Positions 1 through 64,000 of a DNA stretch of 64,000 bases are shown piece after piece; positions within the stretch are counted from its first letter, which is position 1, and each line of letters starts with the position of its first letter. This DNA is from an uncultured Ignavibacteria bacterium (GTDB taxonomy: Bacteria; Bacteroidota; Ignavibacteria; UBA10030; UBA6906): assembly GCA_963701735.1 (NCBI GenBank), contig CAVPBI010000022.1:72604-136603 (forward strand), given 5' to 3'. The position numbers were made by a program, and so were the translations under genes. The notes beneath the pieces were generated by a model, which was given only the letters and a program-made list of their open reading frames with translations, was not told where the DNA came from and ran no database searches.

Positions 1-1092
1 CGGCTCATCAAGACCCTCATCGCGCCGCTCATCTTCGCCACGCTTGTCGTCGGGATCGCCGGCCACGGGGACCTCAAGCAGGTCGGGCGCATGGGCATCA
101 AGTCCCTTGTCTACTTCGAGGTCATCACAACGCTCGCCCTGCTCATCGGCCTGGTCGCCGTGAACCTCGTGAAGCCCGGCGTGGGCGTGAATCTTCATTC
201 GGTCGCACCTGCGACGGACTTCGCCGGCAAACAGCAGACCTTTTCGGAAGTCATCACGCACATCTTCCCGCAGAGCATCGTGGAGGCCGCAGCCCAGGGC
301 GAGGTGCTGCAGATCGTCGTCTTCACCGTGCTCTTCAGCTTCGGCGTGGCGCTCGTCACCGAGTCGCGCCGGAAGATCATCGTCGACTTCTGCGATGCGC
401 TGGCCGAAACGATGTTCAAGGTCACGGGCATCGTCATGCGGTACGCCCCGATCGGCGTGGGCGCGGCGATCGCCGTCACGGTCGGACACCGCGGGCTCTC
501 GGTCCTTATCAACCTCGGACTCCTTATTCTGACACTGTACGGCGCGCTCATCGCCTTTGTAGTCCTTGTGCTCCTCCCCGTGGCGCTTATCGCCCGCATC
601 CCCATCGGCGCATTCCTCAAGGCCGTCAAAGAGCCGGCGCTTATCGCGTTCTCAACAACGAGCTCCGAAGCGGCGCTTCCGAAGGCGTTCCAGAACATGG
701 AGGCATTCGGCGTCCCGCAGCGCATCGTTGCGTTCGTTCTGCCCACGGGGTACAGCTTCAACCTGGACGGAAGCACCCTGTACCTTTCGCTGGCATCGGT
801 CTTCGTCGCGCAGGCTGCGGGTATCGATATGCCTCTTGAGGCGCAACTCCTCATGGGGCTGACGCTCATGCTGACGAGCAAGGGCGTCGCGGGAGTGCCG
901 CGGGCGTCACTGGTGATCCTCGCCGGGACACTGGCGTCGTTCGGCCTGCCGCTCGAAGGGGTTGCGATCATCCTGGGCGTGGACGAGATTCTGGATATGG
1001 GGCGGACCACGCTGAACGTGGTCGGCAACTGCCTCGCCGCGGCGGTCATCGCCCGGTGGGAAGGCGAACTGGCTCTCAAAGGAACGACATGA
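1..1092 (+). CDS. Sodium/proton:dicarboxylate(amino acid) symporter, GltP/DAACS family (5'-truncated at window edge)
   Basis: The ORF is open from base 1. The translation (RLIKTLIAPLIFATLVVGIAGHGDLKQVGRMGIKSLVYFEVITT...) matches glutamate/aspartate symporter family hallmarks. It is polytopic and hydrophobic, and ends with an ATGA overlap into the next gene. Confidence 0.85.
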   Translation, partial: RLIKTLIAPLIFATLVVGIAGHGDLKQVGRMGIKSLVYFEVITTLALLIGLVAVNLVKPGVGVNLHSVAPATDFAGKQQTFSEVITHIFPQSIVEAAAQGEVLQIVVFTVLFSFGVALVTESRRKIIVDFCDALAETMFKVTGIVMRYAPIGVGAAIAVTVGHRGLSVLINLGLLILTLYGALIAFVVLVLLPVALIARIPIGAFLKAVKEPALIAFSTTSSEAALPKAFQNMEAFGVPQRIVAFVLPTGYSFNLDGSTLYLSLASVFVAQAAGIDMPLEAQLLMGLTLMLTSKGVAGVPRASLVILAGTLASFGLPLEGVAIILGVDEILDMGRTTLNVVGNCLAAAVIARWEGELALKGTT

Positions 1093-2411
1093 CGGCGGAA
1101 TCAATACTCAGGGGCCTGGCAGGTCTGGCGCTGATGGTCGGGCTCGCCTACGCGTTTTCGTCCAACCGACGGGCCATCAGCTGGCGACTCGTTGCGATCG
1201 GCACGATCCTGCAGGTCCTCTTCGCGCTCGTCGTCCTGAACACCGCCGCCGGCCGGAACATCTTCAACTGGATCAGCAAGGGCTTTGTCATCCTCTTCGG
1301 TTTCGCCGCCGAAGGCGCCGCCTTTGTCTTCGGTCCGCTGGGCCGGGGCCCGGGCGCCGACGGGAGCCTGGGCTTCTTCTTCGCCTTTCAGGTCCTGCCC
1401 ATCGTGATATTCTTCGCCTCCCTGATGGCGATCCTCTATTATGTTGGGATCATGCAGCGCGTGGTGCAGGCATTCGCATGGGCGATGGCCCGCCTGCTCG
1501 GGACCAGCGGAGCCGAATCGCTTTCAGTCTCGGCAAGCACATTCATCGGACAGACCGAAGCCCCGCTGGTCATCCGCCCCTATCTCCCGGTCCTCACCAC
1601 CTCCGAGCTGTACACGATCATGGTGAGCGGCATGGCACACATCGCGGGGAGCGTCATGGCAGCCTATGTCACCATGCTCGCCACCGCATACGCCAGGGTG
1701 TCCGGGACTTCCCTCGACGCGGCACAGGTAAACTTCGCCAGCCACTTCCTCGCAGCCAGCATTATGGCAGCCCCGGCCACGATGGTCGTCGCGAAAATGC
1801 TCGTGCCCGAGACGGAGACCCCCGTCACGATGGGGACCGTCAGGCTCAAGATCGAAAAAGGGTATTCGAACATCATCGAAGCCGCCGCCGGCGGGGCAGG
1901 CGACGGACTTCGGCTCGCGCTGAATATCGGCGCCATGCTCATCGCATTCATTGCCTGCATTGCGGTCATCAATTATCTGCTTGGCTGGGCGGGAGACGTG
2001 AGCGGACTGAACGCGACCCTTCGAGCACACTACGCTACCCCGCTCTCGCTCGAACTTCTCTTCGGATTCATCTTCCAGTTTGTCGCATACGCCATCGGCG
2101 TGCCGTGGAGCGATGCGATGCCGGTCGGGAGCCTGATGGGCATCAAGCTGGTCCTGAACGAATTCGTCGCGTACCTGCGCATGGCCGAGACGGTGGCCGC
2201 AGGAACGCTGTCCGAGAAGAGTATCATCATCGCCACCTACGCACTCTGCGGATTCGCGAACTTCTCATCCATCGGCATCCAGATCGGCGGCCTGAGCCCG
2301 CTCGCGGAGAACAAGCGAGGCGACATCGCGAAGCTCGGCCTCCGTGCGGTCCTCGGCGGCACGATCGCGACATGGATGATCGCCTCCATCGCCGGGATGT
2401 TTGTCCCGTAA
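1089..2411 (+). CDS. nupC: Concentrative nucleoside transporter, NupC/CNT family
   Basis: 451-aa ORF. The start was chosen at MTAESIL (1089), which overlaps the upstream stop. Typical CNT membrane topology and C-terminal region (…GIQIGGLSPLAENKRGDIAKLGLRAVLGGTIATWM). Confidence 0.8.
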   Translation: MTAESILRGLAGLALMVGLAYAFSSNRRAISWRLVAIGTILQVLFALVVLNTAAGRNIFNWISKGFVILFGFAAEGAAFVFGPLGRGPGADGSLGFFFAFQVLPIVIFFASLMAILYYVGIMQRVVQAFAWAMARLLGTSGAESLSVSASTFIGQTEAPLVIRPYLPVLTTSELYTIMVSGMAHIAGSVMAAYVTMLATAYARVSGTSLDAAQVNFASHFLAASIMAAPATMVVAKMLVPETETPVTMGTVRLKIEKGYSNIIEAAAGGAGDGLRLALNIGAMLIAFIACIAVINYLLGWAGDVSGLNATLRAHYATPLSLELLFGFIFQFVAYAIGVPWSDAMPVGSLMGIKLVLNEFVAYLRMAETVAAGTLSEKSIIIATYALCGFANFSSIGIQIGGLSPLAENKRGDIAKLGLRAVLGGTIATWMIASIAGMFVP

Positions 2412-2438
2412 CCGACACTCTCTTCTGACGGACGACGC

Positions 2439-4031
2439 ATGAAAGAAGCACCGGGAAGGTACCGCTGGTTTGTGCTCGGGGACTGGAACGGGTTCTTCGG
2501 GCTCATGTTCGACAACCTGACAGTCCTCTCGTTTCTCGCCGGCATTCTGATCTTCGGTTTCGGATACCCCGCGGATATCGTGTACACGCGCATGTTCCCG
2601 GGCACCGCATTCGGTGTCCTGTTCGGCGACCTCGTGTATACCTGGCTCGCCTTCAGGCTCGCAAAGCGCACCGGCAGGCAGGACGTCACCGCGATGCCGC
2701 TCGGGCTCGACACGCCGTCCACGATCGGGATCGCGCTCGTCGTGCTGGGGCCCGCCTTCCTCGGCCTCAAGAACGAGGGGATGAACGAGCGGGACGCCGC
2801 GATGATGACCTGGTACATCGGGATGGCGACGATGGTGTTTATCGGGATCATCAAGGTCGTCTTTTCGTTTCTCGGACAGTGGGTGCAGAAAATTGTCCCG
2901 CAGGCAGGCCTCCTGGGATCGCTGGCCGGCATCGGTCTGGCCCTGATCGGACTCATCCCGCTGATTGACATCTTCGGCATGCCGCTCGTCGGGATCGTCG
3001 CGCTCGGCATCATCTTCTATTCGCTTGTGGCGGAGATCCATCTCCCGCGGCGGATTCCGGGAGTGCTGGCATCCGTCGTCATAGGCACCACGCTGTATTA
3101 TTCGCTGGGGCCCACAGGCCTTATCGGCGGCACATTCGCGGGTTTTCCGTCGCCGGATCTGCATTTCGGGCTTCCCCTCCCGACGCTCGGATTCATCGAG
3201 GGAATGGGGAGGGCACTGAACTACCTCCCGCTCGCAATCCCCTTCGGGATCCTGACGGTGGTCGGCGGGATCAACGTGACGGAGAGCGCCAGAGTTGCCG
3301 GGGACGACTATAATACGAAGGAGATTCTGCTCACCGAGGCGGTGGCGACGCTCGTGGCGGGGGTCTGCGGAGGTGTCGCACAGTCAACACCGTACATCGG
3401 CCAGCCGGCGTACAAGCGGATGGGTTCGCGTGCCGGGTACACGCTGCTGACCGGCATCTTCATCGGGCTGGGGGGAATGCTGGGGTTTGTCTCGTTCTTC
3501 GTAGAGTTGATACCGAGGGCCGTGCTTGCGCCGATCCTTGTGTTCGTTGCGCTGGATATCGTGGTCCAGGCGTTCCTGGCTACCCCGCCCAGGCATGCCC
3601 CCGCCGTTGCATTCGCGCTGTTTCCTACGGTCGCGCGACTGCTCTCCATCAAGCTCGGTAACCCCGAGATCGTTCCATCGGAGATCTTCACGCGGTTGAT
3701 GAATGTGGACGGGAAGGGATTGCCGGAAATGCTGATCACGATCGCCCTGGGGAACGGGTTCATCGTGACGGCGATGCTCTGGGGCGGGTTTCTTGCGGAG
3801 CTTATCAATCGGCGGTTTGGAGCGACCGCGATCTATCTGATCATCCTCGCAGTCTTCTCATTCTTCGGCGTTGTCCACTCGGCCCTGCCTGACGGCTCGA
3901 TGTATTTTCCCTGGACGCTCGACGGGCTGGCGAAACAGGTCCCCTATCAGTTTGCCTTCGCCTACCTGGTGCTCGCAATCCTGTTCATGGCCCTTTCCCG
4001 AACAGGCGGCGCCCGCCAAGCGGCGGGATAA
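2439..4031 (+). CDS. Polytopic permease, possibly nucleobase transporter (NCS2/AzgA-like); family assignment tentative
   Basis: 530-aa hydrophobic ORF immediately downstream of nupC on the same strand. A GGINVTESARVAGDDYNTKEILLTEA segment is reminiscent of NCS2 permeases. No closer recognition is possible by eye. Confidence 0.55.
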   Translation: MKEAPGRYRWFVLGDWNGFFGLMFDNLTVLSFLAGILIFGFGYPADIVYTRMFPGTAFGVLFGDLVYTWLAFRLAKRTGRQDVTAMPLGLDTPSTIGIALVVLGPAFLGLKNEGMNERDAAMMTWYIGMATMVFIGIIKVVFSFLGQWVQKIVPQAGLLGSLAGIGLALIGLIPLIDIFGMPLVGIVALGIIFYSLVAEIHLPRRIPGVLASVVIGTTLYYSLGPTGLIGGTFAGFPSPDLHFGLPLPTLGFIEGMGRALNYLPLAIPFGILTVVGGINVTESARVAGDDYNTKEILLTEAVATLVAGVCGGVAQSTPYIGQPAYKRMGSRAGYTLLTGIFIGLGGMLGFVSFFVELIPRAVLAPILVFVALDIVVQAFLATPPRHAPAVAFALFPTVARLLSIKLGNPEIVPSEIFTRLMNVDGKGLPEMLITIALGNGFIVTAMLWGGFLAELINRRFGATAIYLIILAVFSFFGVVHSALPDGSMYFPWTLDGLAKQVPYQFAFAYLVLAILFMALSRTGGARQAAG

Positions 4032-4084
4032 TCTCGACTGCTGCAAGATATCCCGCCGACGGGTAGGTCCTTCCTCCCGCGCGA

Positions 4085-4648
4085 TTACTTTCCCTGCGGA
4101 GGAAACTGCTCGAGGATCATCCTGGCGACCTCGTCCGCCTTGGCCTGGCCTTCCACCGGGTCCTTTGGCGGATCAACCGTCCCTTTGCCAACACCGCGCC
4201 AGATCATCTCGAAGGCTTCGCCCTTCTTCTGAATGAAATCGATGAAGATCGAACCCTCGGTGTAATAGCTCACGTCCGTGGTTCCACCCATTCCGCCGTA
4301 CCCTCTGCCGTAACCGCCGTACATTCCTCCGTAGCCGTACCCGTAGGAGGTTACGTTGACCTTGTCCTTCGTGCCGGCATGGACTGCCACGTAGAAGTCC
4401 GGATCCCCGCTCTCGAGCTTGCTGAATCCCTTCGCGGCCAGGGCCTTGTCCACGGCGATCATCGCACGCTTTTGGAGAAGCGGCGCCTTTTCAAGAGCGT
4501 CCTGGGTCCCCTGCATCTTGACCCATTGATAGCTCTTCAATCCGGTGAAGTTGGCCGAAGGATCGTAGTCGGACGTGACCGAGACAGATGAGCATCCCGC
4601 AAGCGCCACCAGCGAGAAACAAAGGAGAACAAACGACATGTGCCTCAT
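4085..4648 (-). CDS. DUF4136-like lipoprotein with a Gly/Tyr-rich low-complexity segment
   Basis: Start at MRHMSFVLLCFSLVALAGCSS (lipobox LAGC). Contains a GYGYGGMYGGYGRGYGGMGG tract. A paralog lies at 56878-57543. Confidence 0.65.
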   Translation of the reverse strand: MRHMSFVLLCFSLVALAGCSSVSVTSDYDPSANFTGLKSYQWVKMQGTQDALEKAPLLQKRAMIAVDKALAAKGFSKLESGDPDFYVAVHAGTKDKVNVTSYGYGYGGMYGGYGRGYGGMGGTTDVSYYTEGSIFIDFIQKKGEAFEMIWRGVGKGTVDPPKDPVEGQAKADEVARMILEQFPPQGK

Positions 4649-4802
4649 AACTGCCTCTATAATAATGGGAATGTGAGAATCTTCGCCTCTATCTACGTAC
4701 GTTCCAGATAGCACTGCCACAATCCACCATAAGGATGAAAGATGGATTACACCCCCCTCCTCCCATGATCGCAACGATGGGCGGCCTGGGGGCGCCGGCA
4801 CG

Positions 4803-6039
4803 TCAGACCTCTTTGGGAACCGTCCTGACCCACGTGCCGAACTGCTTCAACTCCTCCATGCGGCACGACCAGACCAGCTGTCCGTTCCAGACAGTAATAT
4901 CAGGGCAACCGTCGCACATGTTCTGGTAGCCGTTCGGCAGGAAGTCCACCGGCTGGATGATCATGACCGTCTGGTAGTGCAGTTTCTTGAACAGACGCGC
5001 GGGGTTCGTGAGGGCCGAGCGGAAATAGCGACCCGCCGTCTGTCGCATCGGCTTGTCGATCGGGGAGAAGAGCATCATCGATCGCCCCTTCGCCGTCCAT
5101 TTCGGCGACGCGTACGCCAGGTATTTTCCATGGAGCAGATGGTGCCCCGCCTGGACGGCTTCCAGCAGCTTCGGCCCGACATACCCGTAGATCTTCTCCC
5201 TCGTCCCCACCCGTCCCGTCAGCAGCCATTTGAATGTGTCGGCGGCTTCCGAGCCGTTCAGGTATGCGCTGGGGGAAAAGTCGGGGAACCGCTCGCGGAT
5301 CTTCGCCACCACCTCAGGCGCTTTCAGATCGATCTTCCTCTTCCCTTCCTCGCTGTAGTGCAGCTCATCCGTCCGGATCCTGGTCCCGCCGGCGTACCAG
5401 TCGAACGGGAGCTGCGGCACCGCGGCGCGGAACAGGATGAAGACCATCACCTGGACGATGTCGATGTGTTTGGCAGCCCAGTCCACCATCTCCGGAACAT
5501 ACTGGAGCGTGTCCTCATACACCGTCGAATTGAAAGCGCACGAGATGTTGCCCGCCTCGGCAAGCATTTCAGCGTACTGCAGCCGCAGCTCGTTCAGCTC
5601 CAGCTCGTTCTTGTTCTTCCATTTCGGCCGCCCCTGCTTGCTGTCGATATGGAAGGTGAAGCCCATGACCCCCGCCTTCTTGAGCTCCCGGAGAAGCTCC
5701 TTTGTCAACGCGCCGCCGTTCGTGTTGATGATCGCCTTCATGCCGGCGTCGTTGACGGCCCTGACAATCTCGACGATCTCGGGGTGCATGAGAGGGTCGC
5801 CCCCCGCAATGGACACCCCGTCCGCGTTGCGCAGCCGCTTGAACACCTCGAGTCTCCTGCCGCACCACATCCATCGTCTTGTGGCTGTTCGGCACGTTCT
5901 CGCGGTAGCAGCCGTCGCACGCGAGGTTGCAGGCCGACGTGGGTTCAAGCCAGGAAATGGCATTGTCTGGCAGGGACCACGGTAGCCGGTACAGTTTTCG
6001 GTGGTCGAGACCGTTGCTCTGTTGCAGGGGAGCCGTCAT
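4803..6039 (-). CDS. Radical SAM enzyme, HpnH-like (adenosylhopane synthase family); reading frame disrupted near 5855
   Basis: The N-terminal ORF (5569-6060) carries CNLACDGCYREN, a CxxxCxxC motif. The downstream ORF (4803-5963) has VSIAGGDPLMHPEIVEIV, which resembles the HpnH segment VSIAGGEPLLHKEMPEIV. The two frames join at about 5850-5860. Confidence 0.7.
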
Positions 6040-6138
6040 GGATATCCTCGTATCATACATGAATACTGTTGGTGTCGAACTTCATGGCGCCTGCAGCTTC
6101 AGGATGCGTGCCTTCTCGCGCGGCAAACCACAACTAGC

Positions 6139-6669
6139 TCATAGCATGAAGTTGTAGCCGAGCGTGAACGAGAACGCATTGAGGTCCGGATCGAACAGCA
6201 TGTAGCGTACGCCGACCTCGAAGCCGGACTTCTGATATCCGATGCCGATGGGGAGCATGAACCGGCTCGTGTTGCCCTTCGCGCCGGCAACAACGCCCTC
6301 ATAGGTATAGTCGATGAAATACAGCCCGGCTTCCAGGCTCCCGTAGAAACCTTCCGCCAGATACTGCTTCCCGCCCAGGAACAGGCTGAACGCCGCCGGT
6401 TGGATCGACGTGTTCGCCGAGAGATCCTTCGCCGTCCATGCCAGATACCCCGCCGTGGCGGTGAATACCGTCGTGGCGCTGTACCCCATCTGGTACCGGA
6501 TGTTCCCGCCGTATCCGGTCCCGGCGATGTCGCTGAAGTCTCCCATGGGCAACGAAATCTCGAAATTCGCTCCGAGCGAGTGCTTGTTCCACCCCGGCTC
6601 ACCCTGGGCAAAAGCCAGCACGGGGAGGACGATCGCACAGAGAACGAGAGCAACAATGTGTCGCTTCAT
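6139..6669 (-). CDS. Small outer-membrane beta-barrel protein (OmpW/porin-like, PF13505-like)
   Basis: Signal peptide MKRHIVALVLCAIVLPVLAFAQG. Alternating hydrophobic beta-strand pattern. C-terminal …GYNFML. Confidence 0.7.
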   Translation of the reverse strand: MKRHIVALVLCAIVLPVLAFAQGEPGWNKHSLGANFEISLPMGDFSDIAGTGYGGNIRYQMGYSATTVFTATAGYLAWTAKDLSANTSIQPAAFSLFLGGKQYLAEGFYGSLEAGLYFIDYTYEGVVAGAKGNTSRFMLPIGIGYQKSGFEVGVRYMLFDPDLNAFSFTLGYNFML

Positions 6670-6747
6670 GACGATGTCCTTGATTGATGACGTGACGAAT
6701 GGACTTCGCGAGCGTCGTTACGAAGACAACCCGGAAGAATGCGAACG

Positions 6748-7224
6748 CTACTTCTTTTCCCCCGAAGCCTTGGGAACCTTCACCAGGGGCACCTGGTCAA
6801 TGATCTGCGCGTCGACCAGCGTCAGCATCTGATTTTCCACCTGGAGAAATCGTGCGGCTGTCACTGTTCCCACCGCCTTCGCGGCCTTCTTATAGTACTT
6901 CTCCAGCAGATCGTTTCTGTCGTTGGCGATGCTGAAGGACTCCTTGACGAGCTCCTCGGCCATCTTCTCGTCAATCTTGTCGTAGTTGGCGGCATATTTC
7001 TTGATCACCGCCATCCGCCTGTCGCCCAGCTTGCTCAACTCAACATCATATTCGCGGTAGATCGGCCAGAAAGCGTCAGCCTGCGCCTGCGTCATCGGGA
7101 CCGACGCCGTTATGATCGCCACCTTCTGGGTCTTGAGATCCTGACGGAGCAACTCAAAAGTATTTTCCTGCGCAAAGGCGGTGGCAGTGATCGATAGCAG
7201 TGCTGCAATAAGAAGTGATCTCAT
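6748..7224 (-). CDS. Periplasmic LTXXQ/Spy-CpxP-like protein (paralog A)
   Basis: Signal peptide MRSLLIAALLSITATAFAQE. Contains MTQAQADAFWPIYREY. Clear paralogy to ORF 57627-58025 (FWPLYREY…; both share a C-terminal …RFxQxE). Confidence 0.6.
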   Translation of the reverse strand: MRSLLIAALLSITATAFAQENTFELLRQDLKTQKVAIITASVPMTQAQADAFWPIYREYDVELSKLGDRRMAVIKKYAANYDKIDEKMAEELVKESFSIANDRNDLLEKYYKKAAKAVGTVTAARFLQVENQMLTLVDAQIIDQVPLVKVPKASGEKK

Positions 7225-8072
7225 CCGTTTCTCCGTACTGTTATGTGTGAATGATTCGACGAGTCAATACCTGCTCTGAGACTGTCGCTCTTCCTCAAGG
7301 TGATTATGCGAAACAGCCGGCGACGGTCGCTCTCGAAGTGATACACCTTCGCCACCTCGATCCGCCTGGCCAGGAAACTGAAGACCGCGACCCCTGCGAG
7401 CACGCCGATGAGCGGGCCTGCCCAGTAGATCCACCACCCATTCCACTGTCAGGATATGACTGCAGGGCCGAGGCTGCGGGCAAAATTTGTGCTGGTCCCC
7501 GATACAGGCGACTCGGCATGCACCATGATGGCGTACAAGAACGGAAACAGCGCAGGGGTATACGGGCGAAGCGTTCGAAATCCAAGAAATATACACAATC
7601 CGGCAATCAATAAGAAGGTGGTAATCGCCTCTCCCATCAACACTTCCGCGGTGGTGTAACCCCCGCCCGGCAATGTCGCCCCGAACGCCACGCTCTGTCC
7701 CATCGATCCCCACAAAAGGAGCGGGACTGACCCTATGATCGCGCCCGCCAGTTGGGCGAGGATATAGCGAATGGCGGTCCGGGATCCCATCTTGCCCATC
7801 ATCCAGAATCCGAATGTCACCACCGGGTTGATGTGCGCTCCGCTTTCCTTTCCGACGGGTGAAATTGCGATCAGCGCGCCCGTAGTGCCGAACAGGAAGC
7901 CGGTGATCAGCCGGCGCAAACCTTCACTGGGTATTGCCTGTGCCCCGGGGCTGCCGGTTCCAAACATCAGAATCACCACCGTCAGCCCGACAAGTACCAA
8001 CAACCCCGTACCCACCAGCTCTGATAGCAGTGGCTGCCAGGGAACCTGCTGGATCTTCTTCTCGCTGATCAT
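7221..8072 (-). CDS. Aquaporin (MIP family) interrupted by an in-frame TGA at 7446-7448
   Basis: SGAHINPVVTFG (NPV variant of NPA box 1) and STNFARSLGPAV (NFA variant of box 2). After the TGA the same frame continues as QWNGWWIYWAGPLIGVLAGVAVFSFLA, a typical aquaporin C-terminus. The true C-terminal end is uncertain. Confidence 0.75.
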
Positions 8073-8082
8073 GAGCAGGTCC

Positions 8083-9555
8083 CTACGTCACGACCGCGAA
8101 GACGTGGAAGCTCCACGGGGGCATGTCAAGATAGAGACCGCGGGACGCGAGATCGCTTCCGTCGCGGTCGTGGCTGTCGGGACCCATGAGGTCCGTGAAC
8201 CGCACCGTTTGACCTGTCAGATCGCAGTCGGGAAGACGGACGTAGCACTGACTCTGGTTCTCCGCGTAGTTCACGGCGACCAGCCATCGGAGGCTATCGG
8301 TGGCCTGCCAGCATGAAGCGATGAAGCAGTCTGATGTCCAGTTCCCTTCCCAGGCCGGTACACATGTGAGCAGATGCCACCGGCCTTCCCGGACGATGGG
8401 CTGCGAGAGCAGCTCCAGGAGCCGGTCGTAAAATTCTTGGAGCGGTTGGTCTGAAGGCTCAAGCGGCGCGCGAACCAGGTGAGGAGAAATCCGCTTGCTC
8501 CGACCGGTGAACTGACCATCATGAAAGAACCGGAGGCCCGGTGAGAGAAAGGTGATGACCGCCGCGGCCTCGTGCTTTTGCCGGGCAAATGTCGCAGCAG
8601 CTCTTGGCTCGTCATGGTTCTCCAGAAACCTGGCTAGCCTGTTCTGGTAGTCGAGACCTGCATGCAAATGCTCACGAACGGGCCGTGCGTGCCCTTCCCG
8701 CAGTCGATCGTAGAGCCGCTTGTCGTACGCGTAATCGAAACCCTCCTGCAACATCCTCCACTCAAGGTCCCAGTAGACCTCGGCCATGAACCGAAACTCA
8801 GGCAGCCGCTCCCGAACACGCCGGATGGCCATCGGCCAGAACGGTTGCGCGCGGCGGCCCCACGTCCGTTCGAAGACTTCAGGCAGGACAAGCATGGCCA
8901 TATCACAGCGCACGCCGTCACACTGCGCAGCAATCTTCAGAAGCTCTCCAGCCATTGCTTCCTGCGTGGCCGGATTGCAGTAGTCCAGTTGCAGCGTGTC
9001 CGGCCAACCCGGAAAGTACGGATCACGCCCGTACGCCAGGACACGATCCCCGAGCTTGCTCCTGGAGAGCGTGTAGTTCGAGGGCGCGCTCGCGAGGTCT
9101 GCTTCGGTTCCGGGGACGAAGTAATCGGGGTGGCTGTCCACCCAGGGGTGGTCCGGCGCCATGTGATTGGGGACGAAGTCGAGCATGAGCTTCAAGCCTC
9201 GCCTCCGGAGCCGCTCGCGGAGGCGGGCGAGCGCCGCGTCTCCCCCTAAGTCCGGATGAACGGTATAGCCGGTTATGGCAAAGCCGGAGCCGGCGATATC
9301 CTCCTCGCGCAGATCTAGCAGCGTTTCCTGAAACTCTTTCCTCCAATCCGCGTTGGTGCGTGACACTCTTCGCCCGGCTTCCCCGGTAGACCAGACGCTC
9401 AGAAACCAGACCCAGTCAAAACCCATGCCGGCCAGGCGGTCCAGGTCGGCATCGGGGATGTCATCCAACGTGGCCTTGCGGCCCAGTGTCCCGGACAACT
9501 CCGTCAGCCAGACGCGTGTGTTGATTTGATACAGGGACGGATACAATGGTTTCAC
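8083..9555 (-). CDS. Glycoside hydrolase family 13 (alpha-amylase superfamily) enzyme
   Basis: 490-aa ORF with the GH13 region-I signature LMLDFVPNHMAPDHPWV, plus the catalytic-region pattern (…GVRCDMAM…, …FLENHDEPR). Confidence 0.85.
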   Translation of the reverse strand: MKPLYPSLYQINTRVWLTELSGTLGRKATLDDIPDADLDRLAGMGFDWVWFLSVWSTGEAGRRVSRTNADWRKEFQETLLDLREEDIAGSGFAITGYTVHPDLGGDAALARLRERLRRRGLKLMLDFVPNHMAPDHPWVDSHPDYFVPGTEADLASAPSNYTLSRSKLGDRVLAYGRDPYFPGWPDTLQLDYCNPATQEAMAGELLKIAAQCDGVRCDMAMLVLPEVFERTWGRRAQPFWPMAIRRVRERLPEFRFMAEVYWDLEWRMLQEGFDYAYDKRLYDRLREGHARPVREHLHAGLDYQNRLARFLENHDEPRAAATFARQKHEAAAVITFLSPGLRFFHDGQFTGRSKRISPHLVRAPLEPSDQPLQEFYDRLLELLSQPIVREGRWHLLTCVPAWEGNWTSDCFIASCWQATDSLRWLVAVNYAENQSQCYVRLPDCDLTGQTVRFTDLMGPDSHDRDGSDLASRGLYLDMPPWSFHVFAVVT

Positions 9556-9684
9556 AATGCTATCATCCTTCGCCTTGGCCTGTGCCCGTCAGTCTTGCGC
9601 TCCGCGGGCCCGGCAACGGTTCATGTGAAAGCGACAACTGTAATGTGTGTGTAGTGAATCCTGCGCATGGCATGGCAACAGAAA

Positions 9685-9870
9685 TCAGCAGGCCTGCTCG
9701 TCCGCCGCCTGTTGCTCCGGCTTCTGATCTTTGGCCGGGAACACGTACATGCCGAGCGCCTTGTTGAGCGAGGCGGTCATTGATGCCGGCTTCGCGGCCT
9801 GATTGTCCTGCGCGTAAGAGACGCCTGCGCAGAGAATGACCACAACGACACAAATGACCAGATGTTTCAT
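9685..9870 (-). CDS. Small secreted protein (61 aa), hypothetical
   Basis: MKHLVICVVVVILCAGVSYAQD signal peptide. Third-codon-position GC about 75%, consistent with coding. Confidence 0.4.
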   Translation of the reverse strand: MKHLVICVVVVILCAGVSYAQDNQAAKPASMTASLNKALGMYVFPAKDQKPEQQAADEQAC

Positions 9871-10273
9871 ATACGGACCCTTCCACTGGTGAATATTTGA
9901 GAGCATAACCGCTATCGGCGTAAACTAGCCATCAAGCATAGCAGCCCCGCAGGGCTAACAAGCACAAGAAGCCCATGGCCACGTGAACCAGCACGGTAGG
10001 CCACAGGCCGATGCCGGACAATCCCGCGCCTAGGCCCGCATAGAGAAGGCCTGCGAAGACGCCGAAGAGGAACGTGATGGTGGCCGCTGCCACAGCGAGC
10101 CCGATCAGGGCTCAGCAGATGTCACTTCTGGTCCTTTTCGCACCGGACATCACTGGTCCTCCACGTTCAACATGCAATACGCCCGGTCCTATCGCGGATC
10201 TATCTTCGCTCCCCGAGCGCCACACATCCCACCCGGCATTGCGGGGCCCAAATCTTTTGCGGGTTCCCTGCAG

Positions 10274-11439
10274 CTACCCGAGCCGGGTGCCCTCTGCCTC
10301 GAGCCCGCCTCCCGTAGGCAGCTTGCTCCAGCTCCGGCGCTGCCATTCCTCTTTGAGGACTTCAACCGCCGCCTGCTCCAGAAACTCCGGCGCGGCCCAC
10401 TTATCCACATCGAAGTCGTGCTTGATGTAGCCGTGGCTTACCATGAAATCCTTGCCGATCTTTATGCACTGCATATTCTGCGCGCTCAGGCTCGGCACCA
10501 TGTCGACGTGCTTGATGCCTTCGTAGGTGTGCTCAGCGTCCAGGTAGAAGGTCTGCCGGTTGAGGATCACCGCAGCGGCGCGCTTGTGCTCGTTCGCCCA
10601 GCGGCCAACTTTGATCATGGCCTTCATGAAGGCGATGACCAGCTCGGGATGCTCCTTGGCCATCACGTCGGTGCAGGTGATGACAGCGGGAGTATTGGCA
10701 ACCTGCATAGTCCAGTCCGGCAACTTGGACAGGTCGAAGATCGACTTGATTTGGCCCGTAGCCTCCGAGAGCTGCTGCAAGGGCCCGCTCTGGTTGTAGA
10801 TGGCATCAACGGTGCCCGCAAGTAGTGCCTTCTCCAATGGGCGGAAGGCAAAGTCGTGCTTGTGGTCACGGCGCATCCACAGTTCAGAGGGGTTGTTCAT
10901 GGTCACTTGCAGCATCTCGGGTTTGTCATACCAGTCATCCGGGTAGGGGAACTCCACGAGCTGTATATCGTCCATGGTCATGTCATGCAGCATCAGCATG
11001 TTTTCGATGCCCATGTGTTCCTGGATCCGCCACCAATCGTTCTTGATGGTGTTCAGGCTCTTCGAGATGCCGATCTTCTTGCCTTTCAGGTCTTTCATCC
11101 GGAAGATCTTGTCTCGGGCGCGGACCATCATGCACGCCGCCCTCGTAGACCCACGTCGCCCCCAGGAGCACGGTTCGGCGGAGATCGGCGTGAACATGGA
11201 TCGGGGGATAGAGGCCGCCGAAGCGGATCAGGTTGTCGAGGTTGTGGACGTAGTGCGGGTACCAGTTGTTCTCCGGTGCGTGGCGGAAGTAGGCGTACTT
11301 GACTCCAATCTTCTTGTACTCTTCACGGCACCAGCCTAGCTCCTGGTCGACATTGTTGGCAGACACCATCGGGCAGTTGGTGAACCATACTTCTTTCCAA
11401 TTCAACGGCACTTTCGTAGATACCCTTTCTGTAGACATG
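10274..11439 (-). CDS. NMT1/THI5/SsuA-like substrate-binding-fold protein (no signal peptide); frame disrupted near 11140
   Basis: Two ORFs (10983-11600 and 10274-11197) join at …LLGATWVYEGG / MMVRARDKIFRMKDLKGKKIGI. The fold resembles sulfonate/nitrate-binding proteins and THI5. Start chosen at MSTERVSTKVPLNW. The Lys-rich MAKKRSK… extension upstream in the same frame was not included. Confidence 0.5.
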
Positions 11440-11700
11440 GCTTGTCCCTTTGTCAAAATGACTGGCTGTGAGATTTTTGAGAGGTCTCCGGGAAAGCAGA
11501 CCGTCGGTTTGCCGCTAGCTGATTCTCCTACTTTTCGTTTCGCTCGACTCTTGTTTCCCTTCTTGGGCGTTACCGCCATTTTGCTTCTCTTCTTAGCCAT
11601 GGATGCGTTCCTCTCGTGGATTGCTGATCACCCGACCGCCGATGACGGCGGTCTCACTAGGGCCTGGCCCCTGGATATGCATGATTCGCCCACGAACTTC

Positions 11701-13489
11701 TCATTGCTCTTGTCTGCCCTCCGCCTCCTTTGGATAGACTCTGTCTGCCTCCAGCGTGCGCCGCGCCAGATCGGGATTGATGCTGGACACGGCATCATAT
11801 TGGGTCAGGTGGACCTTGCCGGTCAGCTCTTCCAGGAAGTGCGATCGCTTCAGGCGGTCCATGACCGGGCCTTTCACCTCGGACAGGTGGAGGGTGATCC
11901 CGCCGTCCTTGAGCCGGTGGTTGATCGCCTCGAGGCTTTCCAGCGCCGAGGCGTCGATCGTGTTCACCGCCGGGCACTCGAGGATGACGTGGCGGACCGC
12001 CGGGTTGGCCGCGACCGCCTCGTTGATCTAGGTCCTCGATGAAACGGGCGTTCGGGAAATAGAGACTGGCGTCCACCCGGAGCGACAGGATCTCGGGGTC
12101 GGTCACCACCGTGTGGCGGTTCACGTTGCGGAAATGCGTCGGTCCCCGGGATCTGGCCCACGACCGCCACATGCGGCTTCGACGTGTGGTAGAGGTGGAG
12201 GAAGATCGAGAGACCCACGCCCGCCAACAGCCCCGCCTCCACGCCCTCGACCAGAGTGAGGAGGATCGTGGCGGCCATCGCCGCGCCGTCGGCCCGGGAA
12301 TAATGCCAGGTGTGCTTGAGGGCGCCGAGGTCCACCAGCGACAGGACCGCGACAATGATGGTGGCGGCCAGGGTCGCGTTCGGGAGAAAGTAAGCAGCGG
12401 CGTCAGAAACATCGTGGCGAGCGCGATGCCGACCGCTGTGAAGGCCCCGGCGGCGGGGGTCTCGGCGCCGGCTTCGAAGTTCACCACCGAACGCGCGAAG
12501 CCGCCGGTGACCGGAAATCCGCCCGAGACGGCCGCGCCGACATTGGACATGCCGAGCGCGATCAGTTCCTGGTCGGGGTCCACGCGCTGGCGGCGCTTGG
12601 CGGCGAGCGTCAGGGCGACCGAGATGGACTCCACATAGCCCACGATGGAGATCAGCAGCGCGGGGACAAGGAGCTTCGTCCAGAGCGCCACGTCGAACGG
12701 CGGCAGGGTGAGCTTCGGGCAGGCCCGTGGGGACCGTGCCGACGATCTTGACGCCGTGCTCGGTAAGCCCGAAGCCCCAGACGGCGGCGGTGGTCGCGGC
12801 GATGGCCACGACCGGGCCCACCTTCGCCAGGATGTCGGCGGGCCGTTCGCCGAGCCCGAAGCGGCGCAAGAGGGGCTTGAGGCCGCGGCGCACCCAGAAG
12901 AGAAAGGCCAGCGACGCGAAGCCGATCACCGCGGTATAGGGATTGATGTGGCCGAGGTTGGGCACCATCGATTTCAGCAGGTCCACAAAGCTCTCGCCCT
13001 CCGCGTGGATGCCGAGCACGGGCGCGAGCTGGCCGGCCGCGATCTGGATGCCCGAGGCGGTGATGAAGCCCGAGATGACCGGGTGGCTGAGGAAGTTCGC
13101 GAGAAACCCCAGCCGCAGCAGCCCCATGGCGAGCAGCAGCAGTCCCGAGATGGCGGCGAGCGCGATGGCCGCCCCCAGATACTCCGGCGTTCCCTGGGAC
13201 GCGACCTGTGCCGCGGCGGCCGCGGTCATGAGGCTGGCCACGGCCACGGGGCCGACCGCGAGCGCGCGCGAGGTGCCGAAGATCGCGTAGAGCACGAGCG
13301 GCGCCATCGAGGCATACAGCCCGACCTGCGGCGGGAGCCCCGCCAGCAGCGCATAGGCCAGCGACTGCGGGATCAGCATGACCGTGACAATCCCCGCCAC
13401 GATCAGGTCGTTGGTGAACGTCTTGCGGGAGTACTCGGCCCCCCAGGTCAGGATCGGGAAATAGCGGCGGACCAGGCGGGGGATGTTCA
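11701..13489 (-). CDS. SulP-family sulfate/anion permease with C-terminal STAS domain; frame disrupted at about 12700 and 11970
   Basis: N-terminus MNIPRLVRRYFPILTWGAEYSRKTFTNDLIVAGIVTVMLIPQSLAYALLAGLPP (SulP signature). A middle segment sits in the 11795-12691 ORF. The C-terminal STAS domain is in the 11701-11967 ORF. Confidence 0.8.
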
Positions 13490-14365
13490 TGCCACGCCCT
13501 CCGCAACGGTCTTGCCGGCCTGCTTGGCGAAGATCTTGGCTCCAATGGCCGCGAGGACAACCGACCACAACGTCCACATGACGACCATCGCCACGATGCG
13601 CGGGTCCGCGTTCGGAATGGCAAGCGCCGCCGCCAACACCGCTGCGATGTTGCGCGTGCCCATCCCCAGCGCCATGACGCTTCGCTGATTCTGTGTCAGG
13701 CCGAAGCCGAAGCGATACGTGATCAGGGCCATCCCGACCATGAACAGGGTCATTGAGAGGAGGGCAAAGCTGCCCGCCGTGTTGAGCATCCCCCGGCCGT
13801 AGAGCACGAGACACCACACGATCGTCAGCAACGTGGAGAGCAGGGCCAGCCCCTTGACCGCCGGGAAGATCTTGGTTGCCCCATTGTCGGCATAATGCCG
13901 GATCGCCGCTCCGATGATCAGCGGCAGGAGTATGGTCAGGAGGAGCGGTTTCGCGAGCGCCCAGGTGCTGATCGTCAACCCCTTGATCAACAGGGGTGCC
14001 ATCAACGGCATCAACACCACCGTGCCGACCATCACCAGCGGTATGAGGGCTCCCGCGAAGCCCATGTCGCCGCGGGCTTTTCCCACCATCTGCTGGAGGA
14101 ACGGCGCGCAGGGCGCCAGACTGGCGAGGAGCACCACGATGACGTAGGGCTCCGCCAACGGAAGGACCCTGGTGATCAGATAGCCGAACGCCGGCCCCAA
14201 CACCCAGCCCCACACGAAGATCAGCGCCAGGGATTTCTTGTTTCGCAGCGCCACGATAACCTCGGGCACCTTAACCTGGAGGCCCATGGCCGCCAGGTTC
14301 GACACGGTAAAGAGAAATACCAATGGCGCGAATGTGGTCTCGAGAAACTGCATAACATCGTTCAT
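13487..14365 (-). CDS. Bile-acid:sodium symporter (BASS/SBF) family transporter
   Basis: 292-aa polytopic protein (MNDVMQFLETTFAPLVFLFTVSNLAAMGLQV…) with the BASS-like two-repeat organisation. Its stop overlaps the SulP start. Confidence 0.65.
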   Translation of the reverse strand: MNDVMQFLETTFAPLVFLFTVSNLAAMGLQVKVPEVIVALRNKKSLALIFVWGWVLGPAFGYLITRVLPLAEPYVIVVLLASLAPCAPFLQQMVGKARGDMGFAGALIPLVMVGTVVLMPLMAPLLIKGLTISTWALAKPLLLTILLPLIIGAAIRHYADNGATKIFPAVKGLALLSTLLTIVWCLVLYGRGMLNTAGSFALLSMTLFMVGMALITYRFGFGLTQNQRSVMALGMGTRNIAAVLAAALAIPNADPRIVAMVVMWTLWSVVLAAIGAKIFAKQAGKTVAEGVA

Positions 14366-14505
14366 GGCCTATGTTCCTTCACAGTAACCTGTCTTGACCG
14401 ATCTTCTTGAGCCAGCCGCGTCTCCGGAAGAGCCACAGCTGACGCAGCACGACGAGGATCATGAGTGACGAACGACGAAACATCCGTACCGCACTCTCAT
14501 GCTGT

Positions 14506-16188
14506 TCATATCGCTCGGTGCGACCGCGCCAGCATCCCGCCCGAGATGTTCCGGGCTTTGAATCCGTTCTGCACAAGGATGCGGGTCGCGAAATAGGCTC
14601 GCACCGCCGAGCGGCAGATCACGCTGATCTCCCGATCGCGGGGGAGTTCGCCCAGGCGCGCGCGGAGCTGAGGCAGCGGAATGTTCACCGCGCCGGGCAG
14701 GGCTTCAACCTCCAGTTCAGCGGGATTCCGGACGTCGAGGAGGAGCGACCCGCCCACGGCATCCCAGTGCGTGAGCGGCATGTCCCCGCGAAGGACGTCC
14801 GCCGCAACCATGCCCGCGAAGTTCACGGGGTCCTTCGCGCTCCCGAACGGCGGCGCGTAGCACAGCTCGGCCTCCTCGAGATCGTAGATGGTGCACCCCA
14901 TCTGAATCGCCATCGCGAAGGAGTCGATCCGCTTCGGCACCCCGTCCTCGCCCAGCACCTGTGCCCCCAGAAGTCGCCCGTTCGATTTCCTGAAGAGAGC
15001 CTTGACGATCAGCAGCTTCGCGCCAGGGTAATACCCGGCATGCGAATTGGGGTAGAGATAGACCTTCTCGAAATCCTTGTCGCCAAGCCGGGTCAGTGTC
15101 TTCTCGCTTGCTCCGGTTTGCGCGATCGCGGCATCGAAAATCTGGCAGATGGATGTCCCCTGCGTGCCCCGATACCGGGAATTCCGCCCCGCGATCACGT
15201 CGGCCACGATCCTGCCCTGCCGGTTCGCCGGACCGGCAAGAGGGATGAGTGTCCGTTCGCCGGTCACGAAGTCCTTGACCTCGACCGCATCGCCCACGGC
15301 GAAGATATCCGGGTCTGATGTGCGCATATGCTCGTCGACGCGAATGCCCCCGCGCTGTCCGAGCTCGAGCCCAGCACCTTTCGCCAGCGCTGTTTCCGGG
15401 CGCACTCCGATCGCCAGGATCACGATGTCCGCGGGATGGACCTTGCCCGCCTCCGTCAGGACTTCCAGCGCGCCGTCAGCCGACTTCCTGAATCCAGCCA
15501 CGCCGTCGTTGAGCTCCACGCGCACGCCGTGCTTCACCATGTACCGCTCGACAATCCGCGCCATTTCCGGATCGAGCGGAGGCATCACCTGATTGAGCTT
15601 CTCGATCAGCGTCACTTCAAGCCCGCGGTGCTTCAAGTTTTCGACCATCTCCAGGCCGATGAACCCTCCCCCGACGACGACCGCGCGCTTCGGTTTCGAG
15701 ACCGTGTCGACGCCGGTGAACGGGTTCCCCACAGACCGATCGGCATCGCGGTCAAGCCATTCCCGGATCTTCCGCGCGTCAGGCACAGTCCTCACCGAAA
15801 AGATCCCTGGAAGATCGATGCCGGGAAGCGGTGGACGGATCGGCGCCGCCCCGGGGGAGAGAACGAGCTTGTCATACTTCTCGGTTGTGACAGCTCCCGT
15901 TCCAGTGTTCTTCAATTCCACCGTTTTCGTCTTCGGCGAAATTCCGATCACCTCGCAGTTCGTCCTGCAATCGACCGCGAAGACCGTCCGGAACATCTGT
16001 TCTGTCGCCACCAGGAGGCTCGACTCTTGCTCAATGGAGCCTCCGACATGGTATGGCAGCCCGCAGTTGGCGTACGAAACGTACGGTCCGCGTTCCACCA
16101 GAACGATTTCGGCCTTCTCATCCAGCCTGCGCAGGCGCGCCGCGCACGACGCCCCACCGGCCACACCGCCAATGATGATGACTTTCAT
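14506..16188 (-). CDS. CoA-disulfide reductase with C-terminal rhodanese domain (NADH-dependent persulfide/polysulfide reductase type)
   Basis: MKVIIIGGVAGGASCAARL FAD-binding motif. Active-site SYANCGLPY. Second Rossmann motif VVVGGGFIGLE. C-terminal rhodanese-like domain with …VICRSAVRA…. Confidence 0.85.
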   Translation of the reverse strand: MKVIIIGGVAGGASCAARLRRLDEKAEIVLVERGPYVSYANCGLPYHVGGSIEQESSLLVATEQMFRTVFAVDCRTNCEVIGISPKTKTVELKNTGTGAVTTEKYDKLVLSPGAAPIRPPLPGIDLPGIFSVRTVPDARKIREWLDRDADRSVGNPFTGVDTVSKPKRAVVVGGGFIGLEMVENLKHRGLEVTLIEKLNQVMPPLDPEMARIVERYMVKHGVRVELNDGVAGFRKSADGALEVLTEAGKVHPADIVILAIGVRPETALAKGAGLELGQRGGIRVDEHMRTSDPDIFAVGDAVEVKDFVTGERTLIPLAGPANRQGRIVADVIAGRNSRYRGTQGTSICQIFDAAIAQTGASEKTLTRLGDKDFEKVYLYPNSHAGYYPGAKLLIVKALFRKSNGRLLGAQVLGEDGVPKRIDSFAMAIQMGCTIYDLEEAELCYAPPFGSAKDPVNFAGMVAADVLRGDMPLTHWDAVGGSLLLDVRNPAELEVEALPGAVNIPLPQLRARLGELPRDREISVICRSAVRAYFATRILVQNGFKARNISGGMLARSHRAI

Positions 16189-16250
16189 GATACTGTCTCC
16201 CTGGCTCTGTGTTCGAACAAGTCCATCTCAACCTCTGTCACAATTTCCGG

Positions 16251-17300
16251 TCAGATGTCAGCGAATTGAATCACGACCTTGATGTCATCTGGTCTTCGTT
16301 CCAGGGCCTGCATGAAATGCTCGGGTTTTTCCCGCCGCGTCATGAGGCCCGCCAGCCATTGCCGATCCGCGCGGGCCAGCACCTGGCCGGCTTTGTACCA
16401 GTGCCGCTTGTTGGCATTCACACTCCCGACGATGACGTTGTTCCTGAGTACCGCCGCCGCGGCAACGTCCGCAATCGCCGCCCCCGCTGCTGCGCCTCCC
16501 CTGCCGACACCCGTGAGACAGACGATGCCGCCGGCCCCCACCTTGAGAATGGACTCGGCGATGACTTGCCCGACCCCGGTGCACTCGATGATGATGTCCG
16601 GTTCGAAGTCTACGTGTGAAACGCTTGTTGAGTGATACGTCGCACCGAGGGCCTTCACCAGATCAACCTTTGGGCCGGAGGTGACGCGATCCAGAACATG
16701 GACATCCAATCCAGCCTGCCTGCCGATGAGGGCGGCAAGAAGGCCAATGGGCCCTGCGCCGGTAACGAGCACACTCCGCGGCGCCCAGAACGAGCGCTGA
16801 CCTACCGCCTGCACCATCTCCCACGCTTTGGCGACAACCGTCGTCGGTTCAAGCAGCACGCCGAGGATCCCCAGCGTGGGGTCCACTTTCATCGCGTATT
16901 CGGGTTCAATCCTCCAGCGTTCAGACATGTAGCCGTCAATCTGCTTGATGCCACGCTCGGTGTATTGACCGTTACGGCACATATCCCACTCCCCCACCGC
17001 GCAGTTCGGGCACGGAACCGGGTCGGGGCGGCGCACAATTCCGACCACGAGATCCCCTTTCTTGAGGCCTGACCGCAGTCCTGGATCGATGACGCGCCCC
17101 AGCGATTCGTGCCCCAAGACCAGCCGGGTCTTCCCGGAAGGCGCCCAACCGTATTTCCCTTCAACAATTTCGACATCGGTTCCGCATACCCCGGCGGCGA
17201 CAGCTTCCACGACCACCGAGCCGTTCAGTGTGTCGGGTTCGGGGACATCTTCCCATCGTGCGGTCCCCGGCTTCATCGGTTCAACGGTAATCGCTTTCAT
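16251..17300 (-). CDS. Zn-dependent medium-chain dehydrogenase, archaeal-type glucose 1-dehydrogenase-like
   Basis: MKAITVEPMKPG…GVCGTDVEIVEGKYG…LVLGHESLGRV. NAD(P)-binding motif VTGAGPIGLLAALI. Confidence 0.75.
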   Translation of the reverse strand: MKAITVEPMKPGTARWEDVPEPDTLNGSVVVEAVAAGVCGTDVEIVEGKYGWAPSGKTRLVLGHESLGRVIDPGLRSGLKKGDLVVGIVRRPDPVPCPNCAVGEWDMCRNGQYTERGIKQIDGYMSERWRIEPEYAMKVDPTLGILGVLLEPTTVVAKAWEMVQAVGQRSFWAPRSVLVTGAGPIGLLAALIGRQAGLDVHVLDRVTSGPKVDLVKALGATYHSTSVSHVDFEPDIIIECTGVGQVIAESILKVGAGGIVCLTGVGRGGAAAGAAIADVAAAAVLRNNVIVGSVNANKRHWYKAGQVLARADRQWLAGLMTRREKPEHFMQALERRPDDIKVVIQFADI

Positions 17301-17304
17301 GGCG

Positions 17305-20078
17305 TCATGTCCCCTTCTTCCCAACTTGCGCGCCGGGCCCCTTCCTGCTAAAGGCAGACTTCTTCCCTCCTTTTAGGAGTTGCGCGGCATCAAGACTTCC
17401 GAAGAGCTGGATCAGCACGGCGACCGCTCCGGTCCATCCAGTCTGGTGACTTGCTCCGAGGCCCGCGCCATTGTCGCCGTGGAAGTACTCATGAAAGAGG
17501 AGGTGGTCCCGCCAGTGTGGATCGTTCTGGAACCTCTCCGAACCACCATAGATAGGGCGTCTGCCGTGCTCATCCCGGAGGAACATGCTGGTGAGGCGGT
17601 CTGCGATCTCCTTGCTCACCTCGAAGAGGTTCATCATCCTCCCAGAACCGGTGGGGCATTCGACCTTGAAGTTATCACCGTAGTACAGGTAGTATTGAAG
17701 GAGCCCCCTGATGAGAACGACATTGACGGGCATCCAGATCGGTCCCCGCCAGTTGGAGTTGCCGCCGAACATGCCGGTGTTCGATTCGGCCGGCAGGTAG
17801 TCCACACGGTACTCCTGCCCGCCCACGTTGAAGACATACGGGTGATCCTTGTGGAACTTCGAGATGGATCGGATGCCGTAGGGACTCAGGAATTCGTTCT
17901 CATCGAGCAGTTTCGAGAGGATCCGGCGGAGCCGTTCGGGGTTGACCAGGGCGAGGATGCCCCGTTCGGCCACTCCCAGATGACCCGGTCCGGTGGGGTG
18001 GATGGACGCCAGCAACTCCGGAATCTGTCTCAGGCGCACGTGCAACGCATCAGCGACCTGCGGGACAAGTTCTCTCTGCCACTTCTCGATAACCGTTGTC
18101 GCGCACAGCGGCAAGAGCCCGACCATGGAGCGCACCTTGAGTCTTGTCGCGCTGCCGTCCGGAAGCCGCAGGAGATCGTAGTAGAACCCGTCCTCCTCAT
18201 CCCACATGCTGTCCTGGCCGGGTTTGTTCATAGCTGCGGCGATGTAGCAGAAGTGCTCCGCAAACTTGAAGACCATGTCTCCGTAGATGGGATCATGGGA
18301 GGCAAGCTCCACCCCGAGCTCAAGCATGTTCTGCGTGAACAGGGCCATCCACGCCGTGCCGTCGGCCTGTTCAAGATAGCCTCCCGTGGGAAGGGGGGCA
18401 CTCCGGTCGAAGACGCCGATGTTGTCGAGGCCAAGGAAGCCTCCCTCGAACACATTCTTGCCGAAGCGGTCCTTCCGGTTCACCCACCATGTGAAGTTCA
18501 GAAGAAGCTTGTTGAAGGCCTGTTTGAGGAACGCTATGTCGCCCTCGCCCCGCATGGCCTGCTCGGTGCGGTGGTTGAACAGGGTTGCCCAGGCGTGAAC
18601 GGGAGGATTCACGTCGCTGAAGTTCCACTCGTACGCGGGGAGCTGGCCGCTGGGGTGAAGGTAGCGCCCGCGGAGCATCAGCTTCATCTGATCCCTGGCG
18701 AAGTCAGGATCCACGATCGAGATCGGCAGCGTGTGGAAAGCGAGGTCCCATGCCGCGTACCAGGGGTACTCCCACTTGTCGGGCATGGAGATGATATCCT
18801 CGTTGACCATGTGGAACCAGTCCCGGTTCCGGAATTCGCGGCTCCCCCCTGAAGGGGGTGAGCACGGTGTTCCTGCAGCCACTGATTGGCGTCCATATAG
18901 TAGTACTGCTTGGACCAGAGCATCCCTGCGATGGCCTGGCGCATCACGCTCGCGGCGTCCGGAGAGATCTTGGCTGGGGTCACGGAGCGGTAGAACTCGT
19001 CAGCCTCCTGCACCCTGGCGGCGAACGATTCAGCGAACTCCGACCCGAATGGAGTGCCGTCACTCTCGGTTTCTTTCTTCTGCTGATCAGCGGACTGGTT
19101 CCTCAAGCGCAGCCGGACCGTCGCCGACTGGCCCGCGCCAATTGTGAGCGGGTAGTACGCTGCGGCTTTGGTGCCAACACACCCTGGGTTCACTGCCTCC
19201 TGGCGACCGTGGACGACGCAGTCGTTGATGCCGTCTTTGACGTGAGGGCTGTTGTTCGGATACTCGGGAAAGAGCCGCGCGTTGTTCGTTTCATTCTCAG
19301 TGAACAGGAGGGCTGCAACACCTTCACAGTGCAGATAGTATGTGCCCAGCGCCGGATGCGTTGCCGCTATCGCTCGTGACCCCGCTGGTCCCTTGATCTG
19401 CTTGAGTGTCGGCTTTTCTGAAGGTTCTGCCACCCAGGTTGCCCAGTCGTTCCGGAACCAGAGCGTCGGGAGCACGTGCAGCTCGGCCGCCTCCGGCCCA
19501 CGATTGGCGGCGGTGATCTGCACCAGGATGTCCTCCGGGCCGGCCTTGGCGTATTCCACGAAGACGTCGAAGTAGCGATCCTTCTCGAAGACGCCCGTGT
19601 CGAGCAGTTCATACTCCATCTCGTCGCGCGTGCGCCGGCGGTTGGTCTCGACGAGGTCGCCGTACGGATACGCGGCCTGTGGATACTTGTAGAGGTACTT
19701 CATGTAGGAATGGGTCGGCGTCGAGTCGAGGTAGAAATAGTACTCCTTCACGTCCTCGCCGTGGTTCCCCTCGCTGTTGGTCAGCCCGAAGAGGCGTTCC
19801 TTGAGAATGGGGTCCTTCCCATTCCACAGGGCCAGGGCAAAGCAGAGGTGCTGGTTGAGATCGGAGATTCCGGCCAGGCCGTCCTCGCCCCACCTGTAGG
19901 CCCTCGACCGTGCCTGGTCATGTGTGAAGTAGTTCCAGGCATCGCCCCCTTCGCTATAGTCCTCGCGCACCGTCCCCCACTGTCGCTCAGAGAGGTAGGG
20001 GCCCCATTTTCGCCACGGTGATCCCGTTCTGGCTTCCTCGAGGCGTTTCTGTTCTGCATTCAACTTGGCCTTCGCCAT
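17305..20078 (-). CDS. Glycoside hydrolase family 63-like glucosidase (mannosyl-/glucosylglycerate hydrolase-type); frame disrupted at a C6/G5 homopolymer near 18845
   Basis: N-terminal ORF has …PWRKWGPYLSERQWGTVREDYS…. C-terminal ORF has …MPDKWEYPWYAAWDLAFH… and …SPYGIRSISKFH…GGNSNWRGPIWMPVN, the (alpha/alpha)6-barrel catalytic domain of GH63. Confidence 0.8.
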
Positions 20079-20234
20079 TGTCTACCTCCCTCGGTTTTCA
20101 CATCAGAAGATGAAAGACACCCCCCAGTGCAGGACCGGATACGGAGTCTCCGGTCGTCGGACTTCTGTTGCGCAATGGCCGGATCGGTGCCCGGGGCGAA
20201 CCCCTTCATCAGTATACCCGGGATCGAAGCCGCC

Positions 20235-20591
20235 TCAGTCATGCCGCTCTCCCGCGCCGGTCTGATCGACGCGGGTTCTTGCTTCTGCAATGGTCTCAAA
20301 CCCGGTCGACCGGACGACTTCATCGAACCTGATCTCCGGATGGCCTCTTGCCATCTCGATCACCAGGAGGATCCTCTGATAGTCCGACGAGCGGAGATGC
20401 CGCTGCAACTCTTCGTGGCTGGTCCAGGATTCATCCACCATGATTGCTTGATCCTGCTGGACATCCCGGTAGATCCGGCAACTGATGCAGCCGGGCTCAA
20501 TTCTGGTTCGCTCAGCTACGGGGCGAAGAACATCCAATGCCTCCCTGACGCTTCCGGGAGACAACTCGAAGCGGATGGTCGCATGTACCAT
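20235..20591 (-). CDS. Antibiotic-biosynthesis-monooxygenase (ABM)-like small protein
   Basis: MVHATIRFELSPGSVREALDVLRPVAERTRIEPGCISCRIYRD resembles the ABM/Dabb ferredoxin-like fold. A longer alternative start lies at 20681. Confidence 0.4.
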   Translation of the reverse strand: MVHATIRFELSPGSVREALDVLRPVAERTRIEPGCISCRIYRDVQQDQAIMVDESWTSHEELQRHLRSSDYQRILLVIEMARGHPEIRFDEVVRSTGFETIAEARTRVDQTGAGERHD

Positions 20592-20702
20592 GAGAGCACG
20601 TTTCTCTGGTGAATTGACCGGTATCGGTCTGTGAAAGAGCTGGGGAGTGAGGCAGCTCACTCCAGGAGTGAATACCAACAAGAGGGCGAGCGCATTATGT
20701 GA

Positions 20703-20720
20703 AGCGAAATGCGTGCCCGA
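20703..20720 (-). promoter_or_regulatory. Candidate sigma-54 (-24/-12) promoter
   Basis: The minus strand reads cGGGCACGcattTCGCt. The consensus is TGGCACG-N4-TTGCW, giving one mismatch in the -12 element. It lies between the sigma-54 activator gene and the ABM gene. Confidence 0.35.
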
Positions 20721-20836
20721 GAACTCAGGCTGAGGTTCCTGAAGAAAGAGGCCGAATTGTGGGGTTCTCTAGCGGAGCGACGACTGAGGAGGGCACCCTG
20801 TGCGGAGTTCTGCGCCGACATATCGGCGCGACGACG

Positions 20837-22840
20837 TCATTTCGGCATCTGGCCTGAAAGTCGGCTTATCCCAAGCCTCTCCATCTTCGACTGAAGCGTC
20901 GTGCGCTTAAGGCCCAGAACCTCCGCCGCACCACCCTTGCCTCCGATTTGCCAGCCTGATCCGTTCAGGACCTTCAAGATGTGGGCCCGTTCGACACTGT
21001 CGAGATCAGAGGCGACCGGTCCCTTGGATGTGCTTGTTGTGGGCAGGCTCACGGTGAGAGTATTCCCCGAGCTTACGATCATACCGTGCTCAATGACGTT
21101 CCTCAATTCCCTGATGTTGCCGGGCCAGGAATACCGCTGCATTGCGTCCATAGACTTCGCAGCCATGCGGTCGATGCGCTTTCCGATTCTCTTTTCAAAC
21201 TCCCTGATGAATGCCCAGACGAGGAGCGGAATGTCCTCCGTCCGCTCACGGAGCGGCGGCAGAACCACAGGGAAGACATTCAGCCGGTAGTATAGATCCG
21301 ATCTGAATCTCCTTTCAGCCACAGCGCGCGGCAGATCCCGGTTTGTCGCGGCGATGATGCGGACATCCACCTTCAACGTCTTCGTGGAGCCCAGCCGCTC
21401 GAAGCAACCCTCCTCGAGGACGCGGAGGAGTTTGGACTGCACCTCGATCGGGAGCTCGCCGATCTCATCGAGGAAGAGCGTGGATCCGTCAGCCAGTTCG
21501 AACCGACCGGCCATTCTTGTCAGCGCGTCCGTATAGGCTCCCCGCTCGCGGCCGAAGAGTTCGCTTTCGATAAGCGTGGGCGGCAGAGAAGCGCAGTTGA
21601 CCGTCACGAGGGCCCGGCCGTTCCGCCGGCTCATCCTGTGGATCGCCCGCGCCAGCAGCTCCTTTCCCGTTCCTGTTTCTCCCAGCAGCAAAACCGTCGA
21701 ATCCGTCCCGGCAACCTGCTTTGCCTGACCCAGGATGTGCCGCATTGCACCGCTCTTCCCAACGATGTCCGTCTGCTCGACCAGAAGTCCGATCTCTTCT
21801 TTCAGGTAAAGGTTCTCCCGTTCGGCCCGCTGCTTGAGCTCTTCAATCTCCCGGATCTTCTCCTTGAGCTGCGCTTCCATCTGCTTCCGGCTGGAGATGT
21901 CTATCGTTGCTCCGAGCATCGAAGCCGGGTTCCCGTCCGCATTCAACCGCGTCCGCCCCCGGGCCGCGAGCCAACGATGCTCACCTTCGGGGATGTTCGA
22001 ACGGAATTCTGTCCCGAACTCGACGCCCGAAGCGACGGCGCTTTGAACCTCCTGCCTTACCCTCTGGCGATCGTCCGGATGGATCCGCTCGAAGACGTCC
22101 TCGATGCTGACCTCTGCACCTGAAGGGAAGCCGAAGAATCGCCACCACCGATCAGAACCCCAGACCCTGTTCCGGGCGAGGTTCCACACCCAGATGCCAA
22201 CCTCAGCCGCATCCGCAGCCAGGGTCATCCGTTGCTCGCTTTCCCGCAGCTCGTGGTCCGCACGTTTCCTCGCCAGCGCATTGGCAAACATCTGCGCCAC
22301 GAGCTGGAGCCTCGTAATGAGAGGCTCGGGCCATGGGCGCTCGGCCTGCATTGCATTCAGCGCCAGAATCCCTATGGTCTGTCCGCCACCCACCGAGAGC
22401 GGCAGGAGCAAGCTCGATTTGACTCCGATATGCCGGGCGGACTCCCTGTCTCGCACCGCCTCAACCGGCAGGTCCTCCAGTGTCGAGATGGCAACAATCC
22501 GACCCGAGATCATCTGCTGCCTGCACCATGGATAGAATGCATCGATCCCCCGCTCGACAGATCCCGGACCACCCGATGGGTCATACATATGAGTGAGCGA
22601 GAAGACTCCGGGGATGGCTTCCTCCCACTGCCAGAGGGCAGACATGTCCAGGCCAAGGGTCTCGCAGATGCGCCGCTGAGCGTATTCGATGTGGCTGTCA
22701 ATCTCGGCGGCCGGCAGATTGACAAATCCGGCGGAGATATCCGTCAGGAGCGTCTCAAACGCGAGTTGTTCCTTCAGGCTTGCTTCCGGAGCGGTCGGCG
22801 GGGCGTCAGACTGTTGAAGGATTTCGAATGGTGCCGACAT
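20837..22840 (-). CDS. Sigma-54-dependent transcriptional activator with N-terminal GAF/PAS sensory domains and C-terminal Fis-type HTH
   Basis: AAA+ sigma-54 interaction domain: GETGTGKELLARAIH, GAYTD, ESELFGRERGAYTD, and the C-terminal HTH …VLGLKRTTLQSKMERLGI. Start chosen at MSAPFEILQQ. Confidence 0.85.
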   Translation of the reverse strand: MSAPFEILQQSDAPPTAPEASLKEQLAFETLLTDISAGFVNLPAAEIDSHIEYAQRRICETLGLDMSALWQWEEAIPGVFSLTHMYDPSGGPGSVERGIDAFYPWCRQQMISGRIVAISTLEDLPVEAVRDRESARHIGVKSSLLLPLSVGGGQTIGILALNAMQAERPWPEPLITRLQLVAQMFANALARKRADHELRESEQRMTLAADAAEVGIWVWNLARNRVWGSDRWWRFFGFPSGAEVSIEDVFERIHPDDRQRVRQEVQSAVASGVEFGTEFRSNIPEGEHRWLAARGRTRLNADGNPASMLGATIDISSRKQMEAQLKEKIREIEELKQRAERENLYLKEEIGLLVEQTDIVGKSGAMRHILGQAKQVAGTDSTVLLLGETGTGKELLARAIHRMSRRNGRALVTVNCASLPPTLIESELFGRERGAYTDALTRMAGRFELADGSTLFLDEIGELPIEVQSKLLRVLEEGCFERLGSTKTLKVDVRIIAATNRDLPRAVAERRFRSDLYYRLNVFPVVLPPLRERTEDIPLLVWAFIREFEKRIGKRIDRMAAKSMDAMQRYSWPGNIRELRNVIEHGMIVSSGNTLTVSLPTTSTSKGPVASDLDSVERAHILKVLNGSGWQIGGKGGAAEVLGLKRTTLQSKMERLGISRLSGQMPK

Positions 22841-23015
22841 TTCGTCAGAATGGTGTATTGGGCAGCAGGTGGGCTTCTTCCAACATACGCCGGGGATTCG
22901 CCATATGCAATCGGCCGGAATCGCTGAAAAATAGATCAATTTCGGCGATGAATCCCGAAGTCCCGCCCTTCATGCTTTCCGAAGAGCGGGACGAATGGCG
23001 GGCACGACAGATCGT

Positions 23016-23465
23016 CTACTTCCCCGCCAGCATGCCGGATTCCAGCCGGCGCGCCACGGCAAGATACAGCTGTGTCGGCGTCCGGAAATCCACACTGCTC
23101 TCAGCCGCAAAAAGCGCGGGGGCATCAAACATCGCACGGACGAGAGACGCCTTATAGCGGATCGGTGGTGTCATTCCGTTCAACGCGATATCTTCCAGTC
23201 TCTTCTTCAGGGCGTCTGACTCCCACGTGAGGTGTGCGAGCTTGATGCGCGCCACTTCGCGCACGGCGCATTCCACAACACCCTCGATGGGACTCTCGAG
23301 GCAGTAGACATACGCCTTCTCGAGCACCGGGAGATTCGCCTGGAGATATCTCGCCTGGGGGGCGTACGTCCATTCATCCTGCTGATCCTGACCCCTCGCA
23401 TCGCCACAGGCGCCGACCACCGCGGCAACCGCGAGTGCAACGGCAACTCTTACCTTTGTTCCCAT
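23016..23465 (-). CDS. Hypothetical secreted/lipoprotein
   Basis: MGTKVRVAVALAVAAVVGACGD signal with a lipobox-like Cys. Confidence 0.45.
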   Translation of the reverse strand: MGTKVRVAVALAVAAVVGACGDARGQDQQDEWTYAPQARYLQANLPVLEKAYVYCLESPIEGVVECAVREVARIKLAHLTWESDALKKRLEDIALNGMTPPIRYKASLVRAMFDAPALFAAESSVDFRTPTQLYLAVARRLESGMLAGK

Positions 23466-24149
23466 GATCCCCTCCCGGGGGCCTCAGTGTGGCCCCCCTC
23501 TCTATTTGCTCAGACGTTTCCTCCCACTCGATTGTTACAGCAGCTCATCGCAACACCGGCATCCCCTCGGACATCCGCTTGACGTTCATCTCACAGTGTG
23601 CGATGATGTAAACCTTACGCGCTCCATATCTCGCTTACGAGCGCCGACACCATGATCAGCGATCAGCAGGCCATGCCCCGATTGAACGACGATTACCGGT
23701 TGACCCGGGCAGATCTGCGACTATCAGCGCAGCGGCTTCGTCTTGCTCTGCGGCCTCGCATCACGACAAGAGGTTGATGCGTACCGGCCGCTGATTCAGG
23801 ATAAGGCCGCCGCGGACCTGATGGGCGTTTCGAGCGGACGCGGGAAGTCCTCACGATCATCTACTACGCCGACGGCACCCGGATCCTTCAGCCGATCAGC
23901 GAGTACCGGCGGGTCGACATGGAGGCGTTTCACCCGGGGCAGGCTCCCGGTGACCTGGCCGCCAGCCCCCTGAATCCGCTGCTGTATCCATAAGAAAATG
24001 GGCTACTTGCCGGGTCGTGCCCGAGCTCGGCATCGAAGGCGGCACTACTTGAACGATTTTGAGCCCGCACGGCTTGCCATGCCGCTCCCGAAACAGTATC
24101 TTCCGTGGTCCCAACCAACCGTTCATTCTCATATGCGCAGGAGGTTCCC

Positions 24150-24710
24150 ATGGTCTCGATACCATCCCTCTGGCTTCCGATTCTCCTTTCGGGGGTCTTC
24201 GTCTTCGTGGTCAGTTCGCTGATCCACATGGTGCTGGGGTATCACGCGAACGACTTCAAGAAGTTCCCGAATGAGGACGCTGTGGCCGACGCCCTCAGGA
24301 AACTGAATATCCCCCCGGGCGACTACGGCTATCCCAAGCCGTCGAACATGAAGGAGATGAACTCGCCCGAGTTCAAGGAGAAACGGAAGAAGGGGCCGGT
24401 GCTATTTGCGACCGTATTCCCCAACGGAGAGTCCTCCATGGGATCCTCCCTGTTCCTCTGGTTCATCTACTCAGTCATCGTCGCGATCTTCGCAGCCTAT
24501 GTCGCGGGCCGCGCACTCGGACCCGGGGCGGAGTATCTCTCAGTCTTCCGGTTTGCAGGCGTGACGGCATTTGTGAGCTACGCGCTTGGAGGATGGCAGG
24601 CCTCCATCTGGTACAACCGCCCCTGGTCGGTGACGCTGAAGAACACATTCGACGGGCTGGTGTACGGGTTGGTGACGGCGGGCGTGTTTGGATGGTTGTG
24701 GCCGCGGTAA
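24150..24710 (+). CDS. Hypothetical membrane protein
   Basis: Start at [28 protein letters not shown]. At least three predicted transmembrane helices. Confidence 0.5.
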
Positions 24711-24896
24711 CGAGAGAGCGGTGTGCGTAATGCGAGAGGGGGATGGCTGACACAGGCCATCCCCCTCTCTACTTTTTCTCTGGCAACCCGGGTCTGTTCG
24801 CCGCCGCACCAAGGTGCCCGGAGTGTTCCCCTTCTACCAGACGAATCGCTGTGGCACAGTCAACCTGCCGTTGGCAAAGTGTGCCCCGCAGTCGAC

Positions 24897-26009
24897 CTAC
24901 CGCCCCGTGAACTCCTCTCGCCTCACGGTCACACGCTCGAGCCTCTCACTGAGCACCTCCACCCCGATCCCGGGCCCCGTCGGGACGGCCATCGTCCCGT
25001 CCTTCGCAACCACGAACTCCGGGTCAACGATGTCTTCGCGGTAGTACCGCTTGCTGGCGGAGATGTCGCCCGGCAGCGTAAAGCCCGGAAGCGATGCGAG
25101 GGCGACGTTGCCTGCGCGCCCGATTCCCGACTCGAGCATGCCGCCGTGCCAGACCGGAATTCCACGCGACATGCACAGGTCGTGAATGCGCTTCGACTCG
25201 GTGAACCCGCTCACGCGGCCCGGCTTGATGTTGATCACCCGGCAGGCATCCAGCTCGAGCGCTGCGTTCGCATCCGCGAGCGAATGGATACTCTCGTCCA
25301 GGCAGATCGGAGTTTTGAGCTCGCGCTGCAGCTTGGCGTGGTCAAAAATGTCGTCGTAGCCGAGAGGCTGCTCGATGAGCAGCAGCCGCTGGTCATCCAT
25401 CTGCCTGAACAGATCGATATCATCGAGCGTGAAGGCGGAGTTCGCATCCACCTGGAACGGGATGTCCGGAAACGCCGAGCGCACGGCCCGGACGAGCGCG
25501 ACGTCGTGCCCGGGTGCGATCTTGATCTTGATGCGCCTGTAGCCCTCCTCCAGGTATCCTGCCACTTTTGTGACGAGCACCTCCGGCGACTCCTGGATCC
25601 CGATGCTTACCCCCACATCGATACGCGGCCGGACGCCGCCCAGCGCCTTCGAGAGCGAGACACCCCGGGACTTTGCCAGAAGGTCCCACAATGCAGCCTC
25701 CAACCCCGCCTTCGCCATCATATGCCCCCGCACAGGGGGCCAGAGAGCCATCGCGGCAGACACATCGGAGATGGACCTCCCCAGCAGAGACGGGACCAGA
25801 AAATCACGCAGGATGTGCCACGCGGTCTGGACCGTCTCGTAGGAATAGAACGGGGTCCCCTCGGCGACGGATTCCCCCCATCCGGTCAGTCCCTCCCCGT
25901 CAACCCGTACGATAATATGCTCCTCGTCGGTCTCGACGCCCATGGACGTGACGAACGGCGCGACAAGGACGAGCTTTACATGCCGGAGTTCAATACGTTC
26001 GATGCGCAT
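24897..26009 (-). CDS. Enolase-superfamily enzyme, o-succinylbenzoate synthase / N-acylamino-acid racemase (MR subgroup)
   Basis: KxK motif RRIKIKIAPG and metal ligands …QVDANSAF…, …LIEQPL…, …ICLDESI…. Confidence 0.8.
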   Translation of the reverse strand: MRIERIELRHVKLVLVAPFVTSMGVETDEEHIIVRVDGEGLTGWGESVAEGTPFYSYETVQTAWHILRDFLVPSLLGRSISDVSAAMALWPPVRGHMMAKAGLEAALWDLLAKSRGVSLSKALGGVRPRIDVGVSIGIQESPEVLVTKVAGYLEEGYRRIKIKIAPGHDVALVRAVRSAFPDIPFQVDANSAFTLDDIDLFRQMDDQRLLLIEQPLGYDDIFDHAKLQRELKTPICLDESIHSLADANAALELDACRVINIKPGRVSGFTESKRIHDLCMSRGIPVWHGGMLESGIGRAGNVALASLPGFTLPGDISASKRYYREDIVDPEFVVAKDGTMAVPTGPGIGVEVLSERLERVTVRREEFTGR

Positions 26010-26090
26010 TTTGGTGCAGGCTCCAGAACAGAGAAGGCCCCATCAACAGGGCCTCCTCACGATGTAACATCAACAGGCAGTGGAACGTCG

Positions 26091-26699
26091 TCAATAGGTA
26101 CGGAACTGCCAGGACAGCATGACCTGGACGCTGACATTCTGGTCGCGATAGCGTTCCATGTACTGATAGCGTACCTCGCCGCCAAGTTGCAGATCGCTGG
26201 CGATGGGGTACATGTAGGACACCGCGACGTACATGTACGGTGTGAAGGAGGAAACGTTTGACGTCGCCCCGAAGAACTCCACATGGGACGTCAGCAGTCC
26301 AGCCCCCATCCCCAGCCACACGTCGAAACGATCGATCACAGGCATGGAGAACGTCAGAAGAATCGGCATGACATACAGCGAAGTCTGCGCGTTCGTCGTG
26401 CCGAACTCGTTTGTGAACGATTCCACCTCCGCGCCGTACACATAATGGTAACCGGTTTCGAGCCCGACGCGCAGGAGATGTTCCGGCTTCCACATAACGC
26501 GAAGCGTGCCGGAGAATCCGTTCTGCAACAGGCCTTCCGGCTTGAAATCGAAACTGGAGATATTCCGCGTGTACCCTCCGCCGGCGTACAGAATCCATGC
26601 ATAACTGGTGTCGGGATTCCCGGCACGAAGCTGACCGCCGGGCAGGAGGAGAAGCAGCGCGGGCACCCAGAGTGCAAGCTTACTGGATATAGTAGGCAT
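26091..26699 (-). CDS. Outer-membrane beta-barrel protein
   Basis: Start at MPTISSKLALWVPALLLLLPGGQLRAG (signal peptide). Beta-strand periodicity. C-terminal …LSWQFRTY. Confidence 0.6.
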   Translation of the reverse strand: MPTISSKLALWVPALLLLLPGGQLRAGNPDTSYAWILYAGGGYTRNISSFDFKPEGLLQNGFSGTLRVMWKPEHLLRVGLETGYHYVYGAEVESFTNEFGTTNAQTSLYVMPILLTFSMPVIDRFDVWLGMGAGLLTSHVEFFGATSNVSSFTPYMYVAVSYMYPIASDLQLGGEVRYQYMERYRDQNVSVQVMLSWQFRTY

Positions 26700-27939
26700 A
26701 CGCCACCGCTGTCGGATAGTTGGTGAGGATGCCATCGAACGTGCCCCGCGCGATGAATTGATTAATGTAACTTGGTACATCCAGCGTCCACACGAACGCC
26801 CGCCGCCCTTCAGCCTTCATCGCCGCGACGTCAGCGTCCAGTGTGCCCTGTGTCCACCTGGGCCCCCAGACTTCGGCATCCACGGCGCGGCAATCGTCCG
26901 TGCTGAGCTCGCAGAGCGTCTGGAGCTGTTGATAATTGGGGTAGCGTTTCACCTCCTCAAGCACGTCATCAGTCGGAATGCCGATCATGATGTCGAGCCG
27001 CCGCCCGGCCGCCTGGGCACGGGCAAGGGCCGCTTGCTGAATCGGCACCACCTTCTCGATGAGGTTCCGCCCTTCGGTCTTCGAATCAAGCCATACGAAG
27101 CTGAGGTTCGTTTCGTCCACGACGACCGTGAGGACCTCCTCGAGCGTTGGAATCTTCTCTCCGTTGATGATAAGGCGGATGGCCGAGCGCACCTGCGCGA
27201 ACGTGTAGTCCTCGACCCCTCCGACCAGAGCAGTCTTTCTCGTCAGCCTGGGGTTGATGCTGCCGTCGTGGTACAGGATCGGCACGCCGTCCTTTGTCAG
27301 GCGCACATCGATCTCGATGCCCGTCGCTCCGAAGCCTTCCGCCAGCCGGATCATTTCCACGGTATTCTCAGACGCCGGGATGCGATCCGAGGTGCGGCCC
27401 CCGCCACGGTGCGAGACGACTTCGAATTTGCCCTCCAGGAGATCCGCACGAATCGGGCGAGCGTATTCGAGCACAAGTGGCCGGCTTGGTGATTCCTGAC
27501 CGTCGCCGATGGCTCCCGTGATCAAGATCGATTGCCGCGCCAAAGTCTCGTTCATCAGGAATCTGCCGCCGTCTTCACGCTTGATGCCCAGGCGTGCGAG
27601 CCCGGTCTGGTTGCTTGTTGCGAACCGCCAGTACCCCTCCAGGACGAAGACGGAGTCGATCACGCCGGCTTGCAGGATGAAATGACCGACGTTCTTGCCC
27701 GCGAAGATGGACAGAACATTCTTCGACCACTTGACAACCACGGTCCCACCAAACTGGTCCGCTCCCTGGAGAACGTTGTAGATGCCGGTCAGCTTTGCCT
27801 TCGAGGCTTCAGGAATAGGATATGTCTGATCCAGAACACCGCCGCCCGGAAACTGCGGCACGTCCAGTATGTTCGGATCTTCACACGATGACAACACCAT
27901 CGCGAGGGCGAGAACTGCTACAACCTGTCGTGTCGTCAT
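26680..27939 (-). CDS. Glycerophosphodiester phosphodiesterase (GDPD) family lipoprotein with N-terminal extra domain
   Basis: Signal/lipobox MTTRQVVAVLALAMVLSSCEDP. GDPD motifs VVSHRGGG…ENT and GIEIDVRLTKDGVPILYHD. Confidence 0.75.
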   Translation of the reverse strand: MTTRQVVAVLALAMVLSSCEDPNILDVPQFPGGGVLDQTYPIPEASKAKLTGIYNVLQGADQFGGTVVVKWSKNVLSIFAGKNVGHFILQAGVIDSVFVLEGYWRFATSNQTGLARLGIKREDGGRFLMNETLARQSILITGAIGDGQESPSRPLVLEYARPIRADLLEGKFEVVSHRGGGRTSDRIPASENTVEMIRLAEGFGATGIEIDVRLTKDGVPILYHDGSINPRLTRKTALVGGVEDYTFAQVRSAIRLIINGEKIPTLEEVLTVVVDETNLSFVWLDSKTEGRNLIEKVVPIQQAALARAQAAGRRLDIMIGIPTDDVLEEVKRYPNYQQLQTLCELSTDDCRAVDAEVWGPRWTQGTLDADVAAMKAEGRRAFVWTLDVPSYINQFIARGTFDGILTNYPTAVAYAYYIQ

Positions 27940-28673
27940 AGCCGGATCCCCAGGATCAGTTCGGGGATATAATAGTATCTGTTGAATGTCGGGAAGAGAA
28001 GCCACGTGGGGTAGAAAAATTTCACGCGATTGACCCGGATCCCGAGCGTCACATAGTTGTCCTTCCACAGCGGCTGCTCGAGCATCAGGGCGAGCGATCC
28101 GCCGTTGTAGAAATTGTTGTCCGTCGACGTCTCGAGGTCGCCTGCATACGTGGTCAGGCTCGTCACGATGCTGAGTTCGCCACGCAGCGTGACCGCCATG
28201 GACCCGAAATCGTATCCTACCGCCATCGCCGGATAGTTAAACCATCCGTGGGCCGTGTTGTCAAAGCCGTAGCTGTGCATGAAGCCGAACCAGTACGCAA
28301 CGCGGTCCCCCACTTCAACGTGAACGCGGTCGAAGGCGTACACCCAGCTTGCTCCCGCCGCGAAGTGGTTCGTGATAATGATCGACGTGACCGCGCCCGT
28401 CAACTGGAAATTCTGCGGAAGGCCGTAACGCATATCCCACGTGGGCAGCGGCGCCCGTATGAACGACGCCTCCTCGAGGATATCCTCAGGAGCCCGTGCC
28501 ATAAAGATGTCGAGCGTGCTTCGGAACTCCTTCGGCTGGAGTTGAACGGGGTAATGATACAGTCCGAAGGCGTGTTCGGGTTGCGCCGTTGACCGTTGGG
28601 ATAGAGCAAGCAGGAGCAGAACGGCAACGAGAAACCCGCAGAGTTGCTGTCGCGGAAAGTGCGTCATAGACAT
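27936..28673 (-). CDS. Outer-membrane beta-barrel-like protein
   Basis: MSMTHFPRQQLCGFLVAVLLLLALSQRSTAQ signal peptide. Aromatic-rich alternating pattern. ATGA overlap with the downstream GDPD gene. Confidence 0.5.
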   Translation of the reverse strand: MSMTHFPRQQLCGFLVAVLLLLALSQRSTAQPEHAFGLYHYPVQLQPKEFRSTLDIFMARAPEDILEEASFIRAPLPTWDMRYGLPQNFQLTGAVTSIIITNHFAAGASWVYAFDRVHVEVGDRVAYWFGFMHSYGFDNTAHGWFNYPAMAVGYDFGSMAVTLRGELSIVTSLTTYAGDLETSTDNNFYNGGSLALMLEQPLWKDNYVTLGIRVNRVKFFYPTWLLFPTFNRYYYIPELILGIRL

Positions 28674-28809
28674 GCGGGAATGTGAGAGAGCGGGAAGAAA
28701 CTGGCCGGACGTCGTCACCTCAGGAGGACGCAAGAGGCTAGAAAACGACCGCCCACAAAATGAAGAGGATTTGCCTGAGAAGCAACAGCGACCATTCCTG
28801 CGAGAGAGT

Positions 28810-30138
28810 CTACAGCCCGAGCGCCACCACTATGTCGGCAACATTAGTCCCTGTGGGCCCGGTGCGCAAAAGTCCTCCAGGCGATTCGAAGAACGCGTAC
28901 GAATCGTTCCTGTCCAGGAAGTCTTCCGGCCGTATCCCTCTCGCGCCGGATTCCAGGATCGCCTGTTGATCAAACCATGCCCCGGCTGCATCCGTGGGTC
29001 CATCCGTTCCGTCTGTCCCCATTGCAGCTATCGTGAATTTGCCTTCTGCCAGCCGCAACGCATTGAAGGCGGCCAGAGCCAACTCCTGATTCCTGCCTCC
29101 TTTTCCCCGCCCGCGAACGGTGACGGTCGTTTCTCCTCCCCACAGGAGACAGAACGGAGGATTGCCTGGCCGTGCACTCTCCAGCTCCGAGCGCACGGCA
29201 GAGGCAATCGCCACTCCGGCGTCCCTTGCCTCGCCCCGGAGGGCAGGGTTCACGATCCGGGACCGATACCCTCGCGCTGCAGCCTCACGGGCTGCAGCGT
29301 CCAGGGCCACCGCGTTGTTTGCGAGCAGATGATAGCTGGCTCGCGCAAAGGCCGGATCGCCAGGCTTGGGCGTGTCCGCATGCAGGCCTCGCACGCCTTC
29401 CTGAAGATGGTGCTTCACAGCTTCCGGCACCTTTTCCATCAACCCCAGCGCCTCCAGGACCGAGCACGCATCAGCGAACGTCGAGGGGTCGGGCACCGTT
29501 GGACCCGAGGCGATCGCCTCCGGGGCATCCCCGATCACGTCCGAAATGACCAGGGTGACGCAGCGAGCCGGGGCGATGAGGCGTGCCAGCTGGCCGCCCT
29601 TCACGAGGGATAAGTGCCTGCGAACGGAGTTGAACTCGTGGATGCTCGCCCCGGAGGAGAGGAGCAACCGCGATGTCTCCTGAAGATCACCGAGCGTTAC
29701 GCCCGCGGGGAGATGCTCTAGCAGAGCCGATGCGCCGCCCGAGAGCAGGCAGACGACGAGATCGTGCGCGTCGGCGATCCTTGCGATCCTCAGGACTTCC
29801 TCCGTCGCAGCGAGTCCCATGTCGTCCACCACCGGATGCCCGGCCTCGAGCATCCGGGTGCGCCCGCACGGCACCGCGTGCCCATACGGGGCGATGACGC
29901 AGCCCGCGGTTATGCTGGGTCCCGCGATTTCCTCAATAGCATGCGCCATCGTGCCGGCCGCCTTTCCCGCACCGACGACGAACACCCGCTCCGGCACGTC
30001 CTGCACAACGCGCTCGCCGCGGACACACAACACGCCATCGGCCATCGAGAGCGAACGCGCAAAGACCTCGCGGGGAGAGACCGCCCGCATGGCGGACTCG
30101 AGAATGGCCTGAACGTCAGGAGGCGGAGACATAACCAC
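28810..30138 (-). CDS. Glycerate kinase (MOFRL / glycerate 2-kinase family)
   Basis: 442 aa. …RVFVVGAGKAAGTMA… and the C-terminal …AAMGTDGTDGPTDAAGAW… are characteristic of the GckA/TtuD family. Confidence 0.8.
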   Translation of the reverse strand: MVMSPPPDVQAILESAMRAVSPREVFARSLSMADGVLCVRGERVVQDVPERVFVVGAGKAAGTMAHAIEEIAGPSITAGCVIAPYGHAVPCGRTRMLEAGHPVVDDMGLAATEEVLRIARIADAHDLVVCLLSGGASALLEHLPAGVTLGDLQETSRLLLSSGASIHEFNSVRRHLSLVKGGQLARLIAPARCVTLVISDVIGDAPEAIASGPTVPDPSTFADACSVLEALGLMEKVPEAVKHHLQEGVRGLHADTPKPGDPAFARASYHLLANNAVALDAAAREAAARGYRSRIVNPALRGEARDAGVAIASAVRSELESARPGNPPFCLLWGGETTVTVRGRGKGGRNQELALAAFNALRLAEGKFTIAAMGTDGTDGPTDAAGAWFDQQAILESGARGIRPEDFLDRNDSYAFFESPGGLLRTGPTGTNVADIVVALGL

Positions 30139-30231
30139 AGGGGCTTTTCAAGAATCGAAGGTTGTTCTCACAGAATGGCCCACAGGAATTTCTCCCTGCA
30201 GGCCATTCCATGAAGCTGCATCGAGGCTCGC

Positions 30232-30648
30232 TTACACTTTCCCCTTGAACATGGAGAGCGCCTGCTGCAGCATGTCGCCTTCAGGCATCTTCCCGTTGGG
30301 TGTCAGTGAATCGACGAGCCCGGGGAGAACGCCTGCGAGCATCGAGCTTGCCTTCTCGGGTGTCAGCCCCGCCTGCTTCGCAAGGTCGCCGAGCTGGTTG
30401 CCTCCGAGGGCCTTCGTGATCTGGTCGGCTGAAATCGGGAGGTTCTTTCCGGTCCCAACCCACGACGACACGACATCGCCCAGTCCACTCCTCGTGAACT
30501 GATCGACAAGGCCTGCCAGGCCGCCGGCATTCTGGTTGCCGAGCATGCCGGTGACCGCGTTCAGCAGCTGCACTTCGGCTCCGCCGCCGGACTTGCCGGT
30601 CACTTTTCCAAGAAGATCATCGAATAATCCCACGATTGTTCCCTCCAT
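30232..30648 (-). CDS. YidB-family protein (DUF937)
   Basis: 138 aa. Gly-rich …LLGKVTGKSGGG…GLGDVVSSWVGTGKNLPISADQITKALG is typical of YidB. Confidence 0.6.
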   Translation of the reverse strand: MEGTIVGLFDDLLGKVTGKSGGGAEVQLLNAVTGMLGNQNAGGLAGLVDQFTRSGLGDVVSSWVGTGKNLPISADQITKALGGNQLGDLAKQAGLTPEKASSMLAGVLPGLVDSLTPNGKMPEGDMLQQALSMFKGKV

Positions 30649-30938
30649 TCTGACTATCGAATGTACCCCGTCGGCTGACGATAGTCAATCGATTACTTCA
30701 ACACTCCGCCAAGCATGTTCTTCACGGTTTGCTTTCTCGCAACTGCCGGCACTACAACAGAAGATCGGCGCGGCACGAAAAGAAGCGTAGAGTATAGCAT
30801 CCCCGGGGGTAGGAATCAAGATTCGTTGCGCATTTTTTCTTGAACCTGAACCTCTTGATTACTATCATGCGGGGCCTCATCGTCCAGCGCCGCACAGACA
30901 ATGCCACCGAGCCCACAACCCCGCTTCGGAAGGTAACA

Positions 30939-32344
30939 ATGATACTCCACCGAAAAGTTCGCACCCGCGGGCATGTGCACGCCCTCCGCATCTGCATCGG
31001 AGCCGCCTGCGGCATCGCCACCCTGATGGCGACAACCGTGAGGGCTCAGGATTCCCATTACTGGAATCTCTTCTACGGCACGTACCCGACCCTGCTGGGA
31101 GGCACGGTGATCGGAAGCCCCTCCGACCTCGCCGGCTCATACTACAATCCGGGCTTCAGGCCCGCCAACAATACAGGGGAATTGCTGCTTGCCGCACAGC
31201 TGTACCAGTACGAACGACTCAGTCTTGAGGGAAATGCAGGCACCAGGATCCCCCTTTCCGGATCCTCGGTCGCAGTCTCCCCCAGCCTGGTTGCCGGTAA
31301 CTTCCCCGGTATGGACACTGCCTCGACGGACAGGTTCACGTATTCCCTCCTGGCGCGCCAGCATGTGAATTTCGATATCGAAGGCAGGATCACTACGGGC
31401 GGGACCTCCAAGGGGACCGCGAATTCGTCGGAGCTGATCCTGAACCAGAATCTCTCGGAATACTGGGCCGGTTTCACCTGGACCCGCCAGATCAACCCGA
31501 CCTGGAGCGCAGGCATCACGCAACTATGTTGCGTACCGTTCCCAGACTCAGCGCCTCGCGCTTTCAATCCGGCAGTATGACGATACCACCTCCGCAACGT
31601 CCGCCCTGAGCTACACGAACCTCATCGACTATTACCATGTGCGGCTCCTCTGGAAACTCGGCGTAGGATACAGAGACGGAACGATTCTCGGCAGGGGCCA
31701 CCGTTACCACGCCCAGCCTCTCTCTGCTCGGTTCCGGCGAGTACTATCTCGATGAGGGCCTTGAAGGGTACCCACCCGAGCCAACGTTCTTCGCGGCCAG
31801 CAGCCAGAAGGAGCTCACCCCGACATACCGCTCGTCATGGGCGGTCGGCGCCGGGCTTGCATACACGTTTGATGACGTCAAGGTCTATTTCAGCGCCGAG
31901 TGGTACGCACCCGTTTCCCGGTATCACATTCTGGACACACAGGACTTCACGGCGGCCAGCACCGGCAATCCGGTGTCAACTGCGGTGGTGCAGGAGTTGC
32001 GCCCCGTCTTCAACTACGGCGGCGGCGTGGAGATCTTCCCCGGCCAGCCGTGGTCTTTCCTCGTGAGCTTCGTCACCGATCAGTCAGCGGTCGATCCCAA
32101 CGTGGAAAACACAACCTCCTTCTCCGCCTGGGATCTGTACCACATCGCTGGCGGGGGAATCGCCACGTTTGGCCGGTACCGGCTGACGCTGGGGGGATCC
32201 ATCACGGTCGGGAGCGGAAAGGCGCGGACATTGTCCGAGCTGGCCGGCCTGATAGGAGAAACCACAGGCCTCGTCAAGTCAACAGCGTTTGAGGGCAACT
32301 ATGTTCGGGGTCAGTTGATCGCGGCCCTGAGCGTCGCGCTGTAG
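30939..32344 (+). CDS. Putative secreted outer-membrane protein (FadL/OMPP1-like?), frame disrupted at about 31560 and 31970
   Basis: Signal peptide MILHRK…ACGIATLMATTVRAQD. The continuous open frame is spread over three listed ORFs: 30840-31580, an unlisted middle segment, and 31973-32344. Confidence 0.4.
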
Positions 32345-32473
32345 CGCCGACGTGATCCGATTCCTCTCCCGCACGTCGCCCGGTCCCACCAAATATGGCG
32401 ATGCCGGGGCTCGATGTCCGAGCCCCGGCATTTCTGTTTCCATCCGTCAGAGTGATCGGAGGTCTGCGGGAGC

Positions 32474-33358
32474 CTATGTCTCCAGAAACGGAATCGTCAC
32501 CACCACGGCATTCCCCGTCCCCTCATACAACAGGTCCATCGCAGCCCTGGTCAACGCAATCCCCCGCCCGTGATTGTCAAAGACCCTGGCCTCATCGAAG
32601 TCGAGGTACTTCGCGGAGTCAAACCCGGGGCCGCTATCCTCGATGCGAATCGTCAGCTTGTCCGGCTCCCTGACGACCTCAACCCTGACCGTCTTCCCGG
32701 CATTCTCGGGAAGCGTAAGCCTCCGGTCGACCTCCTTGTGCCAGATCCCGTCATTCAGAAGGTCCGTTTTCTCGTCGTACGTGATCCCCAGATTGCCGTG
32801 CTCGATGGCGTTGATCAAGATCTCGTGGATGCCCATGGCACGAGCCGGGTTAGGCGTCGCGTTCGCGATCCAGAGAGCGAGGCGCTCCGCCTCCTTGAGC
32901 GTCCGCAAGAGGAACACCCCGCTCTGCAACATGCCGAACGGGTTCTGGCACCCGGCAAGGTTCGCGAGCAGCGACTCCTTGTACGAAAAGTCCTCCACCG
33001 CAGCGCGGATAATCGCGTGGAGCACCTTGTCGTCCGCCGATTTCGCAAGGAAATAGAATGCGCCCGCGTCTATCCCCTCTCGAATGTGCGCGTCCGACGG
33101 CGAATCGGTCTGCATAATCACCGGCGTCTTCTTCAGCGTGGCGTGACCCTTCAGCCAGAGGAGCGTGGACAGGCCGCTTTCGCCCCGGTTCTGCCAGTCG
33201 AGCACGATGGCTGTAATCTGCTCGGGATGCCGCTCCACAAGATCCTCCGCCTCCTGCACCCGCCTGACCGGGAGGACAGTGTACCCCTCCGCCTTGATCC
33301 CGGCACTCATCCTGGTCCGGGTCTGATCATCCTCGCAGACAACAAGCACTGACGACAT
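32474..33358 (-). CDS. Response-regulator receiver domain fused to RsbW/SpoIIAB-like GHKL ATPase (serine-kinase-type HATPase_c); no HisKA domain
   Basis: REC: MSSVLVVCEDD…IVLDW…VIMQTD…FLAKS. GHKL: N-box HEILINAIEHGN, G1 IEDSGPGFD, G2 GRGIAL. Confidence 0.75.
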   Translation of the reverse strand: MSSVLVVCEDDQTRTRMSAGIKAEGYTVLPVRRVQEAEDLVERHPEQITAIVLDWQNRGESGLSTLLWLKGHATLKKTPVIMQTDSPSDAHIREGIDAGAFYFLAKSADDKVLHAIIRAAVEDFSYKESLLANLAGCQNPFGMLQSGVFLLRTLKEAERLALWIANATPNPARAMGIHEILINAIEHGNLGITYDEKTDLLNDGIWHKEVDRRLTLPENAGKTVRVEVVREPDKLTIRIEDSGPGFDSAKYLDFDEARVFDNHGRGIALTRAAMDLLYEGTGNAVVVTIPFLET

Positions 33359-33387
33359 ACAGGTGCACCCTTCGTAAATCGGAACGG

Positions 33388-34407
33388 TCAGCCGCCCGAG
33401 CCCAGCAGCTCGAGCTGCCAGCGATTCCGTGCTCCGGCCGGGAGGAACGGGTGCAGCGCAAGCATCCCCGTCTTCCCGATCGACCTTTCAAGAAAATCCA
33501 TCTCCGCCAGCTTCTCCCTGACTTCCGGGTCGGGTTCCGGAACGAAGCCGGCCTCCCGCATCAGCATGACAGCCTTCGCGCTGATGGAGAGCTCAACCTG
33601 CAGTCGCAGCAGGCACAGCATATCCGCGACGATTTCGTTCGGGAACCGCTCCTGCAACGTTTGCAGGTACTGGCCGACGTGGGTTTCGGTGAGCACGCCC
33701 GTCGTGATCATCTCCAGCAGATTCTGGTCCGTGTCGAACCCGACGCCAAGCCACTCCTGCGTGCTCTTCTCGCTGAACTTGAACACGATCGCCATCACTG
33801 CCGGCACGCCGACCACCGTGGCGAATGCGGACTGGACGGGCGATACAAAGAAATGATTGAAGACGCTGTGGATGATGATCGCGCCGATCAGCCCCGGAAG
33901 GATCGCGCCACCGAGGGTGCCGGATTTCCGCTCCAGCACCGACCGGCCGAGGACCGCCACCATCGCCGTGACGCCCCCGTGCATGAGCGCCGTGCCGAGG
34001 CCGCGCACAAGCCACAGCAGCGGGTTGGTCTCGGTCACCGCGAACAGGTAGGTGATGTTCTCCACCAGCGCAAAGCCGGTACCGACAGCAAAACCGTAGA
34101 CGGCAGCATCAACGAGGAACCCGATCCTCTTCTTCCAGAGAAGCCAGATGGGCAACGCCGCCTTGAGACACTCTTCGAGGACGGGAGCGATGTATCTGGA
34201 GTACGACTCCGGCGACACTCCCACGCCGCCCGTCACGGTCCTCGCCATCACAAACGCGATCAGCGCCGCAGCAACGCCAGCCCCCACCGCCACGAGCACG
34301 GATCGAAACGTCACGAGCTTGTAGCTGTCGAGATAGACCAAGCCTCCCAGGAAGAGGACGACCGGGAGAAGGCTGACCAGCGCCGCGCCGATGGGGCTTT
34401 GCATCAC
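33388..34407 (-). CDS. PrsW-family intramembrane metalloprotease (anti-sigma-factor site-1 protease type)
   Basis: PrsW motifs EExxK (PVLEECLK), FxxxEN (GFALVENITY), MHGG and HxxxN (HSVFNHF). Polytopic. Confidence 0.7.
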   Translation of the reverse strand: MMQSPIGAALVSLLPVVLFLGGLVYLDSYKLVTFRSVLVAVGAGVAAALIAFVMARTVTGGVGVSPESYSRYIAPVLEECLKAALPIWLLWKKRIGFLVDAAVYGFAVGTGFALVENITYLFAVTETNPLLWLVRGLGTALMHGGVTAMVAVLGRSVLERKSGTLGGAILPGLIGAIIIHSVFNHFFVSPVQSAFATVVGVPAVMAIVFKFSEKSTQEWLGVGFDTDQNLLEMITTGVLTETHVGQYLQTLQERFPNEIVADMLCLLRLQVELSISAKAVMLMREAGFVPEPDPEVREKLAEMDFLERSIGKTGMLALHPFLPAGARNRWQLELLGSGG

Positions 34408-37365
34408 AGGATCTTGAGCGATGCCATGAATTCTCCCGTCCCCCGCCGGTCAGGCCCGCCTGCCACGGCGTACCCGATGGAAAGGACCGAGCTCAGGTTC
34501 GAAAACAGCACAAGCTTGACGTCGGCCTGCACGCCCACGTTTGCGCTCACCGTCCGCAGATCATCGTCCTGCAGATTCGTGACGAGGCCGGTCCCGAAGA
34601 ACGCCAGCCGCGCCCATGTAACGTACATGCCGGGGAAACCTGCCCGCCGGAACCGGAGCGGAGGAGGATTCCATTCGACCATCGCCTTCGTGAACGTCTT
34701 GCCGGGGATCTCATCGATCTCCACACCCGGAAACCTGAGCGCGCTCCCTGTACCGGCGCTCCGAGCCGTGGTCAACCCAGTTGTTGCCGAAGCCTCCGAA
34801 GAAGAAGTTCGCGAACGGATCCGCCGAGCTCCCCGCCGCATAGCCCGCGGCGGTCCTGAGCCACACAGAGGAATGCTGGAACAGCGCCGGAACACCGATG
34901 TCGAATGTCCCGGACACGAGCGGGTTGAACCGCTTCTCCGAAAGGTACGCGTATCCGACAAGAGACGCCAGGACTCCCTTCTCCGCATCCACCGCCCCCA
35001 GCGAGCGGACCACGCGCGAGTACTTCAGGCGGCCGAAGAACGTGAGAAATTCGCTCACCGCCGTGCCGATGTTCTGGAAGGCCGGGAGACGCTCGAGGTC
35101 CGAGTATCCGCTCACCCTCAACGTATACTCAAGGTTCGACGGACGATCGTTGATGAGCACATCCGTGTACCCCACGCTCAGCTGGTAGCCGCGCCTGCTC
35201 GATTTGTACGGTCCGAACAGGTCGTAGAAATCTGACACGTTGTAGGTCGCGCTCACGTCCCACTGCCAGTACCGGTATCTGAGGATCCCGTGAAACTGCT
35301 CCTTCAGATCGAAGCTGGGGTTCGGCGTGTACGCGAGTGAGAAGTCGATATTGTGGAGGAGCAGCGGATCGAAGAAATCCATCCGGACGCCGCCGCCAAT
35401 CGATTCCTTGTAACCGTGGATAATGGGATACATCGATCGCAAACCGATGGCGCCCAGACCTTCATAGTCTCCCGTGGCAACGATCAGCGAGTCAATGTTG
35501 ATGCGCGCCGCGGACGGTGGCGGGAGCTTCCACGACTGCACTTCCGGATACTTCTCGGCGATCTGTTGCCCCAGGTAGGTCACGGCGCTGACATTCTCGG
35601 TGGTCGTAACCGGCACCTGCACGGGGATGAAGCCTTCGGTCGTGAACTCGAAGGCGACGAGCGAATCGTCCGACATCGGCACCGGCCGGAACAGACCGCG
35701 TTCCGTATTGGTGATCCACTCCATCACGCGCCGCCCGGTATCGTACCGGACGATGTTGGAAACGCCGGTGTAGTAGGTCGAGCCGTACAGGTATCGCCCA
35801 TCGGGAGACCACACGAAATTGAGGGGCGCCGTGTGCTCGAAGTCGTGCAGCACATCGTAGTCGGCCCCTCCGGTCAGCAGCGTGTCCACCCAGATCCGCA
35901 CAAGGCGCTGCCTGCCGCTGATCTCCATCATCCCCGCGGCGATCGACTTGCCGTCGGGCGAGATATCCAGGTCGTACAGATCCACGCCGTAGTTCAACGG
36001 AAGGATCTCCTGCCAGCGGGCATACGGATACGGAATCCTGACCAGCCTGGAAACTCCGTCGTGATGCTGGACCCCCCAGAGCGCGCTGTCCGCCCGGCAG
36101 AACGTCAGGTCCCCGATCCGGCAGTTCTTCAGGAGCAGGCGGGATGCGCCTGTCCGGATGTCGAGGGCGTTCAGATCCCTCCATCCCTTGCTGTTCTTCG
36201 TCGTGTAAAAGAAGGTGCCGGAAGAGGGGTCGAACGCCGTGGAGGCCACGGTATACAGCGACGGCGTGGGCAGGTCGCTCACCCGCTCGACCGTTCCGTC
36301 CGAGAGATGGATGGAGCTGATGCTTGCGAGCACGCCCGGCGCGTTCATGCCCAGATACAGCGAGCGCGTAGCCGGGTCGAAGTGGGCGCGCGAGACGGCG
36401 CCGACCGGCTTCGCCGTGATCGGACGGAGGGGCGTGACGGGATACTGCCGGACTGCCGCAAGATTCGCCTCCTGGAACGTACGCTCGGCCGCGATCCATT
36501 CGGACCACACATCATCGATGTCCCTGCCATAGACCTCTTCGAACTGTCCGGCGAACGACGCGTCGGACTCCGGACCGCGCTTGAACCAGTCGATGATCGT
36601 CTGCGGCCCGTAGTGGTCCGCAAGGTAGCTGACGAATCGCGTTCCGTAGAGATACGAGTTCGCCCCGATCTGAAAATCGACGGTGGTCCCTTCCGACTCC
36701 AGACCGACGTAATCATAGAAGTACGAGCTGTCCCGGACCATCGTCCGGAACACCATCTCGTCCCATCCGTTCTGCGCGCGGCCGATCCCGCCCGACATCC
36801 ACGTCTCCATGAACACGGCGACGCCTTCGTGGTACCATCGCGGGGAGTATTTCCTCGGGTTGGTCAGATAGGTATAGGCGATCGAGACGGGCTCATCATC
36901 CGTGGGCGACACCTTGCCGAGGAACGCGCTGCGCCAGAAGCTGTCCGATCCGCCCGGCTTGTCACTGCGCGACGATATGCACGAGCTCGTGGCCGATCAC
37001 CCAGTTGATGCGCTCGTTGGTCGGCGAGGTCTCATACGTGTATTCGTACGGTGAGATCCCGAGGATCATGTAGTTGATCGGAACGCTTGTCGCGCCCGCG
37101 TAGCCGTAGTCGTCGTAGTCCTGCAGGTACACGACAACGGGTTCGGTAGGAGTGTACTCGAAGAGCGTGTGGTGGAACGAGAGTGCGTTCTGGAAACTGC
37201 GCATGAGATGGGGGATGATGAAACGGTGCTCATCAGCGTAGTACACCAGGCGCATCGATCCCGTTCGGACCGTATAGAAGTCGGCCGCGCGAACGGCCGT
37301 CGGGACCGCAGGGGCCACCAGCATGAGGCACCACAGCACCCAGAGGGCCCGGCGCCTATGCGACA
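34404..37365 (-). CDS. Large secreted multidomain protein: N-terminal HExxH zinc-metallopeptidase, PD40/TolB-like beta-propeller repeats, C-terminal Omp85/surface-antigen-like beta-barrel; frame disrupted at about 36940, 34900 and 34720
   Basis: HELVHIVAQ is in ORF 36962-37444. Repeats …ISPDGKSIAAG… and …WSPDGRYLYGS… are in ORF 34711-36912. A C-terminal barrel-like segment ends in …MASLKIL (ORF 34404-34988). A possible GTG start encodes VSHRRRALWVLWCLMLVAPAVPTAVRA. Confidence 0.6.
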
Positions 37366-37479
37366 CAACGGGAGTCGTGGTCACAGGTTTGGATATGGGG
37401 TCATGGAGGTGGAAACAGCACGAGGAGTGGCGCTGGCGCGCCACTCCCCGAGGGAAACCTACAGGATTGTCACACAGGA

Positions 37480-38822
37480 TCAGTCGTTGCCGCGGGCCGA
37501 GCGCTCGGCGTCGGGTGCGGTGCGGGCCTCGAACTCAGCATTCTTGCCTTCGACGGCGCTGCGCATCTCAACCGGCACCTTCGCCCCGAGGAACGCACGC
37601 TCTGCCACGGGAAGCGAGCCGAGCACTTCCGCCTTCTGGCTCACCGGCATACGATCGAACGACTTCAGCCGCTCTTCAACCGACATGCTGGCAGCGAGAA
37701 CCGCGCGCCCTTCGGCGGGAAGCCGGTCCAGCACAGCAAGCCTCTCGGCTCTGCGGCAGCCTGTCGAGAGCGCTGATCTTCGCTTCGGCCGGCATCCGAT
37801 CCCACATGCTGACCTTGGCTTCGGTGGGCATCCTGTCGAGCGCCTTGGCACGCTCGGTGTTGACCATCTTCTCGGCTACGAGCGCCTTGGCTTCGGTCGA
37901 CATGTTGTCGAGCGCCGAGGCGCGCTCTGCAACGCTGCTGGTCGCCGCCAGCTGGGCTTTGGCTTCCGCCGGGGCATAATTCTGAAGCGCAGCCGCCTTG
38001 TCGTTCATCGCAAGACGATCAAGATACGCCGCCTTCTCCGTCGCCGGCAGGCTGGCAAAGGCCTTGACCCGGTCCGCCATCGCCAGACGGTCGACCAGGC
38101 TCGCCTTCTCGTTGACCGGCATTGCGGCCAGGGCCCTGGTCCGATCGGTCATCGCCAGGCGGTCCCACATCGCAACGCGCTCAGTGGCCGACGTTGAGGC
38201 ATACAGGGCAGCACGCTGCGTGCTTCCCATCCGGTCCATCAACGCCGTCCGCTCTTCCACGCTCATACGGTCGGCCAGGGCGGCCTTGTCGCTGGCGCTC
38301 AGCTGCGCGAACCGCTGCGCGGCCGCATCGGTGGCATCGGCGCCGGCGATCTGGACGTCGTTCTCGGTGATCTGCCCGGAACGGTATTTCTTCACGCTGC
38401 CGATCGTTCCGGCCGCCTCGTTTTCAAACGGGGACGGATAGAAGAATGTGAAGTAGGCGAGCGTGGCGATCCCGAGTGCGATCCCCGCCAAGGGCGATCC
38501 GGTTCCGCTTGGCGTTGCTACGGTTGCTCATAACAGCCTCCACTGGAGATGGTGTGTGTGCAAGAGAATTCAAAATCTGTTGGAGCATGGTCCGTCGGCG
38601 CGGCACCGGCATCCGTTCGACTGCCCGCATCACCGACGGCTTCAGTGTCGGAGGCGCGGCAGCCGGCTGGCTCAGGGCGCCCGCGATCGCCTTCATGTCA
38701 TTGTACAGTCTCGCAACCTCGGCATCCTCCCGCACCAGCACCTGTACCCTGGCACTCTCCGCGGGACTGTTGATGCCGTCAACCTCCGACTGCACAAGGT
38801 CTCGTATCGTCTGATCAATCAT
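37480..38822 (-). CDS. Anti-sigma factor (membrane-spanning) with periplasmic 12-aa tandem-repeat domain; frame disrupted at about 38460 and 37860
   Basis: The start overlaps the ECF sigma gene stop. N-terminal cytoplasmic part MIDQTIRDLVQSEVDG…. Transmembrane helix IALGIATLAYFTFFY. Then more than 20 repeats of [LM]DR[LM]xxxE[KR]Axx. Confidence 0.55.
37560..38290 (-). repeat. Intragenic approximately 36-bp tandem repeats (coding 12-aa units) within the anti-sigma gene
   Basis: DNA units such as ggcttcggtgggcatcctgtcgagcgccttggcacgctc and ggcttcggtcgacatgttgtcgagcgccgaggcgcgctc recur. The protein shows …ALADRMSVEERTALMDRMGSTQRAALY…LDRLAMNDKAAAL…LDRMPTEAKVSMWDRMPAEAKISALDRLP. Confidence 0.7.
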
Positions 38823-39351
38823 GGCCCGATAATCCTTCCCGACTCATTATCTCTCGCAACATCGCCCGCGCGCTGAACAACCGCGACTTCACCGTCTTTG
38901 CCGGAATCCCGAGGATCGCTCCGATCTCCTCGTACGGCAACTCCTGCACATACTTCAGGACAAGGATCGAGCGATGATGGACGTCCAGCTTCGAGAGGCA
39001 CTTCTGGACGAGCTCCGGAAGGTCCGGGCTTTCCGCGTGCCCGTCTGCCGACTCGAGCCCTTCATCCAGCGCCTGCATCCGTGACCGTCGCTCAATCGCA
39101 TTGACTGACTCATTGTGCGCTATGCGGTAGATCCAGCTGAAGAACTTGTACCTGGGATCGAACGTGCTGAGCTTTTCGTACGCCTTGAGAAACGCCGCCT
39201 GCGCAACATCCTCAGCCTCTTCCTTCACTCCGAGCATCCGCCAGGCGATCGTGAACACCTGTGCCTGGTATCGCTCCACCAGCAGCCCGAAGGCATCCCG
39301 ATCGCCCTCAAGGGTCCGCTGGACCAGCCCGTTGTCGTCCAGGTGTATCAT
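38815..39351 (-). CDS. RNA polymerase ECF-type sigma-70 factor
   Basis: Region 2 …FGLLVERYQAQVFTIAWRMLG…. Region 4 …LVLKYVQELPYEEIGAILGIPAKTVKSRL. Confidence 0.85.
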   Translation of the reverse strand: MIHLDDNGLVQRTLEGDRDAFGLLVERYQAQVFTIAWRMLGVKEEAEDVAQAAFLKAYEKLSTFDPRYKFFSWIYRIAHNESVNAIERRSRMQALDEGLESADGHAESPDLPELVQKCLSKLDVHHRSILVLKYVQELPYEEIGAILGIPAKTVKSRLFSARAMLREIMSREGLSGHD

Positions 39352-39381
39352 AAGTACAGGCGTGACCCGGAAAAGTTGGTC

Positions 39382-39672
39382 CTATTCTTCCTCAATCCTG
39401 AAAATCGTGTCGAATCTGGCGATCCTGAAGACGTCGCGGATGAGCTTGTTCATGTGGGTCAGAACCAGCTCGTTTCCACCTGATTTCAAGCGTTTCTGAG
39501 TCTTCAGGAGGATCCCCAGGCCCAGGCTGGAGATGTAGTCCAGGTTCTTCATGTCAACCCGGCTGGTCGTCGTGACACGGTCGAGGACGGCATCCGCTTC
39601 GGCCACGCGGGACGCGTCGAATCTGCCCGTGAGGACGATCTCCCCATCTTCCCTCTGGGTAATCGTGAACAT
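39382..39672 (-). CDS. STAS-domain anti-sigma-factor antagonist (SpoIIAA/RsbV-like)
   Basis: 96 aa. …VDMKNLDYISSLGLGILL… carries a candidate phospho-serine in the DYISS motif. Confidence 0.75.
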   Translation of the reverse strand: MFTITQREDGEIVLTGRFDASRVAEADAVLDRVTTTSRVDMKNLDYISSLGLGILLKTQKRLKSGGNELVLTHMNKLIRDVFRIARFDTIFRIEEE

Positions 39673-39673
39673 G

Positions 39674-40120
39674 CTACTGCCTCAGACGTTTGACAAGCGT
39701 GATGGTGCTGCGGCGGTCTTCATAGGCGTACCGAACGTCGTCCAGCATGTGCCGCGACAGGTGAATGCCCAGGCCGCCCGGCGTTCGCTCCTCCAGCGAC
39801 AGCGACACGTCCACCGGACCGGTGGCGGTGACGTCGAAGGAATTCACGTCACGCGCGACGAGGTACACGACGAGCGCTTCCCCTTCCAGCCGGACCCCGA
39901 CGGTGACGTCGCGATCGCTCTCCGGATTGTACTTCACGAAATTCGTGAAGAACTCTTCCACCGCGAGCGTGAGAGCGTACGAGGTGGCCGGGTCGGGAGC
40001 GTGCCGGGCAAACTCCCCGTCGAGGAACGCAAACACCTCGTCGAGGGCTGCGACGGACTTCCTGAAGTCTTTCTCCATGATGGGATCTCGGCACCAGCCT
40101 GCGCGTGCCCGGTCGCTCAA
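39674..40120 (-). CDS. Anti-sigma regulatory factor, serine-protein kinase (RsbW/SpoIIAB-like HATPase_c)
   Basis: 148 aa. …ALTLAVEEFFTNFVKYN… (N-box-like) and …ERTPGGLGIHL… (G2). Lies 2 bp downstream of the STAS gene and its start overlaps the SIMPL gene stop by 4 bp. Confidence 0.7.
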   Translation of the reverse strand: MSDRARAGWCRDPIMEKDFRKSVAALDEVFAFLDGEFARHAPDPATSYALTLAVEEFFTNFVKYNPESDRDVTVGVRLEGEALVVYLVARDVNSFDVTATGPVDVSLSLEERTPGGLGIHLSRHMLDDVRYAYEDRRSTITLVKRLRQ

Positions 40121-40836
40121 TCGACGAGATAAAACTCGATGCTCGTGACGACGCGGATGAGCTTCACGTCGGGTGAATTCGCATCCCGGTTGCTGATCGA
40201 AAAGTACCCCTGCGTCGCGGAGCGGATCTTCCCGACCTCGCTCCCCGAGTCCGTCGCGAATTTCTCCGCCGCCGCCCGTGCGTCCTTCGTCGCCGATTCT
40301 ATCATCTCAGGCTTGATCACATTGAGCGCGGTATAGATGAACTCCGTCGGCGTCTGCCAGTTGTCAGCGGTCAACGCGACGCCCTTCCCCACCAGCGCGC
40401 CCGACTTCTCCATCGTTTGCTTTACACGATCCACATTGTCGGAGCGCGTCGTCACCGTCACGTCCGCGACATACCGGTACCGGGTCACAACGTTGGAGCC
40501 GAACGCCTGCGTGTCGTTGATGCGCGGGACCGAGTAGGAAATCGATTCTTGCTGGAAGCCCGCGTCGCGGAGGAACGAGGTCACCGCCGCCCGTCCCGCA
40601 TCGATGTCACGCTGCAGTGCGCCGAGATCGTTCCCGGTCACCCTGAACGTGATCGGCCAGATGGCAAGGTCGGCCTTGACTTCCCGCTCGGCCAGCCCTT
40701 TGACCGTCACGAACCGGTCGGACGCCCGGCCTTTGTAGATGCCGAGTCCGATCGCAATACCAGCACAGACAATGCACAGCCCTAGAATGACGTGAGGGGT
40801 AAGACCTTTTGTTTCCACAGCTTCCTCCGGACGCAT
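40117..40836 (-). CDS. SIMPL-domain protein (DUF541)
   Basis: 239 aa with an N-terminal transmembrane/signal segment. …ADLAIWPITFRVTGNDLGALQRDIDAGRAAVTSFL… is typical of the SIMPL family. Confidence 0.65.
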   Translation of the reverse strand: MRPEEAVETKGLTPHVILGLCIVCAGIAIGLGIYKGRASDRFVTVKGLAEREVKADLAIWPITFRVTGNDLGALQRDIDAGRAAVTSFLRDAGFQQESISYSVPRINDTQAFGSNVVTRYRYVADVTVTTRSDNVDRVKQTMEKSGALVGKGVALTADNWQTPTEFIYTALNVIKPEMIESATKDARAAAEKFATDSGSEVGKIRSATQGYFSISNRDANSPDVKLIRVVTSIEFYLVD

Positions 40837-41053
40837 GAACTCCCGGACCCGGAAGAGACTCTCAAGGGGGGTCCGGGCGGGTGATGGCCATGATACGAAT
40901 TTTCCGCTGAAAGTCTAGGCTGGTGCGGGACCGCGACGGCTGACGGCCAGTACGGACCGTCGCGGCGTGCCTCGCGGTGTAGCACATTCCGAACGTATTG
41001 ACTATCTTCCTGCATTCCAAACCCTCCCGAACCGCGAAAACTCCCTGACCGCC

Positions 41054-42544
41054 ATGATTACCCTCGGATACGACATCGGAAGCTCGTCAATCAAAGCCGC
41101 ATTGTTGAATGTCGATACAGGGGAAACCCTGGCGGCGGCCTTCTCCCCACGGACGGAATTGCCCATGATGGCGGAACGGGCCGGGTGGGCGGAGCAGGAC
41201 CCGGAGGTCTGGTGGACACACGTGGTCCAGGCAACCCAGGAGGTGGTTCGCAGCGCCCGGATCGACCCGGCGGCCATCAAGGCGATCGGAATATCGTACC
41301 AGATGCACGGACTGGTCGTCCTCGACGCGGCTCACCGGCCCCTTCGCCCCGCCATCATCTGGTGCGACAGCCGGGCGGTCTCCACCGGGGAGGAGGCATT
41401 CAGATCGCTCGGACCGCAGCGGTGCCTCTCGTCACTGCTGAACTCCCCGGGGAACTTCACGGCCTCCAAGCTCGCGTGGGTCCGGAGGCACGAGCCGGAG
41501 CTTTTCTCGAAGATCGCGCACTTCATGCTGCCGGGAGACTACGTGGCGCTCCGCATGACCGGAGAGCCCGCAACCACGGTCAGCGGACTTTCCGAGGGCA
41601 CGCTGTGGGATTTCTCCGCCCAGCAACCCGCCCGGTTTCTGCTCGAACACTACGGCATCGATCCGTCCGTGATGGCCCCGCTCACTCCGACGTTCGGCGT
41701 TCAGGGAAAACTCCGGCCCGCGGTTGCGCGGGAACTCGGCCTCGCGGCGGGAACGCCGGTCACGTACCGCGCGGGCGATCAACCGAACAACGCGCTCTCG
41801 CTCCGCGTCCTGGAGCCCGGCGAGATCGCCGCGACCGCAGGCACCTCCGGCGTCGTCTACGGCATCAGCGACACCTATCAATTCGATCCGGCGTCCCGGG
41901 TGAACTCGTTCGCGCACGTGAATCACGCGAGCGCTGCGCCGCGCATCGGGATCCTCCTCTGCATCAACGGCACGGGCATCTCCAACAGCTGGATCCGGAA
42001 GATTACCGGCGCCGGGTCCCGGAGCTACGAGTCGATGAACACGCTCGCGCACGCCGTCCGCGTGGGATCGGAGGGCGTTGTCGTTCTCCCGTTCGGGAAC
42101 GGAGCGGAGCGCATGCTGGGGAACCGGGATGTCGGGGCGCAGATCCTTGGACTCAACTTCAACATCCACACCTCCGCTCATCTCTACCGCGCAGTCCAGG
42201 AAGGCGTGGCGTTCGCCTTCCGCTATGGCATGGACATCATGAAGACGCTCGGTGTGCATCCGTCCGTGATCAGAGCCGGCTCGGCCAACCTGTTCCTCAG
42301 CCCGGTCTTCTGCGAAGCGCTCGCCGGCGTGTCGGGTGTTACGATCGAGCTCTATAATACCGACGGCGCACTTGGCGCGGCGCGGGGCGCTGCGATCGGC
42401 GCCGGAATCGTGCGATCCGGCGATGACGCGTTTGAGGGTCTCACGCGCGTCACCACGATCACGCCCGCCTCTCAACTGCGGCCGGCGTACGAGGAAGCGT
42501 ACGGACATTGGTCGGCCGCGCTCGCGCGTGCGCTGCCGGCCTGA
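41054..42544 (+). CDS. FGGY-family carbohydrate kinase (xylulokinase-like)
   Basis: MITLGYDIGSSSIKAALL…, …GISYQMHGLVVLD…, …GDQPNNALSL…GTSGVV…. FGGY N- and C-terminal domains. Confidence 0.8.
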   Translation: MITLGYDIGSSSIKAALLNVDTGETLAAAFSPRTELPMMAERAGWAEQDPEVWWTHVVQATQEVVRSARIDPAAIKAIGISYQMHGLVVLDAAHRPLRPAIIWCDSRAVSTGEEAFRSLGPQRCLSSLLNSPGNFTASKLAWVRRHEPELFSKIAHFMLPGDYVALRMTGEPATTVSGLSEGTLWDFSAQQPARFLLEHYGIDPSVMAPLTPTFGVQGKLRPAVARELGLAAGTPVTYRAGDQPNNALSLRVLEPGEIAATAGTSGVVYGISDTYQFDPASRVNSFAHVNHASAAPRIGILLCINGTGISNSWIRKITGAGSRSYESMNTLAHAVRVGSEGVVVLPFGNGAERMLGNRDVGAQILGLNFNIHTSAHLYRAVQEGVAFAFRYGMDIMKTLGVHPSVIRAGSANLFLSPVFCEALAGVSGVTIELYNTDGALGAARGAAIGAGIVRSGDDAFEGLTRVTTITPASQLRPAYEEAYGHWSAALARALPA

Positions 42545-42699
42545 GAGCGTCCGGGCCCGGGCCTCCCTCGCCGTGAGCGGGCACCCTGCCTGCCAGGCGG
42601 GCGCGCGCGCCCGTCTTGGTTCCCAGCCGGGAAGTCCGTATCTTTTAAGATTGTCTGCAAAGACATTCCCGACACCACACTCCACTGAAAGGACCAGCA

Positions 42700-43395
42700 A
42701 TGCAAGCCCTCGTGGCCGCCGTAGCCCTCGTCGGCCTTATCGGTTGTTCACCCGCAGGAGAGAAAGACGTGAAGCTCGAGACTCCGAAGGACAGCATCAG
42801 CTACTCCATCGGGCTGAGCGTCGGAAAGAACCTGACCCGCGACTCCATCACGGTCTCTCCCGATGCGTTCCTCAGAGGCGTGATGGATGCCGGCCGGGAC
42901 AGCGCGGCCCGCTTGATGAACGACGCGCAGGTGCAGAGCTGCATCATGGCGTTCCAGGATTCCATGAGGAGCAAACAGGAAGCACAGGCCCGCGTGGCCG
43001 GAGAGGAGCACATGACCAAAGGCGCAGCGTTTCTTGCTGAGAACGGAAAGAAGCCGGGCGTGACGACGCTCCCGAGCGGACTCCAGTACAAAGTCATGAC
43101 CGAAGGCAAGGGCAAGACGCCGACGGAGAAATCGACCGTCACGACGCACTACCGCGGGCGGCTGATCGACGGAAAAGAGTTTGACAGCTCCTACAAGCGC
43201 GGCCAGCCGGCGCAGTTCCCGTGCAATGGCGTCATCCGCGGATGGACCGAAGCCCTCCTGCTGATGAAGGAAGGATCCAAGTGGGAACTGTACGTTCCGC
43301 CGGACCTCGCCTATGGCGCAAGCGGAGCGGGCGGCGTCATCCCGCCGAACGCCACATTGATCTTCGAAGTGGAGCTGATTTCTGTCGACAAGTAG
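42700..43395 (+). CDS. FKBP-type peptidyl-prolyl cis-trans isomerase (FkpA/Mip-like) lipoprotein
   Basis: Lipobox LIGCSP. FKBP domain …TVTTHYRGRLIDGKEFDSSYKRGQPAQFPCNGVIRGWTEALLLMKEGSKWELYVPPDLAYG…. Confidence 0.85.
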   Translation: MQALVAAVALVGLIGCSPAGEKDVKLETPKDSISYSIGLSVGKNLTRDSITVSPDAFLRGVMDAGRDSAARLMNDAQVQSCIMAFQDSMRSKQEAQARVAGEEHMTKGAAFLAENGKKPGVTTLPSGLQYKVMTEGKGKTPTEKSTVTTHYRGRLIDGKEFDSSYKRGQPAQFPCNGVIRGWTEALLLMKEGSKWELYVPPDLAYGASGAGGVIPPNATLIFEVELISVDK

Positions 43396-43430
43396 ATCCC
43401 GGCAATACTCCAGCTGTACGTGTGCATGCG

Positions 43431-43460
43431 AAGGGCTCCCCATGGGAGCCTTTTCGTTTG
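43431..43460 (+). terminator. Rho-independent terminator downstream of the FKBP gene
   Basis: aaGGGCTCCCcatGGGAGCCttttcgtttg: a perfect 7-bp GC-rich stem and 3-nt loop followed by a T-rich tract. Confidence 0.6.
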
Positions 43461-43614
43461 TGGATGCTTCGCCTGCCGCCGCTACCCCGCCCTGCGGAGC
43501 GCAACGATCGTGGTATCGTCAAACAGCGGCGGTCCCGAAGTTCCACGCAGGGCAGGAGTCCCGCCCTTTTCGTATCTTTCTGCATACCCGCACCCCCACA
43601 ACCATCACGCCCCC

Positions 43615-44700
43615 ATGCAAATCGGAATCGTCGGCCTCCCGTTCTCGGGCAAATCCACCCTGTTTCAGGCCATCACAAGAACGCACCTTGACCCCTCGGC
43701 CCTCGCACGCACCGAGGCGCATCACGCCGTGGTCAAGGTCCCTGACCGGCGACTGACCGCGCTGTCCGAGCTCTTCTCGCCGAAGAGCACCGTCAACGCC
43801 ACCATCGAGTTTGTGGATGTCGTCGGCCTGAAGAAGGGGGAGTCCGGCTCGGCGCAGTTCACCACCAACTTCCTGGCCAGCGTCAAAACCAACGACGCGC
43901 TGGTCCAGGTCGTGCGTGCGTTCGCGAACGATGCGGTCCCGCATCCGGAAGGCTCCGTGGATGTCGCGCGCGACATCGCGACGTTCGAGACCGAGTTCAT
44001 CCTGTCGGACATGGCGATCCTCGAAACGCGCATCGAGCGGCTGAAGAAACAGGTCATGAAGGCGGGAGACGAAACAGCAAAGAAGGAGCTTGGCATCCTC
44101 GAACGGTGCCTCGCCGCGCTGACCGGGGAGAAGCCGCTGCGCGACATCGGGTTCTCGAAGGACGAGTCGCTCGTTCTCAAAACGTATCAGCTGCTCACCT
44201 CCAAGCCCATGCTCGTCGCGCTGAACTTCGACGAATCCCAGCAGCCGAAGGCCGCGAGCATCGTGGACGGAATCACACTCGCGAAGGGGACGCCGAACAC
44301 CGGCATCGTGGGGTTTTTCGGGAAGATCGACATGGAAATGTCCGAGCTCTCAGAGTCTGAGGCAGGAGTGTTCATGAAGGAGTACGGCATCACGGAGTCC
44401 GCGCTCGACACGCTCATCCGTTCGTCGTACGATCTCCTGGGGCTTCACTCGTTCTTCACCGTCGGCGAAGACGAGTGCCGGGCGTGGACGATCCGCAAGG
44501 GGATGACAGCACAGGAAGCTGCCGGAGTGATCCACTCGGACTTCTTCAACAAATTCATCCGCGCAGAGGTCGTCTCCTACGATCACTTCATGGCCGCCGC
44601 CGGCTCGTTCGCGAAGGCGAAGGAGGCGGGGCACTGGAGGCTTGAGGGAAAAGAATACGTCGTGAAGGACGGGGACATCCTCTCGATCAGGCACAGCTGA
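43615..44700 (+). CDS. ychF: Ribosome-binding ATPase YchF (Obg-like GTPase family)
   Basis: MQIGIVGLPFSGKSTLFQAIT (G1 motif), TGS domain and C-terminal …EYVVKDGDILSIRHS. Confidence 0.9.
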   Translation: MQIGIVGLPFSGKSTLFQAITRTHLDPSALARTEAHHAVVKVPDRRLTALSELFSPKSTVNATIEFVDVVGLKKGESGSAQFTTNFLASVKTNDALVQVVRAFANDAVPHPEGSVDVARDIATFETEFILSDMAILETRIERLKKQVMKAGDETAKKELGILERCLAALTGEKPLRDIGFSKDESLVLKTYQLLTSKPMLVALNFDESQQPKAASIVDGITLAKGTPNTGIVGFFGKIDMEMSELSESEAGVFMKEYGITESALDTLIRSSYDLLGLHSFFTVGEDECRAWTIRKGMTAQEAAGVIHSDFFNKFIRAEVVSYDHFMAAAGSFAKAKEAGHWRLEGKEYVVKDGDILSIRHS

Positions 44701-44777
44701 GGACGTGCCATCAGATACAGCTGCGCGGAGCGGTGCCTTCCGACGAGGCGGCTGCTCAGCCGCCCCCGGATGAGGCG

Positions 44778-45595
44778 CTACCTGCCTGAGGACCAGCTTC
44801 CGCTGCGGTCCGAGACCCAGGAATCCATCTTGCCGCTCGCGCGCTTCTTCTTCTTGACCGCAAAGACGATCTTCTTCCCTTTGCCGCGGCGCTGATTCCG
44901 GCCGGGCCCCGGAGGACCTCCCCACGTGGCCGATCGCTTGCCAGGAAAACCTGATGCTGGCCGCTGTCCGGGAAAGCCCGTGGACGGTCGATGACCAGGA
45001 GGACCTCCTGCAGGACGCTGCCCGGGGTATCCAGATCCGGGCCGACGACCAGGGGGACCTCCTGCGGGCCGCTGACCGGGGTATCCAATTCCAGGCCGTC
45101 GACCGGGAGGACCTCCTGCGGGGCGCTGCCCGGGGTATCCAATTCCGGGCCGCTGACCGGGAGGACCTCCTGCGGGGCGATATCCTGGGTATCCAGTTCC
45201 GGGCCTGTGTCCCGGATGCCCTCCCCCAGGCCGCTGCCCGGGATGGCGCGGATGTTTATGCCCTGGATGCTGGTTCACGGGTCGACCCGGACCGCCGGGC
45301 GCGTTCGGCTGCTGCTGGCCCGCCTGCCGCCCGTGAGGCTGACCCGGATGTCTCGGTCCCGTGCCGCGGCCGCGCCCCGGCGACTGGGATTGCCTCTCCC
45401 CCCGAACGGAGGAGTACCGTGCCGTCCGTGGTGAGGACCGGAGGACTGCTTACCCTGCGGCCGCTCGTACATGCCGACGAAATCGTTCGTCGGCTGGAGC
45501 TGCGGAGGTTCCGGGCGTCCCTGAGGAGGCATGGCCTGGGAATGCCCCGGCTTCTTTCTGCGGGGACCGAATTTTCCAGGACCTGGAAATGCCAT
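44778..45595 (-). CDS. Pro/Gly/Arg-rich tandem-repeat protein with Lys-rich C-terminus, hypothetical; strand and frame uncertain, may be one gene with a frame disruption at 45275
   Basis: 18-aa repeats GYPGQRPAGGPPGRRPGI occur five or more times. The non-repeat C-terminal part …GKGKKIVFAVKKKKRASGK uses high-GC codons (AAG, GTC, GCG), which supports the minus strand there. A competing plus-strand ORF 44954-45685 (repeat DREDLLRGAARGIQFRAA) has higher third-position GC within the repeat. Confidence 0.35.
44990..45240. repeat. 54-bp tandem repeat (about 4.5 units)
   Basis: gggaggacctcctgcggggcgctgcccggggtatccaattccgggccgctgacc-like units with minor variation. Confidence 0.7.
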
Positions 45596-45921
45596 GACGA
45601 TACCTTGGTGATGTGCGTGGATATGCCCCGTGCGACCAGCCGCAAGGTGCGGTCTGGATGCCGGTCAATGGTGATGATTGAGTAATACGCCTACTGCGCG
45701 TGGTCGGCGGAGAAGTTAACTCATTTCTGGGGTGGACTCAGCATCATCCCCTGCTGAAAGGTCAGCGAGGCGGTCGTCGGCTGGGGTGTGTTTTCCCGAA
45801 CAACACTGTAGTAATGTAGGGCTTTCACTCGAGATTTCCTAATCCCCTCACCGGCCTTCTTTGCTTTTGAGGACGCCCGGGAGTATGTTGACGGGGTCCC
45901 GACATCAACGCACTCAGCGCC

Positions 45922-47242
45922 ATGCGTCAGCCAGAAATACCCGCCTTCCTCGCGTCCGTCGCAGCTGTGACAATTGGGTTGGGAGCGCTGCACGTCCTTC
46001 CACTCCACCCCGCCGCAGCCCTCGCGTTGGTCTTCATCGGCTCCTCGGCGGCATACCTGTGGATGTGCCGGGAAACCCTCCGGGCCGGATTGTCAGACGG
46101 GCTGGTCTGGACCACGCTCGGGCTCGGCATCCTGATCAGGCTGTCGTTCTTCTCGAGCGACCCGGTCGGTTCGGATGACGTCTACCGCTACGTGTGGGAC
46201 GGGAAGGTCCAGGCGGCAGGAATCAATCCGTACCGCTATGCGCCGGACGACCCCGCGCTGGCAGAACCTGCACTCGTCGCTGTTGCCCGGGGCGGTCAAT
46301 CACCCCGATATGAAGACCGTCTACTTCCCCTTCTCCCAGTGGCTCTTCCTTCTCGCATTTCGGATCGCGGGGGAGTCGCTGTGGGGACTGAAGGCGATGC
46401 TTCTCGCAGCCGAAGCTGCAACCATGGCGGGACTCCTTCTCCTCCTCTCCCACCTGAAGCTGCCGCGGCGCCTGGTCCTGCTCTATGCCCTGTGTCCTCT
46501 TCCGATTCTCGCGTTCGCGCTGGATGCCCACGTCGACGGCTTCGGGCTGCCTCTCTTCGTTTTCGGGTTGCTGTATCACCTGAGAGGCCGCCCCGCGATC
46601 GGGCTTCTTCTGCTGGGGCTGTCCATGTCGGTGAAGCCCGTCGCGCTCGTCGTGCTCCCGGTCCTGTTCTTTCAGGCTCGCACCGGCACCGACCGGATCC
46701 GGATCGCTGTGCTCCCGCTGGCCGTGGCGCTCCTGCCTTTCGTGCCGTATGCGCTGGAGATCAACCCCCTTGAATCGCTCTCCACGTTCGCCTGGCACTG
46801 GCTGTTCAACGGGCCGTTCTTCGAGCTGGTGCGCGCGTTCGTGCAGGACAATCAGCGCGCGCGACTGATCTGCGCCGCGGCGCTGGGCATCTCGCTCGTC
46901 CTCCTGCAGTTCACGCGCCACGATATTCTTCGAAAGGCAGCCTTCTCCGTCTTTCTCCTCCTGCTCTTCTCGCCCGTCGTCCATCCGTGGTACGTGACGT
47001 GGCTGGTCGTGCTCCTTCCCGTCGTCCCGCTGCGCTCAGGGATGGTCTACGCGGCAAGCGTAAGCCTGGCCATCATCACGCTTGTGGAATACCGACTCAC
47101 GGGTGCGTGGGAGCAACACCCGATCATCCTGGTCCTCGAGTATGCGCCTGTGCTGGCGCTGTTTCTGCCGGAAGTGGCCGGGAAGTTGCGCGTGCGCCTT
47201 CACGAACGCCTGATTCACCGAGATGAGGGCCTGCGTCGATAG
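45922..47242 (+). CDS. GT-C-fold membrane glycosyltransferase (DUF2029/GT87, PIG-M/PimE-like mannosyltransferase family); frame disrupted near 46270
   Basis: …DPVGSDDVYRYVWDGKVQAAGINPYRYAPDDP…NHPDMKTVYFPFSQ (DxD-type periplasmic loop of DUF2029 enzymes), followed by about 9 transmembrane helices. Confidence 0.65.
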
Positions 47243-47379
47243 CACGGGGATGAGCGTGGTCGGAACTGACTATTGATCGAATAATGCCCGGAGAGTGAGG
47301 CTGGAGGGACGTGCATCGGGACAATGGAGATCTGGAGGGCACTGGCACGTTGGTGCAACCCGGGAGCTTTCGGCTGGCA

Positions 47380-48540
47380 TCACGCGGGCCATGCCTCCGT
47401 AAACAGCGCCTCGCCGCCATCCCTCACGACATCCACTACAGGAACGGAGAGCGCCGCGCGCAGTGCGGTCTGCAATCCAGCCGCATCCACGGTGCTGCCC
47501 GAGTAAACGGTGCCGTCGTAGGCGGGATAGAACGGGTTTGAGGTCACGGCGGCCAGGCGCGGGACACGGCGGCAGATCAGCCGGACTCCAGCCGATCGCG
47601 CAGACGCCACCTTCTCTGCAACGCGGCGGATATCGCCGGCCAGCAAGAGCTTCAGCGGGTCGTCAAACAGCACGGTTGCGCTGCGCCGCCCCAGCGCCGG
47701 TGTCATCGCCGAAAGCAGATCGAGCGCGACAAGCCCCTTCCACCGTACCACACCGGACCCTCCATGGGCGGCCCTGGCCGCTTCTTCCGTGGAGGTCCCG
47801 GCCGTAATAACCGTCCACTCGCTCCGCCCCTCTGACTCCTCTGACTCCTTCGCCTTTCCGTCGTTGCTTTCCTTCACGGCCTCATCTTCCCGTATTCCTT
47901 TCCCTTCTCTCCTCCCCATCGCTTCCCTCGTTCCCTTCCTATCCTTCATCCCTTCCACCCCCTCCTTCCCCGTCTCCCCTCCACCCTCCCCACCCATCCG
48001 AGGAATCCCGAACAGCAACTCGATGGCCTCCATCTCTCCGACAACGGTCCTGAGGTCGGTCGACCTCGCCGCCCCGGTGCTGAACACCAGCCGATCCACC
48101 ACCGCCATCGGCGCGATGCGGTTCAGCGAGCCGTCCACCATCAGCAGCTCGAGCCTCTCATCAGCGAGCATCTGCCTGACCTGCTCGAGCTCGTGCGTCT
48201 TGTTGGGCCCGGCCACAACAAGCAGGCCCGGTGCGGTCACGCGGACGACGACGACTTCGCCCAGCGCCGTCCGGAACCCGGTGCGCCGGAGGCCGGTCCA
48301 TTGTGCGTCGGTGGTCTGAAGGCAGGATTCGGAGGTGGTGACGAGCGCGCCGGCGGGAACGCGGATGCGCGGCTTCGGCAGGAGCGTGACAGTATCCCGC
48401 TCTTCGCCGTCGTACCCGATGCCGGTCAGTCCCAGCGAAAGTCCGCGGCGCGCGGCCTGCTCGAGCAATGCCACCAGCGCCGTCGTCTTTCCGGTGTTCT
48501 TCGCGGTTCCTGCAATGCCGATCGTAATCAGCGCACGGTT
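47380..48540 (-). CDS. P-loop ATPase-domain protein (BioD/CobQ-like nucleotide-binding fold) with internal Glu/Lys/Gly-rich low-complexity insert; possible accessory/reactivase protein of the downstream mutase-like gene
   Basis: …ALITIGIAGTAKNTGKTTALVALLEQAARRGL… is a Walker-A-like GTAKNTGKTT. The insert is …GGEGGGETGKEGVEGMKDRKGTREAMGRREGKGIREDEAVKESNDGKAKESEESEGRSE…. The start codon is unclear (no ATG in frame near the P-loop, so an alternative start is likely). The N-terminal 190 aa of listed ORF 47380-49113 is out-of-frame overlap with the 598-aa upstream gene and is excluded. Confidence 0.5.
   Translation of the reverse strand, partial: NRALITIGIAGTAKNTGKTTALVALLEQAARRGLSLGLTGIGYDGEERDTVTLLPKPRIRVPAGALVTTSESCLQTTDAQWTGLRRTGFRTALGEVVVVRVTAPGLLVVAGPNKTHELEQVRQMLADERLELLMVDGSLNRIAPMAVVDRLVFSTGAARSTDLRTVVGEMEAIELLFGIPRMGGEGGGETGKEGVEGMKDRKGTREAMGRREGKGIREDEAVKESNDGKAKESEESEGRSEWTVITAGTSTEEAARAAHGGSGVVRWKGLVALDLLSAMTPALGRRSATVLFDDPLKLLLAGDIRRVAEKVASARSAGVRLICRRVPRLAAVTSNPFYPAYDGTVYSGSTVDAAGLQTALRAALSVPVVDVVRDGGEALFTEAWPA
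47820..48010. repeat. Approximately 190-bp polypyrimidine (plus strand) / polypurine (coding strand) low-complexity tract
   Basis: ctctgactcctctgactccttcgcctttccgtcgttgctttccttcac…cccttccaccccctccttccccgtctcccctccaccctcccc is almost entirely C/T. It encodes the E/K/G-rich insert of the ATPase. Confidence 0.6.
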
Positions 48541-50324
48541 CCTTTGCCGAACGTCCCCGGATAGGCGCCGTCCTCCGTGTTCCCCAGCAGTCCCGCCTGG
48601 ATGGCATCGGGAAGCGACGGGGCTTCGCTGACGGCCCGGAGCGTGGACGTGATCCCTGCTATCATCTCGTCGGTCGCCTGGTCCGCACCTGCGGTCGGCG
48701 CGAGACCGGCATCGCCGAGAAACCTGTAGGCTTCCGTCACAGCGCGGATGCTGTCGATCCGTGAAGCGATGCAGATCGGGCCGCGCGAGTACGCTTCGTC
48801 GGTCGACGCGATCGTGATCGCATCGACGTCCAGCGTCCTGGCCAGCGCCGCGTGGTAGGATGTGGCGCTGGCCGACTGCACCCGGTCTTCCGACTGCGTC
48901 ATGAACGCGATGGGCTCGCCCGGCCAGATGGGCGCATCCGCGATCGCCCGGAGGGCGCGGATCTTCGCGGTGTTGTAGTCGATGAAGTTCTGCTGCATCA
49001 GGCCGTTGATCACGATATGCGGGCCGTAGCAGAAGAGGGGCTTGAGGATCGGCCGCGCGCCGAGTCGGACGCCCAACGCTACGTTGATGAGCAGGCCGGC
49101 CAGCGTCTTCCATGCGGGGACGCCGCTCAACTCGTCGTTCCCCGGTATGTCGAACGGCATGCCGTAGCGCGCCGTGATCTTGATGGCCTCGATGCCGTCA
49201 ACGGTCAGCCGTTCGGGATCGGTGCCGGCCCCGAGAGAGCCGTACACGAGATTGATCTTCGTCATGTCGGCGCCGCCTTCCCCCGCAAGCACCACGGTCT
49301 CCGGCGTGTTCAGCCCCCGGTGCGCCCGGACGGTCAGGAGCGTCGCGGGATCCAGGTGCCGCCGCATGAGCTTGATGTTCTCCAGCGACGTGATCGTCCC
49401 GTCGTTCTGGTGGGTGAGGGCGCCTTCGAGCAGCCCCTCGTATCGCGCCTCCCAGGAGGGATTGATAATGAGATATCCGTCGATTCCCCAGCGCTCGCCG
49501 ATGCGCCCGTGGACGATGTCCATGATCGGACAGCCGCTTCCGAGGAATTTGAAGACCGCCGGCTTCAGTCCGCTGTGGCGGATCCGCGCCGGATGAACAG
49601 CCGTGCGGCCGGAGAGCATACCGTCGAGAGCCTGCTTCTCCGCCTCGGACACCGCCCGGACGCCGAGGGGATAGGAGGCATTGAGATTCGCATCCCGGAC
49701 GACTGGATCGCAGAGCGCCGCATATCGCTCGGCGACTGCCTTCCCTCCCTCCCCGTGGTGCAGCAGCTCTGCGCGCAGACGGGCGCGCTCGACTGCCGGC
49801 GACGTCTTCCCCGCGCTCCACCGCAGCAGCTTCTCAACAATCGCGTCGAGATAGCCTCCGGCCTCTGGATTCCTGAAGGCGTAGGAATATCCGGCGGTCA
49901 GGTCGCGCTTCTCGCGTTGTGCGGCCCCCGCGGTCGCGGCCGGCGGCCTGTCTTCTATGTATGCGGCGATCTCCTCCATCGTCGCGTGCTCGTCGAATCC
50001 CCGGTCGAATCCCAGCTCCGCCGCCAGCTCCGGTGTCACCGCTTTGCCGCCGATGACAATGCGGGCCGAGGTGCGGATCCCGGCCGCATCAAGCATGTCC
50101 ACAAACCGCCCGAGCAGCTCGGCCACCCCGTAGCCCAGCGTCCGGCTGACGAGGATAAAATCGTAGGGTGACGCCAGGGCCCGGGAGACAATGGCTTCCA
50201 TCGGGAGGTCGGGTGACAGCAGGTCCGCGTGGTGGCCCCGCCGCGACAGGGCATCACGGATGATCTTGATGCCGACGTCGTGGACGGGATCAAGAGGAAC
50301 GCACAGGAGCCGACGCGCGGTCAT
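48528..50324 (-). CDS. Cobalamin-dependent mutase-like protein: N-terminal B12-binding Rossmann domain fused to an approximately 460-aa C-terminal domain (aminomutase/glutamate-mutase-E-like?)
   Basis: N-terminus MTARRLLCVPLDPVHDVGIKIIRDAL contains a DxxHxxG variant of the His-on B12 motif. …ILVSRTLGYG… is the SxL motif and …ARIVIGGKAVTPELAAELGFD… the GG motif. About 460 aa of non-hydrophobic C-terminal domain follows. Confidence 0.7.
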   Translation of the reverse strand: MTARRLLCVPLDPVHDVGIKIIRDALSRRGHHADLLSPDLPMEAIVSRALASPYDFILVSRTLGYGVAELLGRFVDMLDAAGIRTSARIVIGGKAVTPELAAELGFDRGFDEHATMEEIAAYIEDRPPAATAGAAQREKRDLTAGYSYAFRNPEAGGYLDAIVEKLLRWSAGKTSPAVERARLRAELLHHGEGGKAVAERYAALCDPVVRDANLNASYPLGVRAVSEAEKQALDGMLSGRTAVHPARIRHSGLKPAVFKFLGSGCPIMDIVHGRIGERWGIDGYLIINPSWEARYEGLLEGALTHQNDGTITSLENIKLMRRHLDPATLLTVRAHRGLNTPETVVLAGEGGADMTKINLVYGSLGAGTDPERLTVDGIEAIKITARYGMPFDIPGNDELSGVPAWKTLAGLLINVALGVRLGARPILKPLFCYGPHIVINGLMQQNFIDYNTAKIRALRAIADAPIWPGEPIAFMTQSEDRVQSASATSYHAALARTLDVDAITIASTDEAYSRGPICIASRIDSIRAVTEAYRFLGDAGLAPTAGADQATDEMIAGITSTLRAVSEAPSLPDAIQAGLLGNTEDGAYPGTFGKGTVR

Positions 50325-50572
50325 TGCCGTCCCCCCTCCGGCGCGGCGGCGTGCAGCCAGCGGTACTTCTCCCCCGGCCTGTGGACGTACTTCCGGAGGC
50401 GGACTCTCATGCCATAGCCGTCGAACTCCTGGTACATGATGTCCACTTCGCCCAGGTTCAGCTCATGCCCCAGCCGCAATGCGAGGTCTTTTCCCTCCCG
50501 TTCGCTCCCGCAGACCAGATACGTCTCGATATCAAGTCCGTCGAGAACGGAATCGAGTGCCTGTCCCGTCAT
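50321..50572 (-). CDS. Small protein (83 aa) translationally coupled (ATGA overlap) to the B12-binding protein gene; possible small subunit
   Basis: MTGQALDSVLDGLDIETYLVCGSEREGKDLALRLGHELNLGEVDIMYQEFDGYGMRVRL…. Its stop overlaps the start of the 598-aa gene. Confidence 0.45.
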   Translation of the reverse strand: MTGQALDSVLDGLDIETYLVCGSEREGKDLALRLGHELNLGEVDIMYQEFDGYGMRVRLRKYVHRPGEKYRWLHAAAPEGGRQ

Positions 50573-50633
50573 CGCTGTTCTCCTCTCGTCCGCGGGGAGG
50601 CGCAGCAGGTGCGCCTCCCCCGCGGTAAGGTGC

Positions 50634-52100
50634 TTACTCGAAGATGCCCGCGTGTTCGCAGACGATTTCGATGAGCATGACCAGCGCCCGGACGATCATC
50701 CGCGCGCGCTCGTGAATCAGCTGGCCGTGCTCGTCGGTGGTCCCGAGCCCGGGCGAGATGAAGATGTTCGCATCGTAGGCGATCGTGGGGATGATCCCCA
50801 TCTGCGACATCCCGTCCTGGAAGAGGTTGGAGCCGGCATACATATCCTCGATCGTGAAGATCGGGATGCCGAGCTTGCCGTCCTTCCAGCTGTCTTCGTA
50901 GTTGATCTCGACCGTCCCGCCGTTATAGCTCTTCGCGATCCGGAAGAACGGCTTGATGCGCGGATCGATCTTCGCGAATTCCGCCTTCACGATCGCGTAC
51001 AGGTCGTCGATGGGTTTCTTCATCACCTGGGGCTTGTCGCGCAGCACGCGCAGTGCGGCAACCTGGCCGGAGAGCCCCTCTTTGCCCGGATCCTGCGACA
51101 CGTAGGCGGCCTTGCCGTACGACGTGGTGGTGCCGTACCGTGCGCCGTGGTAACCCAGCGCGCGGCGGATCGGAACCATCGCATCTTCCTTGCCGATGAT
51201 CAGCGCGCTCGTCGGCGACCCGGTCGCCTTGTCCATGCTGAAGATCATGATGTCAGCGCCGACCTTCTTGATGCTCGTGCCGATGATCGGCATGCCCCAC
51301 GCGTTGTCGATGATGTACGGTACGTTATACTCCGCGGCAAGTTTCGCGATGCCCTTGAGGAGCTTCGGGGTGCCGTCGGGCGCCTTGTCGCCGTAGCCGT
51401 AGCCGGGCGTGTCGTACCCGAGCGACGCGAATCCGCCGAGCATGGTCTCGTGGCGCTTCGCATTCACGGCAAGCACTTCCAGCGACTTCGCGACGTTGAC
51501 GTTCTTCATCAGCGGCACGGGGTGATACTTGATGCCGTGCACGGGATACTCTGCGCCGGGGAGCGGGACCAGCACGGTGTCCAGGTTGTTCTGGCGCTTG
51601 CCGTAGAAGCCGAGCTCGCCGGCGGTGCTGCCGCGGTCAGCGAGGATGTCCTTGTACTTCGGCGGGAACGGCCGGCCGTAGGCGGCATGGTGGTGGGTGT
51701 GGCGCTCGAGCGGCGCAATGTAGCGCGTCCGGTAGTTGTCGCCGCGTCCGGTGAACGGGGGCGTCACAAGGCAGTCGAACGACGTCCAGAGCCCGGCTTC
51801 GCATGTGTTGATCGGCGCGGCGTCGTACTCGTCGCCGTAGGCATCCTTGATGATCTCGCGGATCTGGTCGACATACACGGAGAGCGGGACGACCTTGCGG
51901 GATTCCGCCGCCATGGCCTTCTCGATGTCCTCGCGGAGCGGAGACGGACAGCCGGAGATGGCGCCGGTGAGCCCGATCGCGCCCTTCAATTCCGCCGGAA
52001 TATTCAGACCCTCTGCGGCCTTTTTCGCCTCGGCGTAGATCTTCGGCGTGTTCACCTGGAGACGCTTGTACATCTGGAACTTGAACTGCGGTCGTGCCAT
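50634..52100 (-). CDS. Fold-type-I PLP-dependent enzyme of the SelA/DgaE-like family
   Basis: …GADIMIFSMDKATGSPTSALIIGKED… closely parallels the SelA PLP-lysine region …FSGDKLLGGPQAGIIVGKK…. 488 aa. Confidence 0.65.
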   Translation of the reverse strand: MARPQFKFQMYKRLQVNTPKIYAEAKKAAEGLNIPAELKGAIGLTGAISGCPSPLREDIEKAMAAESRKVVPLSVYVDQIREIIKDAYGDEYDAAPINTCEAGLWTSFDCLVTPPFTGRGDNYRTRYIAPLERHTHHHAAYGRPFPPKYKDILADRGSTAGELGFYGKRQNNLDTVLVPLPGAEYPVHGIKYHPVPLMKNVNVAKSLEVLAVNAKRHETMLGGFASLGYDTPGYGYGDKAPDGTPKLLKGIAKLAAEYNVPYIIDNAWGMPIIGTSIKKVGADIMIFSMDKATGSPTSALIIGKEDAMVPIRRALGYHGARYGTTTSYGKAAYVSQDPGKEGLSGQVAALRVLRDKPQVMKKPIDDLYAIVKAEFAKIDPRIKPFFRIAKSYNGGTVEINYEDSWKDGKLGIPIFTIEDMYAGSNLFQDGMSQMGIIPTIAYDANIFISPGLGTTDEHGQLIHERARMIVRALVMLIEIVCEHAGIFE

Positions 52101-52112
52101 GACAACATCCTT

Positions 52113-52556
52113 TCAGCGTGGTTGCGGTATTCCGTGGATCAGGATCTCATCGCCGGGGGCTAGCCCCATCTCCGCGCCCGACTTCCGCGTCTGCATCCGG
52201 ACGATGGTATTCTGGTGATTTGGCATATGTGTGTCGTCGAAACCGGCAATCGTGCCGATCTGCATCCCTTTGGCCGTGACTGCATCGCCGGCGAGAATCA
52301 CCCCGCCGTCCAGCAGCTCGACAAACGCCAGGTAGGCAATGCGCTGGACGTTCCCGCCGGGTGCGGCGTCCTGCTCGTCGGTCCCGATGAGCTCGATGAT
52401 CGTCCCGGCCGGGAAGGCCCGGGAAATGGGTTTGATCAGCTCAAGCCCGCGGTTGTCGAGACCTCCGGTGAGGACAACAGCGATCCTCGTCCGGATATCG
52501 GTCTTTGCGTGGTAGAACCCCCGGTTGACGAGGTTGCGCGCGTACGGGTCGGCCAT
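52113..52556 (-). CDS. Hypothetical small protein (147 aa) within the B12/PLP cluster
   Basis: MADPYARNLVNRGFYHAKTDIRTRIAVVLTGGLDNRGLELIKPISRAFPAGTIIELIG…. No recognisable motif. Tightly packed between the Ddh-like and SelA-like genes. Confidence 0.5.
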   Translation of the reverse strand: MADPYARNLVNRGFYHAKTDIRTRIAVVLTGGLDNRGLELIKPISRAFPAGTIIELIGTDEQDAAPGGNVQRIAYLAFVELLDGGVILAGDAVTAKGMQIGTIAGFDDTHMPNHQNTIVRMQTRKSGAEMGLAPGDEILIHGIPQPR

Positions 52557-52563
52557 ACGGACC

Positions 52564-53481
52564 TCAAACGTACCTGGTCACGAACGTGTCCACGTCGCCG
52601 TACAGGAAATCGACGACGGGAAGCTCGATCATGGTGTAGCACCCGGGCTGCTGCTTCACGGCCGCGCGGGCGGCGGAGACCATCACCTGCGCGGTGAGTG
52701 CCGGGTTGTTGACTTTCAGCTGGAACTTCATGGACTGGTTATGCGTCACGCCTGAGACGCCGTTGCGCTCCATGAGCACGCCGTGCCCCATGTCCTTGAG
52801 GGCCGACACGTCGTCCACTTCGAAGACGTAGGTTCTGTCCTTCACGAAGTACGGATCCTTCTTGATCGCGGCTTCCACGTCCTCGAACACCGCGCCGGGG
52901 GCGAGCTGCACGTACACCATCCTGCGGTGGATGCCCATCCCCGCCGGGACCGTAATGGAAATCGCGTCTTTCACTCCGCGAATCGCTTTGACGGCCACCG
53001 AGTGCCCCATCGAGAGACCGGGGCCGTAGTTGGTATGGGTGATGCCCTTCGGCGCCATCGCCTGAAACCATCCGCGCACGACCGAATCCACGCCCGGGTC
53101 CCACCCTGCCGCGACGATCGAGACCGTATTGTGCGCGCGGGCGACATCCCCGAGCGACTTGCGCAGCGCGGGGATCTCATGATGGATGTCGAAGCTGTCC
53201 ACCGTGCGCACGCCGAGCGACAGAATCTTTGTGGCGGTCGCAGGGACGATGCGCGACGGACAGGTGAGCACCGCCACGTCGATTGCGGTGAGCTCCCGGA
53301 TGTCCGACACGACCGGGATCTTCTGAAGCGCCAACGGATCCCGCTCGGTGATGACGCACTGCCGGTTGACGATATCGGGCACTTCGATGATGCCGGCGAG
53401 CTCCATGTCCGGTTCGGTCAGCACCGTATCGATGGCACAGCGGCCGACATTGCCGAATCCGACGACTGCTACGTTGATCAT
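52564..53481 (-). CDS. meso-Diaminopimelate D-dehydrogenase (Ddh)-family NAD(P)-dependent amino-acid dehydrogenase
   Basis: MINVAVVGFGNVGRCAIDTV (Rossmann). …VSIVAAGWDPGVDSV… and …TNYGPGLSMGHSVA… parallel the Corynebacterium Ddh segments TGWDPGMFSI and WGPGLSQGHSDA. Confidence 0.8.
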   Translation of the reverse strand: MINVAVVGFGNVGRCAIDTVLTEPDMELAGIIEVPDIVNRQCVITERDPLALQKIPVVSDIRELTAIDVAVLTCPSRIVPATATKILSLGVRTVDSFDIHHEIPALRKSLGDVARAHNTVSIVAAGWDPGVDSVVRGWFQAMAPKGITHTNYGPGLSMGHSVAVKAIRGVKDAISITVPAGMGIHRRMVYVQLAPGAVFEDVEAAIKKDPYFVKDRTYVFEVDDVSALKDMGHGVLMERNGVSGVTHNQSMKFQLKVNNPALTAQVMVSAARAAVKQQPGCYTMIELPVVDFLYGDVDTFVTRYV

Positions 53482-54218
53482 GAGGCACTCCTCTGAGGAC
53501 GTCGTGTGGTGGTTGCGGGCTGGTGCTCGATGTACGAACAGAGGGCCCGGCTTGCAGACTTCCCGTGCTCGCGGACGAGCCGCTCGACCTCGTCCGCCCT
53601 TGTGCCACGCAGCGCGTCGAGAATCTGCGCGTGCTCGGCGACCGACTCGTCGAGCCGGGACATGACGGAGAGATAGATGTAGTTGTATCGCAGCGCCTGC
53701 GCCCGGAGGACCCGGACAAACTGGGACAGCTTCTCGTTCCCGGAGGCGTCGGTCAGCATCTGGTGGAACTCCGCGTTCAGCTGGAGGATGCGGGCCTGAT
53801 CCACAGTGCGAGCGCGCCTGAGCGACGCGATCCTGTCATTGATGTCCTTCAGCCTCCGCAGCGTGTCTGGATCCATGCGCTCGCACGCGAGCCGCGCGGC
53901 CAGCGCCTCGAGGGCGCCCTTCACTTCATAGGTCTCGGCGGCGTCCTGTCTGGAAAGCGGTCGCACGACCGCGCCCCGGCGCGGGGTCATCTCCACGAAG
54001 CCCTCGGAGTCGAGCTGCAGCAGCGCCTCGCGGAGCGGCGTCCGGCTCACGCCGAGCTGCCTGGAGAGCACAGGCTCGCGGAGCTTCTCGCCGGCCCCGA
54101 TCCTGCCGTCGATGATCGATGCCCTGATCATGGACGCAATCTTTTCCCTCAGCGGGGCCAGCTCGGCCGCAAGGGTTCCGACGTCAAAGGGAGGCGTATG
54201 GGCCGGGGTCGTGGGCAT
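53478..54218 (-). CDS. GntR-family transcriptional regulator, FadR subfamily (FCD C-terminal domain)
   Basis: wHTH …EKLREPVLSRQLGVSRTPLREALLQLDSEGFVEM…. Helical FCD-like C-terminal domain. Start MPTTPAHT chosen. Confidence 0.8.
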   Translation of the reverse strand: MPTTPAHTPPFDVGTLAAELAPLREKIASMIRASIIDGRIGAGEKLREPVLSRQLGVSRTPLREALLQLDSEGFVEMTPRRGAVVRPLSRQDAAETYEVKGALEALAARLACERMDPDTLRRLKDINDRIASLRRARTVDQARILQLNAEFHQMLTDASGNEKLSQFVRVLRAQALRYNYIYLSVMSRLDESVAEHAQILDALRGTRADEVERLVREHGKSASRALCSYIEHQPATTTRRPQRSAS

Positions 54219-54227
54219 TGGTGTTTT

Positions 54228-54250
54228 TGTATATTGTATACAGTATACAA
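54228..54250. promoter_or_regulatory. Candidate GntR operator: perfect 8-bp inverted repeat TTGTATAC-a-GTATACAA
   Basis: An AT-rich palindrome in a 64%-GC background, about 10 bp upstream of the gntR start and in the divergent intergenic region. It matches the generic GntR/FadR operator pattern (t.GT…AC.a). Confidence 0.4.
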
Positions 54251-54458
54251 GATAACGGCTGCCGCCCGGATTGTCAAGCCCGGAGAGCCCCACCCCCTTT
54301 CGAACAGGCATTCGTTGCCTCACGTAAGGTTCTACGCCGAAGGCGACCCTGACAGGCGATGGTGTTGCGCAACCGCATGAAATTCAATATGTTGCACGTT
54401 ATATAGACACCGCCCCGCGGTGCGGGGGCCAGACCGACACCACCACTCAGGAGGGAGC

Positions 54459-55007
54459 ATGAAACGGGCAGCTCTTCTCGCGCTCGCGATCGGCATCATG
54501 GGCATTCAGCAGTCGACCGCTCAGTTCAGCGTAGGCATTCTCGGAGGGTACGGGTTCAGCGATGGCTACAAGATCGGGTTCGGTGCCCGGGCAGGTTTCT
54601 CGGCAAGCCTCCTGTATGTCGGCGCCATCGGCGTCATCCACACCGGACAGGAAGATGACATCACATCGGCTGCGCAATCGATCAACGTCAAAACCAACGC
54701 GTCCTACTACGGGGCCGAAATCGGGGTGAACATCGGGACCCTGCGCCCCTCACTTATCCTGGGGGCTGTGAACTTCAAGATCGAGGCGGGTCAGGAAACC
54801 AGCGAGGCAAAGTTCCTGCTCGGCCCGGGCGTCACGCTCTTCCTCCCGCTCTCCGAGAACCTGTTCATCGGCGGAGATGCGCGCCTGCTCATCGTCGGCA
54901 AGGACGATGCCCTGGACGTGGACAGCATCAACCAGATCGAGTCGAACTACAACAACCCGAGCGGAACGCTGGTCGCACTCTACGCGACGATCGGCTACAC
55001 GTTCTAG
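54459..55007 (+). CDS. Outer-membrane beta-barrel protein
   Basis: Signal MKRAALLALAIGIMGIQQSTAQ. Terminal …ATIGYTF with an aromatic C-terminus. Confidence 0.65.
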   Translation: MKRAALLALAIGIMGIQQSTAQFSVGILGGYGFSDGYKIGFGARAGFSASLLYVGAIGVIHTGQEDDITSAAQSINVKTNASYYGAEIGVNIGTLRPSLILGAVNFKIEAGQETSEAKFLLGPGVTLFLPLSENLFIGGDARLLIVGKDDALDVDSINQIESNYNNPSGTLVALYATIGYTF

Positions 55008-55203
55008 TGCCCCTCCAATCTACAATTGCCATACACGCAAAGGGGCCCGTGCTCGCGCCAACCAGCTGTGTCGATAGGGCAGTGCAGCACATGATAGTCG
55101 GCGCGGCACCGGGAATAGCAACCCGGAAGTAATGGTAGGCGGAAAACGTGAAGCCTGCGCGAGGCCATGCATCACCCTCGCGCAGGCTTCGCATCAATGG
55201 ACT

Positions 55204-55870
55204 TCACGGAGCGGAAAACCCGAACGAGAGACCGACGGTCAACGTGAAGAACTGACTCGCGGCAACATAGATGTCCCCCGGAATCTCGGCCTCTCCGGAG
55301 TTCTTCACGTAATGGTAGCGCAGCGCGAAGTCGAGCGACTTCTCTGTGTCCAGAGGAACCAGCATGCCAACGCCAAGGTTGAGGCCAGGCTCCACCCTGA
55401 ACGAGGAGCTGGACGAAACCTGGATGAGCGTGCCGTCCGGGTACGTGTACGTCCCCCCGTCAAACTTCTTCGAATACAGGTACACCCCGGCCTCCAGGAT
55501 CCCGTACGGTCTCGTCTCAGGCTTCGACGAAACCAGCTTGAGCCCAACGAGGATCGGAAATGCAGAAACGGCTCCGCCGACACTGTACTGCCCCCCATAC
55601 GGATTTGAATTCTGATCGTCGTTGAGCGCCTGGTTGTCGAGCCCGGTCCTGTAATACCCGAACCCGAGGTGATACCGGATATCCTCTCCTCCGCTCATCG
55701 AGAATCCCAGATTGAGGGCGAGCCCGGTCTTGTAGTAGGTGCCGAACGAGGCGGTCGGCATCATGACCCCCGCCGACACATCGGTGGTATATCGCAGTCT
55801 GTGCCACCGTGAAGGCGGTGGACAATGCAAAAAGCAGCGGCAGAAGCAAGAAAACCAAACGCGATTTCAT
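55204..55870 (-). CDS. Outer-membrane beta-barrel protein; frame disrupted near 55790
   Basis: Signal MKSRLVFLLLPLLFALSTAFTVAQ is in ORF 55517-55870. The barrel body …GLSFGFSAP is in ORF 55204-55830. Confidence 0.5.
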
Positions 55871-56205
55871 GGCGCGGGTTGATCCACAGAGTGGCTGTAC
55901 ATGATTGACGCCGAAATAACAGGAAAGGCAGTTCCAGATGCAATAACCGGGGCCTCTGCCTGGCCCTCGTTCCGCTTCTTGCCGTCACGATGCTTCCGCC
56001 CATCATTGCGGTCCCCGGCCCGGAACACGGCGCTTCAGGCGCGCGAGGATCCCCAGCATCGACGAGCATGCGTTCCTGCCGTGACGTAGTATCGTCCTTC
56101 TGCCGGCGCATCGCCTCTCCGAAATCAGACAGTACCGCCCCCAAAAAGCAAAGCCCCCCGGGGTTGCCGGAGGGCTTGTGCGATGACCGTCGTATGATGG
56201 CCGAA

Positions 56206-56823
56206 CTAAAACCAGCCCTGCATCCAGGAGATTCCGATGTTGACGCCCCAGTACGAGAAGGAGTTATCATCCTTCCCCCCGAGCGTTGTTCCCGAATCGA
56301 ATGCGTAGTTGTACCGCACCGTTCCCGTCAGGTATGTGCCGCGCGATATGCCTATCAGGAGGCCGGCCTCCGGCGCCAGGCCGAAATGCCAGTTGTCGTT
56401 GTCGAAGGAATACACCCCGATCTCGAGCCGCTGCAGGATGTAGTACGTTCCGACATTCAGTCCGAAGAACGGCCGGAAGTCGTCAGCCTTGTGCCCGAGA
56501 TAGTAGTGGGCGTTAAGGAACAGCGGAAACGAATTCACATACCGCACCTGGGTTCCCGACACAGCTCCGTTGTTCAGCTGAATTGTCTGATTGTTGAGCT
56601 CGCTCCAGACGTTCCACGAGAACGAGCCGCCGAACGTCACGTTCTCGTTCGTGAAGCGCTTGAACTCGACCCCGAACCCGCTGAGGCTTGTCTCCTCGAG
56701 GAAGTTCCCCATGCGGCCGCTCGGGAACCCAATGTTCCAGGTGATCCCGCTCAACAGTTGTTTCTGCGCGCTTGCCGTAGTGGTGAGCAACACGACGGCG
56801 GCGATGATTGCGAGGATTCTCAT
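56206..56823 (-). CDS. Outer-membrane beta-barrel protein
   Basis: Start MRILAIIAAVVLLTTTASAQ. C-terminal …GISWMQGWF. It is read through in-frame from the upstream DUF4136 ORF in the supplied track. Confidence 0.65.
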   Translation of the reverse strand: MRILAIIAAVVLLTTTASAQKQLLSGITWNIGFPSGRMGNFLEETSLSGFGVEFKRFTNENVTFGGSFSWNVWSELNNQTIQLNNGAVSGTQVRYVNSFPLFLNAHYYLGHKADDFRPFFGLNVGTYYILQRLEIGVYSFDNDNWHFGLAPEAGLLIGISRGTYLTGTVRYNYAFDSGTTLGGKDDNSFSYWGVNIGISWMQGWF

Positions 56824-56877
56824 ATATGCTCCAGTCTTCATGCCTGTGGTTGCGCCGCCGGCTACTGACCAGCGTAC

Positions 56878-57543
56878 AGATAGGGTGACTGTATGAACAG
56901 CTTGATTAATGTTGTTGCTGAGCCGGGTCTGGACCGAGGCCGGCGTGTCGCCTGTCAGGCCCGAGACTGTCCCCGACCAGACAGACCGGATCTTCTGCTC
57001 GGAGATTGTCCGGCCGTAATCCACCATGTCGATGAGCGTGGTCCCCGTCGAATACTCGTAGCTGCCGCCATACACAGGCGGGTAGTAGGGATAATACCAT
57101 CCGTACCATCCACCGTACCACCCATACCAGTAATCGTAGTAGTATCCGGTGTACTCGATCGCAAACTGACCGATCGCGACCACGAACACCGAGTCGCGGT
57201 CGATGCCCCGAATGCCGATCTGCGACGTATCGGTGAGCCGCTCGTACCCGCGCGCGATAAAGTTGCTCGCGACAAGCGACAGGACCTGCTTGTCATACTT
57301 CCTCCCACCGGAGATCGGGTCGGTCTTCGTGGTATCGTAGATATGCACAATGGTGTCGCGCATCACGAAGTACTTGAACTTCGCGAAGCTGACCTCCTTG
57401 TCGTACAGCGTCAACGCGGTATCATAGTCCTGGTAGCCCAGGTTGTAATCCTCGTAGCATGCGCTCACACCCAGCACAAGCGCGAGGGCCACCGCGGGGA
57501 CGATCCACGTCCGAAAGCCTGTCAGGCGCCGGATTGTCTGCAT
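56878..57543 (-). CDS. DUF4136-like lipoprotein with Tyr/Trp/Gly-rich tract (paralog of 4085-4648); its stop is probably lost by a frame error
   Basis: MQTIRRLTGFRTWIVPAVALALVLGVSAC lipobox, then …YTGYYYDYWYGWYGGWYGWYYPYYPPVYGG…. No in-frame stop occurs before the next gene. Confidence 0.55.
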
Positions 57544-57626
57544 ACTTCCTCCTGATTCATTCACAGCGATTCGTGTTCGATACCAAGCATTACTTCATCA
57601 GCGGGAGCTCGGACGACACCTTCAGG

Positions 57627-58102
57627 TCAAGAATATCCGTGATGACACCGCTCGAGCTGGAAAAATCTTCCCGCATCCTTCGCGCCGATCGCCCGCGACA
57701 TCTTCTTGAAGTATTCCCGGCGCAGATCGATCAGCTCTTCCCGGTTGTCGAAGCTCTGCTGCATCATGTCGTATGCGTCGTCGTCGGTCAGGGTGGAGTA
57801 CTTCTGGGAGTACTCCTTCAGCACGTCGACCGCCTTATTGCCGATCAGCGACTGCTTGTAGTCGTATTCGCGGTACAGCGGCCAGAACGCGGCGGAATCC
57901 TCGGGGGAGAGGCCGAGCGATTGATCGTAGAGCTCGACCTTGCCGGTGCGCAGGTCGGTCCGGAGCATTTCGATGTACTTGTCGACCTGGGCCTGCGTTG
58001 ATACCGACGTTTGTGCCGATGCCAATTCGGGCGCGAAAAAAGTGACAGCGAGAATAACGGAGAAATACTATGCGATGCATGGGAGGTTCCTTCTTGAATC
58101 AC
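57627..58102 (-). CDS. Periplasmic LTXXQ/Spy-CpxP-like protein (paralog B); frame disrupted in a T6 run near 58040
   Basis: …LSPEDSAAFWPLYREYDYKQS…GRFFQLE parallels 6748-7224. A putative signal peptide is encoded in a neighbouring frame upstream. Confidence 0.5.
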
Positions 58103-58735
58103 TTAGATGACAATGATGAGTCCTGCGCTGAGATCGCCCTGGAGAATCGGGACACCGGCGCCCACACTCACGCCCGCACCACCCGTACCCACGTAGAAAC
58201 CGCCGCCGGAGACGTACAGGGGCATGAGCAACCGGCCCTGGAGCCTCAACCCGAGCTTCTCCGAAAGGTAGATCTTCACGCCGCCCGAGAAATTCATTGC
58301 GGCGTAGATGTTTGTCTCATACTTGGTGTCTTCGGGGCTGAACATGACGATACCGGCGCCCGCACCCAGGAACGGCTTGGTCTTGCCCCGCCCGGTCTCC
58401 TAGACTGCGTTCAGCTGAAAGTAGTGCGTTCCGAGGTCGGTCGACCGACCGATCAGGTCGGGGTCAACGGTGGTAAGATAATAGGGCTCGAACTCGGCAC
58501 GCGAAGGGAGGTAGCTCCAGAAGAATTCGACCACCAGCTCCTTCTGGACGCGGTACCCAAGGATCAGTCCGTACTGGGCACCATCGTCCACGACAATCTC
58601 TCCCTCGTAGCCCTGAACCGACCCGCCCCACTGATATCCGAATGTCGGGGTGATTTCAATTGCCCCCTTCTGTGAAAATGCCGGCTGGGTGAGGCCGAGC
58701 AGGAGCAACCCTACGACGGGAATCGCCCGTCTCAT
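58103..58735 (-). CDS. Outer-membrane beta-barrel protein interrupted by a single in-frame TAG (58397-58399)
   Basis: Signal MRRAIPVVGLLLLGLTQPAFSQ. ORFs 58400-58801 and 58103-58345 are in the same frame and separated by one amber codon: …QLNAV*ETGRGKTKPFLGAGAGIVMF…. Confidence 0.5.
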
Positions 58736-58947
58736 TCCGCGTGTTAAGTTCATCAGTCCTCCAGGATTATTCTGCATCAGGCAAGCGGATAAGGGTAACA
58801 AGAAAACCCTGCAAAATCAAGGGATTCTTTGCCATCCCGGGAGCATGGCCCTCGCCAGGAACTCCCATGGAATCATCCGGATGAGGTCTGCCAATCTCGT
58901 GTGAACTGGGAAAAAGACCAGCCAGGATACGAACGCCCGGGAGAAGC

Positions 58948-59838
58948 TCAGAACCCGACGATGGGCGCCACAAAGACCCAGAGAAATCCCAGGCACATGG
59001 CCAGCACAAGGCAAATGCCAAGGAGGGACAGGGCCGTGCGGATGTCTCCATCCTTGACCAGGACGATCGGCCCGTACCCCGCTCCCGCGGCAAGTCCGGC
59101 GAGCGCCGCTCCGAACGGGATGACGTGATGCACGAGACCCTCCGCGATGGCGATCGATGCCGCGCAATGCGGGATCAGCCCGAAGAGCGCGGTGGCGACA
59201 ACGGCAAGGACAGGGTGATCCCAGAATACGGAGAGCTTTGCCGGAAGATTCACGAACGAGAGCGCAAGTCCGAGCGCAGCTGCGATGCCGACGACCCAGA
59301 GCCAGATGCGAAGCGTCCTCCGGAGGCTGTGCACGAACACCTCCTTGATCGGGGCACGCGTGAGCTCGGTGCGCACCTCGACGGCGAAGTGTGAGGACAC
59401 GGTTTCGTGCGGAGGCGTGTACTTCTTGTTCTTAAGGAGAAGGTCCAGTCCGTAGCCCGCCGCGACGCCGAACACGGCCTTCGCGAGAATCATCCCCCCG
59501 ACCGCTGTCCACTGATCACGGTGAGCGATGAGGACCGGCAGGGCTTCGTCGGATGTCGCAAGGTAGGTGGCGACAATCGTGCCCACCGACACCCGTCCGG
59601 AGACGAAGAGCGACGTCACGAACACCGACATGCCGCACTGCGGGAGAAGGCCCAGGGTGGTTCCGATCAGCGGGCCGAGCGCGCCCGAGAGGCCTGACCT
59701 GGCGACGAGGTCCACGCCCCGCGCATGGGAGAGGTACTCCATCGCCGCGTACAGAAGAAACAGCAACGGCACCATCGGCAGCGTATCGAGTACGGTGCCG
59801 GCGAGAATCTCAGGTATCGTTCCGCCGTGGTGATGCAT
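58948..59838 (-). CDS. Polytopic permease with two internally repeated Cys motifs (ArsP/DUF318-like?), hypothetical
   Basis: 296 aa with about 8 transmembrane helices. Repeated motifs LGLLPQCGMS and FGLIPHCAAS. Confidence 0.45.
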   Translation of the reverse strand: MHHHGGTIPEILAGTVLDTLPMVPLLFLLYAAMEYLSHARGVDLVARSGLSGALGPLIGTTLGLLPQCGMSVFVTSLFVSGRVSVGTIVATYLATSDEALPVLIAHRDQWTAVGGMILAKAVFGVAAGYGLDLLLKNKKYTPPHETVSSHFAVEVRTELTRAPIKEVFVHSLRRTLRIWLWVVGIAAALGLALSFVNLPAKLSVFWDHPVLAVVATALFGLIPHCAASIAIAEGLVHHVIPFGAALAGLAAGAGYGPIVLVKDGDIRTALSLLGICLVLAMCLGFLWVFVAPIVGF

Positions 59839-59886
59839 CGTGCATATCAGCGCCCGGGGCCGACGTTCCCGCAGCCCCGCGGGGCC

Positions 59887-60641
59887 CTACTTCGACCCAA
59901 AGCCATTTTCCTTTAGCCATTCCCGCGCCATCTCAACCCGCCTCCGGTCGGACGCCATCTGAATCGGGTTATTGATGCAGAACTCGAACTCCTTCCGGGC
60001 GTCCGCCTCCCGGTCCAGCTTTTCGTACACCTTCGCGAGCTCGAAACGATGACGAATGACCCCGGGTGCGATCTCGATCGCCTTGAGAAGAGCCTGCTCC
60101 GCATCGGGGTACCCCCCATCCGGCAGGCTTCCAAGCAGGAGGTTGGCCAGCGTCTTTTCCAGCCAGCTCACGTTCCCGAGAGCCAGGTAGAACGTGCCGA
60201 GGATGGACCAGGCGATGTCGTCGCGGGGATTCAGCTGAATCGACTGCAGCAGAAGCCGCTTGATGTCGTTGGCGAGGGCCACCTTCTTCTTGCTCCCCTC
60301 GTACATCGCGGTATTTCCGAGCGCCGCCGCGAGCCAGGTGTTGCTCTCGGCCAGCATCGAATCGATTCGCATCGCCTCACTGCGCATATCGCTCGGCAGT
60401 AAGGTAGGCCTGTTTCTTCTCCTCGCCTTTGGATACATCCCCGACGAAGACGTGCGCGCGCGCCAGGCGCCACTGGACCTGCAGGATCGTTCCGGCCGGA
60501 CCCGGGCCAGCGAATCGTATGTGGCGATGGCCGCTCTTGTAGTCCATCGTGCGAAAACGCGTCGTCTCCGGGAAAGACCGATTGGGCCGCAGCAGGGGCA
60601 GAGCAGAAGAGGAGGACGGCACAGAGGAGGATCAAACGCAT
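59887..60641 (-). CDS. Secreted TPR-repeat protein; frame disrupted at about 60400 and 60600
   Basis: Signal MRLILLCAVLLFCSAPAAAQ is in ORF 60231-60653. TPR-like helices …ILGTFYLALGN…ELAKVYEKLDREADARKEFEFCI… are in ORF 59887-60438. Confidence 0.5.
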
Positions 60642-60908
60642 AGAAATCTGCACTGGTTGTCCTGAATCAGACTATAATAGTACAAGATCGCGCTTTTTCG
60701 TGACAAACTCCATGGATTTCGAACGGTGCAGAGCACGTCACCCAGCGCAACCATGCGGGTGGGTCCCCCGGTGATCATTCCCGCAATCGGCGATCCCGGC
60801 CCCCGGAAAATGTCGCCGGTTTACTCTGAATCCTCCGCTGTTCCCGATTCCTTTTCCATGCCCGCAGCAGGGGCCGATCACGCGGGGCTCTTGATTCTCA
60901 TGAACGTC

Positions 60909-60938
60909 GGTGTTACCTTTTCTTACAATCGTGTTACA
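60909..60938 (+). promoter_or_regulatory. Direct repeat GTGTTAC-N15-GTGTTAC immediately upstream of nikR (possible operator)
   Basis: ggtGTTACCttttcttacaatcGTGTTACAgc ends 3 bp before the nikR ATG. Confidence 0.25.
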
Positions 60939-60940
60939 GC

Positions 60941-61441
60941 ATGCCACCCCTGACCCGATTCGGCGTTTCCATCGACAGCACCCTGATCCGGCGGTTTGAC
61001 CGGTTCCTGAAGGACCACGGCTACCCGAACCGGTCCGAGGCGTTCCGCGACCTCATCCGCGCGAGGCTGGTGGAAGAAGAGGTGCGCGACGACTTCACGC
61101 ACGCGCTCGGAGTCCTGACACTCGTCTACGACCACCACAAGCGCGACCTCGCCACGCGCCTCGGACAGGTGCAGCACGATCACCACGCAGCGATCATCTC
61201 GACGACGCACGTGCACATCACCCATGACACGTGCCTCGAAGTGATCCTGCTCCGCGGCCACGCCGGCGAGCTCCGGTCGCTCGCTGCGGCCATCGCCACC
61301 CTGAAGGGCATCCAGCACAGCAAGCTCGTCCTCACCTCCACCGAAGACCAGAACCATGACACGCATCATCGCCACCATCATCACGTTGCTCGCACTGGGC
61401 GTGCAGGCAAGCCTCGCCGCCGGCCCGGACGCACAGCCTGA
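60941..61441 (+). CDS. nikR: Nickel-responsive regulator NikR (ribbon-helix-helix + metal-binding ACT-like domain)
   Basis: RHH GVSIDSTLIRRFDRFLKDHGYPNRSEAFRDLIR. Nickel-site residues …HHKRDLATR…HVHITHDTCLEVILLRGH…. The true stop probably lies earlier than 61441 (His-rich tail), overlapping the receptor gene. Confidence 0.8.
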   Translation: MPPLTRFGVSIDSTLIRRFDRFLKDHGYPNRSEAFRDLIRARLVEEEVRDDFTHALGVLTLVYDHHKRDLATRLGQVQHDHHAAIISTTHVHITHDTCLEVILLRGHAGELRSLAAAIATLKGIQHSKLVLTSTEDQNHDTHHRHHHHVARTGRAGKPRRRPGRTA

Positions 61442-63197
61442 TACCACGCGCACGTACCAGATCGATCCGATCGTCGTGACCGCGACGTTCACGGAGGCGC
61501 TCCGGAGCGGCGTGCCCAACGCCGTCTCCGTCATTTCCCGGGAGGACATCCGGCGTTCCGGCGAGACGTCGGTCCTCTCGGTGGTCAACAAGCGCGTGCC
61601 GGGCGTGTTCATCACGGAACGGGGGGTGCTGGGATACGGCGCTGGCCCGGGAGCCGCCGGGGGCATCACCATCCGCGGAACGGGCGGGAGCCCCAACACG
61701 CAGGTGCTGGTGCTGACCGACGGCAGGCCCCAGATGATGGGTCTCTTCGGACATCCCCTGCCCGACACGTACGTGACCTCCGGCGTGGAGCGCGTCGAGG
61801 TCATCCGCGGACCCGCCTCGCTCCTGCACGGCACGAACGCGATGGGCGGCGTCATGAACATCATCTACGACTATCGCCCCGGCGCCGGCCCGTTCGCGGA
61901 TGCGGGAATTTCCTACGGCACCTTCGCGACGAAGAAGTATGAGCTCCGCACCGGCTACGGGTTCGATCGCGGAGGCGTCTCGATCGCCGGCAATTACTAC
62001 GACACGGATGGGCACCGACCGTACTCGTCCTTCAGGGTCGCCAACGGGGCGTTTCGCTTCGGGACCTCGCTCTCCGAACTGTTCTCGCTCAGCGCGGACC
62101 TGGCGCTGTCGAAGTTCAAGACGTTTGACCCTGGCCCGGCGTCGACGCCGTATGTGGACCACTGGGTCGATATCCTGCGGGGCTCCAGCGGCCTTGCGCT
62201 CGAGAACCGGTCCTCAAACGTTCAGGGGGCCCTCAAGCTCTATTACAACTTCGGCGACCACGAGATCTATGACGGTTTCCGATCGACCGACGACAATGTC
62301 GGCGCGCTGCTGTATCAGGCGTTCCGTCCGTTGACGGACAACATCACGACAGCCGGGATCGACTTCAAGCGGTACGGCGGCGTCGCAAGAATATCACGAT
62401 CGGGACGCAACTTCGGCCGCCACTACGTCGAGGAGTACAGCGCATACCTCCTGACCCAGCAGGAACTCCTCGGCGCCTACACGGCAAGCGCCGGCGTCAG
62501 GATCAATCGAAACACCGTCACGGGCACCGAAGTCGTGCCGCAGCTCGGCCTTGCCGCGCGGCTCGGAGAAACGACGCTGCGAGCGAACGTCGGCAAAGGC
62601 TTCCGGAGCCCGACCATTCGCGAGCTCTACCTCTTCCCCGCGCCAACCCCGACATTGAAGGCCGAAAGGCTCTGGAGCTATGAGGCGGGCGTGCTGCACC
62701 GGTTCGCCGACCACGGGCAGATCGAGGTCTCGGGCTACCTTGCTGACGGCAGCAACCTGATTCGAACCGCAGGGGCATTCCCCAATCTTGTGCTCTCGAA
62801 TTCGGGGTCGTTCACCCACAAGGGGATCGAGATCAGCGGGAATTTCACGCCGGTGCAGTCGTTCGCCCTGGACGCCACCTACGGCTACCTCGATCCCGAC
62901 GAGCAGACCACGGCGAACCCGCGCCACAAGCTGTTCGTCGGCGCTTCGTACGGACTTTCCCTGATGACGTTCTCCGCATCCGTGCAGCATATCGCGCGGC
63001 TTTTCGGGGCGGACTTCAACCGGCAGCGCCTTCCGGACTACACGCTGGTCAACCTGAGGCTGTCGGCCCGGGTCGCGGCGGGGATGTCCGTGTATGTTGC
63101 GGCCGAAAACCTCTTCGACACCGACTACCAGATCGTGTACGACTATCCAATGCCCGGACGGACGGTGTTCGCCGGCCTGCGATGGAGCACGGAGTAG
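61356..63197 (+). CDS. TonB-dependent outer-membrane receptor (small, BtuB/FrpB-like; likely Ni/Co or corrinoid uptake)
   Basis: Signal MTRIIATIITLLALGVQASLAA. TonB box region …IDPIVVTATF…. Plug …GGITIRGTGGSPNTQVLVLTDGRP…. C-terminal …VFAGLRWSTE. Confidence 0.85.
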   Translation: MTRIIATIITLLALGVQASLAAGPDAQPDTTRTYQIDPIVVTATFTEALRSGVPNAVSVISREDIRRSGETSVLSVVNKRVPGVFITERGVLGYGAGPGAAGGITIRGTGGSPNTQVLVLTDGRPQMMGLFGHPLPDTYVTSGVERVEVIRGPASLLHGTNAMGGVMNIIYDYRPGAGPFADAGISYGTFATKKYELRTGYGFDRGGVSIAGNYYDTDGHRPYSSFRVANGAFRFGTSLSELFSLSADLALSKFKTFDPGPASTPYVDHWVDILRGSSGLALENRSSNVQGALKLYYNFGDHEIYDGFRSTDDNVGALLYQAFRPLTDNITTAGIDFKRYGGVARISRSGRNFGRHYVEEYSAYLLTQQELLGAYTASAGVRINRNTVTGTEVVPQLGLAARLGETTLRANVGKGFRSPTIRELYLFPAPTPTLKAERLWSYEAGVLHRFADHGQIEVSGYLADGSNLIRTAGAFPNLVLSNSGSFTHKGIEISGNFTPVQSFALDATYGYLDPDEQTTANPRHKLFVGASYGLSLMTFSASVQHIARLFGADFNRQRLPDYTLVNLRLSARVAAGMSVYVAAENLFDTDYQIVYDYPMPGRTVFAGLRWSTE

Positions 63198-63202
63198 CGT
63201 TG

Positions 63203-63735
63203 TGTCCGGAGGGGTCACATACCGGGAGGGACTGACAGCCGGAGCGTTTGGCGCCGCGGCCCTGCTGCTTCCGTTCCTCTTTCATATGCTCCAGCTCGGC
63301 CACGTGTTCATGCCGATGTACATTCCCCTCGTGACCCTGGCGTTCTATGTCTCGCCAGCGGTTGCCATGACGACTGCGTGCCTGGTTCCCCTGTTGTCCT
63401 CAGTCCTGACAGGCATGCCTCCGCTGTACCCCCCGATTGCGCCGATCATGGCGCTTGAGCTTGCGTTCATGGCAGGGGCGATTGCGCTGTCCCGGCGGCG
63501 TCTGACAACCGTGCCGGCTCCGGGGATTCTGGTTGCCGTCCTGATCGCGGGGAGAATGCTGCACGTGGGGCTCGTGTATGTTGCATCGCTGGCCATGGAC
63601 CTTCCGGCCGGGTTTCTCGCAGGCGTGTCGGTCCTCACGGGCTGGCCGGGTGTGCTCCTCATGATTGTCGTGATCCCCGTTCTGTTGCGGGCGCGCCCCC
63701 CGCGGCACGTTCAACCGGAGGCGGGAACCCCATGA
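63203..63735 (+). CDS. Small polytopic membrane protein downstream of the TonB receptor (possible metal-uptake component); start uncertain (GTG/TTG)
   Basis: …GAFGAAALLLPFLFHMLQLGHVFMPMYIPLVTLAFYVSPAVAMTTACLVPLL… with about 5 transmembrane helices. Same strand as the receptor, 5-bp gap. Confidence 0.4.
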
Positions 63736-64000
63736 ACTCCGTTGCGGGCAACCGGGTGGAATACTTCGACGCGATCGCGCCGCGCTGGGAGAGCATCGTC
63801 GATTCCGGGAGAATCCGACAGCGCCTTTCGCCCGTGCTCGACGATCTGGGCATTGGGGCGGACGAGCAGATCCTTGATGTTGGCTGCGGGACGGGCATCC
63901 TCACGAGCTTGCTCCTTCCACGGCTGTCGCCTCGAGGACGCGTGAGCGCCGTCGACTTTTCGGGCGCCATGCTGGACCTGGCCCGCGAGAAGGTTTCGGA
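63733..64000 (+). CDS. Class I SAM-dependent methyltransferase (3'-truncated at window edge)
   Basis: Motif I ILDVGCGTGILTSLL. Confidence 0.7.

Follow-up and report, generated by a model that had tools for sequence, protein, structure and literature searches.

Private one-base frame disruptions in 64 kb of Ignavibacteria DNA: probable assembly consensus errors, mostly insertions outside homopolymers

About one quarter of the genes in the 64-kb stretch of DNA analysed here (the window, taken at its full length) have a broken reading frame, and the pattern of the lesions in the sequence makes it very probable that these disruptions are consensus errors of the assembly and not mutations in the organism. 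We favor errors over gene decay because the lesions are private to the window, because the conservation of the affected genes is not reduced, and because the same kind of lesion is found in nanopore-only but not in short-read assemblies. As the most likely source of the window we infer a long-read metagenome assembly of the nanopore-only style.

Results

Frame shifts were called by frameshift-aware protein-versus-DNA alignment against full-length homologues, and some lesions were placed at the nucleotide level with a pairwise aligner against relatives. A collection of 80 loci carrying the CoA-disulfide reductase gene, obtained in a scan of genome collections, doubled as references for the region from 6 to 23 kb; this gene is 75-86% identical across many phyla and is unbroken in all 80 loci, so that it could not serve as an error control. 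In total, 27 one-base frame shifts (22 insertions and 5 deletions) were found in 13 genes, and two premature stops are well supported, one in an aquaporin gene and one in the gene for a 238-aa protein. An earlier sequence-only reading, which had counted about 20 disruptions and two in-frame stops, is thus borne out but was an undercount. With an estimated ~57 kb of coding sequence the 27 events amount to 4.7 indels per 10 kb, and 80% of all lesions are insertions, which outnumber the deletions 4.4 to 1. The broken genes are all of the accessory type, and no argument can be built on essentiality.

The lesions between 5 and 20 kb are the following.

5850-5852, minus strand: the radical SAM gene (4806-6045) has one extra base, context GAG[A]CTC
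7449-7451, minus strand: premature TGA in the MIP aquaporin gene (7308-8072), where homologues have Gly
11132-11134, minus strand: one-base insertion in the NMT1-like gene (10277-11522), GGC GGC [G] TGC
12025-12027, minus strand: one-base insertion in SulP between the transporter and STAS domains, CTA[G]ATC, four references
12137-12139, minus strand: one-base insertion in SulP, ACC[G]ACG
12390-12392, minus strand: one-base deletion in SulP, probably T3 to T2
12716-12718, minus strand: one-base insertion in SulP
18847-18849, minus strand: one-base deletion in the GH63-like glycosidase gene (17311-20075), within a C6/G5 run

The insertion in the radical SAM gene cuts the N-terminus with the CxxxCxxC motif off the remaining protein; the gene can be aligned from end to end with four homologues, 411-422 aa long and 86-94% identical, once a single +1 shift is allowed. 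Beyond the TGA of the aquaporin gene the alignment with two references continues in frame for 47 further codons. The NMT1-like gene was compared with two references of 416 and 427 aa. The SulP insertion at 12716-12718 breaks the match to the Pfam Sulfate_transp model at positions 236/228 across two frames; in relatives the SulP protein is ~580 aa long. The GH63 deletion, at 18848, is a C7 to C6 contraction, and residues 15-932 of a 942-aa reference align with one -1 shift.

Between 30 and 48 kb the following lesions were found.

31521, plus strand: inserted C in the gene for a 467-aa outer-membrane protein (30987-32341), ACG[C]AAC versus ACG-AAC in the comparison sequence L081
31672-31687 (~31680), plus strand: one-base insertion in the same gene, placed to this range
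34740-34744, minus strand: insertion in the gene for a 972-aa HExxH peptidase-like protein (34407-37387), GA[G]C versus GAC in L081
36964-36967, minus strand: one-base insertion in the same gene, GCG[C]AGT
37750-37753, minus strand: insertion in the anti-sigma factor gene (37483-38828), CCG[C]AGA, versus both L081 and L118
38482-38491, minus strand: insertion in the same gene, G[A]TC, versus the closest relative L118
45388-45401, minus strand: a hypothetical gene of low conservation (~44943-45595) has lost two single bases, with one loss reducing C7 to C6
46265-46267, plus strand: the gene for the GT-C mannosyltransferase (45922-47220) has gained one base, GA[A]C, relative to four references of 429-441 aa
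47203, plus strand: one-base insertion in the same gene, three codons ahead of the stop

Taking out base 47203 brings back the conserved end of the GT-C protein (...RLQNA*). The lesions in the hypothetical gene are held with lower confidence because L118, the sole DNA reference, is error-prone too; a possible TAA stop (45256-45258) and a possible insertion near 44950 were also seen in this gene. An intergenic deletion was observed at 37413.

The third group lies between 55 and 61 kb.

55789-55792, minus strand: one-base insertion in an outer-membrane barrel gene (55210-55960), GCG[A]TAT
56898-56903, minus strand: one-base insertion in the DUF4136 gene, 12 codons from the gene end, CAAG
57582-57588, minus strand: one base lost from the DUF4136 gene in codons 2-3, GGG to GG
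57644-57647, minus strand: one extra base close to where the LTXXQ-type gene (57593-58098) ends, CGG[T]GTC, absent in four relatives
58056-58060, minus strand: one extra base in the part of the LTXXQ-type gene that encodes the signal-peptide region
58400-58402, minus strand: premature TAG in the gene for the 238-aa protein (58106-58816), where relatives have TAC (Tyr)
60376-60548, minus strand: the TPR gene (59893 to ~60650) has gained about five bases, at 60548, 60535, two near 60480-60500, and 60379

In an alignment of nine sequences the insertions at 55792, 56903, 57647 and 58060 are missing in 3-7 relatives. For the barrel gene these are seven relatives, whose codon at the site is GCG or GCA, and at the DUF4136 site (56898-56903) six relatives have CAA or CAG versus the CAAG of the window. 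This last insertion joins the gene to its neighbour in a false 452-aa open reading frame (56209-57564). The TPR lesions were called against one reference, L090, with 78% amino acid identity.

Most positions given by the sequence-only reading agree with these placements, namely those at 5855 (5850-5852), 11140 (11132-11134), 18845 (18847-18849), 46270 (46265), 55790 (55792) and 56880 (56901) and the two in the anti-sigma factor gene (37753 and 38482). It had allowed, however, for a single lesion each in the GT-C and DUF4136 genes, which carry a second one at 47203 and 57584, respectively, and likewise in the LTXXQ-type gene, which is indeed broken, but twice (57647 and 58058) and not in a T6 run at 58040. 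SulP carries four lesions instead of three (12026, 12138, 12391 and 12717), the peptidase gene two instead of three (34744 and 36967) and the TPR gene about five instead of two (60379 to 60548), and the lesions that had been put at 31560 and 31970 in the outer-membrane protein gene are really at 31521 and ~31680.

Several candidate events were rejected. Frame changes indicated by codon statistics at 27940 (GDPD and its upstream gene), 48532 (B12 subunit and KamB-like gene), 53500 (Ord and GntR), 61362 (NikR and TonB receptor) and 63685 turned out to be ordinary gene boundaries. An insertion and a stop at the SIMPL N-terminus (40841 and 40862) were excluded because they may sit upstream of the true start, and events ahead of residue 40 in the open frame of TPR, as well as one at 55876, fall within 5' non-coding DNA.

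Every lesion that could be checked is private to the window, with 3-7 close relatives (84-93% amino acid identity) intact at the site, and none is common to L118 or to L088-L096. L118, the closest long relative, is a 1.03-Mb ENA contig with 92% nucleotide identity to the window. In the nine-sequence alignment, the indels of the short-read relatives that are not multiples of three are intergenic, save for isolated events of one or two bases at the ends of L092 and L093. At the sites in SulP, GH63, NMT1 and radical SAM, homologues from many phyla are intact as well. As the sequence-only reading had claimed, the affected genes are conserved and, apart from the shifts, of full length: their identity to the same relatives is 65-93%, as compared to 75-93% for intact neighbours, it is equal on either side of each shift, and they are conserved like unaffected genes. 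The relaxed constraint that pseudogenes would show was not found, and the lesions of the TPR gene stay within 170 nt.

Insertions and deletions differ in their sequence context. Of the five deletions, four fall in runs of at least three bases and two of these in runs of six, for which the background is 0.4%. Among the 22 insertions, by contrast, only one is near a run of at least four bases (background 8.2%) and three are near a run of at least three (background 28%), and thus only the deletions behave as homopolymer indels that change run length. The inserted base is unlike both of its neighbours in at least 12 of the 16 cases resolved to the nucleotide. The lesions are also clustered, as seven gaps between them are shorter than 150 nt versus 1.6 expected (P = 0.0005). 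In 8 of 12 resolved events of the window, and in all three insertions of L118 as read from the alignment, the extra base directly follows a third codon position; the test of codon phase is post hoc and covers ~15 events (p ~0.01), and the insertion at 38482, between codon positions 1 and 2, is a counter-example. The doublets at 55792 and 56901 consist of the two alleles that are present among the relatives. A shared motif around the insertion sites, such as a methylation-type cause would leave, was looked for and none was seen. The window contains no homopolymers of seven or more bases, whereas 6.5-9.5 would be expected from its relatives.

For comparison across assemblies, homologues of six genes in the 80 loci were sorted into those on Flye-named contigs and those on contigs of short-read style. 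On the former, 31,200 aligned residues hold 26 insertions and 4 deletions (3.2 per 10 kb); on the latter, 13,810 residues hold 1 insertion and 2 deletions (0.7 per 10 kb). The lesions of the nanopore-only Flye/Medaka contigs are also clustered. Most of the Flye-named contigs belong to MFD-LR genomes, which were sequenced with Nanopore R10.4.1, assembled with Flye and polished in one Medaka round (PMC12313526). The public long-read contigs L009, L069, L071 and L118 show mostly insertions outside homopolymers, like the window, and L118 has private insertions of its own in YchF and GT-C, at sites other than those of the window.

Discussion

Are the broken genes then pseudogenes of a genome in decay? 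Recent and massive pseudogenisation, as in host-restricted bacteria, would be in keeping with a quarter of the genes being affected, with several lesions in single genes (four in SulP, about five in TPR) and with the lack of a clearly essential gene among the broken ones, and clustering of lesions is also expected from neutral decay after a first inactivation. Neutral decay would however spread its lesions, whereas five insertions fall within 170 nt of the TPR gene and the remainder of it is clean. Moreover, real lesions would have to be reconciled with the absence of any lesion shared with relatives, even with L118, with the undiminished amino acid identity of the broken genes, and with a window in which genes are of full length and neither large deletions nor insertion sequences were seen. 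Mutation in bacteria is deletion-biased and driven by slippage, and the excess of insertions of a base unlike either neighbour is the opposite of this. Finally, the same pattern recurs in other genes of unrelated nanopore-only genomes. We therefore regard genuine decay as very improbable and agree with the preference for sequencing or assembly error stated in the sequence-only reading. Programmed recoding, that is ribosomal frameshifting, transcriptional slippage, or readthrough or reassignment of stops, is hardly credible: no point in its support was found, the sites lack slippery heptamers and A/T runs, the same proteins are encoded in a single frame in relatives, and the stops replace Gly and Tyr and not selenocysteine or pyrrolysine positions.

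If the lesions are consensus errors, the question becomes how they arise. The mechanism proposed in the sequence-only reading, miscalling of homopolymer length as in pyrosequencing, ion semiconductor or uncorrected nanopore data, is improbable as the main cause, even though it covers the deletions. Those at 18848 and 45399 lie within 6-base C runs, those at 12391, 57584 and the intergenic 37413 shorten runs of 3-5 bases, and the shortfall of long runs in the window points in the same direction. Yet deletions account for just 5 of the 27 lesions, the insertions are found near runs less often than the background would predict, and in most resolved cases the inserted base matches neither neighbour. 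The proposal had been generalised from two closely read junctions, which proved misleading: the GH63 deletion does lie in the C6/G5 run, but the LTXXQ lesion (58058-58060) had itself been misplaced, as it is ~18 nt off the T6 run at 58040.

The window shows two modes of error: the smaller part are one-base deletions, which make homopolymer runs shorter, and the larger part one-base insertions, which hit ordinary sites outside repeats. For the latter we possibly see a consensus step that keeps both alleles of a polymorphism: where reads stem from co-occurring strains that differ by a single nucleotide, the consensus would retain the two alleles as two bases rather than one. Such a mechanism would also account for the clustering of lesions in some genes. 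It was, however, tested post hoc and does not obviously cover the two premature stops, for which substitution errors in the same consensus are the probable cause. That nanopore-only metagenome assemblies made with Flye and Medaka carry a systematic and little-described error of this kind at strain polymorphisms, mostly at third codon positions, is a proposition that we put forward tentatively and that may well prove wrong. The main consensus error described for nanopore data is the homopolymer indel (PMC9262707, PMC7483855), and among the papers searched we found no description of both alleles being kept as a one-base insertion.

In the organism itself the broken genes are almost certainly whole, and the lesions therefore carry little biological weight but bear on the quality of annotation. 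Annotation of the contig would split or drop ~15 of ~60 genes and yield at least one false fusion protein, the 452-aa frame described above. Homopolymer-aware polishing would by itself neither catch nor repair these lesions, and counts of pseudogenes or comparisons of protein length in such genomes need frame correction beforehand. Should retention of both alleles be general, it would affect gene calling for public long-read genomes by the tens of thousands, in a way that could be corrected by rule; +1 frameshifts outside homopolymers would then slip past quality checks that focus on homopolymers.

Comparison with known systems

Pseudogene-rich reductive genomes, such as those of Mycobacterium leprae and recent insect symbionts, resemble the window in their many interrupted genes, some with several lesions. 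The window differs from them in that it has no shared lesions, relaxed constraint, large deletions or expansion of insertion sequences, and in being insertion- and not deletion-biased. A second parallel is offered by polishers built for haploid genomes, whose error rate is reported to be higher in diploid than in haploid samples (PMC7483855). Consensus errors in heterozygous or multi-strain samples share with the window the local clusters, the third codon positions and, at two sites, the two-allele doublets; the link to its one-base insertions would be our own. The closest counterpart is found in metagenome-assembled genomes from nanopore reads alone, assembled with Flye and polished with Medaka (R9.4.1/R10.4, PMC9262707; MFD-LR, PMC12313526). 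Published accounts of these stress homopolymer indels, whereas the window, probably of nanopore origin itself, and the public contigs L009, L069, L071 and L118 have mostly insertions outside homopolymers. In the window as in such genomes, however, single-base indels fragment otherwise intact genes, at a few per 10 kb, unevenly among contigs and in a manner absent from short-read assemblies of the same genes, and the rate and insertion bias of the window match those that we measured in such contigs.

References and lesion calling

Reading frames were obtained over the whole window (G+C content 62%) by segmentation with a codon-usage model and by listing open frames from stop to stop, and about 70 window pieces were scanned against Pfam. 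A one-genome-per-species scan with the CoA-disulfide reductase gene as query gave 80 loci, which hold homologues of nearly all window content at 6.1-22.9 kb. The radical SAM piece has homologues of 411-422 aa with up to 94% identity, and protein search gave full-length homologues of 972-1000 aa for the 761-aa piece at 34714-36996, its nearest named match being from Gemmatimonas sp. SG8_38_2 (61%), on which a tentative placement in Gemmatimonadota was based. L081, the contig carrying an 84% match to the peptidase piece, is syntenic with the window at 30.2-44.7 kb. A metagenome scan with ORF 56209-57564 as query returned L088-L096 (89-93% identity, spanning 52.5-60.8 kb), and searching with the GT-C piece yielded both L118, a 1.03-Mb ENA contig whose DNA is 92% identical across 36.8-57.8 kb, and a 25.7-kb JGI contig that served as a gene list. 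Lesions were called with a purpose-written frameshift-tolerant protein-versus-DNA aligner using several references per gene, supplemented by nucleotide alignments wherever close DNA relatives were present.

Gene content and synteny

4088-7263 and 55207-58816 (minus strand): paralogous gene groups
6100-26000: about 20 kb separating the radical SAM gene from the OMP/GDPD genes
9572-9894 (minus strand): possible remnant of a 187-aa gene
32477-33487: response-regulator/HATPase gene, missing from L081
Near 43535: site without the SpoIIE-domain gene (about 1 kb) that lies beside YchF in L118 and L081
47383-54323 (minus strand): complete aminomutase-type amino-acid degradation cluster

The radical SAM and OMP/GDPD genes adjoin in a close relative from JGI. 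The genes at 6.1-22.9 kb encode a CoA-disulfide reductase with rhodanese, SBF, SulP, glucose dehydrogenase, GH63-like, NMT1-like, amylase, aquaporin and sigma-54 activator proteins. Genomes whose labels span many phyla carry homologues of much of this block at 65-92% amino acid identity, and the block resembles an island in wide exchange. Each paralogous group encodes a DUF4136 lipoprotein plus a small LTXXQ-type protein, the copies being about 33% identical; in the 55207-58816 group an outer-membrane barrel gene accompanies them. The possible remnant resembles a gene adjoining the LTXXQ gene in two of the loci (L003, L004), of which only residues 1-112 align (54% identity, with a two-base shift); no coding signal was seen in the rest of 9581-10277. 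The aminomutase cluster comprises a GntR regulator, a DAPDH-like dehydrogenase, DUF6917, a 488-aa PLP-type protein, a small subunit, a 598-aa B12-binding subunit and a KamB-like reactivase. Most of its proteins are 96-99% identical to those of L118 (KamB-like gene, 89%), and no indel relative to L118 was found across 6.4 kb (47815-54224). The KamB-like gene has an in-frame 144-nt segment (47815-47958) that is missing from L118.

Frame disruptions in the window

One-base insertions and deletions and premature stops in the window
Insertions, first part of the window (9): 5851, 11133, 12026, 12138, 12717, 31521, ~31680, 34744, 36967
Insertions, rest of the window (13): 37753, 38482, 46265, 47203, 55792, 56901, 57647, 58058, 60379, two near 60480-60500, 60535, 60548
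Deletions (5): 12391, 18848, 45388, 45399, 57584
Stop TGA, 7449-7451: aquaporin gene; Gly in homologues, and 47 further codons align in frame
Stop TAG, 58400-58402: TAC in two relatives
Possible third stop, 45256-45258, with a further possible insertion: both in a poorly conserved hypothetical gene, for which L118 is the sole, unreliable DNA reference

In total, 22 one-base insertions and 5 one-base deletions disrupt 13 genes, alongside two premature stops. The sequence-only reading, which put the number at about 20 plus 2, was thus right that such lesions exist and slightly undercounted them; several of its positions and per-gene counts were wrong and have been corrected against the homologue alignments. 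The SulP gene is split over three frames, corresponding in Pfam to Sulfate_transp model positions 1-236 and 228-338 and to the STAS domain, a split already plain from the Pfam scan; for most of the other candidates, homologues of full length had to be brought in. The insertion at 56901 deprives the DUF4136 gene of its last 12 codons and fuses it to the next gene; the resulting spurious ORF of 452 aa stands in place of two separate ORFs that in relatives occupy different frames. That at 47203 lies three codons ahead of the GT-C stop, and removing the base brings back the conserved end RLQNA*.

Artefact or gene decay

The frame disruptions are very probably an assembly artefact. In a nine-sequence alignment the coding insertions of the window are missing from 3-7 relatives, whose own indels of lengths other than multiples of three are intergenic except for single 1-2-base events at the ends of L092 and L093. 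Genuine gene decay is very unlikely, the lesions being private and constraint kept: broken genes are 65-93% and intact neighbours 75-93% identical to the same relatives, and identity is equal on either side of every frame shift. Furthermore, the window and L118 have no lesion in common, and no large deletions or mobile elements were seen in the window. The earlier preference for error over decay therefore holds.

Its proposed main cause, homopolymer miscalling, was wrong.

Lesions and homopolymer runs (insertions; deletions; background)
No more than 2 nt from a run of at least 3: 3/22; 4/5; 28%
No more than 2 nt from a run of at least 4: 1/22; 2/5; 8.2%
In a run of 6: 0/22; 2/5; 0.4%

Miscalled run length fails for most lesions, as only one of the 22 insertions lies near a run of at least 4, against a background of 8.2%. 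Whereas slippage or a run-length miscall would copy the adjacent base, in 12 or more of the 16 cases seen at nucleotide resolution the inserted base matches neither neighbour (for instance ACG[C]AAC, GCG[A]TAT, CGG[T]GTC and CAG[T]GAG). Then again, the window has no run of at least 7 bases (longest, 6), where 6.5-9.5 per 64 kb are predicted from relatives, and its count of 6-base runs is half that of close relatives, a deficit that fits some contraction of long runs. At the 6-7-base runs of L118 the window run is often broken up by substitution. Run-contracting deletions together with non-repeat insertions point to two error modes, contraction being the minority and non-repeat insertion the majority. 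The GH63 junction does fall in a homopolymer run, as had been noticed, and belongs to the former; the LTXXQ lesion, previously placed in a T6 run, lies 18 nt from it. The practical yield is a corrected lesion list; repair of homopolymers only would leave these genes broken.

Possible origin of the insertions

Reads from two co-occurring strains that differ at a mostly synonymous site might yield a consensus retaining both bases. We consider such an origin possible, with chances at best evenly balanced. Of the 12 window events that could be resolved, 8 have the inserted base directly after a third codon position in the relative's frame, and so do all three private insertions of L118 when its alignment is read against gene frames; chance would give one third (post hoc p ~0.01). 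At 55792 the window has GCGA where relatives have GCG or GCA, and at 56901 CAAG where they have CAA or CAG. The lesions are clustered (7 gaps shorter than 150 nt, expectation 1.6, P = 0.0005), which strain differences, being densest in some stretches, would account for. The insertion at 38482, between codon positions 1 and 2, is a misfit, and the premature stops lie outside what retention of both alleles explains. Our literature search found no published description of both-allele one-base insertions.

Comparison with other assemblies

For six genes, the homologues present in the 80 loci were aligned to intact references, and their contigs classed by naming style.

One-base events by contig class
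Flye-style names: 58 genes, 31,200 aligned residues; 26 insertions, 4 deletions; 3.2 events per 10 kb
Short-read-style names: 27 genes, 13,810 aligned residues; 1 insertion, 2 deletions; 0.7 events per 10 kb
Window: ~57 kb coding (estimate); 22 insertions, 5 deletions; 4.7 events per 10 kb

Events in Flye-named contigs are concentrated in a few loci, L009 having 8, all within the GH63-like gene, and L069 having 11 in three genes. L118 (ENA ERZ25039503 contig_65634), L009, L069 and L071 are public long-read contigs with frame-breaking one-base insertions of their own; those of L118, at sites other than the window's, cut YchF to 163 aa and GT-C to 393 aa. The Flye-named contigs mostly belong to MFD-LR genomes, built from Nanopore R10.4.1 reads by Flye assembly and one round of Medaka (PMC12313526). 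Nanopore consensus is reported to contain gene-breaking indels, especially below ~40-fold coverage (PMC9262707), and consensus errors are reported to be indel-dominated and more frequent in mixed-haplotype samples (PMC7483855). With its excess of insertions over deletions (4.4 to 1) and their clustering, both like those of the Flye-named contigs, the window carries a signature that matches the nanopore Flye/Medaka class of assembly.

What the first reader, a model, noticed from the sequence alone, without database searches (positions are those of the whole stretch)
4085..7224. Duplicated three-gene envelope module (LTXXQ-like periplasmic protein + OM beta-barrel + DUF4136 Gly/Tyr-rich lipoprotein) present twice in the window (4.1-7.2 kb and 56.2-58.1 kb)
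Both loci contain clear paralogs of all three components on the minus strand: periplasmic proteins 6748-7224 versus 57627-58102 (FWP[IL]YREY…RF.Q.E); DUF4136 lipoproteins 4085-4648 versus 56878-57543, both with aromatic/Gly-rich tracts; and small OM barrels 6139-6669 versus 56206-56823. Conserved linkage of three paralogous families implies a functional unit, for example a periplasmic chaperone or stress sensor with its lipoprotein/porin partners. This unit has not been characterised.
Basis: seen in the sequence. Interest (0 to 1): 0.5.

Follow-up and report, generated by a model that had tools for sequence, protein, structure and literature searches.

The report
Conserved uncharacterised outer-membrane gene cluster
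The window holds two versions of a widespread gene cluster of unknown function, made of an outer-membrane lipoprotein, a small outer-membrane barrel and a secreted helical protein; the parts are clearly linked in many bacterial phyla, but the two copies are old, different subtypes and not a simple duplication.

Summary
Both loci exist, on the minus strand. Each encodes a secreted four-helix protein (here "Per"), a DUF4136 lipoprotein and a small outer-membrane (OM) barrel. Only the Per pair are clear paralogues (36% identity, E 1e-26). The two DUF4136 proteins belong to different subfamilies: BLASTP finds nothing, profile comparison gives E 6e-21. The barrels are barely related (E 2e-4 without signal peptides).

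Locus A is interrupted by a radical SAM gene. Locus B is really barC-PerB-DUF4136-barB-barB'. The window carries single-base frameshifts there that intact orthologues lack.

The linkage is real:
- In 52 of 52 barrel-anchored metagenome loci, a DUF4136 gene sits directly upstream (median gap 37 nt).
- All 69 type-2 DUF4136 genes are followed by this barrel; none of 29 type-1 genes is.
- Per directly flanks the pair in 10 of 21 loci with room.
- 46 of 68 Per genes abut an OM-protein gene.

Per matches no Pfam LTXXQ or Metal_resist model; only a weak fold resemblance to CnrX remains. The DUF4136 model resembles PelC, TraT, CsgG and LptE, which are OM lipoproteins that work with or as barrels.

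Best reading: an uncharacterised lipoprotein-barrel OM complex with a periplasmic accessory protein. Its function is unproven, and I rate it moderately interesting.

The parts
6748..7224 (-). PerA: secreted four-helix protein of a large family with no Pfam model (FWPxYRxY ... RFxQxE motifs)
   Evidence: The ORF is intact. No Pfam, NCBIfam or PDB sequence hit. More than 1036 homologues and 7779 50%-identity clusters. AF2 model pLDDT 83: a signal peptide plus helices 20-41, 46-79, 86-118 and 120-142.
6139..6669 (-). barA: small putative OM beta-barrel (176 aa) that travels with PerA orthologues
   Evidence: Signal peptide ending AFAQ|G; no Pfam hit. It lies next to Per in all PerA orthologues of at least 54% identity, except L011 (type-1 DUF4136 only, in a frameshifted region) (L004-L010, L012). 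Only weakly related to barB.
4803..6060 (-). Radical SAM gene inserted in locus A, split by a frameshift near 5852 in the window
   Evidence: PF04055 E 3e-11. CxxxCxxC motif CNLACDGC. Intact at 411 aa in the 92% relative L001/L004. No NCBIfam subfamily reaches its cutoff. It recurs near the module in L008, L011, L035, L116, L128, L132 and L138.
4085..4648 (-). DUF4136 lipoprotein, type 1 (lipobox LAGC, C-terminus ...FPPQGK), with the Gly/Tyr tract SYGYGYGGMYGGYGRGYGGMGG
58103..58801 (-). barC: small OM barrel directly upstream of PerB, frameshifted in the window
   Evidence: Both halves (58103-58345 and 58400-58801) hit the barC profile. The intact 217-aa orthologue in L166 carries PF13505. 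barC is adjacent to Per in six other loci.
57590..58080 (-). PerB: paralogue of PerA, with two single-base insertions in the window (about 58060 and 57647)
   Evidence: 36% identical to PerA, E 1e-26. Frames reconstructed. Intact 162-aa orthologues exist in L086 and L166, and its 90%-identity cluster holds 21 members, the 15 listed all 162 aa.
56862..57543 (-). DUF4136 lipoprotein, type 2 (lipobox VSAC|Y, C-terminus NQ..QSPYLYAGQ), with the Trp/Tyr/Gly tract YTGYYYDYWYGWYGGWYGWYYPYYPP; an insertion at about 56903 fuses it to barB in the window
   Evidence: PF13590 E 3.3e-14. Frameshift located. Subtype. The PDB entry 4F54 (BT2437) is of the same subtype.
56206..56841 (-). barB: small OM beta-barrel (OmpW/AlkL-like size), the obligate downstream partner of type-2 DUF4136
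   Evidence: PF13505 matches along the full length but below threshold (24.8 bits against 28.7). Faint OmpW and AlkL hits. The protein ends in ...GWF. DUF4136 lies directly upstream in 52 of 52 loci.
56151..56177 (-). Terminator-like hairpin (11-bp stem, 8 GC pairs, then a T-run) just after barB
   Evidence: It lies in the 177-nt gap between barB and barB' that is also seen in L166.
55204..55870 (-). barB': second barB-like barrel downstream, frameshifted in the window
   Evidence: It hits the barB profile (E 3e-31) and the barA profile (E 4e-17). Intact 221-aa orthologues exist in L086 and L166.

Best explanation
The two loci are two variants of one widespread, uncharacterised outer-membrane (OM) gene cluster.

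Its fixed core is a type-2 DUF4136 lipoprotein, followed within about 40 nt by a small OmpW-sized beta-barrel (barB). The variable additions are:
- a secreted four-helix protein (Per);
- a second DUF4136 subtype (type 1);
- further small barrels (barA, barC).

I propose that the lipoprotein and its barrel form a complex in the OM. The lipoprotein has the PelC/LptE/CsgG/TraT-type alpha/beta fold, with a long hairpin tipped by a Gly/Trp/Tyr-rich loop. I propose that Per works in the periplasm as an escort or adaptor for these OM components.

Shown: the gene linkage, family memberships, export signals and fold resemblances. Inferred: physical contact between lipoprotein and barrel, the role of Per, and any substrate.

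The stated confidence is for the model as a whole. I am more confident that this is a functional OM unit (about 0.75) than in the specific complex-plus-escort mechanism (about 0.35).
For: Linkage, anchored on the barrel (metagenome contigs):
- 52 of 52 loci with at least 750 nt of upstream sequence have DUF4136 directly upstream. The median gap is 37 nt and three pairs overlap.
- 55 of 55 type-2 DUF4136 genes in that set, and 14 of 14 in the Per-anchored set, are followed by barB. None of 29 type-1 genes is.
- Per directly flanks the pair in 10 of 21 loci with room, and is somewhere in the locus in 14 of 21.

Linkage, anchored on Per (genome contigs):
- DUF4136 lies within 1.5 kb in 15 of 55 Per genes.
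- 46 of 68 Per genes have an adjacent gene for a Gly-zipper protein, a small barrel, a DUF4136 protein or a short Omp85.
- Gene order varies (DUF-bar-Per, Per-DUF-bar, DUF-Per), and the carriers are labelled Ignavibacteriota, Gemmatimonadota, Acidobacteriota, KSB1 and Calditrichota.

Other support:
- Bacteroides thetaiotaomicron BT2437 (PDB 4F54, type 2) carries the locus tag next to BT_2438, an OMP_b-brl protein (PMC8931616).
- The intact orthologous locus L166 reads barC-Per-DUF4136-barB with gaps of 22, 47 and 38 nt. A terminator-like hairpin follows barB in the window.
- All products carry Sec signals or lipoprotein signals.
- The Per model is an all-helical hairpin bundle whose best Foldseek hits are the periplasmic protein CnrX.
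- Tandem Per-Per fusions exist, which hints at dimers.
- DUF4136 proteins are found in OM vesicle proteomes (PMC12132484).
Against: - No direct evidence of interaction. Complex prediction could not be run.
- Per is absent from about half of the DUF4136-barB loci. It also occurs alone, for example in Halieaceae and Geobacter, so it is not an obligate partner.
- barB is too small (about 185 mature residues) to house a plug as LptD does, or to be a polymer porin like PelB.
- DUF4136 also occurs in unrelated contexts: alone in Flavobacterium and with a two-component system in Burkholderia (PMC5192318).
- barB and barA do not reach the Pfam OMP_b-brl threshold, and no barrel structure was predicted.
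Confidence: 0.5

Rival explanations
1. Per is a general Spy/CpxP/ZraP/CnrX-type periplasmic stress chaperone or signalling inhibitor. Its adjacency to OM-protein genes reflects shared envelope-stress regulation, not a dedicated complex.
For: - Per is periplasmic, about 140 residues when mature, and all-helical.
- Its top Foldseek hits are CnrX chains with probability 0.99.
- The family consensus has one LTxxQ-like stretch that hhalign places on the first LTXXQ motif of Spy.
- It has many different OM-type neighbours (Gly-zipper proteins, barrels, lipoproteins), as expected of a generalist.
- It occurs alone in many genomes.
- Tandem fusions fit a dimeric protein.
Against: - 0 of 55 members match LTXXQ or Metal_resist at E <= 1.
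- A profile search of the PDB finds no family member.
- hhalign probability is 0.3% against Spy and CnrX.
- The invariant residues (R27, K34, F52, P54, Y56, R57, Y59, R125, Q128) are not the Spy/CpxP or CnrX signature, and there are no conserved metal ligands.
- No two-component system or ECF sigma gene recurs next to Per.
Confidence: 0.25
2. The cluster is an export or uptake conduit. DUF4136 forms an oligomeric ring as PelC, CsgG and TraT do. The OmpW/AlkL-like barrel is the channel for a hydrophobic or polymeric substrate. Per is the periplasmic carrier, and the radical SAM enzyme makes or modifies the cargo in some lineages.
For: - barB has faint AlkL and OmpW hits.
- The radical SAM gene recurs near the module in at least eight loci from two independent anchors.
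- The long hairpin has a disordered Gly/aromatic tip, comparable to the membrane-inserting hairpins of CsgG. That comparison is from my own knowledge of CsgG; the model is.
Against: - No biosynthetic, ABC or inner-membrane partner genes recur.
- The radical SAM gene is present in only a minority of loci.
- The oligomeric state is untested.
- The AlkL and OmpW hits are not significant (E 0.037 and 0.56).
Confidence: 0.12
3. The genes form an OM-protein gene island with no functional relationship between them. They cluster only through shared expression or genome organisation.
For: - Many different envelope genes lie nearby, and gene order varies.
- Per is dispensable for many DUF4136-barB pairs.
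Against: - The 52 of 52 and 69 of 69 adjacency of type-2 DUF4136 with barB, in a fixed order and with gaps of about 37 nt across phyla, is not what loose clustering gives.
- PerA orthologues keep barA as neighbour down to 54% identity, L011 excepted.
Confidence: 0.08
4. Locus B is a decaying copy: real pseudogenes left over after a duplication of locus A.
For: There are five frameshifts within about 3.6 kb of locus B in the window.
Against: - Orthologues at 88-93% identity (L086, L166) are intact, and the 15 listed members of the 21-member PerB cluster are all 162 aa.
- Uncompensated single-base indels also occur elsewhere in the window relative to its relative L004, including in the radical SAM gene. 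The relatives come from a long-read metagenome project, so assembly error is the simpler reading.
- The two loci hold different subfamilies, not copies.
Confidence: 0.05

Closest known systems
BT2437 (PDB 4F54, DUF4136) and BT_2438 (OMP_b-brl protein) of Bacteroides thetaiotaomicron
   Same: The DUF4136 profile hits 4F54 at E 2.4e-20. 4F54 has the type-2 C-terminus (FTQSPYLTN) and a Trp/Gly-rich tract (PMC8748493). The neighbouring locus tag encodes an OMP_b-brl protein (PMC8931616). This is probably the same lipoprotein-barrel pair.
   Different: No function is known for it. BT2437 is reported only as a gut IgA target (PMC6831775). I could not read the B. thetaiotaomicron genome, so I did not verify homology of BT_2438 to barB, their spacing, or whether a Per gene is present.
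PelC-PelB (Pel exopolysaccharide export)
   Different: PelB is a large TPR-plus-porin protein and is encoded with pel biosynthesis genes; none are present here. PelC has no Gly/aromatic tract. The dodecamer ring was not tested. Sequence identity is 13-14%.
LptE-LptD, CsgG(-CsgE/F) and TraT
   Different: barB is far too small for a plug-and-barrel arrangement. No curli, LPS-transport or conjugation genes lie nearby. The resemblance is in fold only.
Spy/CpxP/ZraP/CnrX periplasmic helical proteins (Pfam LTXXQ PF07813, Metal_resist PF13801)
   Same: They match Per in compartment, size and all-helical hairpin architecture. CnrX chains are the top Foldseek hits (TM 0.47 by query, 0.65 by target). 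The Per family consensus has one LTxxQ-like stretch.
   Different: There is no HMM or profile match, no second LTXXQ motif and no metal ligands. The invariant motif is different (FWPxYRxY). No linked two-component system or ECF sigma system recurs.
OmpW/AlkL and Pfam OMP_b-brl (PF13505) small barrels
   Same: barB has a signal peptide, about 185 mature residues and a C-terminal aromatic residue. It aligns along the full length of PF13505 (E 2.9e-5). The intact barC orthologue carries PF13505.
   Different: The scores are below the Pfam gathering threshold. barA has no hit at all. The AlkL and OmpW hits are not significant.

Membership tests
Pfam DUF4136 (PF13590) | HMM score above the gathering threshold (32.8 bits) over the whole domain | tested here: met
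   Locus A scores 118.2 bits (residues 24-184 on model positions 1-152). Locus B scores 54.0 bits (52-222 on 3-146).
Pfam DUF4136 (PF13590) | Bacterial lipoprotein signal (lipobox with Cys) | tested here: met
   LVALAGC|S in A and LGVSAC|Y in B. The Cys is nearly invariant in alignment A3. Some Acidobacteriota members lack it.
Spy/CpxP (Pfam LTXXQ PF07813) and Metal_resist PF13801 | Match to the family HMM | tested here: not met
   0 of 55 Per-family members hit either model at E <= 1. PerA and PerB have no hit at E <= 10.
Spy/CpxP (Pfam LTXXQ PF07813) and Metal_resist PF13801 | Two LTXXQ motifs at the helix starts | tested here: not met
   The consensus has one LTEKQ-like stretch, which reads MTQAQ in PerA and LSPED in PerB. 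The second position reads TAARFxQ.
Spy/CpxP (Pfam LTXXQ PF07813) and Metal_resist PF13801 | Hooked helical-hairpin fold shared with solved members | tested here: inconclusive
Pfam OMP_b-brl (PF13505) | HMM score above the gathering threshold (28.7 bits) | tested here: not met
   barB scores 24.8 bits along its full length. barA has no hit. The L015 barC homologue scores 24.9 bits. The intact barC in L166 carries a precomputed PF13505 hit.
Pfam OMP_b-brl (PF13505) | Sec signal peptide and C-terminal aromatic residue typical of OM barrels | tested here: met
   barB has ...TASAQ|K and ends in ...QGWF. barA has ...AFAQ|G but ends in ...NFML.
Radical SAM superfamily (PF04055) | CxxxCxxC cluster motif and HMM match | tested here: met
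   The motif is CNLACDGC. PF04055 E 3.4e-11. No NCBIfam subfamily (NirJ2, Tes, HpnH and others) reaches its cutoff.
PelC-type OM lipoproteins | PelC fold | tested here: inconclusive
PelC-type OM lipoproteins | Dodecameric ring and association with the PelB porin within a pel operon | not testable with these tools
   No multimer prediction was available. No pel genes are in the window or in related loci.

The most novel reading that the evidence does not exclude
DUF4136 lipoproteins are ring-forming OM proteins of the PelC/CsgG/TraT kind. Their Gly/Trp/Tyr hairpins insert into the outer membrane. Together with a dedicated OmpW-like barrel and the Per periplasmic protein they form a previously unrecognised OM transport or assembly machine. 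It would be shared by Bacteroidota/Ignavibacteriota, Gemmatimonadota, Acidobacteriota, KSB1 and Calditrichota, and could be studied in B. thetaiotaomicron through BT2437/BT2438.
Probability: 0.15. Interest if true: 0.75.

Novelty: new variant of a known kind. Interest (0 to 1): 0.4.

Why it matters
- DUF4136 is a widespread lipoprotein family. It has a crystal structure but no known function.
- Per is a very large family (7779 clusters at 50% identity) with no Pfam model.
- A strict lipoprotein-barrel gene pair, with a frequent periplasmic third partner, gives a concrete and testable hypothesis for all three families.
- It points to a genetically tractable organism, B. thetaiotaomicron (BT2437/BT2438), in which to test it.
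- If the pair forms a complex, it would add a new small lipoprotein-barrel unit to the known OM machines, in phyla whose envelopes are poorly studied.
- If not, this remains an ordinary conserved neighbourhood of unknown function.

Tried and rejected
- **Homology search with the fused ORF.** I searched with ORF 56206-57564, hoping to build an unpaired alignment for a pseudo-complex prediction. It returned nothing, because the Trp/Tyr/Gly tract swamped the word index.
- **AFDB fold library.** It was not available.
- **Sequence routes from Per to Spy/CpxP/CnrX.** All were negative: Pfam at E <= 10, all 55 members at E <= 1, NCBIfam, phmmer and hmmsearch against the PDB, and hhalign against Spy and CnrX.
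- **Natural fusions of Per to other domains.** I found only mis-called starts and Per-Per tandems.
- **Promoter and terminator scans.** They gave nothing above background apart from the hairpin after barB.
- **Frameshifts throughout the window.** I first assumed this from overlapping open frames, but Pfam showed most such pairs are separate genes. Direct alignment to L004 and L086 then located the real uncompensated indels.
- **Recent duplication of a three-gene module.** Rejected on subtype, gene order and divergence.
- **Source annotations.** Names such as 'Spy/CpxP family protein refolding chaperone', 'chorismate mutase' and 'phytoene synthetase' are attached to single family members. I treated them as noise.
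Full report
**What is in the window: locus A**

Locus A (minus strand) encodes four genes:
- a 158-aa secreted protein, which I call PerA (6748-7224; signal peptide ...AFAQ|E);
- a 176-aa small barrel candidate, barA (6139-6669);
- a radical SAM enzyme (4803-6060; CNLACDGC motif; split by a frameshift near 5852);
- a DUF4136 lipoprotein (4085-4648; lipobox LAGC; PF13590, E 5.5e-34).

**What is in the window: locus B**

Locus B (minus strand) is disturbed by single-base frameshifts. Reading all three frames and aligning to orthologues gives PerB at 57590-58080, DUF4136-B at 56862-57543 and barB at 56206-56841. A further barrel lies upstream (barC, 58103-58801) and another downstream (barB', 55204-55870).

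An intact version of the whole locus exists on a 1.03-Mb contig of a related genome (L166). It reads barC (217 aa, PF13505), Per (162 aa), DUF4136 (224 aa), barB (205 aa) and barB' (221 aa), with gaps of 22, 47, 38 and 177 nt. A 3.7-kb metagenome contig (L086, 88% DNA identity) is also intact. PerB's 90%-identity cluster has 21 members, and all 15 listed are 162 aa.

The window's insertions at about 58060, 57647 and 56903 are therefore specific to this assembly. Comparable uncompensated indels occur elsewhere in the window relative to its 90-92% relative L004. Assembly error is the simpler reading. A terminator-like hairpin (56151-56177) follows barB.

**How similar are the two loci?**

| Component | Test | Result |
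|---|---|---|
| PerA vs PerB | BLASTP | 36% identity over 107 residues of the mature protein, E 1e-26 |
| DUF4136-A vs -B | BLASTP | no hit |
| DUF4136-A and -B | Pfam PF13590 | both are full-length members |
| DUF4136 type 1 vs type 2 | profile-profile | E 6e-21 over 177 columns |
| Barrels | BLASTP | E 0.09 |
| Barrels | profile-profile, with signal peptides | E 2.8e-7 |
| Barrels | profile-profile, without signal peptides | E 2.4e-4, 43% probability |

An alignment of 28 DUF4136 proteins from related loci separates two subtypes. Type 1 has lipobox GCS and ends in ...FPP; the locus A protein is of this type. Type 2 has lipobox xCY and ends in ...NQAFxQSPYL; the locus B protein is of this type.

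So 'clear paralogs of all three components' holds for one component, distantly for the second, and marginally for the third. Gene order also differs between the loci: Per-bar-rSAM-DUF against Per-DUF-bar.

**Is the linkage conserved? Anchoring on Per**

A scan of one genome per species found at least 545 Per relatives, and I examined 80 loci. I built profile HMMs for each component and scanned the loci's ORFs.

- Of 55 Per genes with at least 3 kb on both sides, 15 have a DUF4136 gene within 1.5 kb and 23 have one within 10 kb.
- The arrangement 'type-2 DUF4136 then barB, with Per beside them' recurs in L003, L015, L025, L027, L036, L038, L047, L056, L065, L066, L068 and L071. In L074, L012 and L033 Per lies 1-5 kb from the pair. 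The carriers are labelled Ignavibacteria, Gemmatimonadota, Vicinamibacterales, KSB1 and Calditrichaceae.
- Several of these loci (L003, L015, L033, L047, L065, L074) carry type 1 and type 2 in the same 20-kb locus (adjacent genes in L003, L033 and L065).
- The two window loci therefore look like a split version of one cluster, not a duplicated one.

**Is the linkage conserved? Anchoring on barB**

I then anchored independently on barB in metagenome contigs, which gave 80 loci.

- All 52 loci with enough upstream sequence have DUF4136 directly upstream. The median gap is 37 nt and three pairs overlap.
- All 55 type-2 genes in this set, and all 14 in the Per-anchored set, are followed by barB. 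None of the 29 type-1 genes is.
- Per directly flanks the pair in 10 of 21 loci with room. In seven it lies upstream of DUF4136 and in three downstream of barB.

**Other regular neighbours of Per**

- PerA orthologues down to 54% identity keep barA as neighbour, L011 excepted.
- In Acidobacteriota, Per is followed by a protein of about 254 aa with a YMGG-type glycine zipper.
- Overall, 46 of 68 Per genes have an adjacent gene for a Gly-zipper protein, a small barrel, a DUF4136 protein or a short Omp85.
- Per also occurs alone, for example in Halieaceae and Geobacter.

**What are the parts? Per**

Per belongs to a very large family with no Pfam, NCBIfam or PDB sequence match. It has more than 1036 close homologues and 7779 clusters at 50% identity.

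Its invariant residues are R27, K34, F52, P54, Y56, R57, Y59, R125 and Q128. The AF2 model (pLDDT 83) shows a signal peptide, four helices and a short tail.

**What are the parts? DUF4136**

A solved structure exists: 4F54, which is BT2437 of B. thetaiotaomicron and is of type 2. It has no assigned function.

**What are the parts? The barrels and the radical SAM enzyme**

barB aligns along the full length of PF13505, just below threshold. It has faint OmpW and AlkL hits. The radical SAM enzyme reaches no named subfamily, but it recurs near the module in at least eight loci.

**What the literature says**

- DUF4136 is mentioned only as a protein of unknown function in a Burkholderia biofilm operon (PMC5192318).
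- It appears in OM vesicle proteomes (PMC12132484).
- It is cited as an example of a Trp-rich low-complexity tract (PMC7004392, PMC8748493).
- BT2437 is a gut IgA target (PMC6831775).
- Its neighbouring locus tag, BT_2438, is an OMP_b-brl protein (PMC8931616).
- Nothing describes the pair or the Per family.

**Interpretation**

The best-supported reading is a dedicated OM unit. A DUF4136 lipoprotein and its small barrel are almost certainly co-expressed and probably form a complex. Per is a frequent periplasmic accessory, acting as an escort or adaptor. The linkage, the export signals and the fold class are shown. The contacts between the proteins and the function are inferred.

The alternatives cannot be excluded with these tools: a general Spy-like chaperone, an export conduit, or a mere gene island. 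The Spy/CpxP membership tests that I could run failed.

**Verdict**

The finding is a genuine, conserved and uncharacterised envelope module. It is of moderate interest and can be tested in B. thetaiotaomicron.

Noticed in passing
window 58060, 57647, 56903, about 55792-55827, 58345-58400, 5852: Single-base insertions break PerB (twice), DUF4136-B, barB', barC and the radical SAM gene. Orthologues in L086, L166 and L004 are intact. These are probably assembly indel errors in a long-read metagenome-assembled genome, but real frameshifts are not excluded.
   Followed up: partly
window 4803-6060; also L004, L008, L011, L035, L116, L128, L132, L138: A 411-aa radical SAM enzyme recurs next to Per/DUF4136/barrel genes in loci found from two independent anchors. 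It has no SPASM domain and reaches no named NCBIfam subfamily. Its role beside exported proteins is unexplained.
   Followed up: partly
window 7449-8072: The MIP/aquaporin gene just upstream of PerA is 207 aa here but 265 aa in the 92% relative (L001 5143-5940). Its reading frame appears to continue in another frame towards about 7290, so it is probably also frameshifted.
   Followed up: no
P0121 (314 aa), P0146 (311 aa): These are natural tandem fusions of two Per domains in one secreted protein, which hints that Per acts as a dimer.
   Followed up: no
L058 10407-11171 and about 23-30 Acidobacteriota loci (e.g. L049, L054, L067, L069, L081): In Acidobacteriota, Per is followed by a protein of about 254 aa with a C-terminal YMGG-type glycine zipper (PF13441, E 5e-9). 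A DUF4136 gene often comes next.
   Followed up: partly
alignment A4 (barB), columns 86-157: The barB profile hits the C-terminal repeats of Clostridioides toxin A and cell-wall-binding repeat proteins at E 3e-6 to 1e-4. This is probably a beta-hairpin and aromatic composition effect, but it is unexplained.
   Followed up: no
alignment A2 (DUF4136), positions 52-133: The DUF4136 profile hits the phage T7 tail tubular/adaptor protein gp11 at E about 0.006 in three distinct PDB sequences. This is unexplained.
   Followed up: no
L003 1752-3086, L047 10475-11641, L071 7622-8719; also L025, L063: Short Omp85-family proteins (365-444 aa) recur within a few kb of Per/DUF4136 clusters.
   Followed up: no
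window 54420-55007 (+): Another small OMP_b-brl-like barrel (PF13505, E 2.4e-5) lies convergent to locus B. The stretch 54.4-58.8 kb therefore carries five small barrel genes. The same layout is seen in L166.
   Followed up: partly
DUF4136 type-2 proteins (window 56862-57543; L015, L027, L038, L074 and others): In type-2 lipoproteins the lipobox Cys is always followed by Tyr and an acidic or Pro-rich stretch (CYEDY, CYRDYG, CYPGD). Together with BT2437 being an IgA target, this raises the possibility of surface exposure in the Bacteroidota sense.
   Followed up: no

What the first reader, a model, noticed from the sequence alone, without database searches (positions are those of the whole stretch)
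32474..40836. Eight-gene minus-strand operon fusing three envelope-signalling paradigms (ECF sigma/anti-sigma, RsbW-STAS partner switch, PrsW site-1 protease) with a REC-kinase fusion and a giant outer-membrane peptidase
The gene order is SIMPL, RsbW-like kinase, STAS antagonist, ECF sigma, repeat-containing anti-sigma, HExxH-peptidase/PD40/Omp85-barrel, PrsW, REC+GHKL-kinase. Junctions are 4-bp overlaps or gaps under 40 bp, which implies co-transcription. Partner-switching modules usually control group-3 sigma factors, whereas here one sits beside a group-4 (ECF) sigma. PrsW normally degrades RsiW-type anti-sigmas. A receiver domain fused directly to an RsbW-type serine kinase suggests phosphorylation-gated partner switching. 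Together this looks like a composite, undescribed cell-envelope stress circuit.
Basis: partly seen in the sequence, partly recalled or inferred. Interest (0 to 1): 0.7.

Follow-up and report, generated by a model that had tools for sequence, protein, structure and literature searches.

The report
Conserved sigma-factor, protease and partner-switch gene module
The eight genes are there in the stated order, but only the inner six or seven form an uncharacterised signalling module conserved across thousands of genomes of Bacteroidota-related phyla, and it is probably not transcribed as one unit.

Summary
The gene order and domain calls are correct: SIMPL, RsbW-like, STAS, ECF sigma, anti-sigma, HExxH/propeller/Omp85 protein, PrsW, REC+GHKL kinase. 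However, in this window the anti-sigma and the large peptidase are each broken by two +1 frameshifts. Both are intact in a 94%-identical relative, and codon-position patterns show no relaxed constraint, so assembly error is the more likely cause.

A survey of about 80 metagenome loci shows a conserved core: RsbW-like, STAS, a SigW-like ECF sigma, an anti-sigma, a membrane-anchored repeat protein (fused to the anti-sigma here), an Omp85-anchored zinc peptidase and a long-form PrsW. SIMPL and the REC-kinase are additions found only in a narrow clade (0 of 30 loci with enough flank).

A conserved AAC-N16-TGTA promoter abuts the sigma start codon, and a terminator-like hairpin separates the anti-sigma from the peptidase. 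A single eight-gene transcript is therefore unlikely.

The best reading is sigmaW/RsiW/PrsW-style regulated proteolysis joined to an outer-membrane protease, with a partner switch supplying cytoplasmic input. ECF-linked partner switches and REC-linked RsbW-type kinases already have precedents. The combination is new. No paper found in the library describes it. It is a new variant of known kinds.

The parts
40117..40836 (-). SIMPL/DUF541 protein (239 aa) with an N-terminal membrane anchor. It is a lineage-specific accessory gene, not part of the conserved core.
   Evidence: Pfam SIMPL E=1e-19. Present upstream of the module only in L001 and L168. Found in 0/30 distant loci.
39674..40078 (-). 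RsbW-like GHKL protein (134 aa, start MEKDF...), the serine-kinase/anti-sigma type. The N-box Asn and G2 box are present. The G1 box reads D-V-N-S-F-D where Bacillus RsbW has D-E-G-D-S-F-D, so the G1 glycine is replaced.
   Evidence: Pfam HATPase_c_2 E=4e-13. Best NCBIfam model is RsbW, far below cutoff. Alignment of 32 module homologs. Conserved in 21/30 loci.
39382..39672 (-). STAS anti-sigma-factor antagonist (96 aa). The serine of the YISS(A/L)GLG motif aligns with the phosphorylated Ser58 of SpoIIAA and is invariant.
   Evidence: Pfam STAS_2 E=1e-10. NCBIfam ant_ant_sig 53.9 bits against a cutoff of 53.45. Alignment of 38 homologs.
39355..39379 (-). Promoter-like motif CCAACTTTT-N12-TGTA, ending 3 nt before the ECF ATG. 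This is ECF-type AAC-N16-xGTA architecture and implies a leaderless or nearly leaderless mRNA.
   Evidence: The same motif abuts the ECF start in 36/44 related loci, against 2.9% of random windows. It is the only match in the 64-kb window. It is absent upstream of the RsbW-like, peptidase and PrsW genes.
38815..39351 (-). ECF (group 4) sigma factor, 178 aa, SigW-like.
   Evidence: Pfam Sigma70_r2 and r4_2. Best NCBIfam models are SigW, at 135 and 124 bits, below the equivalog cutoffs.
37480..38822 (-). Anti-sigma factor (446 aa in L001). It has an N-terminal cytoplasmic anti-sigma-like region, one TM helix with a conserved GTIG..KYR juxtamembrane motif, and about 270 aa of periplasmic repeats with 12/24-residue periodicity. 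In the window it is broken by +1 insertions near 38482 and 37739-37750. It overlaps the ECF stop codon by 8 bp.
   Evidence: Three-frame translation. Indel map against L001. TM helix and periodicity. MgtE_N-like repeats, E=5e-14. The TM-plus-motif protein lies directly upstream of the peptidase in 46/49 loci and is a separate gene in L086, L167 and L170.
37421..37450 (-). Terminator-like hairpin (13-bp stem, 10 G-C pairs, T-rich tail) just after the anti-sigma stop codon.
   Evidence: Consensus scan. Hairpins with different stem sequences occupy the same position in L001, L168, L084, L086 and L167. Present in 26/73 loci against 1.8% background.
34404..37324 (-). Outer-membrane zinc metallopeptidase (972 aa in L001). 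It has a signal peptide, an HExxH (H112/E113/H116) zincin-like domain, a TolB-like beta-propeller and a C-terminal Omp85-type barrel. In the window it is broken by +1 insertions at 36969 and 34744.
33388..34404 (-). Long-form PrsW intramembrane protease (338 aa). The EExxK, FxxxH-type and HxxxN motifs are invariant. It carries a conserved helical cytoplasmic C-terminal extension of about 130 aa that has no Pfam match.
32474..33358 (-). Receiver domain fused to a GHKL (HATPase_c_2) kinase-like domain (294 aa). It is a clade-specific accessory gene.
   Evidence: Pfam Response_reg and HATPase_c_2. D54, K106, the N-box, DxGxGF and HGRGIA are invariant. The PrsW-to-REC-kinase adjacency is seen only in L001, L169 and one Logan contig. 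It is absent in L168, L084, L086, L167 and L170 and in 0/30 survey loci.

Best explanation
The locus is one instance of a widespread, uncharacterised envelope-signalling module of FCB-group bacteria (Bacteroidota, Ignavibacteria, Gemmatimonadota, Latescibacterota, Krumholzibacteriota, Eisenbacteria). It is arranged in three blocks: [rsbW-like, stas], then P_ecf driving [SigW-like ecf, anti-sigma, TM-anchored periplasmic repeat protein] followed by a terminator, then [Omp85-anchored zinc peptidase, long-form prsW].

Shown:
- The gene content and its conservation across loci.
- The domain and fold assignments.
- Intact catalytic motifs in both proteases.
- A conserved phosphorylatable serine in STAS.
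- A conserved ECF-type promoter abutting the sigma start codon, and a hairpin upstream of the peptidase.

Inferred mechanism:
- The membrane anti-sigma holds the sigma factor inactive.
- An envelope signal triggers cleavage of the anti-sigma or repeat-protein ectodomain. PrsW would be the site-1 protease, by analogy with RsiW/PrsW in Bacillus. The periplasm-facing, outer-membrane-anchored metallopeptidase would act as sensor, first cutter or trimmer.
- A site-2 protease encoded elsewhere then releases the sigma factor, which amplifies its own leaderless operon.
- The RsbW-like/STAS pair adds a cytoplasmic input. In other lineages this pair is completed by an adjacent GAF- or REC-PP2C phosphatase. 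Its most likely target is the same sigma factor.
- In this narrow clade no PP2C is encoded nearby. The REC-GHKL kinase placed after prsW is a plausible substitute that phosphorylates STAS under two-component control. SIMPL is an unrelated or peripheral addition.

The four frame breaks in this window are more likely assembly errors than decay.
For: - Conservation.
- SigW-like sigma.
- PrsW motifs and fold.
- Peptidase architecture, with the N-terminal domains placed where Omp85 proteins carry periplasmic POTRA domains.
- STAS serine.
- PP2C gene within 150 bp of the core in about 17/82 loci, with GAF or REC input domains.
- Promoter motif. Terminator hairpins.
- Fused versus split anti-sigma and repeat protein, a Rosetta-stone-type link.
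- Codon-position pattern of substitutions against L001. In the broken genes the third-position fraction is 0.76 (peptidase), 0.64 (anti-sigma) and 0.66 (hyp491), and the ratio of non-synonymous to synonymous changed codons is 0.35-0.60. These lie within the range of the intact neighbours.
- The PrsW/RsiW/RasP/sigmaW pathway is established in Bacillus (PMC10202637).
Against: - No experiment exists for any member of the module.
- PrsW here fails the NCBIfam PrsW equivalog cutoff (26 against 225 bits), and the anti-sigma shows no detectable homology to RsiW or to Pfam anti-sigma domains.
- The peptidase-prsW pair lies behind a terminator and has no sigma-type promoter, so it could be a functionally separate machine.
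- The target of the RsbW-like protein is unknown. In Bordetella and Vibrio such pairs act on non-sigma targets (PMC8256260).
- The G1-box glycine of the RsbW-like protein is replaced, so kinase activity is not assured.
- The REC-kinase family normally sits next to hybrid histidine kinases, and only 6/80 of its loci have a STAS gene within 5 kb.
- Six uncompensated +1 insertions fall in only 3 of 18 syntenic genes, and none is in a homopolymer. This is odd for random error.
Confidence: 0.5

Rival explanations
1. The Omp85-peptidase and PrsW form an independent trans-envelope proteolysis or quality-control pair. It would process or clear envelope proteins or the repeat protein. It would be merely co-located with the sigma system, or be an output of it, and would not be the apparatus that activates the sigma factor.
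For: Terminator-like hairpins separate it from the sigma/anti-sigma unit in 26/73 loci. No sigma-type motif lies upstream of the peptidase or prsW. The peptidase-prsW pair is the tightest linkage, at 55/60 loci. In a few loci it occurs without a detectable ECF gene (L137, L152). Heinz & Lithgow speculated that other Omp85-fused hydrolases have periplasmic quality-control roles (PMC4104836).
Against: ECF is present in 25/30 loci and the TM-motif protein in 46/49 loci in the same orientation. The sigma is SigW-like, and the only characterised PrsW function is anti-sigma cleavage (PMC10202637).
Confidence: 0.25
2. The RsbW-like/STAS pair, and here the REC-kinase, do not act on the ECF sigma at all. 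They would control a different target, for example the conserved cytoplasmic C-terminal domain of PrsW or an unrelated process, as the non-canonical BtrW/BtrV and SypE/SypA systems do.
For: The pair lies upstream of, and outside, the sigma-dependent promoter. It is divergently oriented in about 8 loci. A dedicated membrane anti-sigma already exists. Long-form PrsW carries a conserved cytoplasmic domain of unknown function in every member. Non-sigma targets are documented for such pairs (PMC8256260).
Against: Nothing tested here excludes this reading. The classical role of the HATPase_c_2/STAS pair is sigma sequestration, and the pair is conserved beside an ECF gene in 21-23 of 30 loci.
Confidence: 0.3
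3. In this particular genome the module is decaying. The anti-sigma and the peptidase are pseudogenes, so the circuit is non-functional or constitutively on in this strain.
For: Four uncompensated +1 insertions fall in exactly these two genes, and two more fall in a neighbouring gene. The other 14 detected syntenic genes are intact, and none of the insertions lies in a homopolymer run.
Against: Substitutions against L001 remain concentrated at third codon positions (peptidase 76%, non-synonymous/synonymous changed codons 0.35), as in the intact genes. All downstream frames stay open and 84-96% identical at the protein level. Several closest relatives come from long contigs typical of long-read assemblies, where indel errors are common; this last point is an inference.
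Confidence: 0.35
4. The eight genes form a single operon and one integrated circuit.
For: All eight are on the same strand with short junctions. Opposite-strand genes flank the cluster on both sides in L001.
Against: There is an internal conserved promoter and an internal terminator-like hairpin. SIMPL and the REC-kinase are absent from all but the closest relatives.
Confidence: 0.1

Closest known systems
Bacillus subtilis sigmaW / RsiW / PrsW / RasP regulated intramembrane proteolysis
   Same: An ECF sigma whose best-scoring models are SigW. A single-pass membrane anti-sigma encoded immediately downstream and translationally coupled. A PrsW-family protease with the catalytic motifs. A promoter architecture of AAC-N16-xGTA that resembles the sigmaW consensus TGAAAC-N16-CGTA; that consensus is recalled from memory and was not verified here.
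   Different: Here prsW is genetically linked to the sigma locus. It is a long form with a cytoplasmic extension of about 130 aa. The anti-sigma has no zinc-binding HxxxCxxC motif and no detectable RsiW homology. The host has two membranes. An Omp85-anchored metallopeptidase, a TM repeat protein and a partner-switch pair are added.
RsbW/RsbV/RsbU-type partner switching, including the ECF-adjacent BtrU/BtrW/BtrV of Bordetella
   Same: A small HATPase_c_2 protein and a single-domain STAS with the conserved serine are encoded side by side. A PP2C with an input domain is adjacent in many related loci. As in Bordetella, the pair sits beside an ECF sigma gene.
   Different: No PP2C is found in this window. 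The G1-box glycine is replaced in the RsbW-like protein. The target is unknown. The pair co-occurs with a membrane anti-sigma and two proteases.
Receiver-linked RsbW-type kinases: SypE (Vibrio fischeri), HsbR (Pseudomonas), CrsR (Shewanella); REC-PP2C RsbY (Bacillus cereus)
   Same: A receiver domain with the phospho-acceptor Asp is fused to an RsbW-type GHKL domain. This implies two-component control of a serine kinase or anti-sigma activity. A STAS protein is encoded in the same cluster here.
   Different: The protein has two domains only and no PP2C domain. Its family (more than 1220 members) usually neighbours a GAF-HisKA-HATPase-REC-Hpt hybrid kinase and rarely a STAS gene (6/80 loci). 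Its linkage to this module is confined to one narrow clade. CrsR and RsbY are cited from memory.
'WD40-Omp85' subfamily of the Omp85/TpsB superfamily (Heinz & Lithgow 2014, PMC4104836)
   Same: A TolB-like beta-propeller placed N-terminal to an Omp85 barrel in place of POTRA domains. No function is assigned.
   Different: That paper does not mention the N-terminal HExxH domain or any gene context. Whether its cluster is the same family was not tested here.
E. coli sigmaE / RseA / DegS / RseP envelope stress response
   Same: The logic is the same: outer-membrane or periplasmic state is reported to an ECF sigma through sequential proteolysis of a single-pass anti-sigma.
   Different: The proteases are unrelated. 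Here the candidate periplasmic protease is itself anchored in the outer membrane by an Omp85 barrel.

Membership tests
ECF (group 4) sigma-70 factors | Only sigma regions 2 and 4 are present, in a protein of about 170-200 aa | tested here: met
   Pfam Sigma70_r2 (E=1.5e-17) and Sigma70_r4_2 (E=1e-13) in a 178-aa protein. NCBIfam sigma70-ECF 110 bits against a cutoff of 42.9.
SigW equivalog (NCBIfam NF007223 / TIGR02948) | Score above the curated equivalog cutoff | tested here: not met
   SigW is the best model but scores 135 against 209 bits and 124 against 243 bits. The sigma is SigW-like, not a SigW ortholog.
PrsW family intramembrane protease (Pfam PF13367 / MEROPS M82) | Pfam domain above the gathering score, and the conserved EExxK / FxxxH / HxxxN motifs | tested here: met
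PrsW equivalog (NCBIfam NF033739), i.e. the RsiW site-1 protease itself | Score above the equivalog cutoff; cleavage of the cognate anti-sigma | tested here: not met
   26.3 against 225 bits. Cleavage activity cannot be tested with these tools.
Partner-switching module (RsbW/SpoIIAB with RsbV/SpoIIAA and a PP2C) | A GHKL serine kinase/anti-sigma with N, G1 and G2 boxes | tested here: inconclusive
   HATPase_c_2 hit covering the whole profile. The N-box Asn and the GGLG G2 box are conserved. The G1 glycine is replaced: D-V-N-S-F-D here and D-V-E-P-F-D in most co-directional homologs, against D-D-G-x-P-F in the divergently oriented subtype.
Partner-switching module (RsbW/SpoIIAB with RsbV/SpoIIAA and a PP2C) | A single-domain STAS antagonist with the phosphorylatable serine | tested here: met
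   NCBIfam ant_ant_sig at cutoff, 53.9 against 53.45.
Partner-switching module (RsbW/SpoIIAB with RsbV/SpoIIAA and a PP2C) | A cognate PP2C (SpoIIE/RsbU-type) phosphatase | tested here: not met
   No PP2C ORF in the 64-kb window or in L001. A GAF- or REC-PP2C lies within 150 bp of the core in about 17 of 82 related loci.
Partner-switching module (RsbW/SpoIIAB with RsbV/SpoIIAA and a PP2C) | The kinase sequesters a sigma factor and is displaced by unphosphorylated STAS | not testable with these tools
   This needs binding and phosphorylation assays or multimer structure prediction.
Omp85/TpsB superfamily | A C-terminal 16-stranded Omp85-type beta-barrel | tested here: met
Omp85/TpsB superfamily | N-terminal POTRA domain(s) | tested here: not met
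   The N-terminal part is a helical HExxH domain followed by a TolB-like propeller. No POTRA hit was found.
Zincin (HExxH) metallopeptidases, clan MA | An HExxH motif with a downstream third zinc ligand, and family-level sequence membership | tested here: inconclusive
   H112, E113, H116, E166 and E173 are invariant in 22-30 homologs. Pfam Peptidase_MA_2 and M1 score only E about 6e-3, below cutoff. No relative at sequence level exists in the PDB.
Receiver-fused RsbW-type kinases (SypE/HsbR/CrsR-like) | A REC domain with the phospho-acceptor Asp and a GHKL domain with an intact ATP-binding site | tested here: met
   D54 and K106 are invariant; D10 and T84 are nearly invariant. N183, D241-x-G-x-G-F and H-G-R-G-I-A are invariant.
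Receiver-fused RsbW-type kinases (SypE/HsbR/CrsR-like) | A PP2C phosphatase domain in the same protein and an adjacent STAS partner | tested here: not met
   Only two domains are present in 294 aa. A STAS gene lies within 5 kb in only 6/80 family loci.
Single operon (one transcription unit of eight genes) | No internal promoter or terminator, and co-conservation of all members | tested here: not met
   There is an internal promoter motif and an internal hairpin terminator. SIMPL and the REC-kinase are not co-conserved. All of this is in-silico evidence; transcripts were not measured.

The most novel reading that the evidence does not exclude
The Omp85-anchored periplasmic zinc peptidase, the membrane-anchored repeat protein and long-form PrsW together form a trans-envelope proteolytic sensor specific to FCB-group bacteria. 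It reports outer-membrane state to a SigW-like ECF sigma. The RsbW-like/STAS switch, fed by GAF-PP2C, REC-PP2C or (here) a REC-kinase, gates this proteolysis from the cytoplasm, possibly through the conserved cytoplasmic domain of PrsW rather than by binding the sigma. This would be a new way of wiring a partner switch to regulated intramembrane proteolysis.
Probability: 0.2. Interest if true: 0.8.

Novelty: new variant of a known kind. Interest (0 to 1): 0.58.

Why it matters
Envelope stress signalling is understood mainly from E. coli (sigmaE/DegS/RseP) and Bacillus (sigmaW/PrsW/RasP). For the large FCB superphylum there is no comparable model. This module has more than 3000 peptidase and more than 3600 PrsW homologs, each at least 50% identical across several phyla. 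That makes it a strong candidate for a major pathway of this kind.

The module would assign a first context to three things: an uncharacterised Omp85 subfamily, a long-form PrsW, and an ECF sigma flanked by a partner switch. The conserved promoter motif also gives a direct handle for predicting the regulon.

Tried and rejected
- An exact-sequence look-up of the window's REC-kinase found nothing.
- tblastn of all eight proteins against 80 genome loci anchored on the REC-kinase family found none of the other genes. The one exception was a SIMPL neighbour in L002. This ruled out the REC-kinase as a core member.
- k-mer and regex searches for the ECF promoter motif upstream of the RsbW-like, peptidase and PrsW genes were at background. 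There is therefore no evidence that these genes have their own sigma-dependent promoters.
- Neighbour clustering initially suggested one conserved family downstream of PrsW. It turned out to be a single-linkage mix of signalling proteins (Ser/Thr kinases, GAF-PP2C, REC-PP2C, REC).
- The window contains no PP2C and no GAF-HisKA-REC-Hpt hybrid kinase.
- A profile search of the peptidase family against PDB sequences gave no relative.
- The afdb50 fold library was unavailable, so no UniProt names or cultured hosts were obtained.
- The ECF classification paper (PMC7826278) does not mention STAS, RsbW or PrsW contexts in its main text, and its supplements are not held.
- The sigmaW regulon paper held in the library does not print the consensus, so that comparison rests on memory.
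- No tRNA genes are present in the window.

Full report
**Observation.** ORF listing and Pfam scans confirm the stated gene order on the minus strand.
- SIMPL: 40117-40836.
- HATPase_c_2 (RsbW-type) protein: 39674-40078.
- STAS: 39382-39672.
- ECF sigma: 38815-39351.
- PrsW: 33388-34404.
- REC+HATPase_c_2 protein: 32474-33358.

Junctions are short: 38 bp, 1 bp, 30 bp, an 8-bp overlap, 35 to about 155 bp, a 1-4 bp overlap, and 29 bp.

The anti-sigma is spread over three frames (38424-38822, 37676-38491, 37480-37851). The large peptidase is also spread over three frames (36962-37444, 34711-36912, 34404-34988).

**Frame breaks.** The closest relative found is L001, from a 2.47-Mb contig, 94.5% identical in DNA over 8570 bp. 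It carries all eight genes in the same order, with an intact 446-aa anti-sigma and an intact 972-aa peptidase.

- The window differs from L001 by uncompensated +1 insertions near 38482, 37739-37750, 36969 and 34744. Two more lie in a neighbouring gene, at 31521 and 31679.
- Only 3 of the 18 L001 genes compared are affected. Fourteen others are intact in the window, and one, a DUF308 gene, is absent from it.
- None of the insertions lies in a homopolymer run.
- Substitutions against L001 in the broken genes remain concentrated at third codon positions. For the peptidase the third-position fraction is 0.76 and the ratio of non-synonymous to synonymous changed codons is 0.35. These values are within the range of the intact neighbours.

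I therefore favour assembly error over pseudogenisation, at roughly 65:35. Only the raw reads can settle it.

**What is conserved.** I anchored on the REC-kinase family, which has more than 1220 homologs, and fetched 80 genome loci from Ignavibacteria, Bacteroidota, Acidobacteriota and many Proteobacteria.
- None has a homolog of PrsW, the peptidase, the ECF sigma, STAS or the RsbW-like protein within 10 kb.
- The usual neighbour is a GAF-HisKA-HATPase-REC-Hpt hybrid kinase.
- A STAS gene lies within 5 kb in only 6/80 loci.

I then anchored on the peptidase. It has more than 3174 homologs, more than 50% identical across phyla, and almost none carries a Pfam hit. This gave 80 metagenome loci plus several look-ups.
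- PrsW lies directly downstream on the same strand in 55/60 loci.
- With at least 5 kb of upstream flank, ECF is present in 25/30, STAS in 23/30 and RsbW-like in 21/30.
- SIMPL and the REC-kinase are each present in 0/30.
- A membrane protein with a conserved TM helix and GTIG..KYR motif, followed by a variable periplasmic region, lies immediately upstream of the peptidase in 46/49 loci.
- In L086, L167 and L170 this is a gene separate from a short anti-sigma of about 250-260 aa. In L170 and L086 its periplasmic part consists of MgtE_N-like helical repeats. In the window's clade the two are fused.
- A PP2C phosphatase with a GAF or REC input domain lies within 150 bp of the core in about 17/82 loci. 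There is none in this window.
- SIMPL accompanies the module only in L001 and L168.
- The REC-kinase follows PrsW only in L001, L169 and one short contig. It is missing in L168, whose peptidase is 84% identical.

Named homologs come from Bacteroidota, Gemmatimonas, Chlorobiaceae, Latescibacteria, Krumholzibacteriota and Eisenbacteria MAGs.

**Transcription signals.**
- A motif, CCAACTTTT-N12-TGTAWTT, ends 3-5 nt before the ECF start codon in 36/44 loci, against 2.9% of random windows.
- It lies at 39355-39379 here and is the only match in the 64-kb window.
- Its AAC-N16-xGTA layout is ECF-like, and its position implies a leaderless or nearly leaderless mRNA.
- The motif is not found upstream of the RsbW-like, peptidase or PrsW genes.
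- A 13-bp GC-rich hairpin with a T-rich tail follows the anti-sigma stop at 37450-37421.
- Hairpins with different stem sequences occupy the same position in L001, L168, L084, L086 and L167.
- Strict terminator-like hairpins occur upstream of the peptidase in 26/73 loci, against 1.8% of random windows.

The locus therefore looks like three units: [SIMPL?-rsbW-stas], [ecf-anti-sigma] and [peptidase-prsW-(REC-kinase)].

**Proteins.**
- *ECF sigma.* It scores best against SigW models, below the equivalog cutoffs.
- *STAS.* It keeps an invariant serine at the position of SpoIIAA S58.
- *RsbW-like protein.* It keeps the N-box Asn and the G2 box. In most co-directional loci the G1 glycine is replaced by Val. 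PP2C genes beside such loci (L105, L116, L117, L129, L130) suggest that a phosphorylation cycle still operates.
- *REC-kinase.* It has a canonical receiver pocket and intact N, G1 and G2 boxes.

**Mechanism.** By analogy with sigmaW/RsiW/PrsW/RasP (PMC10202637), the most likely function is regulated proteolysis of the anti-sigma or repeat-protein ectodomain. PrsW would act together with the outer-membrane-anchored peptidase. The sigma factor would then amplify its own operon. The partner switch would supply a second, cytoplasmic input, whose sensory module varies by lineage: GAF-PP2C, REC-PP2C or, here, the REC-kinase. These steps are inferred.

The rivals are as follows.
- The protease pair is a separate machine.
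- The partner switch targets something other than the sigma factor.
- This copy of the locus is decaying.

**Comparison and novelty.**
- ECF-adjacent partner switchers exist in Bordetella. BtrU/V/W are covered in PMC8256260, but that paper does not mention BtrS. That btrS encodes an ECF sigma and lies beside them is from my own knowledge.
- Receiver-linked RsbW-type kinases are also described: SypE (PMC8256260, PMC10120452) and HsbR (PMC6482189).
- A 'WD40-Omp85' subfamily was catalogued without function or gene context (PMC4104836).
- I found no paper in the library describing the combination of a SigW-like ECF sigma, PrsW, an Omp85-peptidase and a partner switch.

I rate it a new variant of known kinds, of moderate to high interest because of its breadth. 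The eight-gene operon as proposed is not supported.

Noticed in passing
window 30838-32374 (+ strand): The homolog of a 491-aa hypothetical protein of L001 is also split over three frames, by two +1 insertions at 31521 and 31679. It is the only other frame-broken gene among the 18 L001 genes compared.
   Followed up: partly
window 38482: The first anti-sigma frameshift falls exactly at the junction between the cytoplasmic anti-sigma part and the TM-plus-repeat part. This is the same point at which other lineages encode two separate genes. It is probably coincidence, but it would recreate a split arrangement.
   Followed up: no
window 32367-32374, compared with L001 10993-11627: L001 has a DUF308 gene of about 635 bp between the REC-kinase and the next gene. 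It is absent from the window, so the two differ by an insertion or deletion.
   Followed up: no
window 32400-32432: A 14-bp GC-rich palindromic hairpin lies just downstream of the REC-kinase stop codon. It looks like a terminator.
   Followed up: no
L002 8447-9085 and 10001-10867: In an Ignavibacteria MAG a SIMPL gene lies divergently next to a REC+HATPase_c_2 homolog. It is the only one of 80 loci in which the two accessory genes of the window are neighbours without the core module.
   Followed up: no
L082 10945-13911; L083 10922-13504: Members of the REC+HATPase_c_2 family are typically followed directly by a GAF-HisKA-HATPase-REC-Hpt hybrid kinase. This suggests a dedicated phosphorelay, and the target of the kinase domain is unknown. 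No such kinase is present in the window.
   Followed up: partly
L170 3901-5865; L167 6668-7846; L086 14111-14854: These are free-standing membrane-anchored periplasmic proteins. L170 and L086 carry MgtE_N-like repeats of about 12 residues, with a highly regular repeating sequence in L170. L167 is helical with no Pfam repeat hit. All share the juxtamembrane motif YPP..D..GTIG...KYR..Q....DV.L.G with the window's anti-sigma.
   Followed up: partly
L086 17416-22682: A giant Pkinase-AAA_16-GAF-SpoIIE protein (1684 aa) lies 2.6 kb from the module on the opposite strand. It may be the phosphatase input in that lineage.
   Followed up: no
L139, L144, L147, L148, L153, L154, L156, L163: A second arrangement exists in which STAS and the RsbW-like gene are divergently oriented from the ECF gene. 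In it the RsbW-like protein keeps the canonical G1 glycine (D-D-G-x-P-F), often with a REC-PP2C after PrsW.
   Followed up: partly

What the first reader, a model, noticed from the sequence alone, without database searches (positions are those of the whole stretch)
34404..37365. About 1000-aa protein combining an HExxH zinc peptidase, PD40/TolB-like beta-propeller repeats and an Omp85-like C-terminal beta-barrel
A signal peptide precedes a peptidase unit (HELVHIVAQ, with a downstream HEGVAVFMETW). This is followed by repeats (SPDGKSIAAG, WSPDGRYLYGS) typical of TolB/tricorn-type propellers. The C-terminal about 250 aa has amphipathic beta-strand periodicity and ends in KIL, like surface-antigen barrels. 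I do not recognise an outer-membrane-embedded protease with this architecture as a described family. Its position next to PrsW and an anti-sigma suggests a regulated-proteolysis role. The gene carries three frame disruptions in the supplied sequence.
Basis: partly seen in the sequence, partly recalled or inferred. Interest (0 to 1): 0.55.

Follow-up and report, generated by a model that had tools for sequence, protein, structure and literature searches.

The report
Outer-membrane zinc peptidase partnered with PrsW
A roughly 990-residue protein that joins a zinc peptidase and a TolB-like propeller to a BamA-type outer-membrane barrel is really encoded here (broken by two one-base insertions); it fits a catalogued but unstudied Omp85 subfamily and is almost always encoded beside the PrsW protease and a sigma/anti-sigma pair, which suggests proteolytic signalling across the cell envelope.

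Summary
The three-domain gene is real, on the minus strand at 34404-37366 (possibly starting at 37444). It has two frame disruptions, not three. Both are single extra C bases (36967, 34743) compared with an intact relative. Removing them gives one ORF that aligns without gaps to more than 3,400 intact homologues of about 980 aa.

- an M1/M30-like gluzincin domain, with HExxH and WxxEG kept in all 85 loci examined;
- a six-bladed TolB-like propeller;
- a 16-stranded barrel closest to BamA, Sam50, Toc75 and TamA, with no POTRA domain.

This architecture was already catalogued as the "WD40-like" Omp85 subfamily (Heinz & Lithgow 2014), which was still uncharacterised in 2024.

The gene context appears to be new. 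A PrsW-family protease lies directly downstream in 72 of 74 loci, overlapping by one base here. A SigW-like ECF sigma, an anti-sigma and an RsbW/STAS pair lie upstream in about 80% of loci. One lineage encodes PrsW and this protein as a single ORF.

Most likely this is a periplasmic peptidase anchored in the outer membrane that works with PrsW in regulated proteolysis of the co-encoded membrane anti-sigma. That mechanism is inferred, not shown.

The parts
34404..37366 (-). Whole gene for the peptidase-propeller-barrel protein ('Big'). The likely start is GTG at 37366; an alternative GTG lies at 37444. The stop is TGA at 34406-34404. In the window it is read in three frames because of two 1-nt insertions.
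   Evidence: ORFs and six-frame translation. The stitched product aligns gap-free to intact homologues. DNA alignment to L087. Start region read.
37286..37366 (-). Signal peptide (residues 27-53 of the 1012-aa numbering): RRR, a hydrophobic core, then VRA|AD.
   Evidence: Sequence read directly. Homologues align only from A54 onward. AF2 gives a low-confidence helix at residues 29-43.
36439..37285 (-). Gluzincin (M1/M30-like) peptidase domain, residues ~54-335.
36977..36991 (-). HELVH zinc-binding/catalytic motif (H152, E153, H156).
   Evidence: Invariant in 61 aligned homologues. HExxH is present in all 85 loci examined.
36967..36967 (-). Frame disruption 1: one extra C, 3 nt before the resulting in-frame TGA.
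   Evidence: Removing it restores ...HIVASDKPGG..., which matches the homologues.
36823..36837 (-). WYHEG motif; E206 is the predicted third zinc ligand.
   Evidence: W203 and E206 are invariant. W[YF]xE[GS] is present in all 85 loci. The region aligns to the C-terminal half of the Peptidase_M1 and MA_2 profiles.
35608..36411 (-). Six-bladed TolB-like beta-propeller, residues ~345-612.
34407..35466 (-). 16-stranded Omp85-type beta-barrel, residues ~660-1012, ending ...EFMASLKIL.
34698..34836 (-). Long loop between barrel strands 11 and 12 (residues ~870-915), at the position of Omp85 loop L6. It holds the densest run of invariant residues (FFFGGFGNNWVD...RYR...FPG).
   Evidence: DSSP and invariant columns.
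34743..34743 (-). Frame disruption 2: one extra C inside the L6-like loop.
   Evidence: Removing it restores ...RRYREALRFPGVEIDE..., which matches the homologues.
33388..34404 (-). PrsW-family intramembrane protease. Its ATG (34404-34402) overlaps the TGA of the upstream gene by one base.
   Evidence: Pfam PF13367, E 9.5e-20. Overlap read. Same position in 72/74 homologous loci.
37480..38822 (-). Membrane anti-sigma-like gene, in three pieces here because of two frameshifts (near 38482 and ~37750). It consists of an N-terminal anti-sigma-like domain, one TM segment, a conserved GTIGSVKKYRS juxtamembrane motif and long helical repeats.
   Evidence: ORFs. Intact 443-446-aa versions in L001, L086 and L087. 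Indels. Weak MgtE_N-like repeats.
38815..39351 (-). ECF sigma factor, SigW-like.
   Evidence: Pfam Sigma70_r2/r4_2/ECF. The best NCBIfam hits are SigW models, below the equivalog cut-offs.
39382..39672 (-). STAS anti-sigma-antagonist-like protein.
   Evidence: Pfam STAS_2/STAS. NCBIfam TIGR00377 gives 53.2 bits, just under the 53.45 cut-off. Conserved upstream in 42/53 loci.
39674..40120 (-). RsbW-like HATPase_c_2 serine kinase/anti-sigma-type protein.
   Evidence: Pfam HATPase_c_2, E 3.8e-13. Conserved upstream in 40/53 loci.

Best explanation
The gene encodes a POTRA-less Omp85-family outer-membrane protein. Its N-terminal part, a zinc gluzincin peptidase followed by a six-bladed TolB-like propeller, hangs in the periplasm from a 16-stranded BamA-type barrel. 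It forms a functional unit with the inner-membrane protease PrsW, which is encoded immediately downstream and is translationally coupled.

Proposed mechanism: the unit carries out regulated proteolysis of a co-encoded single-pass membrane protein. In this lineage that protein is fused to the anti-sigma domain. Its periplasmic part is a conserved juxtamembrane motif followed by a long helical-repeat tail. The outer-membrane-tethered peptidase, using the propeller as a substrate-binding or gating module, attacks or trims the periplasmic tail. PrsW makes the membrane-proximal (site-1-type) cut. The SigW-like ECF sigma is then released. The RsbW/STAS pair adds a cytoplasmic input.

Shown: the architecture, conservation of the catalytic motifs, the fold assignments, the synteny and one PrsW fusion. 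Inferred: periplasmic topology, the substrate, the order of cleavages and the signal sensed.

The two frameshifts in this copy are most likely sequence errors rather than biology.
For: Single ORF and family size:
- More than 3,400 homologues, with gap-free alignment across both joints.
- 750 clusters at 50% identity with E<=1e-30.
- At least 568 hits among GTDB species representatives in Bacteroidota, Latescibacterota, Eisenbacteria, Zixibacteria, Calditrichota, Fibrobacterota, KSB1 and Acidobacteriota.

Structure:
- The full-length AF2 model has pLDDT 87.7 and pTM 0.85.
- HExxH and WxxEG are retained in 85/85 loci, so the peptidase is under selection to stay active.

Coupling to PrsW:
- PrsW is directly downstream on the same strand in 72/74 loci.
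- The stop and start codons overlap by one base here and in L001, L003, L086 and L087.
- PrsW and this protein form one 1365-aa ORF on contigs from two independent runs.

Coupling to sigma signalling:
- Upstream in loci with enough flank: ECF sigma in 43/53, STAS in 42/53, RsbW-like in 40/53.
- Bryobacteraceae loci that lacked a same-strand sigma still carry STAS + HATPase_c_2 directly upstream and a divergent ECF sigma.
- The sigma's best matches are SigW models. In Bacillus, PrsW is the site-1 protease of the SigW anti-sigma RsiW (established knowledge; PMC4105308 reviews the Gram-positive ECF sigmas).

Candidate substrate:
- A TM protein with the motif GTIGxxKKYR plus repeats occurs in 24/65 loci and 0 times on the control strand.
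- It is fused to the anti-sigma domain in this lineage, and it also sits directly upstream of the PrsW fusion gene.

Periplasmic location:
- The N-terminus of an even-stranded Omp85 barrel is periplasmic.
- The enzymatic domain of PlpD was shown to be periplasmic (PMC11116518).
- One family variant carries an N-terminal AMIN domain.
Against: - There is no experimental datum for any member. No protease activity, topology or substrate has been shown.
- The M1 family consists mostly of aminopeptidases. A type-II anti-sigma exposes a C-terminus in the periplasm, so simple N-terminal trimming would not work. The GxMEN exopeptidase motif is absent, which leaves specificity open.
- Gene adjacency fits equally well with the pair being the output of the sigma factor rather than its activator.
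- About 20% of loci lack an adjacent sigma, and the PrsW-fusion locus has none. The core unit may therefore have a role that is not signalling.
- No conserved ECF-type promoter was found.
- Four of the five or more frameshifts I found in the window fall in this gene and the adjacent anti-sigma. Genuine decay of the module in this organism cannot be excluded.
Confidence: 0.45

Rival explanations
1. Envelope quality-control effector rather than signal transducer. The outer-membrane-tethered peptidase and PrsW are the output of the sigma factor. They degrade misassembled outer-membrane or periplasmic proteins, like a BepA/DegP function built onto a BamA-like barrel that captures unfolded beta-barrel substrates at its seam.
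For: - The barrel is closest to BamA-type insertases.
- The pair persists where no sigma is adjacent, and in the fusion locus.
- ECF operons commonly include their own targets (general knowledge).
- Heinz & Lithgow proposed periplasmic quality control for Omp85 proteins carrying enzymatic domains.
- A distant relative lies beside an M48+TPR BepA-like gene (a single case).
Against: - It does not explain why PrsW in particular is the invariant partner. The characterised roles of PrsW are site-1 cleavage of anti-sigmas.
- It does not explain why a TM protein with a conserved juxtamembrane motif travels with the pair and is fused to the anti-sigma domain here.
- Distant paralogues are not PrsW-linked, so the link is specific to this group.
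Confidence: 0.3
2. The copy in this window is a true pseudogene: the anti-sigma/peptidase module is decaying in this organism.
For: - There are two frameshifts in this gene and two in the adjacent anti-sigma, within 4.4 kb. The five other genes of the cluster are intact.
- The two insertions in this gene are not in homopolymers.
Against: - There are no in-frame stops, deletions or loss of any invariant residue. The copy is 88% identical to intact proteins.
- A frameshift also occurs 17 kb away in an unrelated glycosidase-like gene, at a C5/G6 homopolymer.
- Split fragments of this same gene occur on other assemblies in a homologue's cluster.
- My frameshift survey of the rest of the window was not exhaustive.
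Confidence: 0.25
3. Type-V-like surface display: the barrel exports the peptidase and propeller to the cell surface, where they act on external proteins.
For: - Omp85 relatives of the TpsB type translocate partners.
- This was once proposed for PlpD and for Omp85 proteins with enzymatic domains.
Against: - The PlpD domain was shown to be exclusively periplasmic.
- The partners are inner-membrane or periplasm-facing (PrsW, anti-sigma).
- One variant has an AMIN domain at its N-terminus.
- There is no POTRA or TPS-type element.
Confidence: 0.07
4. Three separate genes that only look like one.
For: Three ORFs are listed mechanically.
Against: - The breaks fall inside a conserved helix-loop of the peptidase domain and inside a barrel loop.
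- Neither downstream piece has its own signal peptide.
- All homologues are single ORFs, and the joints align without gaps.
Confidence: 0.01

Closest known systems
'WD40-like' Omp85 subfamily (Heinz & Lithgow 2014, Front Microbiol 5:370, PMC4104836)
   Same: - Both have an Omp85-type barrel preceded by a TolB-like propeller instead of POTRA domains.
- Their Table S3 also records M1-aminopeptidase structure matches (1z5h, 4kxd, 3qnf) N-terminal to the propeller.
- Their member list covers overlapping taxa (Gemmatimonas aurantiaca C1A6X2, Rhodothermus, Caldithrix, Chloroherpeton).
   Different: - That paper gives no function, does not discuss the peptidase in its main text, and reports no gene context.
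- Many of its members hit Pfam PF01103. This protein and the relatives I tested do not.
- I could not obtain their sequences, so direct sequence membership is untested.
- The PrsW/sigma linkage is specific to this orthologous group. Two distant full-length relatives lack it.
PlpD, the patatin-like Omp85 of Pseudomonas aeruginosa (Hanson et al. 2024, PMC11116518)
   Same: An Omp85 barrel is used as a membrane anchor for an N-terminal enzymatic domain that stays in the periplasm.
   Different: PlpD has a lipase domain and one POTRA domain and forms homodimers. Here there is a zinc peptidase plus a propeller, no POTRA, and an obligate PrsW neighbour.
SigW-RsiW-PrsW regulated intramembrane proteolysis of Bacillus subtilis
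   Same: Both have a PrsW-family protease, a SigW-like ECF sigma (best NCBIfam hits) and a single-pass anti-sigma encoded together.
   Different: - In Bacillus, prsW is not in the sigW operon, and there is no outer membrane or Omp85 component.
- Here an RsbW/STAS pair and an outer-membrane-anchored peptidase are added.
- No cleavage has been demonstrated here.
M1 aminopeptidases / tricorn-interacting factor F3, and M30 hyicolysin-type endopeptidases
   Different: - There is no GxMEN motif, no M1 N-terminal beta domain and no C-terminal ERAP-type domain.
- About 49 residues lie between HExxH and the Glu, versus 18 in M1.
- Pfam scores are below threshold.
TolB
   Different: The TolB N-terminal domain is absent. 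The propeller is covalently embedded between a peptidase and a barrel. Sequence identity is about 16%.
Outer-membrane-to-ECF signalling systems (RseA/DegS/RseP; FecA-FecR-FecI cell-surface signalling)
   Same: The logic is the same: an envelope-spanning set of proteins that ends in proteolysis of a membrane anti-sigma.
   Different: The parts are entirely different: an Omp85 barrel with its own peptidase instead of a TonB-dependent transducer or DegS, and PrsW as the inner-membrane protease.

Membership tests
Omp85 superfamily | 16-stranded C-terminal beta-barrel with the Omp85 fold | tested here: met
Omp85 superfamily | [quoted passage not shown] | tested here: not met
   The 50-residue linker (613-660) has two short helices and one short strand, not a beta-alpha-alpha-beta-beta unit. 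There is no POTRA Pfam hit. This matches the POTRA-less subfamilies of Heinz & Lithgow.
Omp85 superfamily | Conserved loop L6 between strands 11 and 12 carrying the (V/I)RG(F/Y) motif | tested here: inconclusive
   A 45-residue loop lies at exactly that position and holds the family's densest invariant block (GGFGNN.VD...RYR...FPG). The canonical VRGF/Y tetrad is not present as such.
Omp85 superfamily | Sequence match to Pfam Omp85 models (PF01103 / PF19143) above threshold | tested here: not met
   There is no PF01103 hit. PF19143 (Omp85_2) scores only 13.8-17.8 bits against a 23.1 cut-off. Eight of 38 homologues hit it at E<=0.01.
WD40-like Omp85 subfamily (Heinz & Lithgow 2014) | TolB-like beta-propeller in place of POTRA, N-terminal to the barrel | tested here: met
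WD40-like Omp85 subfamily (Heinz & Lithgow 2014) | M1-aminopeptidase-like region N-terminal to the propeller (their Table S3) | tested here: met
WD40-like Omp85 subfamily (Heinz & Lithgow 2014) | Clusters by sequence with the listed UniProt members (e.g. C1A6X2, D0MEQ5, H1XQ58) | not testable with these tools
   UniProt sequences could not be fetched, and the listing of cluster members returned no accessions.
Gluzincin metallopeptidases (clan MA(E); M1-like) | HExxH motif plus a downstream Glu as third zinc ligand | tested here: met
   H152, E153, H156 and E206 are invariant in 61 sequences and present in 85/85 loci. Spacing is 49 residues, not the 18 of M1.
Gluzincin metallopeptidases (clan MA(E); M1-like) | Thermolysin-like catalytic fold | tested here: met
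Peptidase family M1 proper | GxMEN exopeptidase motif upstream of HExxH; Pfam PF01433 above threshold | tested here: not met
   No GxMEN in the 100 residues before HExxH (alignment read directly). PF01433 scores 16.7 bits against a 27.7 cut-off.
Gluzincin metallopeptidases | Zinc-dependent peptide-bond hydrolysis | not testable with these tools
   Requires an enzyme assay.
SigW/RsiW/PrsW-type regulated proteolysis | PrsW-family protease encoded with the system | tested here: met
   PF13367 at 71.4 bits (cut-off 23.5). It is adjacent in 72/74 loci. It scores only 26 bits against the Bacillus PrsW equivalog model (cut-off 225), so it is a family member and not an orthologue by that model.
SigW/RsiW/PrsW-type regulated proteolysis | ECF sigma of the SigW type with a single-pass anti-sigma | tested here: inconclusive
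   The sigma's top NCBIfam hits are SigW models (135 and 124 bits), well below the cut-offs of 209 and 243. The anti-sigma has no Pfam or NCBIfam hit. Its assignment rests on position after the sigma, an N-terminal anti-sigma-like segment and one TM segment.
SigW/RsiW/PrsW-type regulated proteolysis | PrsW cleaves the anti-sigma on the extracytoplasmic side | not testable with these tools
   Requires genetics or biochemistry.

The most novel reading that the evidence does not exclude
The Omp85 barrel here is neither an insertase nor a translocase. It is the outer-membrane end of a signalling device that spans the envelope. In this reading, a POTRA-less BamA-like barrel senses the state of the outer membrane. 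It controls its own tethered gluzincin and TolB-like propeller, which together with inner-membrane PrsW destroy a periplasm-spanning anti-sigma and switch on a SigW-like regulon. That would give the first function for the WD40-like Omp85 subfamily. It would also be a previously unrecognised outer-membrane-to-cytoplasm stress pathway shared by the FCB group, Gemmatimonadota and Acidobacteriota.
Probability: 0.3. Interest if true: 0.8.

Novelty: new variant of a known kind. Interest (0 to 1): 0.55.

Why it matters
Omp85 proteins are known as machines that insert or translocate other proteins. The subfamilies that carry enzymatic or propeller domains instead of POTRA domains have been listed since 2014, and as of 2024 they still had no assigned function (PMC11116518).

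The near-obligate pairing with PrsW found here holds across at least eight phyla, and one lineage fuses the two genes. Together with the usual SigW-like sigma, anti-sigma and partner-switch genes, this turns a bare domain architecture into a specific hypothesis that can be tested genetically.

If the hypothesis holds, many abundant soil and sediment bacteria sense envelope state through a pathway unlike the DegS/RseP or TonB-transducer systems of Proteobacteria. It would also show PrsW working in diderm bacteria with an outer-membrane partner.

Tried and rejected
1. Pfam and NCBIfam on the raw ORF pieces and on the stitched domains gave only sub-threshold hits. A profile search of PDB sequences gave only marginal TolB hits. 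Fold comparison was needed.
2. The afdb50 fold library was not available.
3. I searched for an ECF-type promoter shared upstream of the operon and of this gene, using gapped dyad counts against shuffles across 82 and 45 loci. Nothing exceeded the shuffled controls. The method is crude, so this is not evidence of absence.
4. I considered that the two C insertions reflect methylation-motif (GCGC) base-calling errors. I rejected this because GCGC occurs 619 times in the window.
5. GC3/ORF-overlap heuristics meant to count all frameshifts in the window were too noisy in this high-GC sequence. Only three affected genes are documented.
6. I looked for a description of this gene neighbourhood in the ECF reclassification paper (PMC7826278). 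The main text has no PrsW or STAS mention, and the supplements are not held. Searches combining PrsW with ECF/STAS, Omp85 or Bacteroidetes found nothing relevant.
7. The listing of cluster members gave no accessions to tie the family to the UniProt entries of Heinz & Lithgow.
8. Rfam found nothing in the window.
9. Programmed frameshifting was rejected. Relatives at 80% nucleotide identity simply lack the extra base, and other genes are affected too.


Full report
**Observation**

The region 34404-37444 holds three overlapping or abutting minus-strand ORFs:
- 36962-37444, ending ...GHELVHIVAQ*;
- 34711-36912, whose frame is open from 36966;
- 34404-34988, ending ...ASLKIL*.

Reading the DNA at the two joints and aligning 6.7 kb of the window to L087 shows exactly two uncompensated indels inside the gene. 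L087 is an intact relative with 80.7% nucleotide identity. Both indels are a single extra C in the window, at 36967 and 34743. The finding said three disruptions; I find two.

Removing these bases gives a 1012-aa product, or about 986 aa from the more likely GTG start at 37366. This product aligns without any gap at either joint to intact proteins of 972-1000 aa, with the best at 88% identity. The 'three separate genes' alternative is therefore refuted.

**Are the frameshifts real?**

The upstream anti-sigma gene is also split into three pieces, whereas it is 443-446 aa and intact in L001, L086 and L087. A glycosidase-like gene 17 kb away is split at a C5/G6 homopolymer. Fragmented copies of this same gene occur on other assemblies within one homologue's 90% cluster. 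Apart from the two insertions, the coding sequence shows no damage and keeps every invariant residue.

I therefore favour sequence error. However, four of the five documented frameshifts lie in two adjacent genes, and the two in this gene are not in homopolymers. I give genuine decay about one chance in four. My attempts to count frameshifts across the whole window were not reliable.

**What the protein is**

Sequence-profile methods barely see the domains. Pfam gives only sub-threshold Peptidase_MA_2, Peptidase_M1, BSP, PD40 and Omp85_2 hits. Among 38 homologues, 11 hit PD40, 9 hit Peptidase_MA_2 and 8 hit Omp85_2 at E<=0.01. NCBIfam has nothing useful. A family profile finds only marginal TolB hits among PDB sequences.

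An AlphaFold2 model built from a 61-sequence alignment is confident (pLDDT 87.7, pTM 0.85). It shows:
- an alpha/beta-plus-helical domain (residues ~54-335);
- 24 strands in six blades (~345-612);
- a short linker;
- 16 long strands (667-1011), with a 45-residue loop between strands 11 and 12.

H152, E153, H156 and E206 are invariant in 61 homologues; E206 lies in the motif W-Y-H-E-G. Both motifs are present in all 85 loci examined. The M1 GxMEN motif is absent. I therefore call the domain an M1/M30-like gluzincin of unknown specificity, not an M1 aminopeptidase.

There is no POTRA domain. The loop at the Omp85 L6 position carries the family's densest conserved block (FFFGGFGNNWVD...RYR...FPG), not the canonical VRGF/Y motif.

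**Distribution**

The family is large and old:
- more than 3,400 hits in the 90%-clustered database;
- 750 clusters at 50% identity with E<=1e-30;
- at least 568 hits among GTDB species representatives.

These span Bacteroidota (Ignavibacteria, Balneolales, Rhodothermaceae and others), Latescibacterota, Eisenbacteria, Krumholzibacteria, KSB1, Fibrobacterota, Calditrichota, Zixibacteria, Marinimicrobia and Acidobacteriota. The closest named relative is from a Gemmatimonas MAG (62% identity). The window itself probably comes from Gemmatimonadota; this is an inference from that one name.

**Context**

The gene's TGA overlaps the ATG of a PrsW-family protease by one base. The same overlap is seen in L001, L003, L086 and L087.

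Across the fetched loci with enough flanking sequence:

| Neighbour | Position | Loci |
|---|---|---|
| PrsW | same strand, within 900 nt downstream | 72 of 74 |
| ECF sigma | upstream, same strand | 43 of 53 |
| STAS protein | upstream | 42 of 53 |
| RsbW-like HATPase_c_2 protein | upstream | 40 of 53 |

A Bryobacteraceae locus that scored as 'no sigma' still has STAS and HATPase_c_2 genes directly upstream and a divergently transcribed ECF sigma. The window's sigma scores best against SigW models, below their equivalog cut-offs.

Between sigma and this gene, other lineages encode two proteins:
- an anti-sigma of about 250 aa (N-terminal domain, one TM segment, a small periplasmic domain);
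- often a second single-pass protein, with a conserved juxtamembrane motif (YPP...GTIGxxKKYRxxQIxxxDV) followed by long, lineage-specific helical repeats.

The motif is found in 24 of 65 loci and never on the control strand. In the window's lineage the anti-sigma N-domain is fused directly to this TM-motif-repeat protein.

One lineage encodes PrsW and the three-domain protein as a single 1365-aa ORF. It was recovered from two independent sequencing runs. The signal-peptide-like segment is retained between the halves, and a TM-motif protein (GDIGKAKTYRS) lies immediately upstream.

Two distant full-length relatives are not next to PrsW. The linkage is therefore a property of this orthologous group.

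**Mechanism (inferred)**

The N-terminus of an even-stranded Omp85 barrel is periplasmic. PlpD, the only studied Omp85 with an enzymatic N-domain, keeps that domain in the periplasm (PMC11116518). One family variant begins with an AMIN domain, which to my knowledge is a periplasmic, peptidoglycan-associated module. I therefore place the peptidase and propeller in the periplasm, tethered to the outer membrane.

To my knowledge, the characterised PrsW proteins make the site-1 cut in anti-sigmas of SigW-type ECF sigmas. In Bacillus, further extracytoplasmic trimming is needed before the site-2 protease can act.

The simplest reading of the conserved cluster and the two fusions has four steps:
1. 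The TM-motif-repeat protein, which here is the anti-sigma itself, is the shared substrate.
2. The outer-membrane-tethered gluzincin acts on its periplasmic tail, with the propeller as a binding or gating module.
3. PrsW cuts near the membrane.
4. The sigma is freed, with RsbW/STAS supplying a second, cytoplasmic input.

The main rival is that the pair is the effector of the regulon, an envelope quality-control protease. That rival accounts less well for the specific and invariant PrsW partnership and for the travelling TM-motif protein. It cannot be excluded computationally.

**Comparison with what is known**

The architecture is not new. Heinz & Lithgow (2014, PMC4104836) defined ten Omp85 subfamilies, including a 'WD40-like' one whose propeller resembles TolB. 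Their Table S3 lists BamA/TamA, TolB and M1-aminopeptidase (1z5h, 4kxd, 3qnf, 4fgm) matches for its members. Their member list includes Gemmatimonas aurantiaca, Rhodothermus, Caldithrix and Chloroherpeton proteins.

A 2024 paper still describes these subfamilies as uncharacterised. I could not fetch those sequences, so membership rests on matching all three architectural features and on overlapping taxa.

I found no paper that connects an Omp85 protein with PrsW, or that describes this operon. The ECF classification supplements were not available, so a brief database-level mention cannot be ruled out.

**Verdict**

It is wrong in calling the architecture undescribed.
- The new element is the near-obligate PrsW/ECF-sigma context, which spans many phyla and gives an orphan Omp85 subfamily a testable function.
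- Novelty: new variant of a known kind.
- Interest: 0.55.

Noticed in passing
window 37480-38822 (-): The anti-sigma-like gene upstream is itself split into three ORFs by two frameshifts (near 38482 and ~37740-37761). Intact relatives are 443-446 aa. In this lineage it is a fusion of the anti-sigma N-domain with a TM + 'GTIGSVKKYRS' motif + helical-repeat protein, which is a separate gene in other phyla.
   Followed up: partly
window 17305-20078 (-): A glycosidase-like gene of about 890 aa is split into two overlapping ORFs. The frame change lies in a C5/G6 homopolymer stretch around 18845-18860. I did not run a family search on it.
   Followed up: partly
L089 6001-10098 and L090 4839-8936: PrsW and the peptidase-propeller-barrel protein are one 1365-aa ORF (P0141) in two independent runs, with PrsW N-terminal and the signal-peptide-like segment retained between the halves. 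Taken literally, one chain would have to reach both membranes unless it is cleaved internally.
   Followed up: partly
P0145 / P0147 (representative-library hits): Family variants of about 1210-1226 aa carry an extra N-terminal region of about 260 aa. In P0147 it includes an AMIN domain (24.5 bits, cut-off 20.5) and a weak Cu_amine_oxidN1-like stretch.
   Followed up: partly
window 32474-33358 (-): Directly downstream of PrsW is a response-regulator receiver fused to an RsbW-type HATPase_c_2 domain. tblastn found no counterpart in any of the other loci, so it seems specific to this genome.
   Followed up: partly
window 40117-40836 (-): A SIMPL/DUF541 protein heads the cluster here and in the close relative L086, but was not seen in more distant loci.
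   Followed up: no
L091 3916-5073 (-): A distant full-length relative of the family (P0196) is not PrsW-linked. It lies beside an M48 peptidase + TPR (BepA-like) gene on the opposite strand. This is a single observation.
   Followed up: no
window 26009-27936: A stretch of about 1.9 kb has no long ORF with the high third-position GC of the surrounding genes, and no Rfam match. It is unexplained.
   Followed up: no
L075 4203-6108: In Bryobacteraceae the partner-switch genes are in reversed order (STAS then HATPase_c_2) directly upstream of the gene. A second STAS-domain protein and the ECF sigma are transcribed divergently.
   Followed up: no
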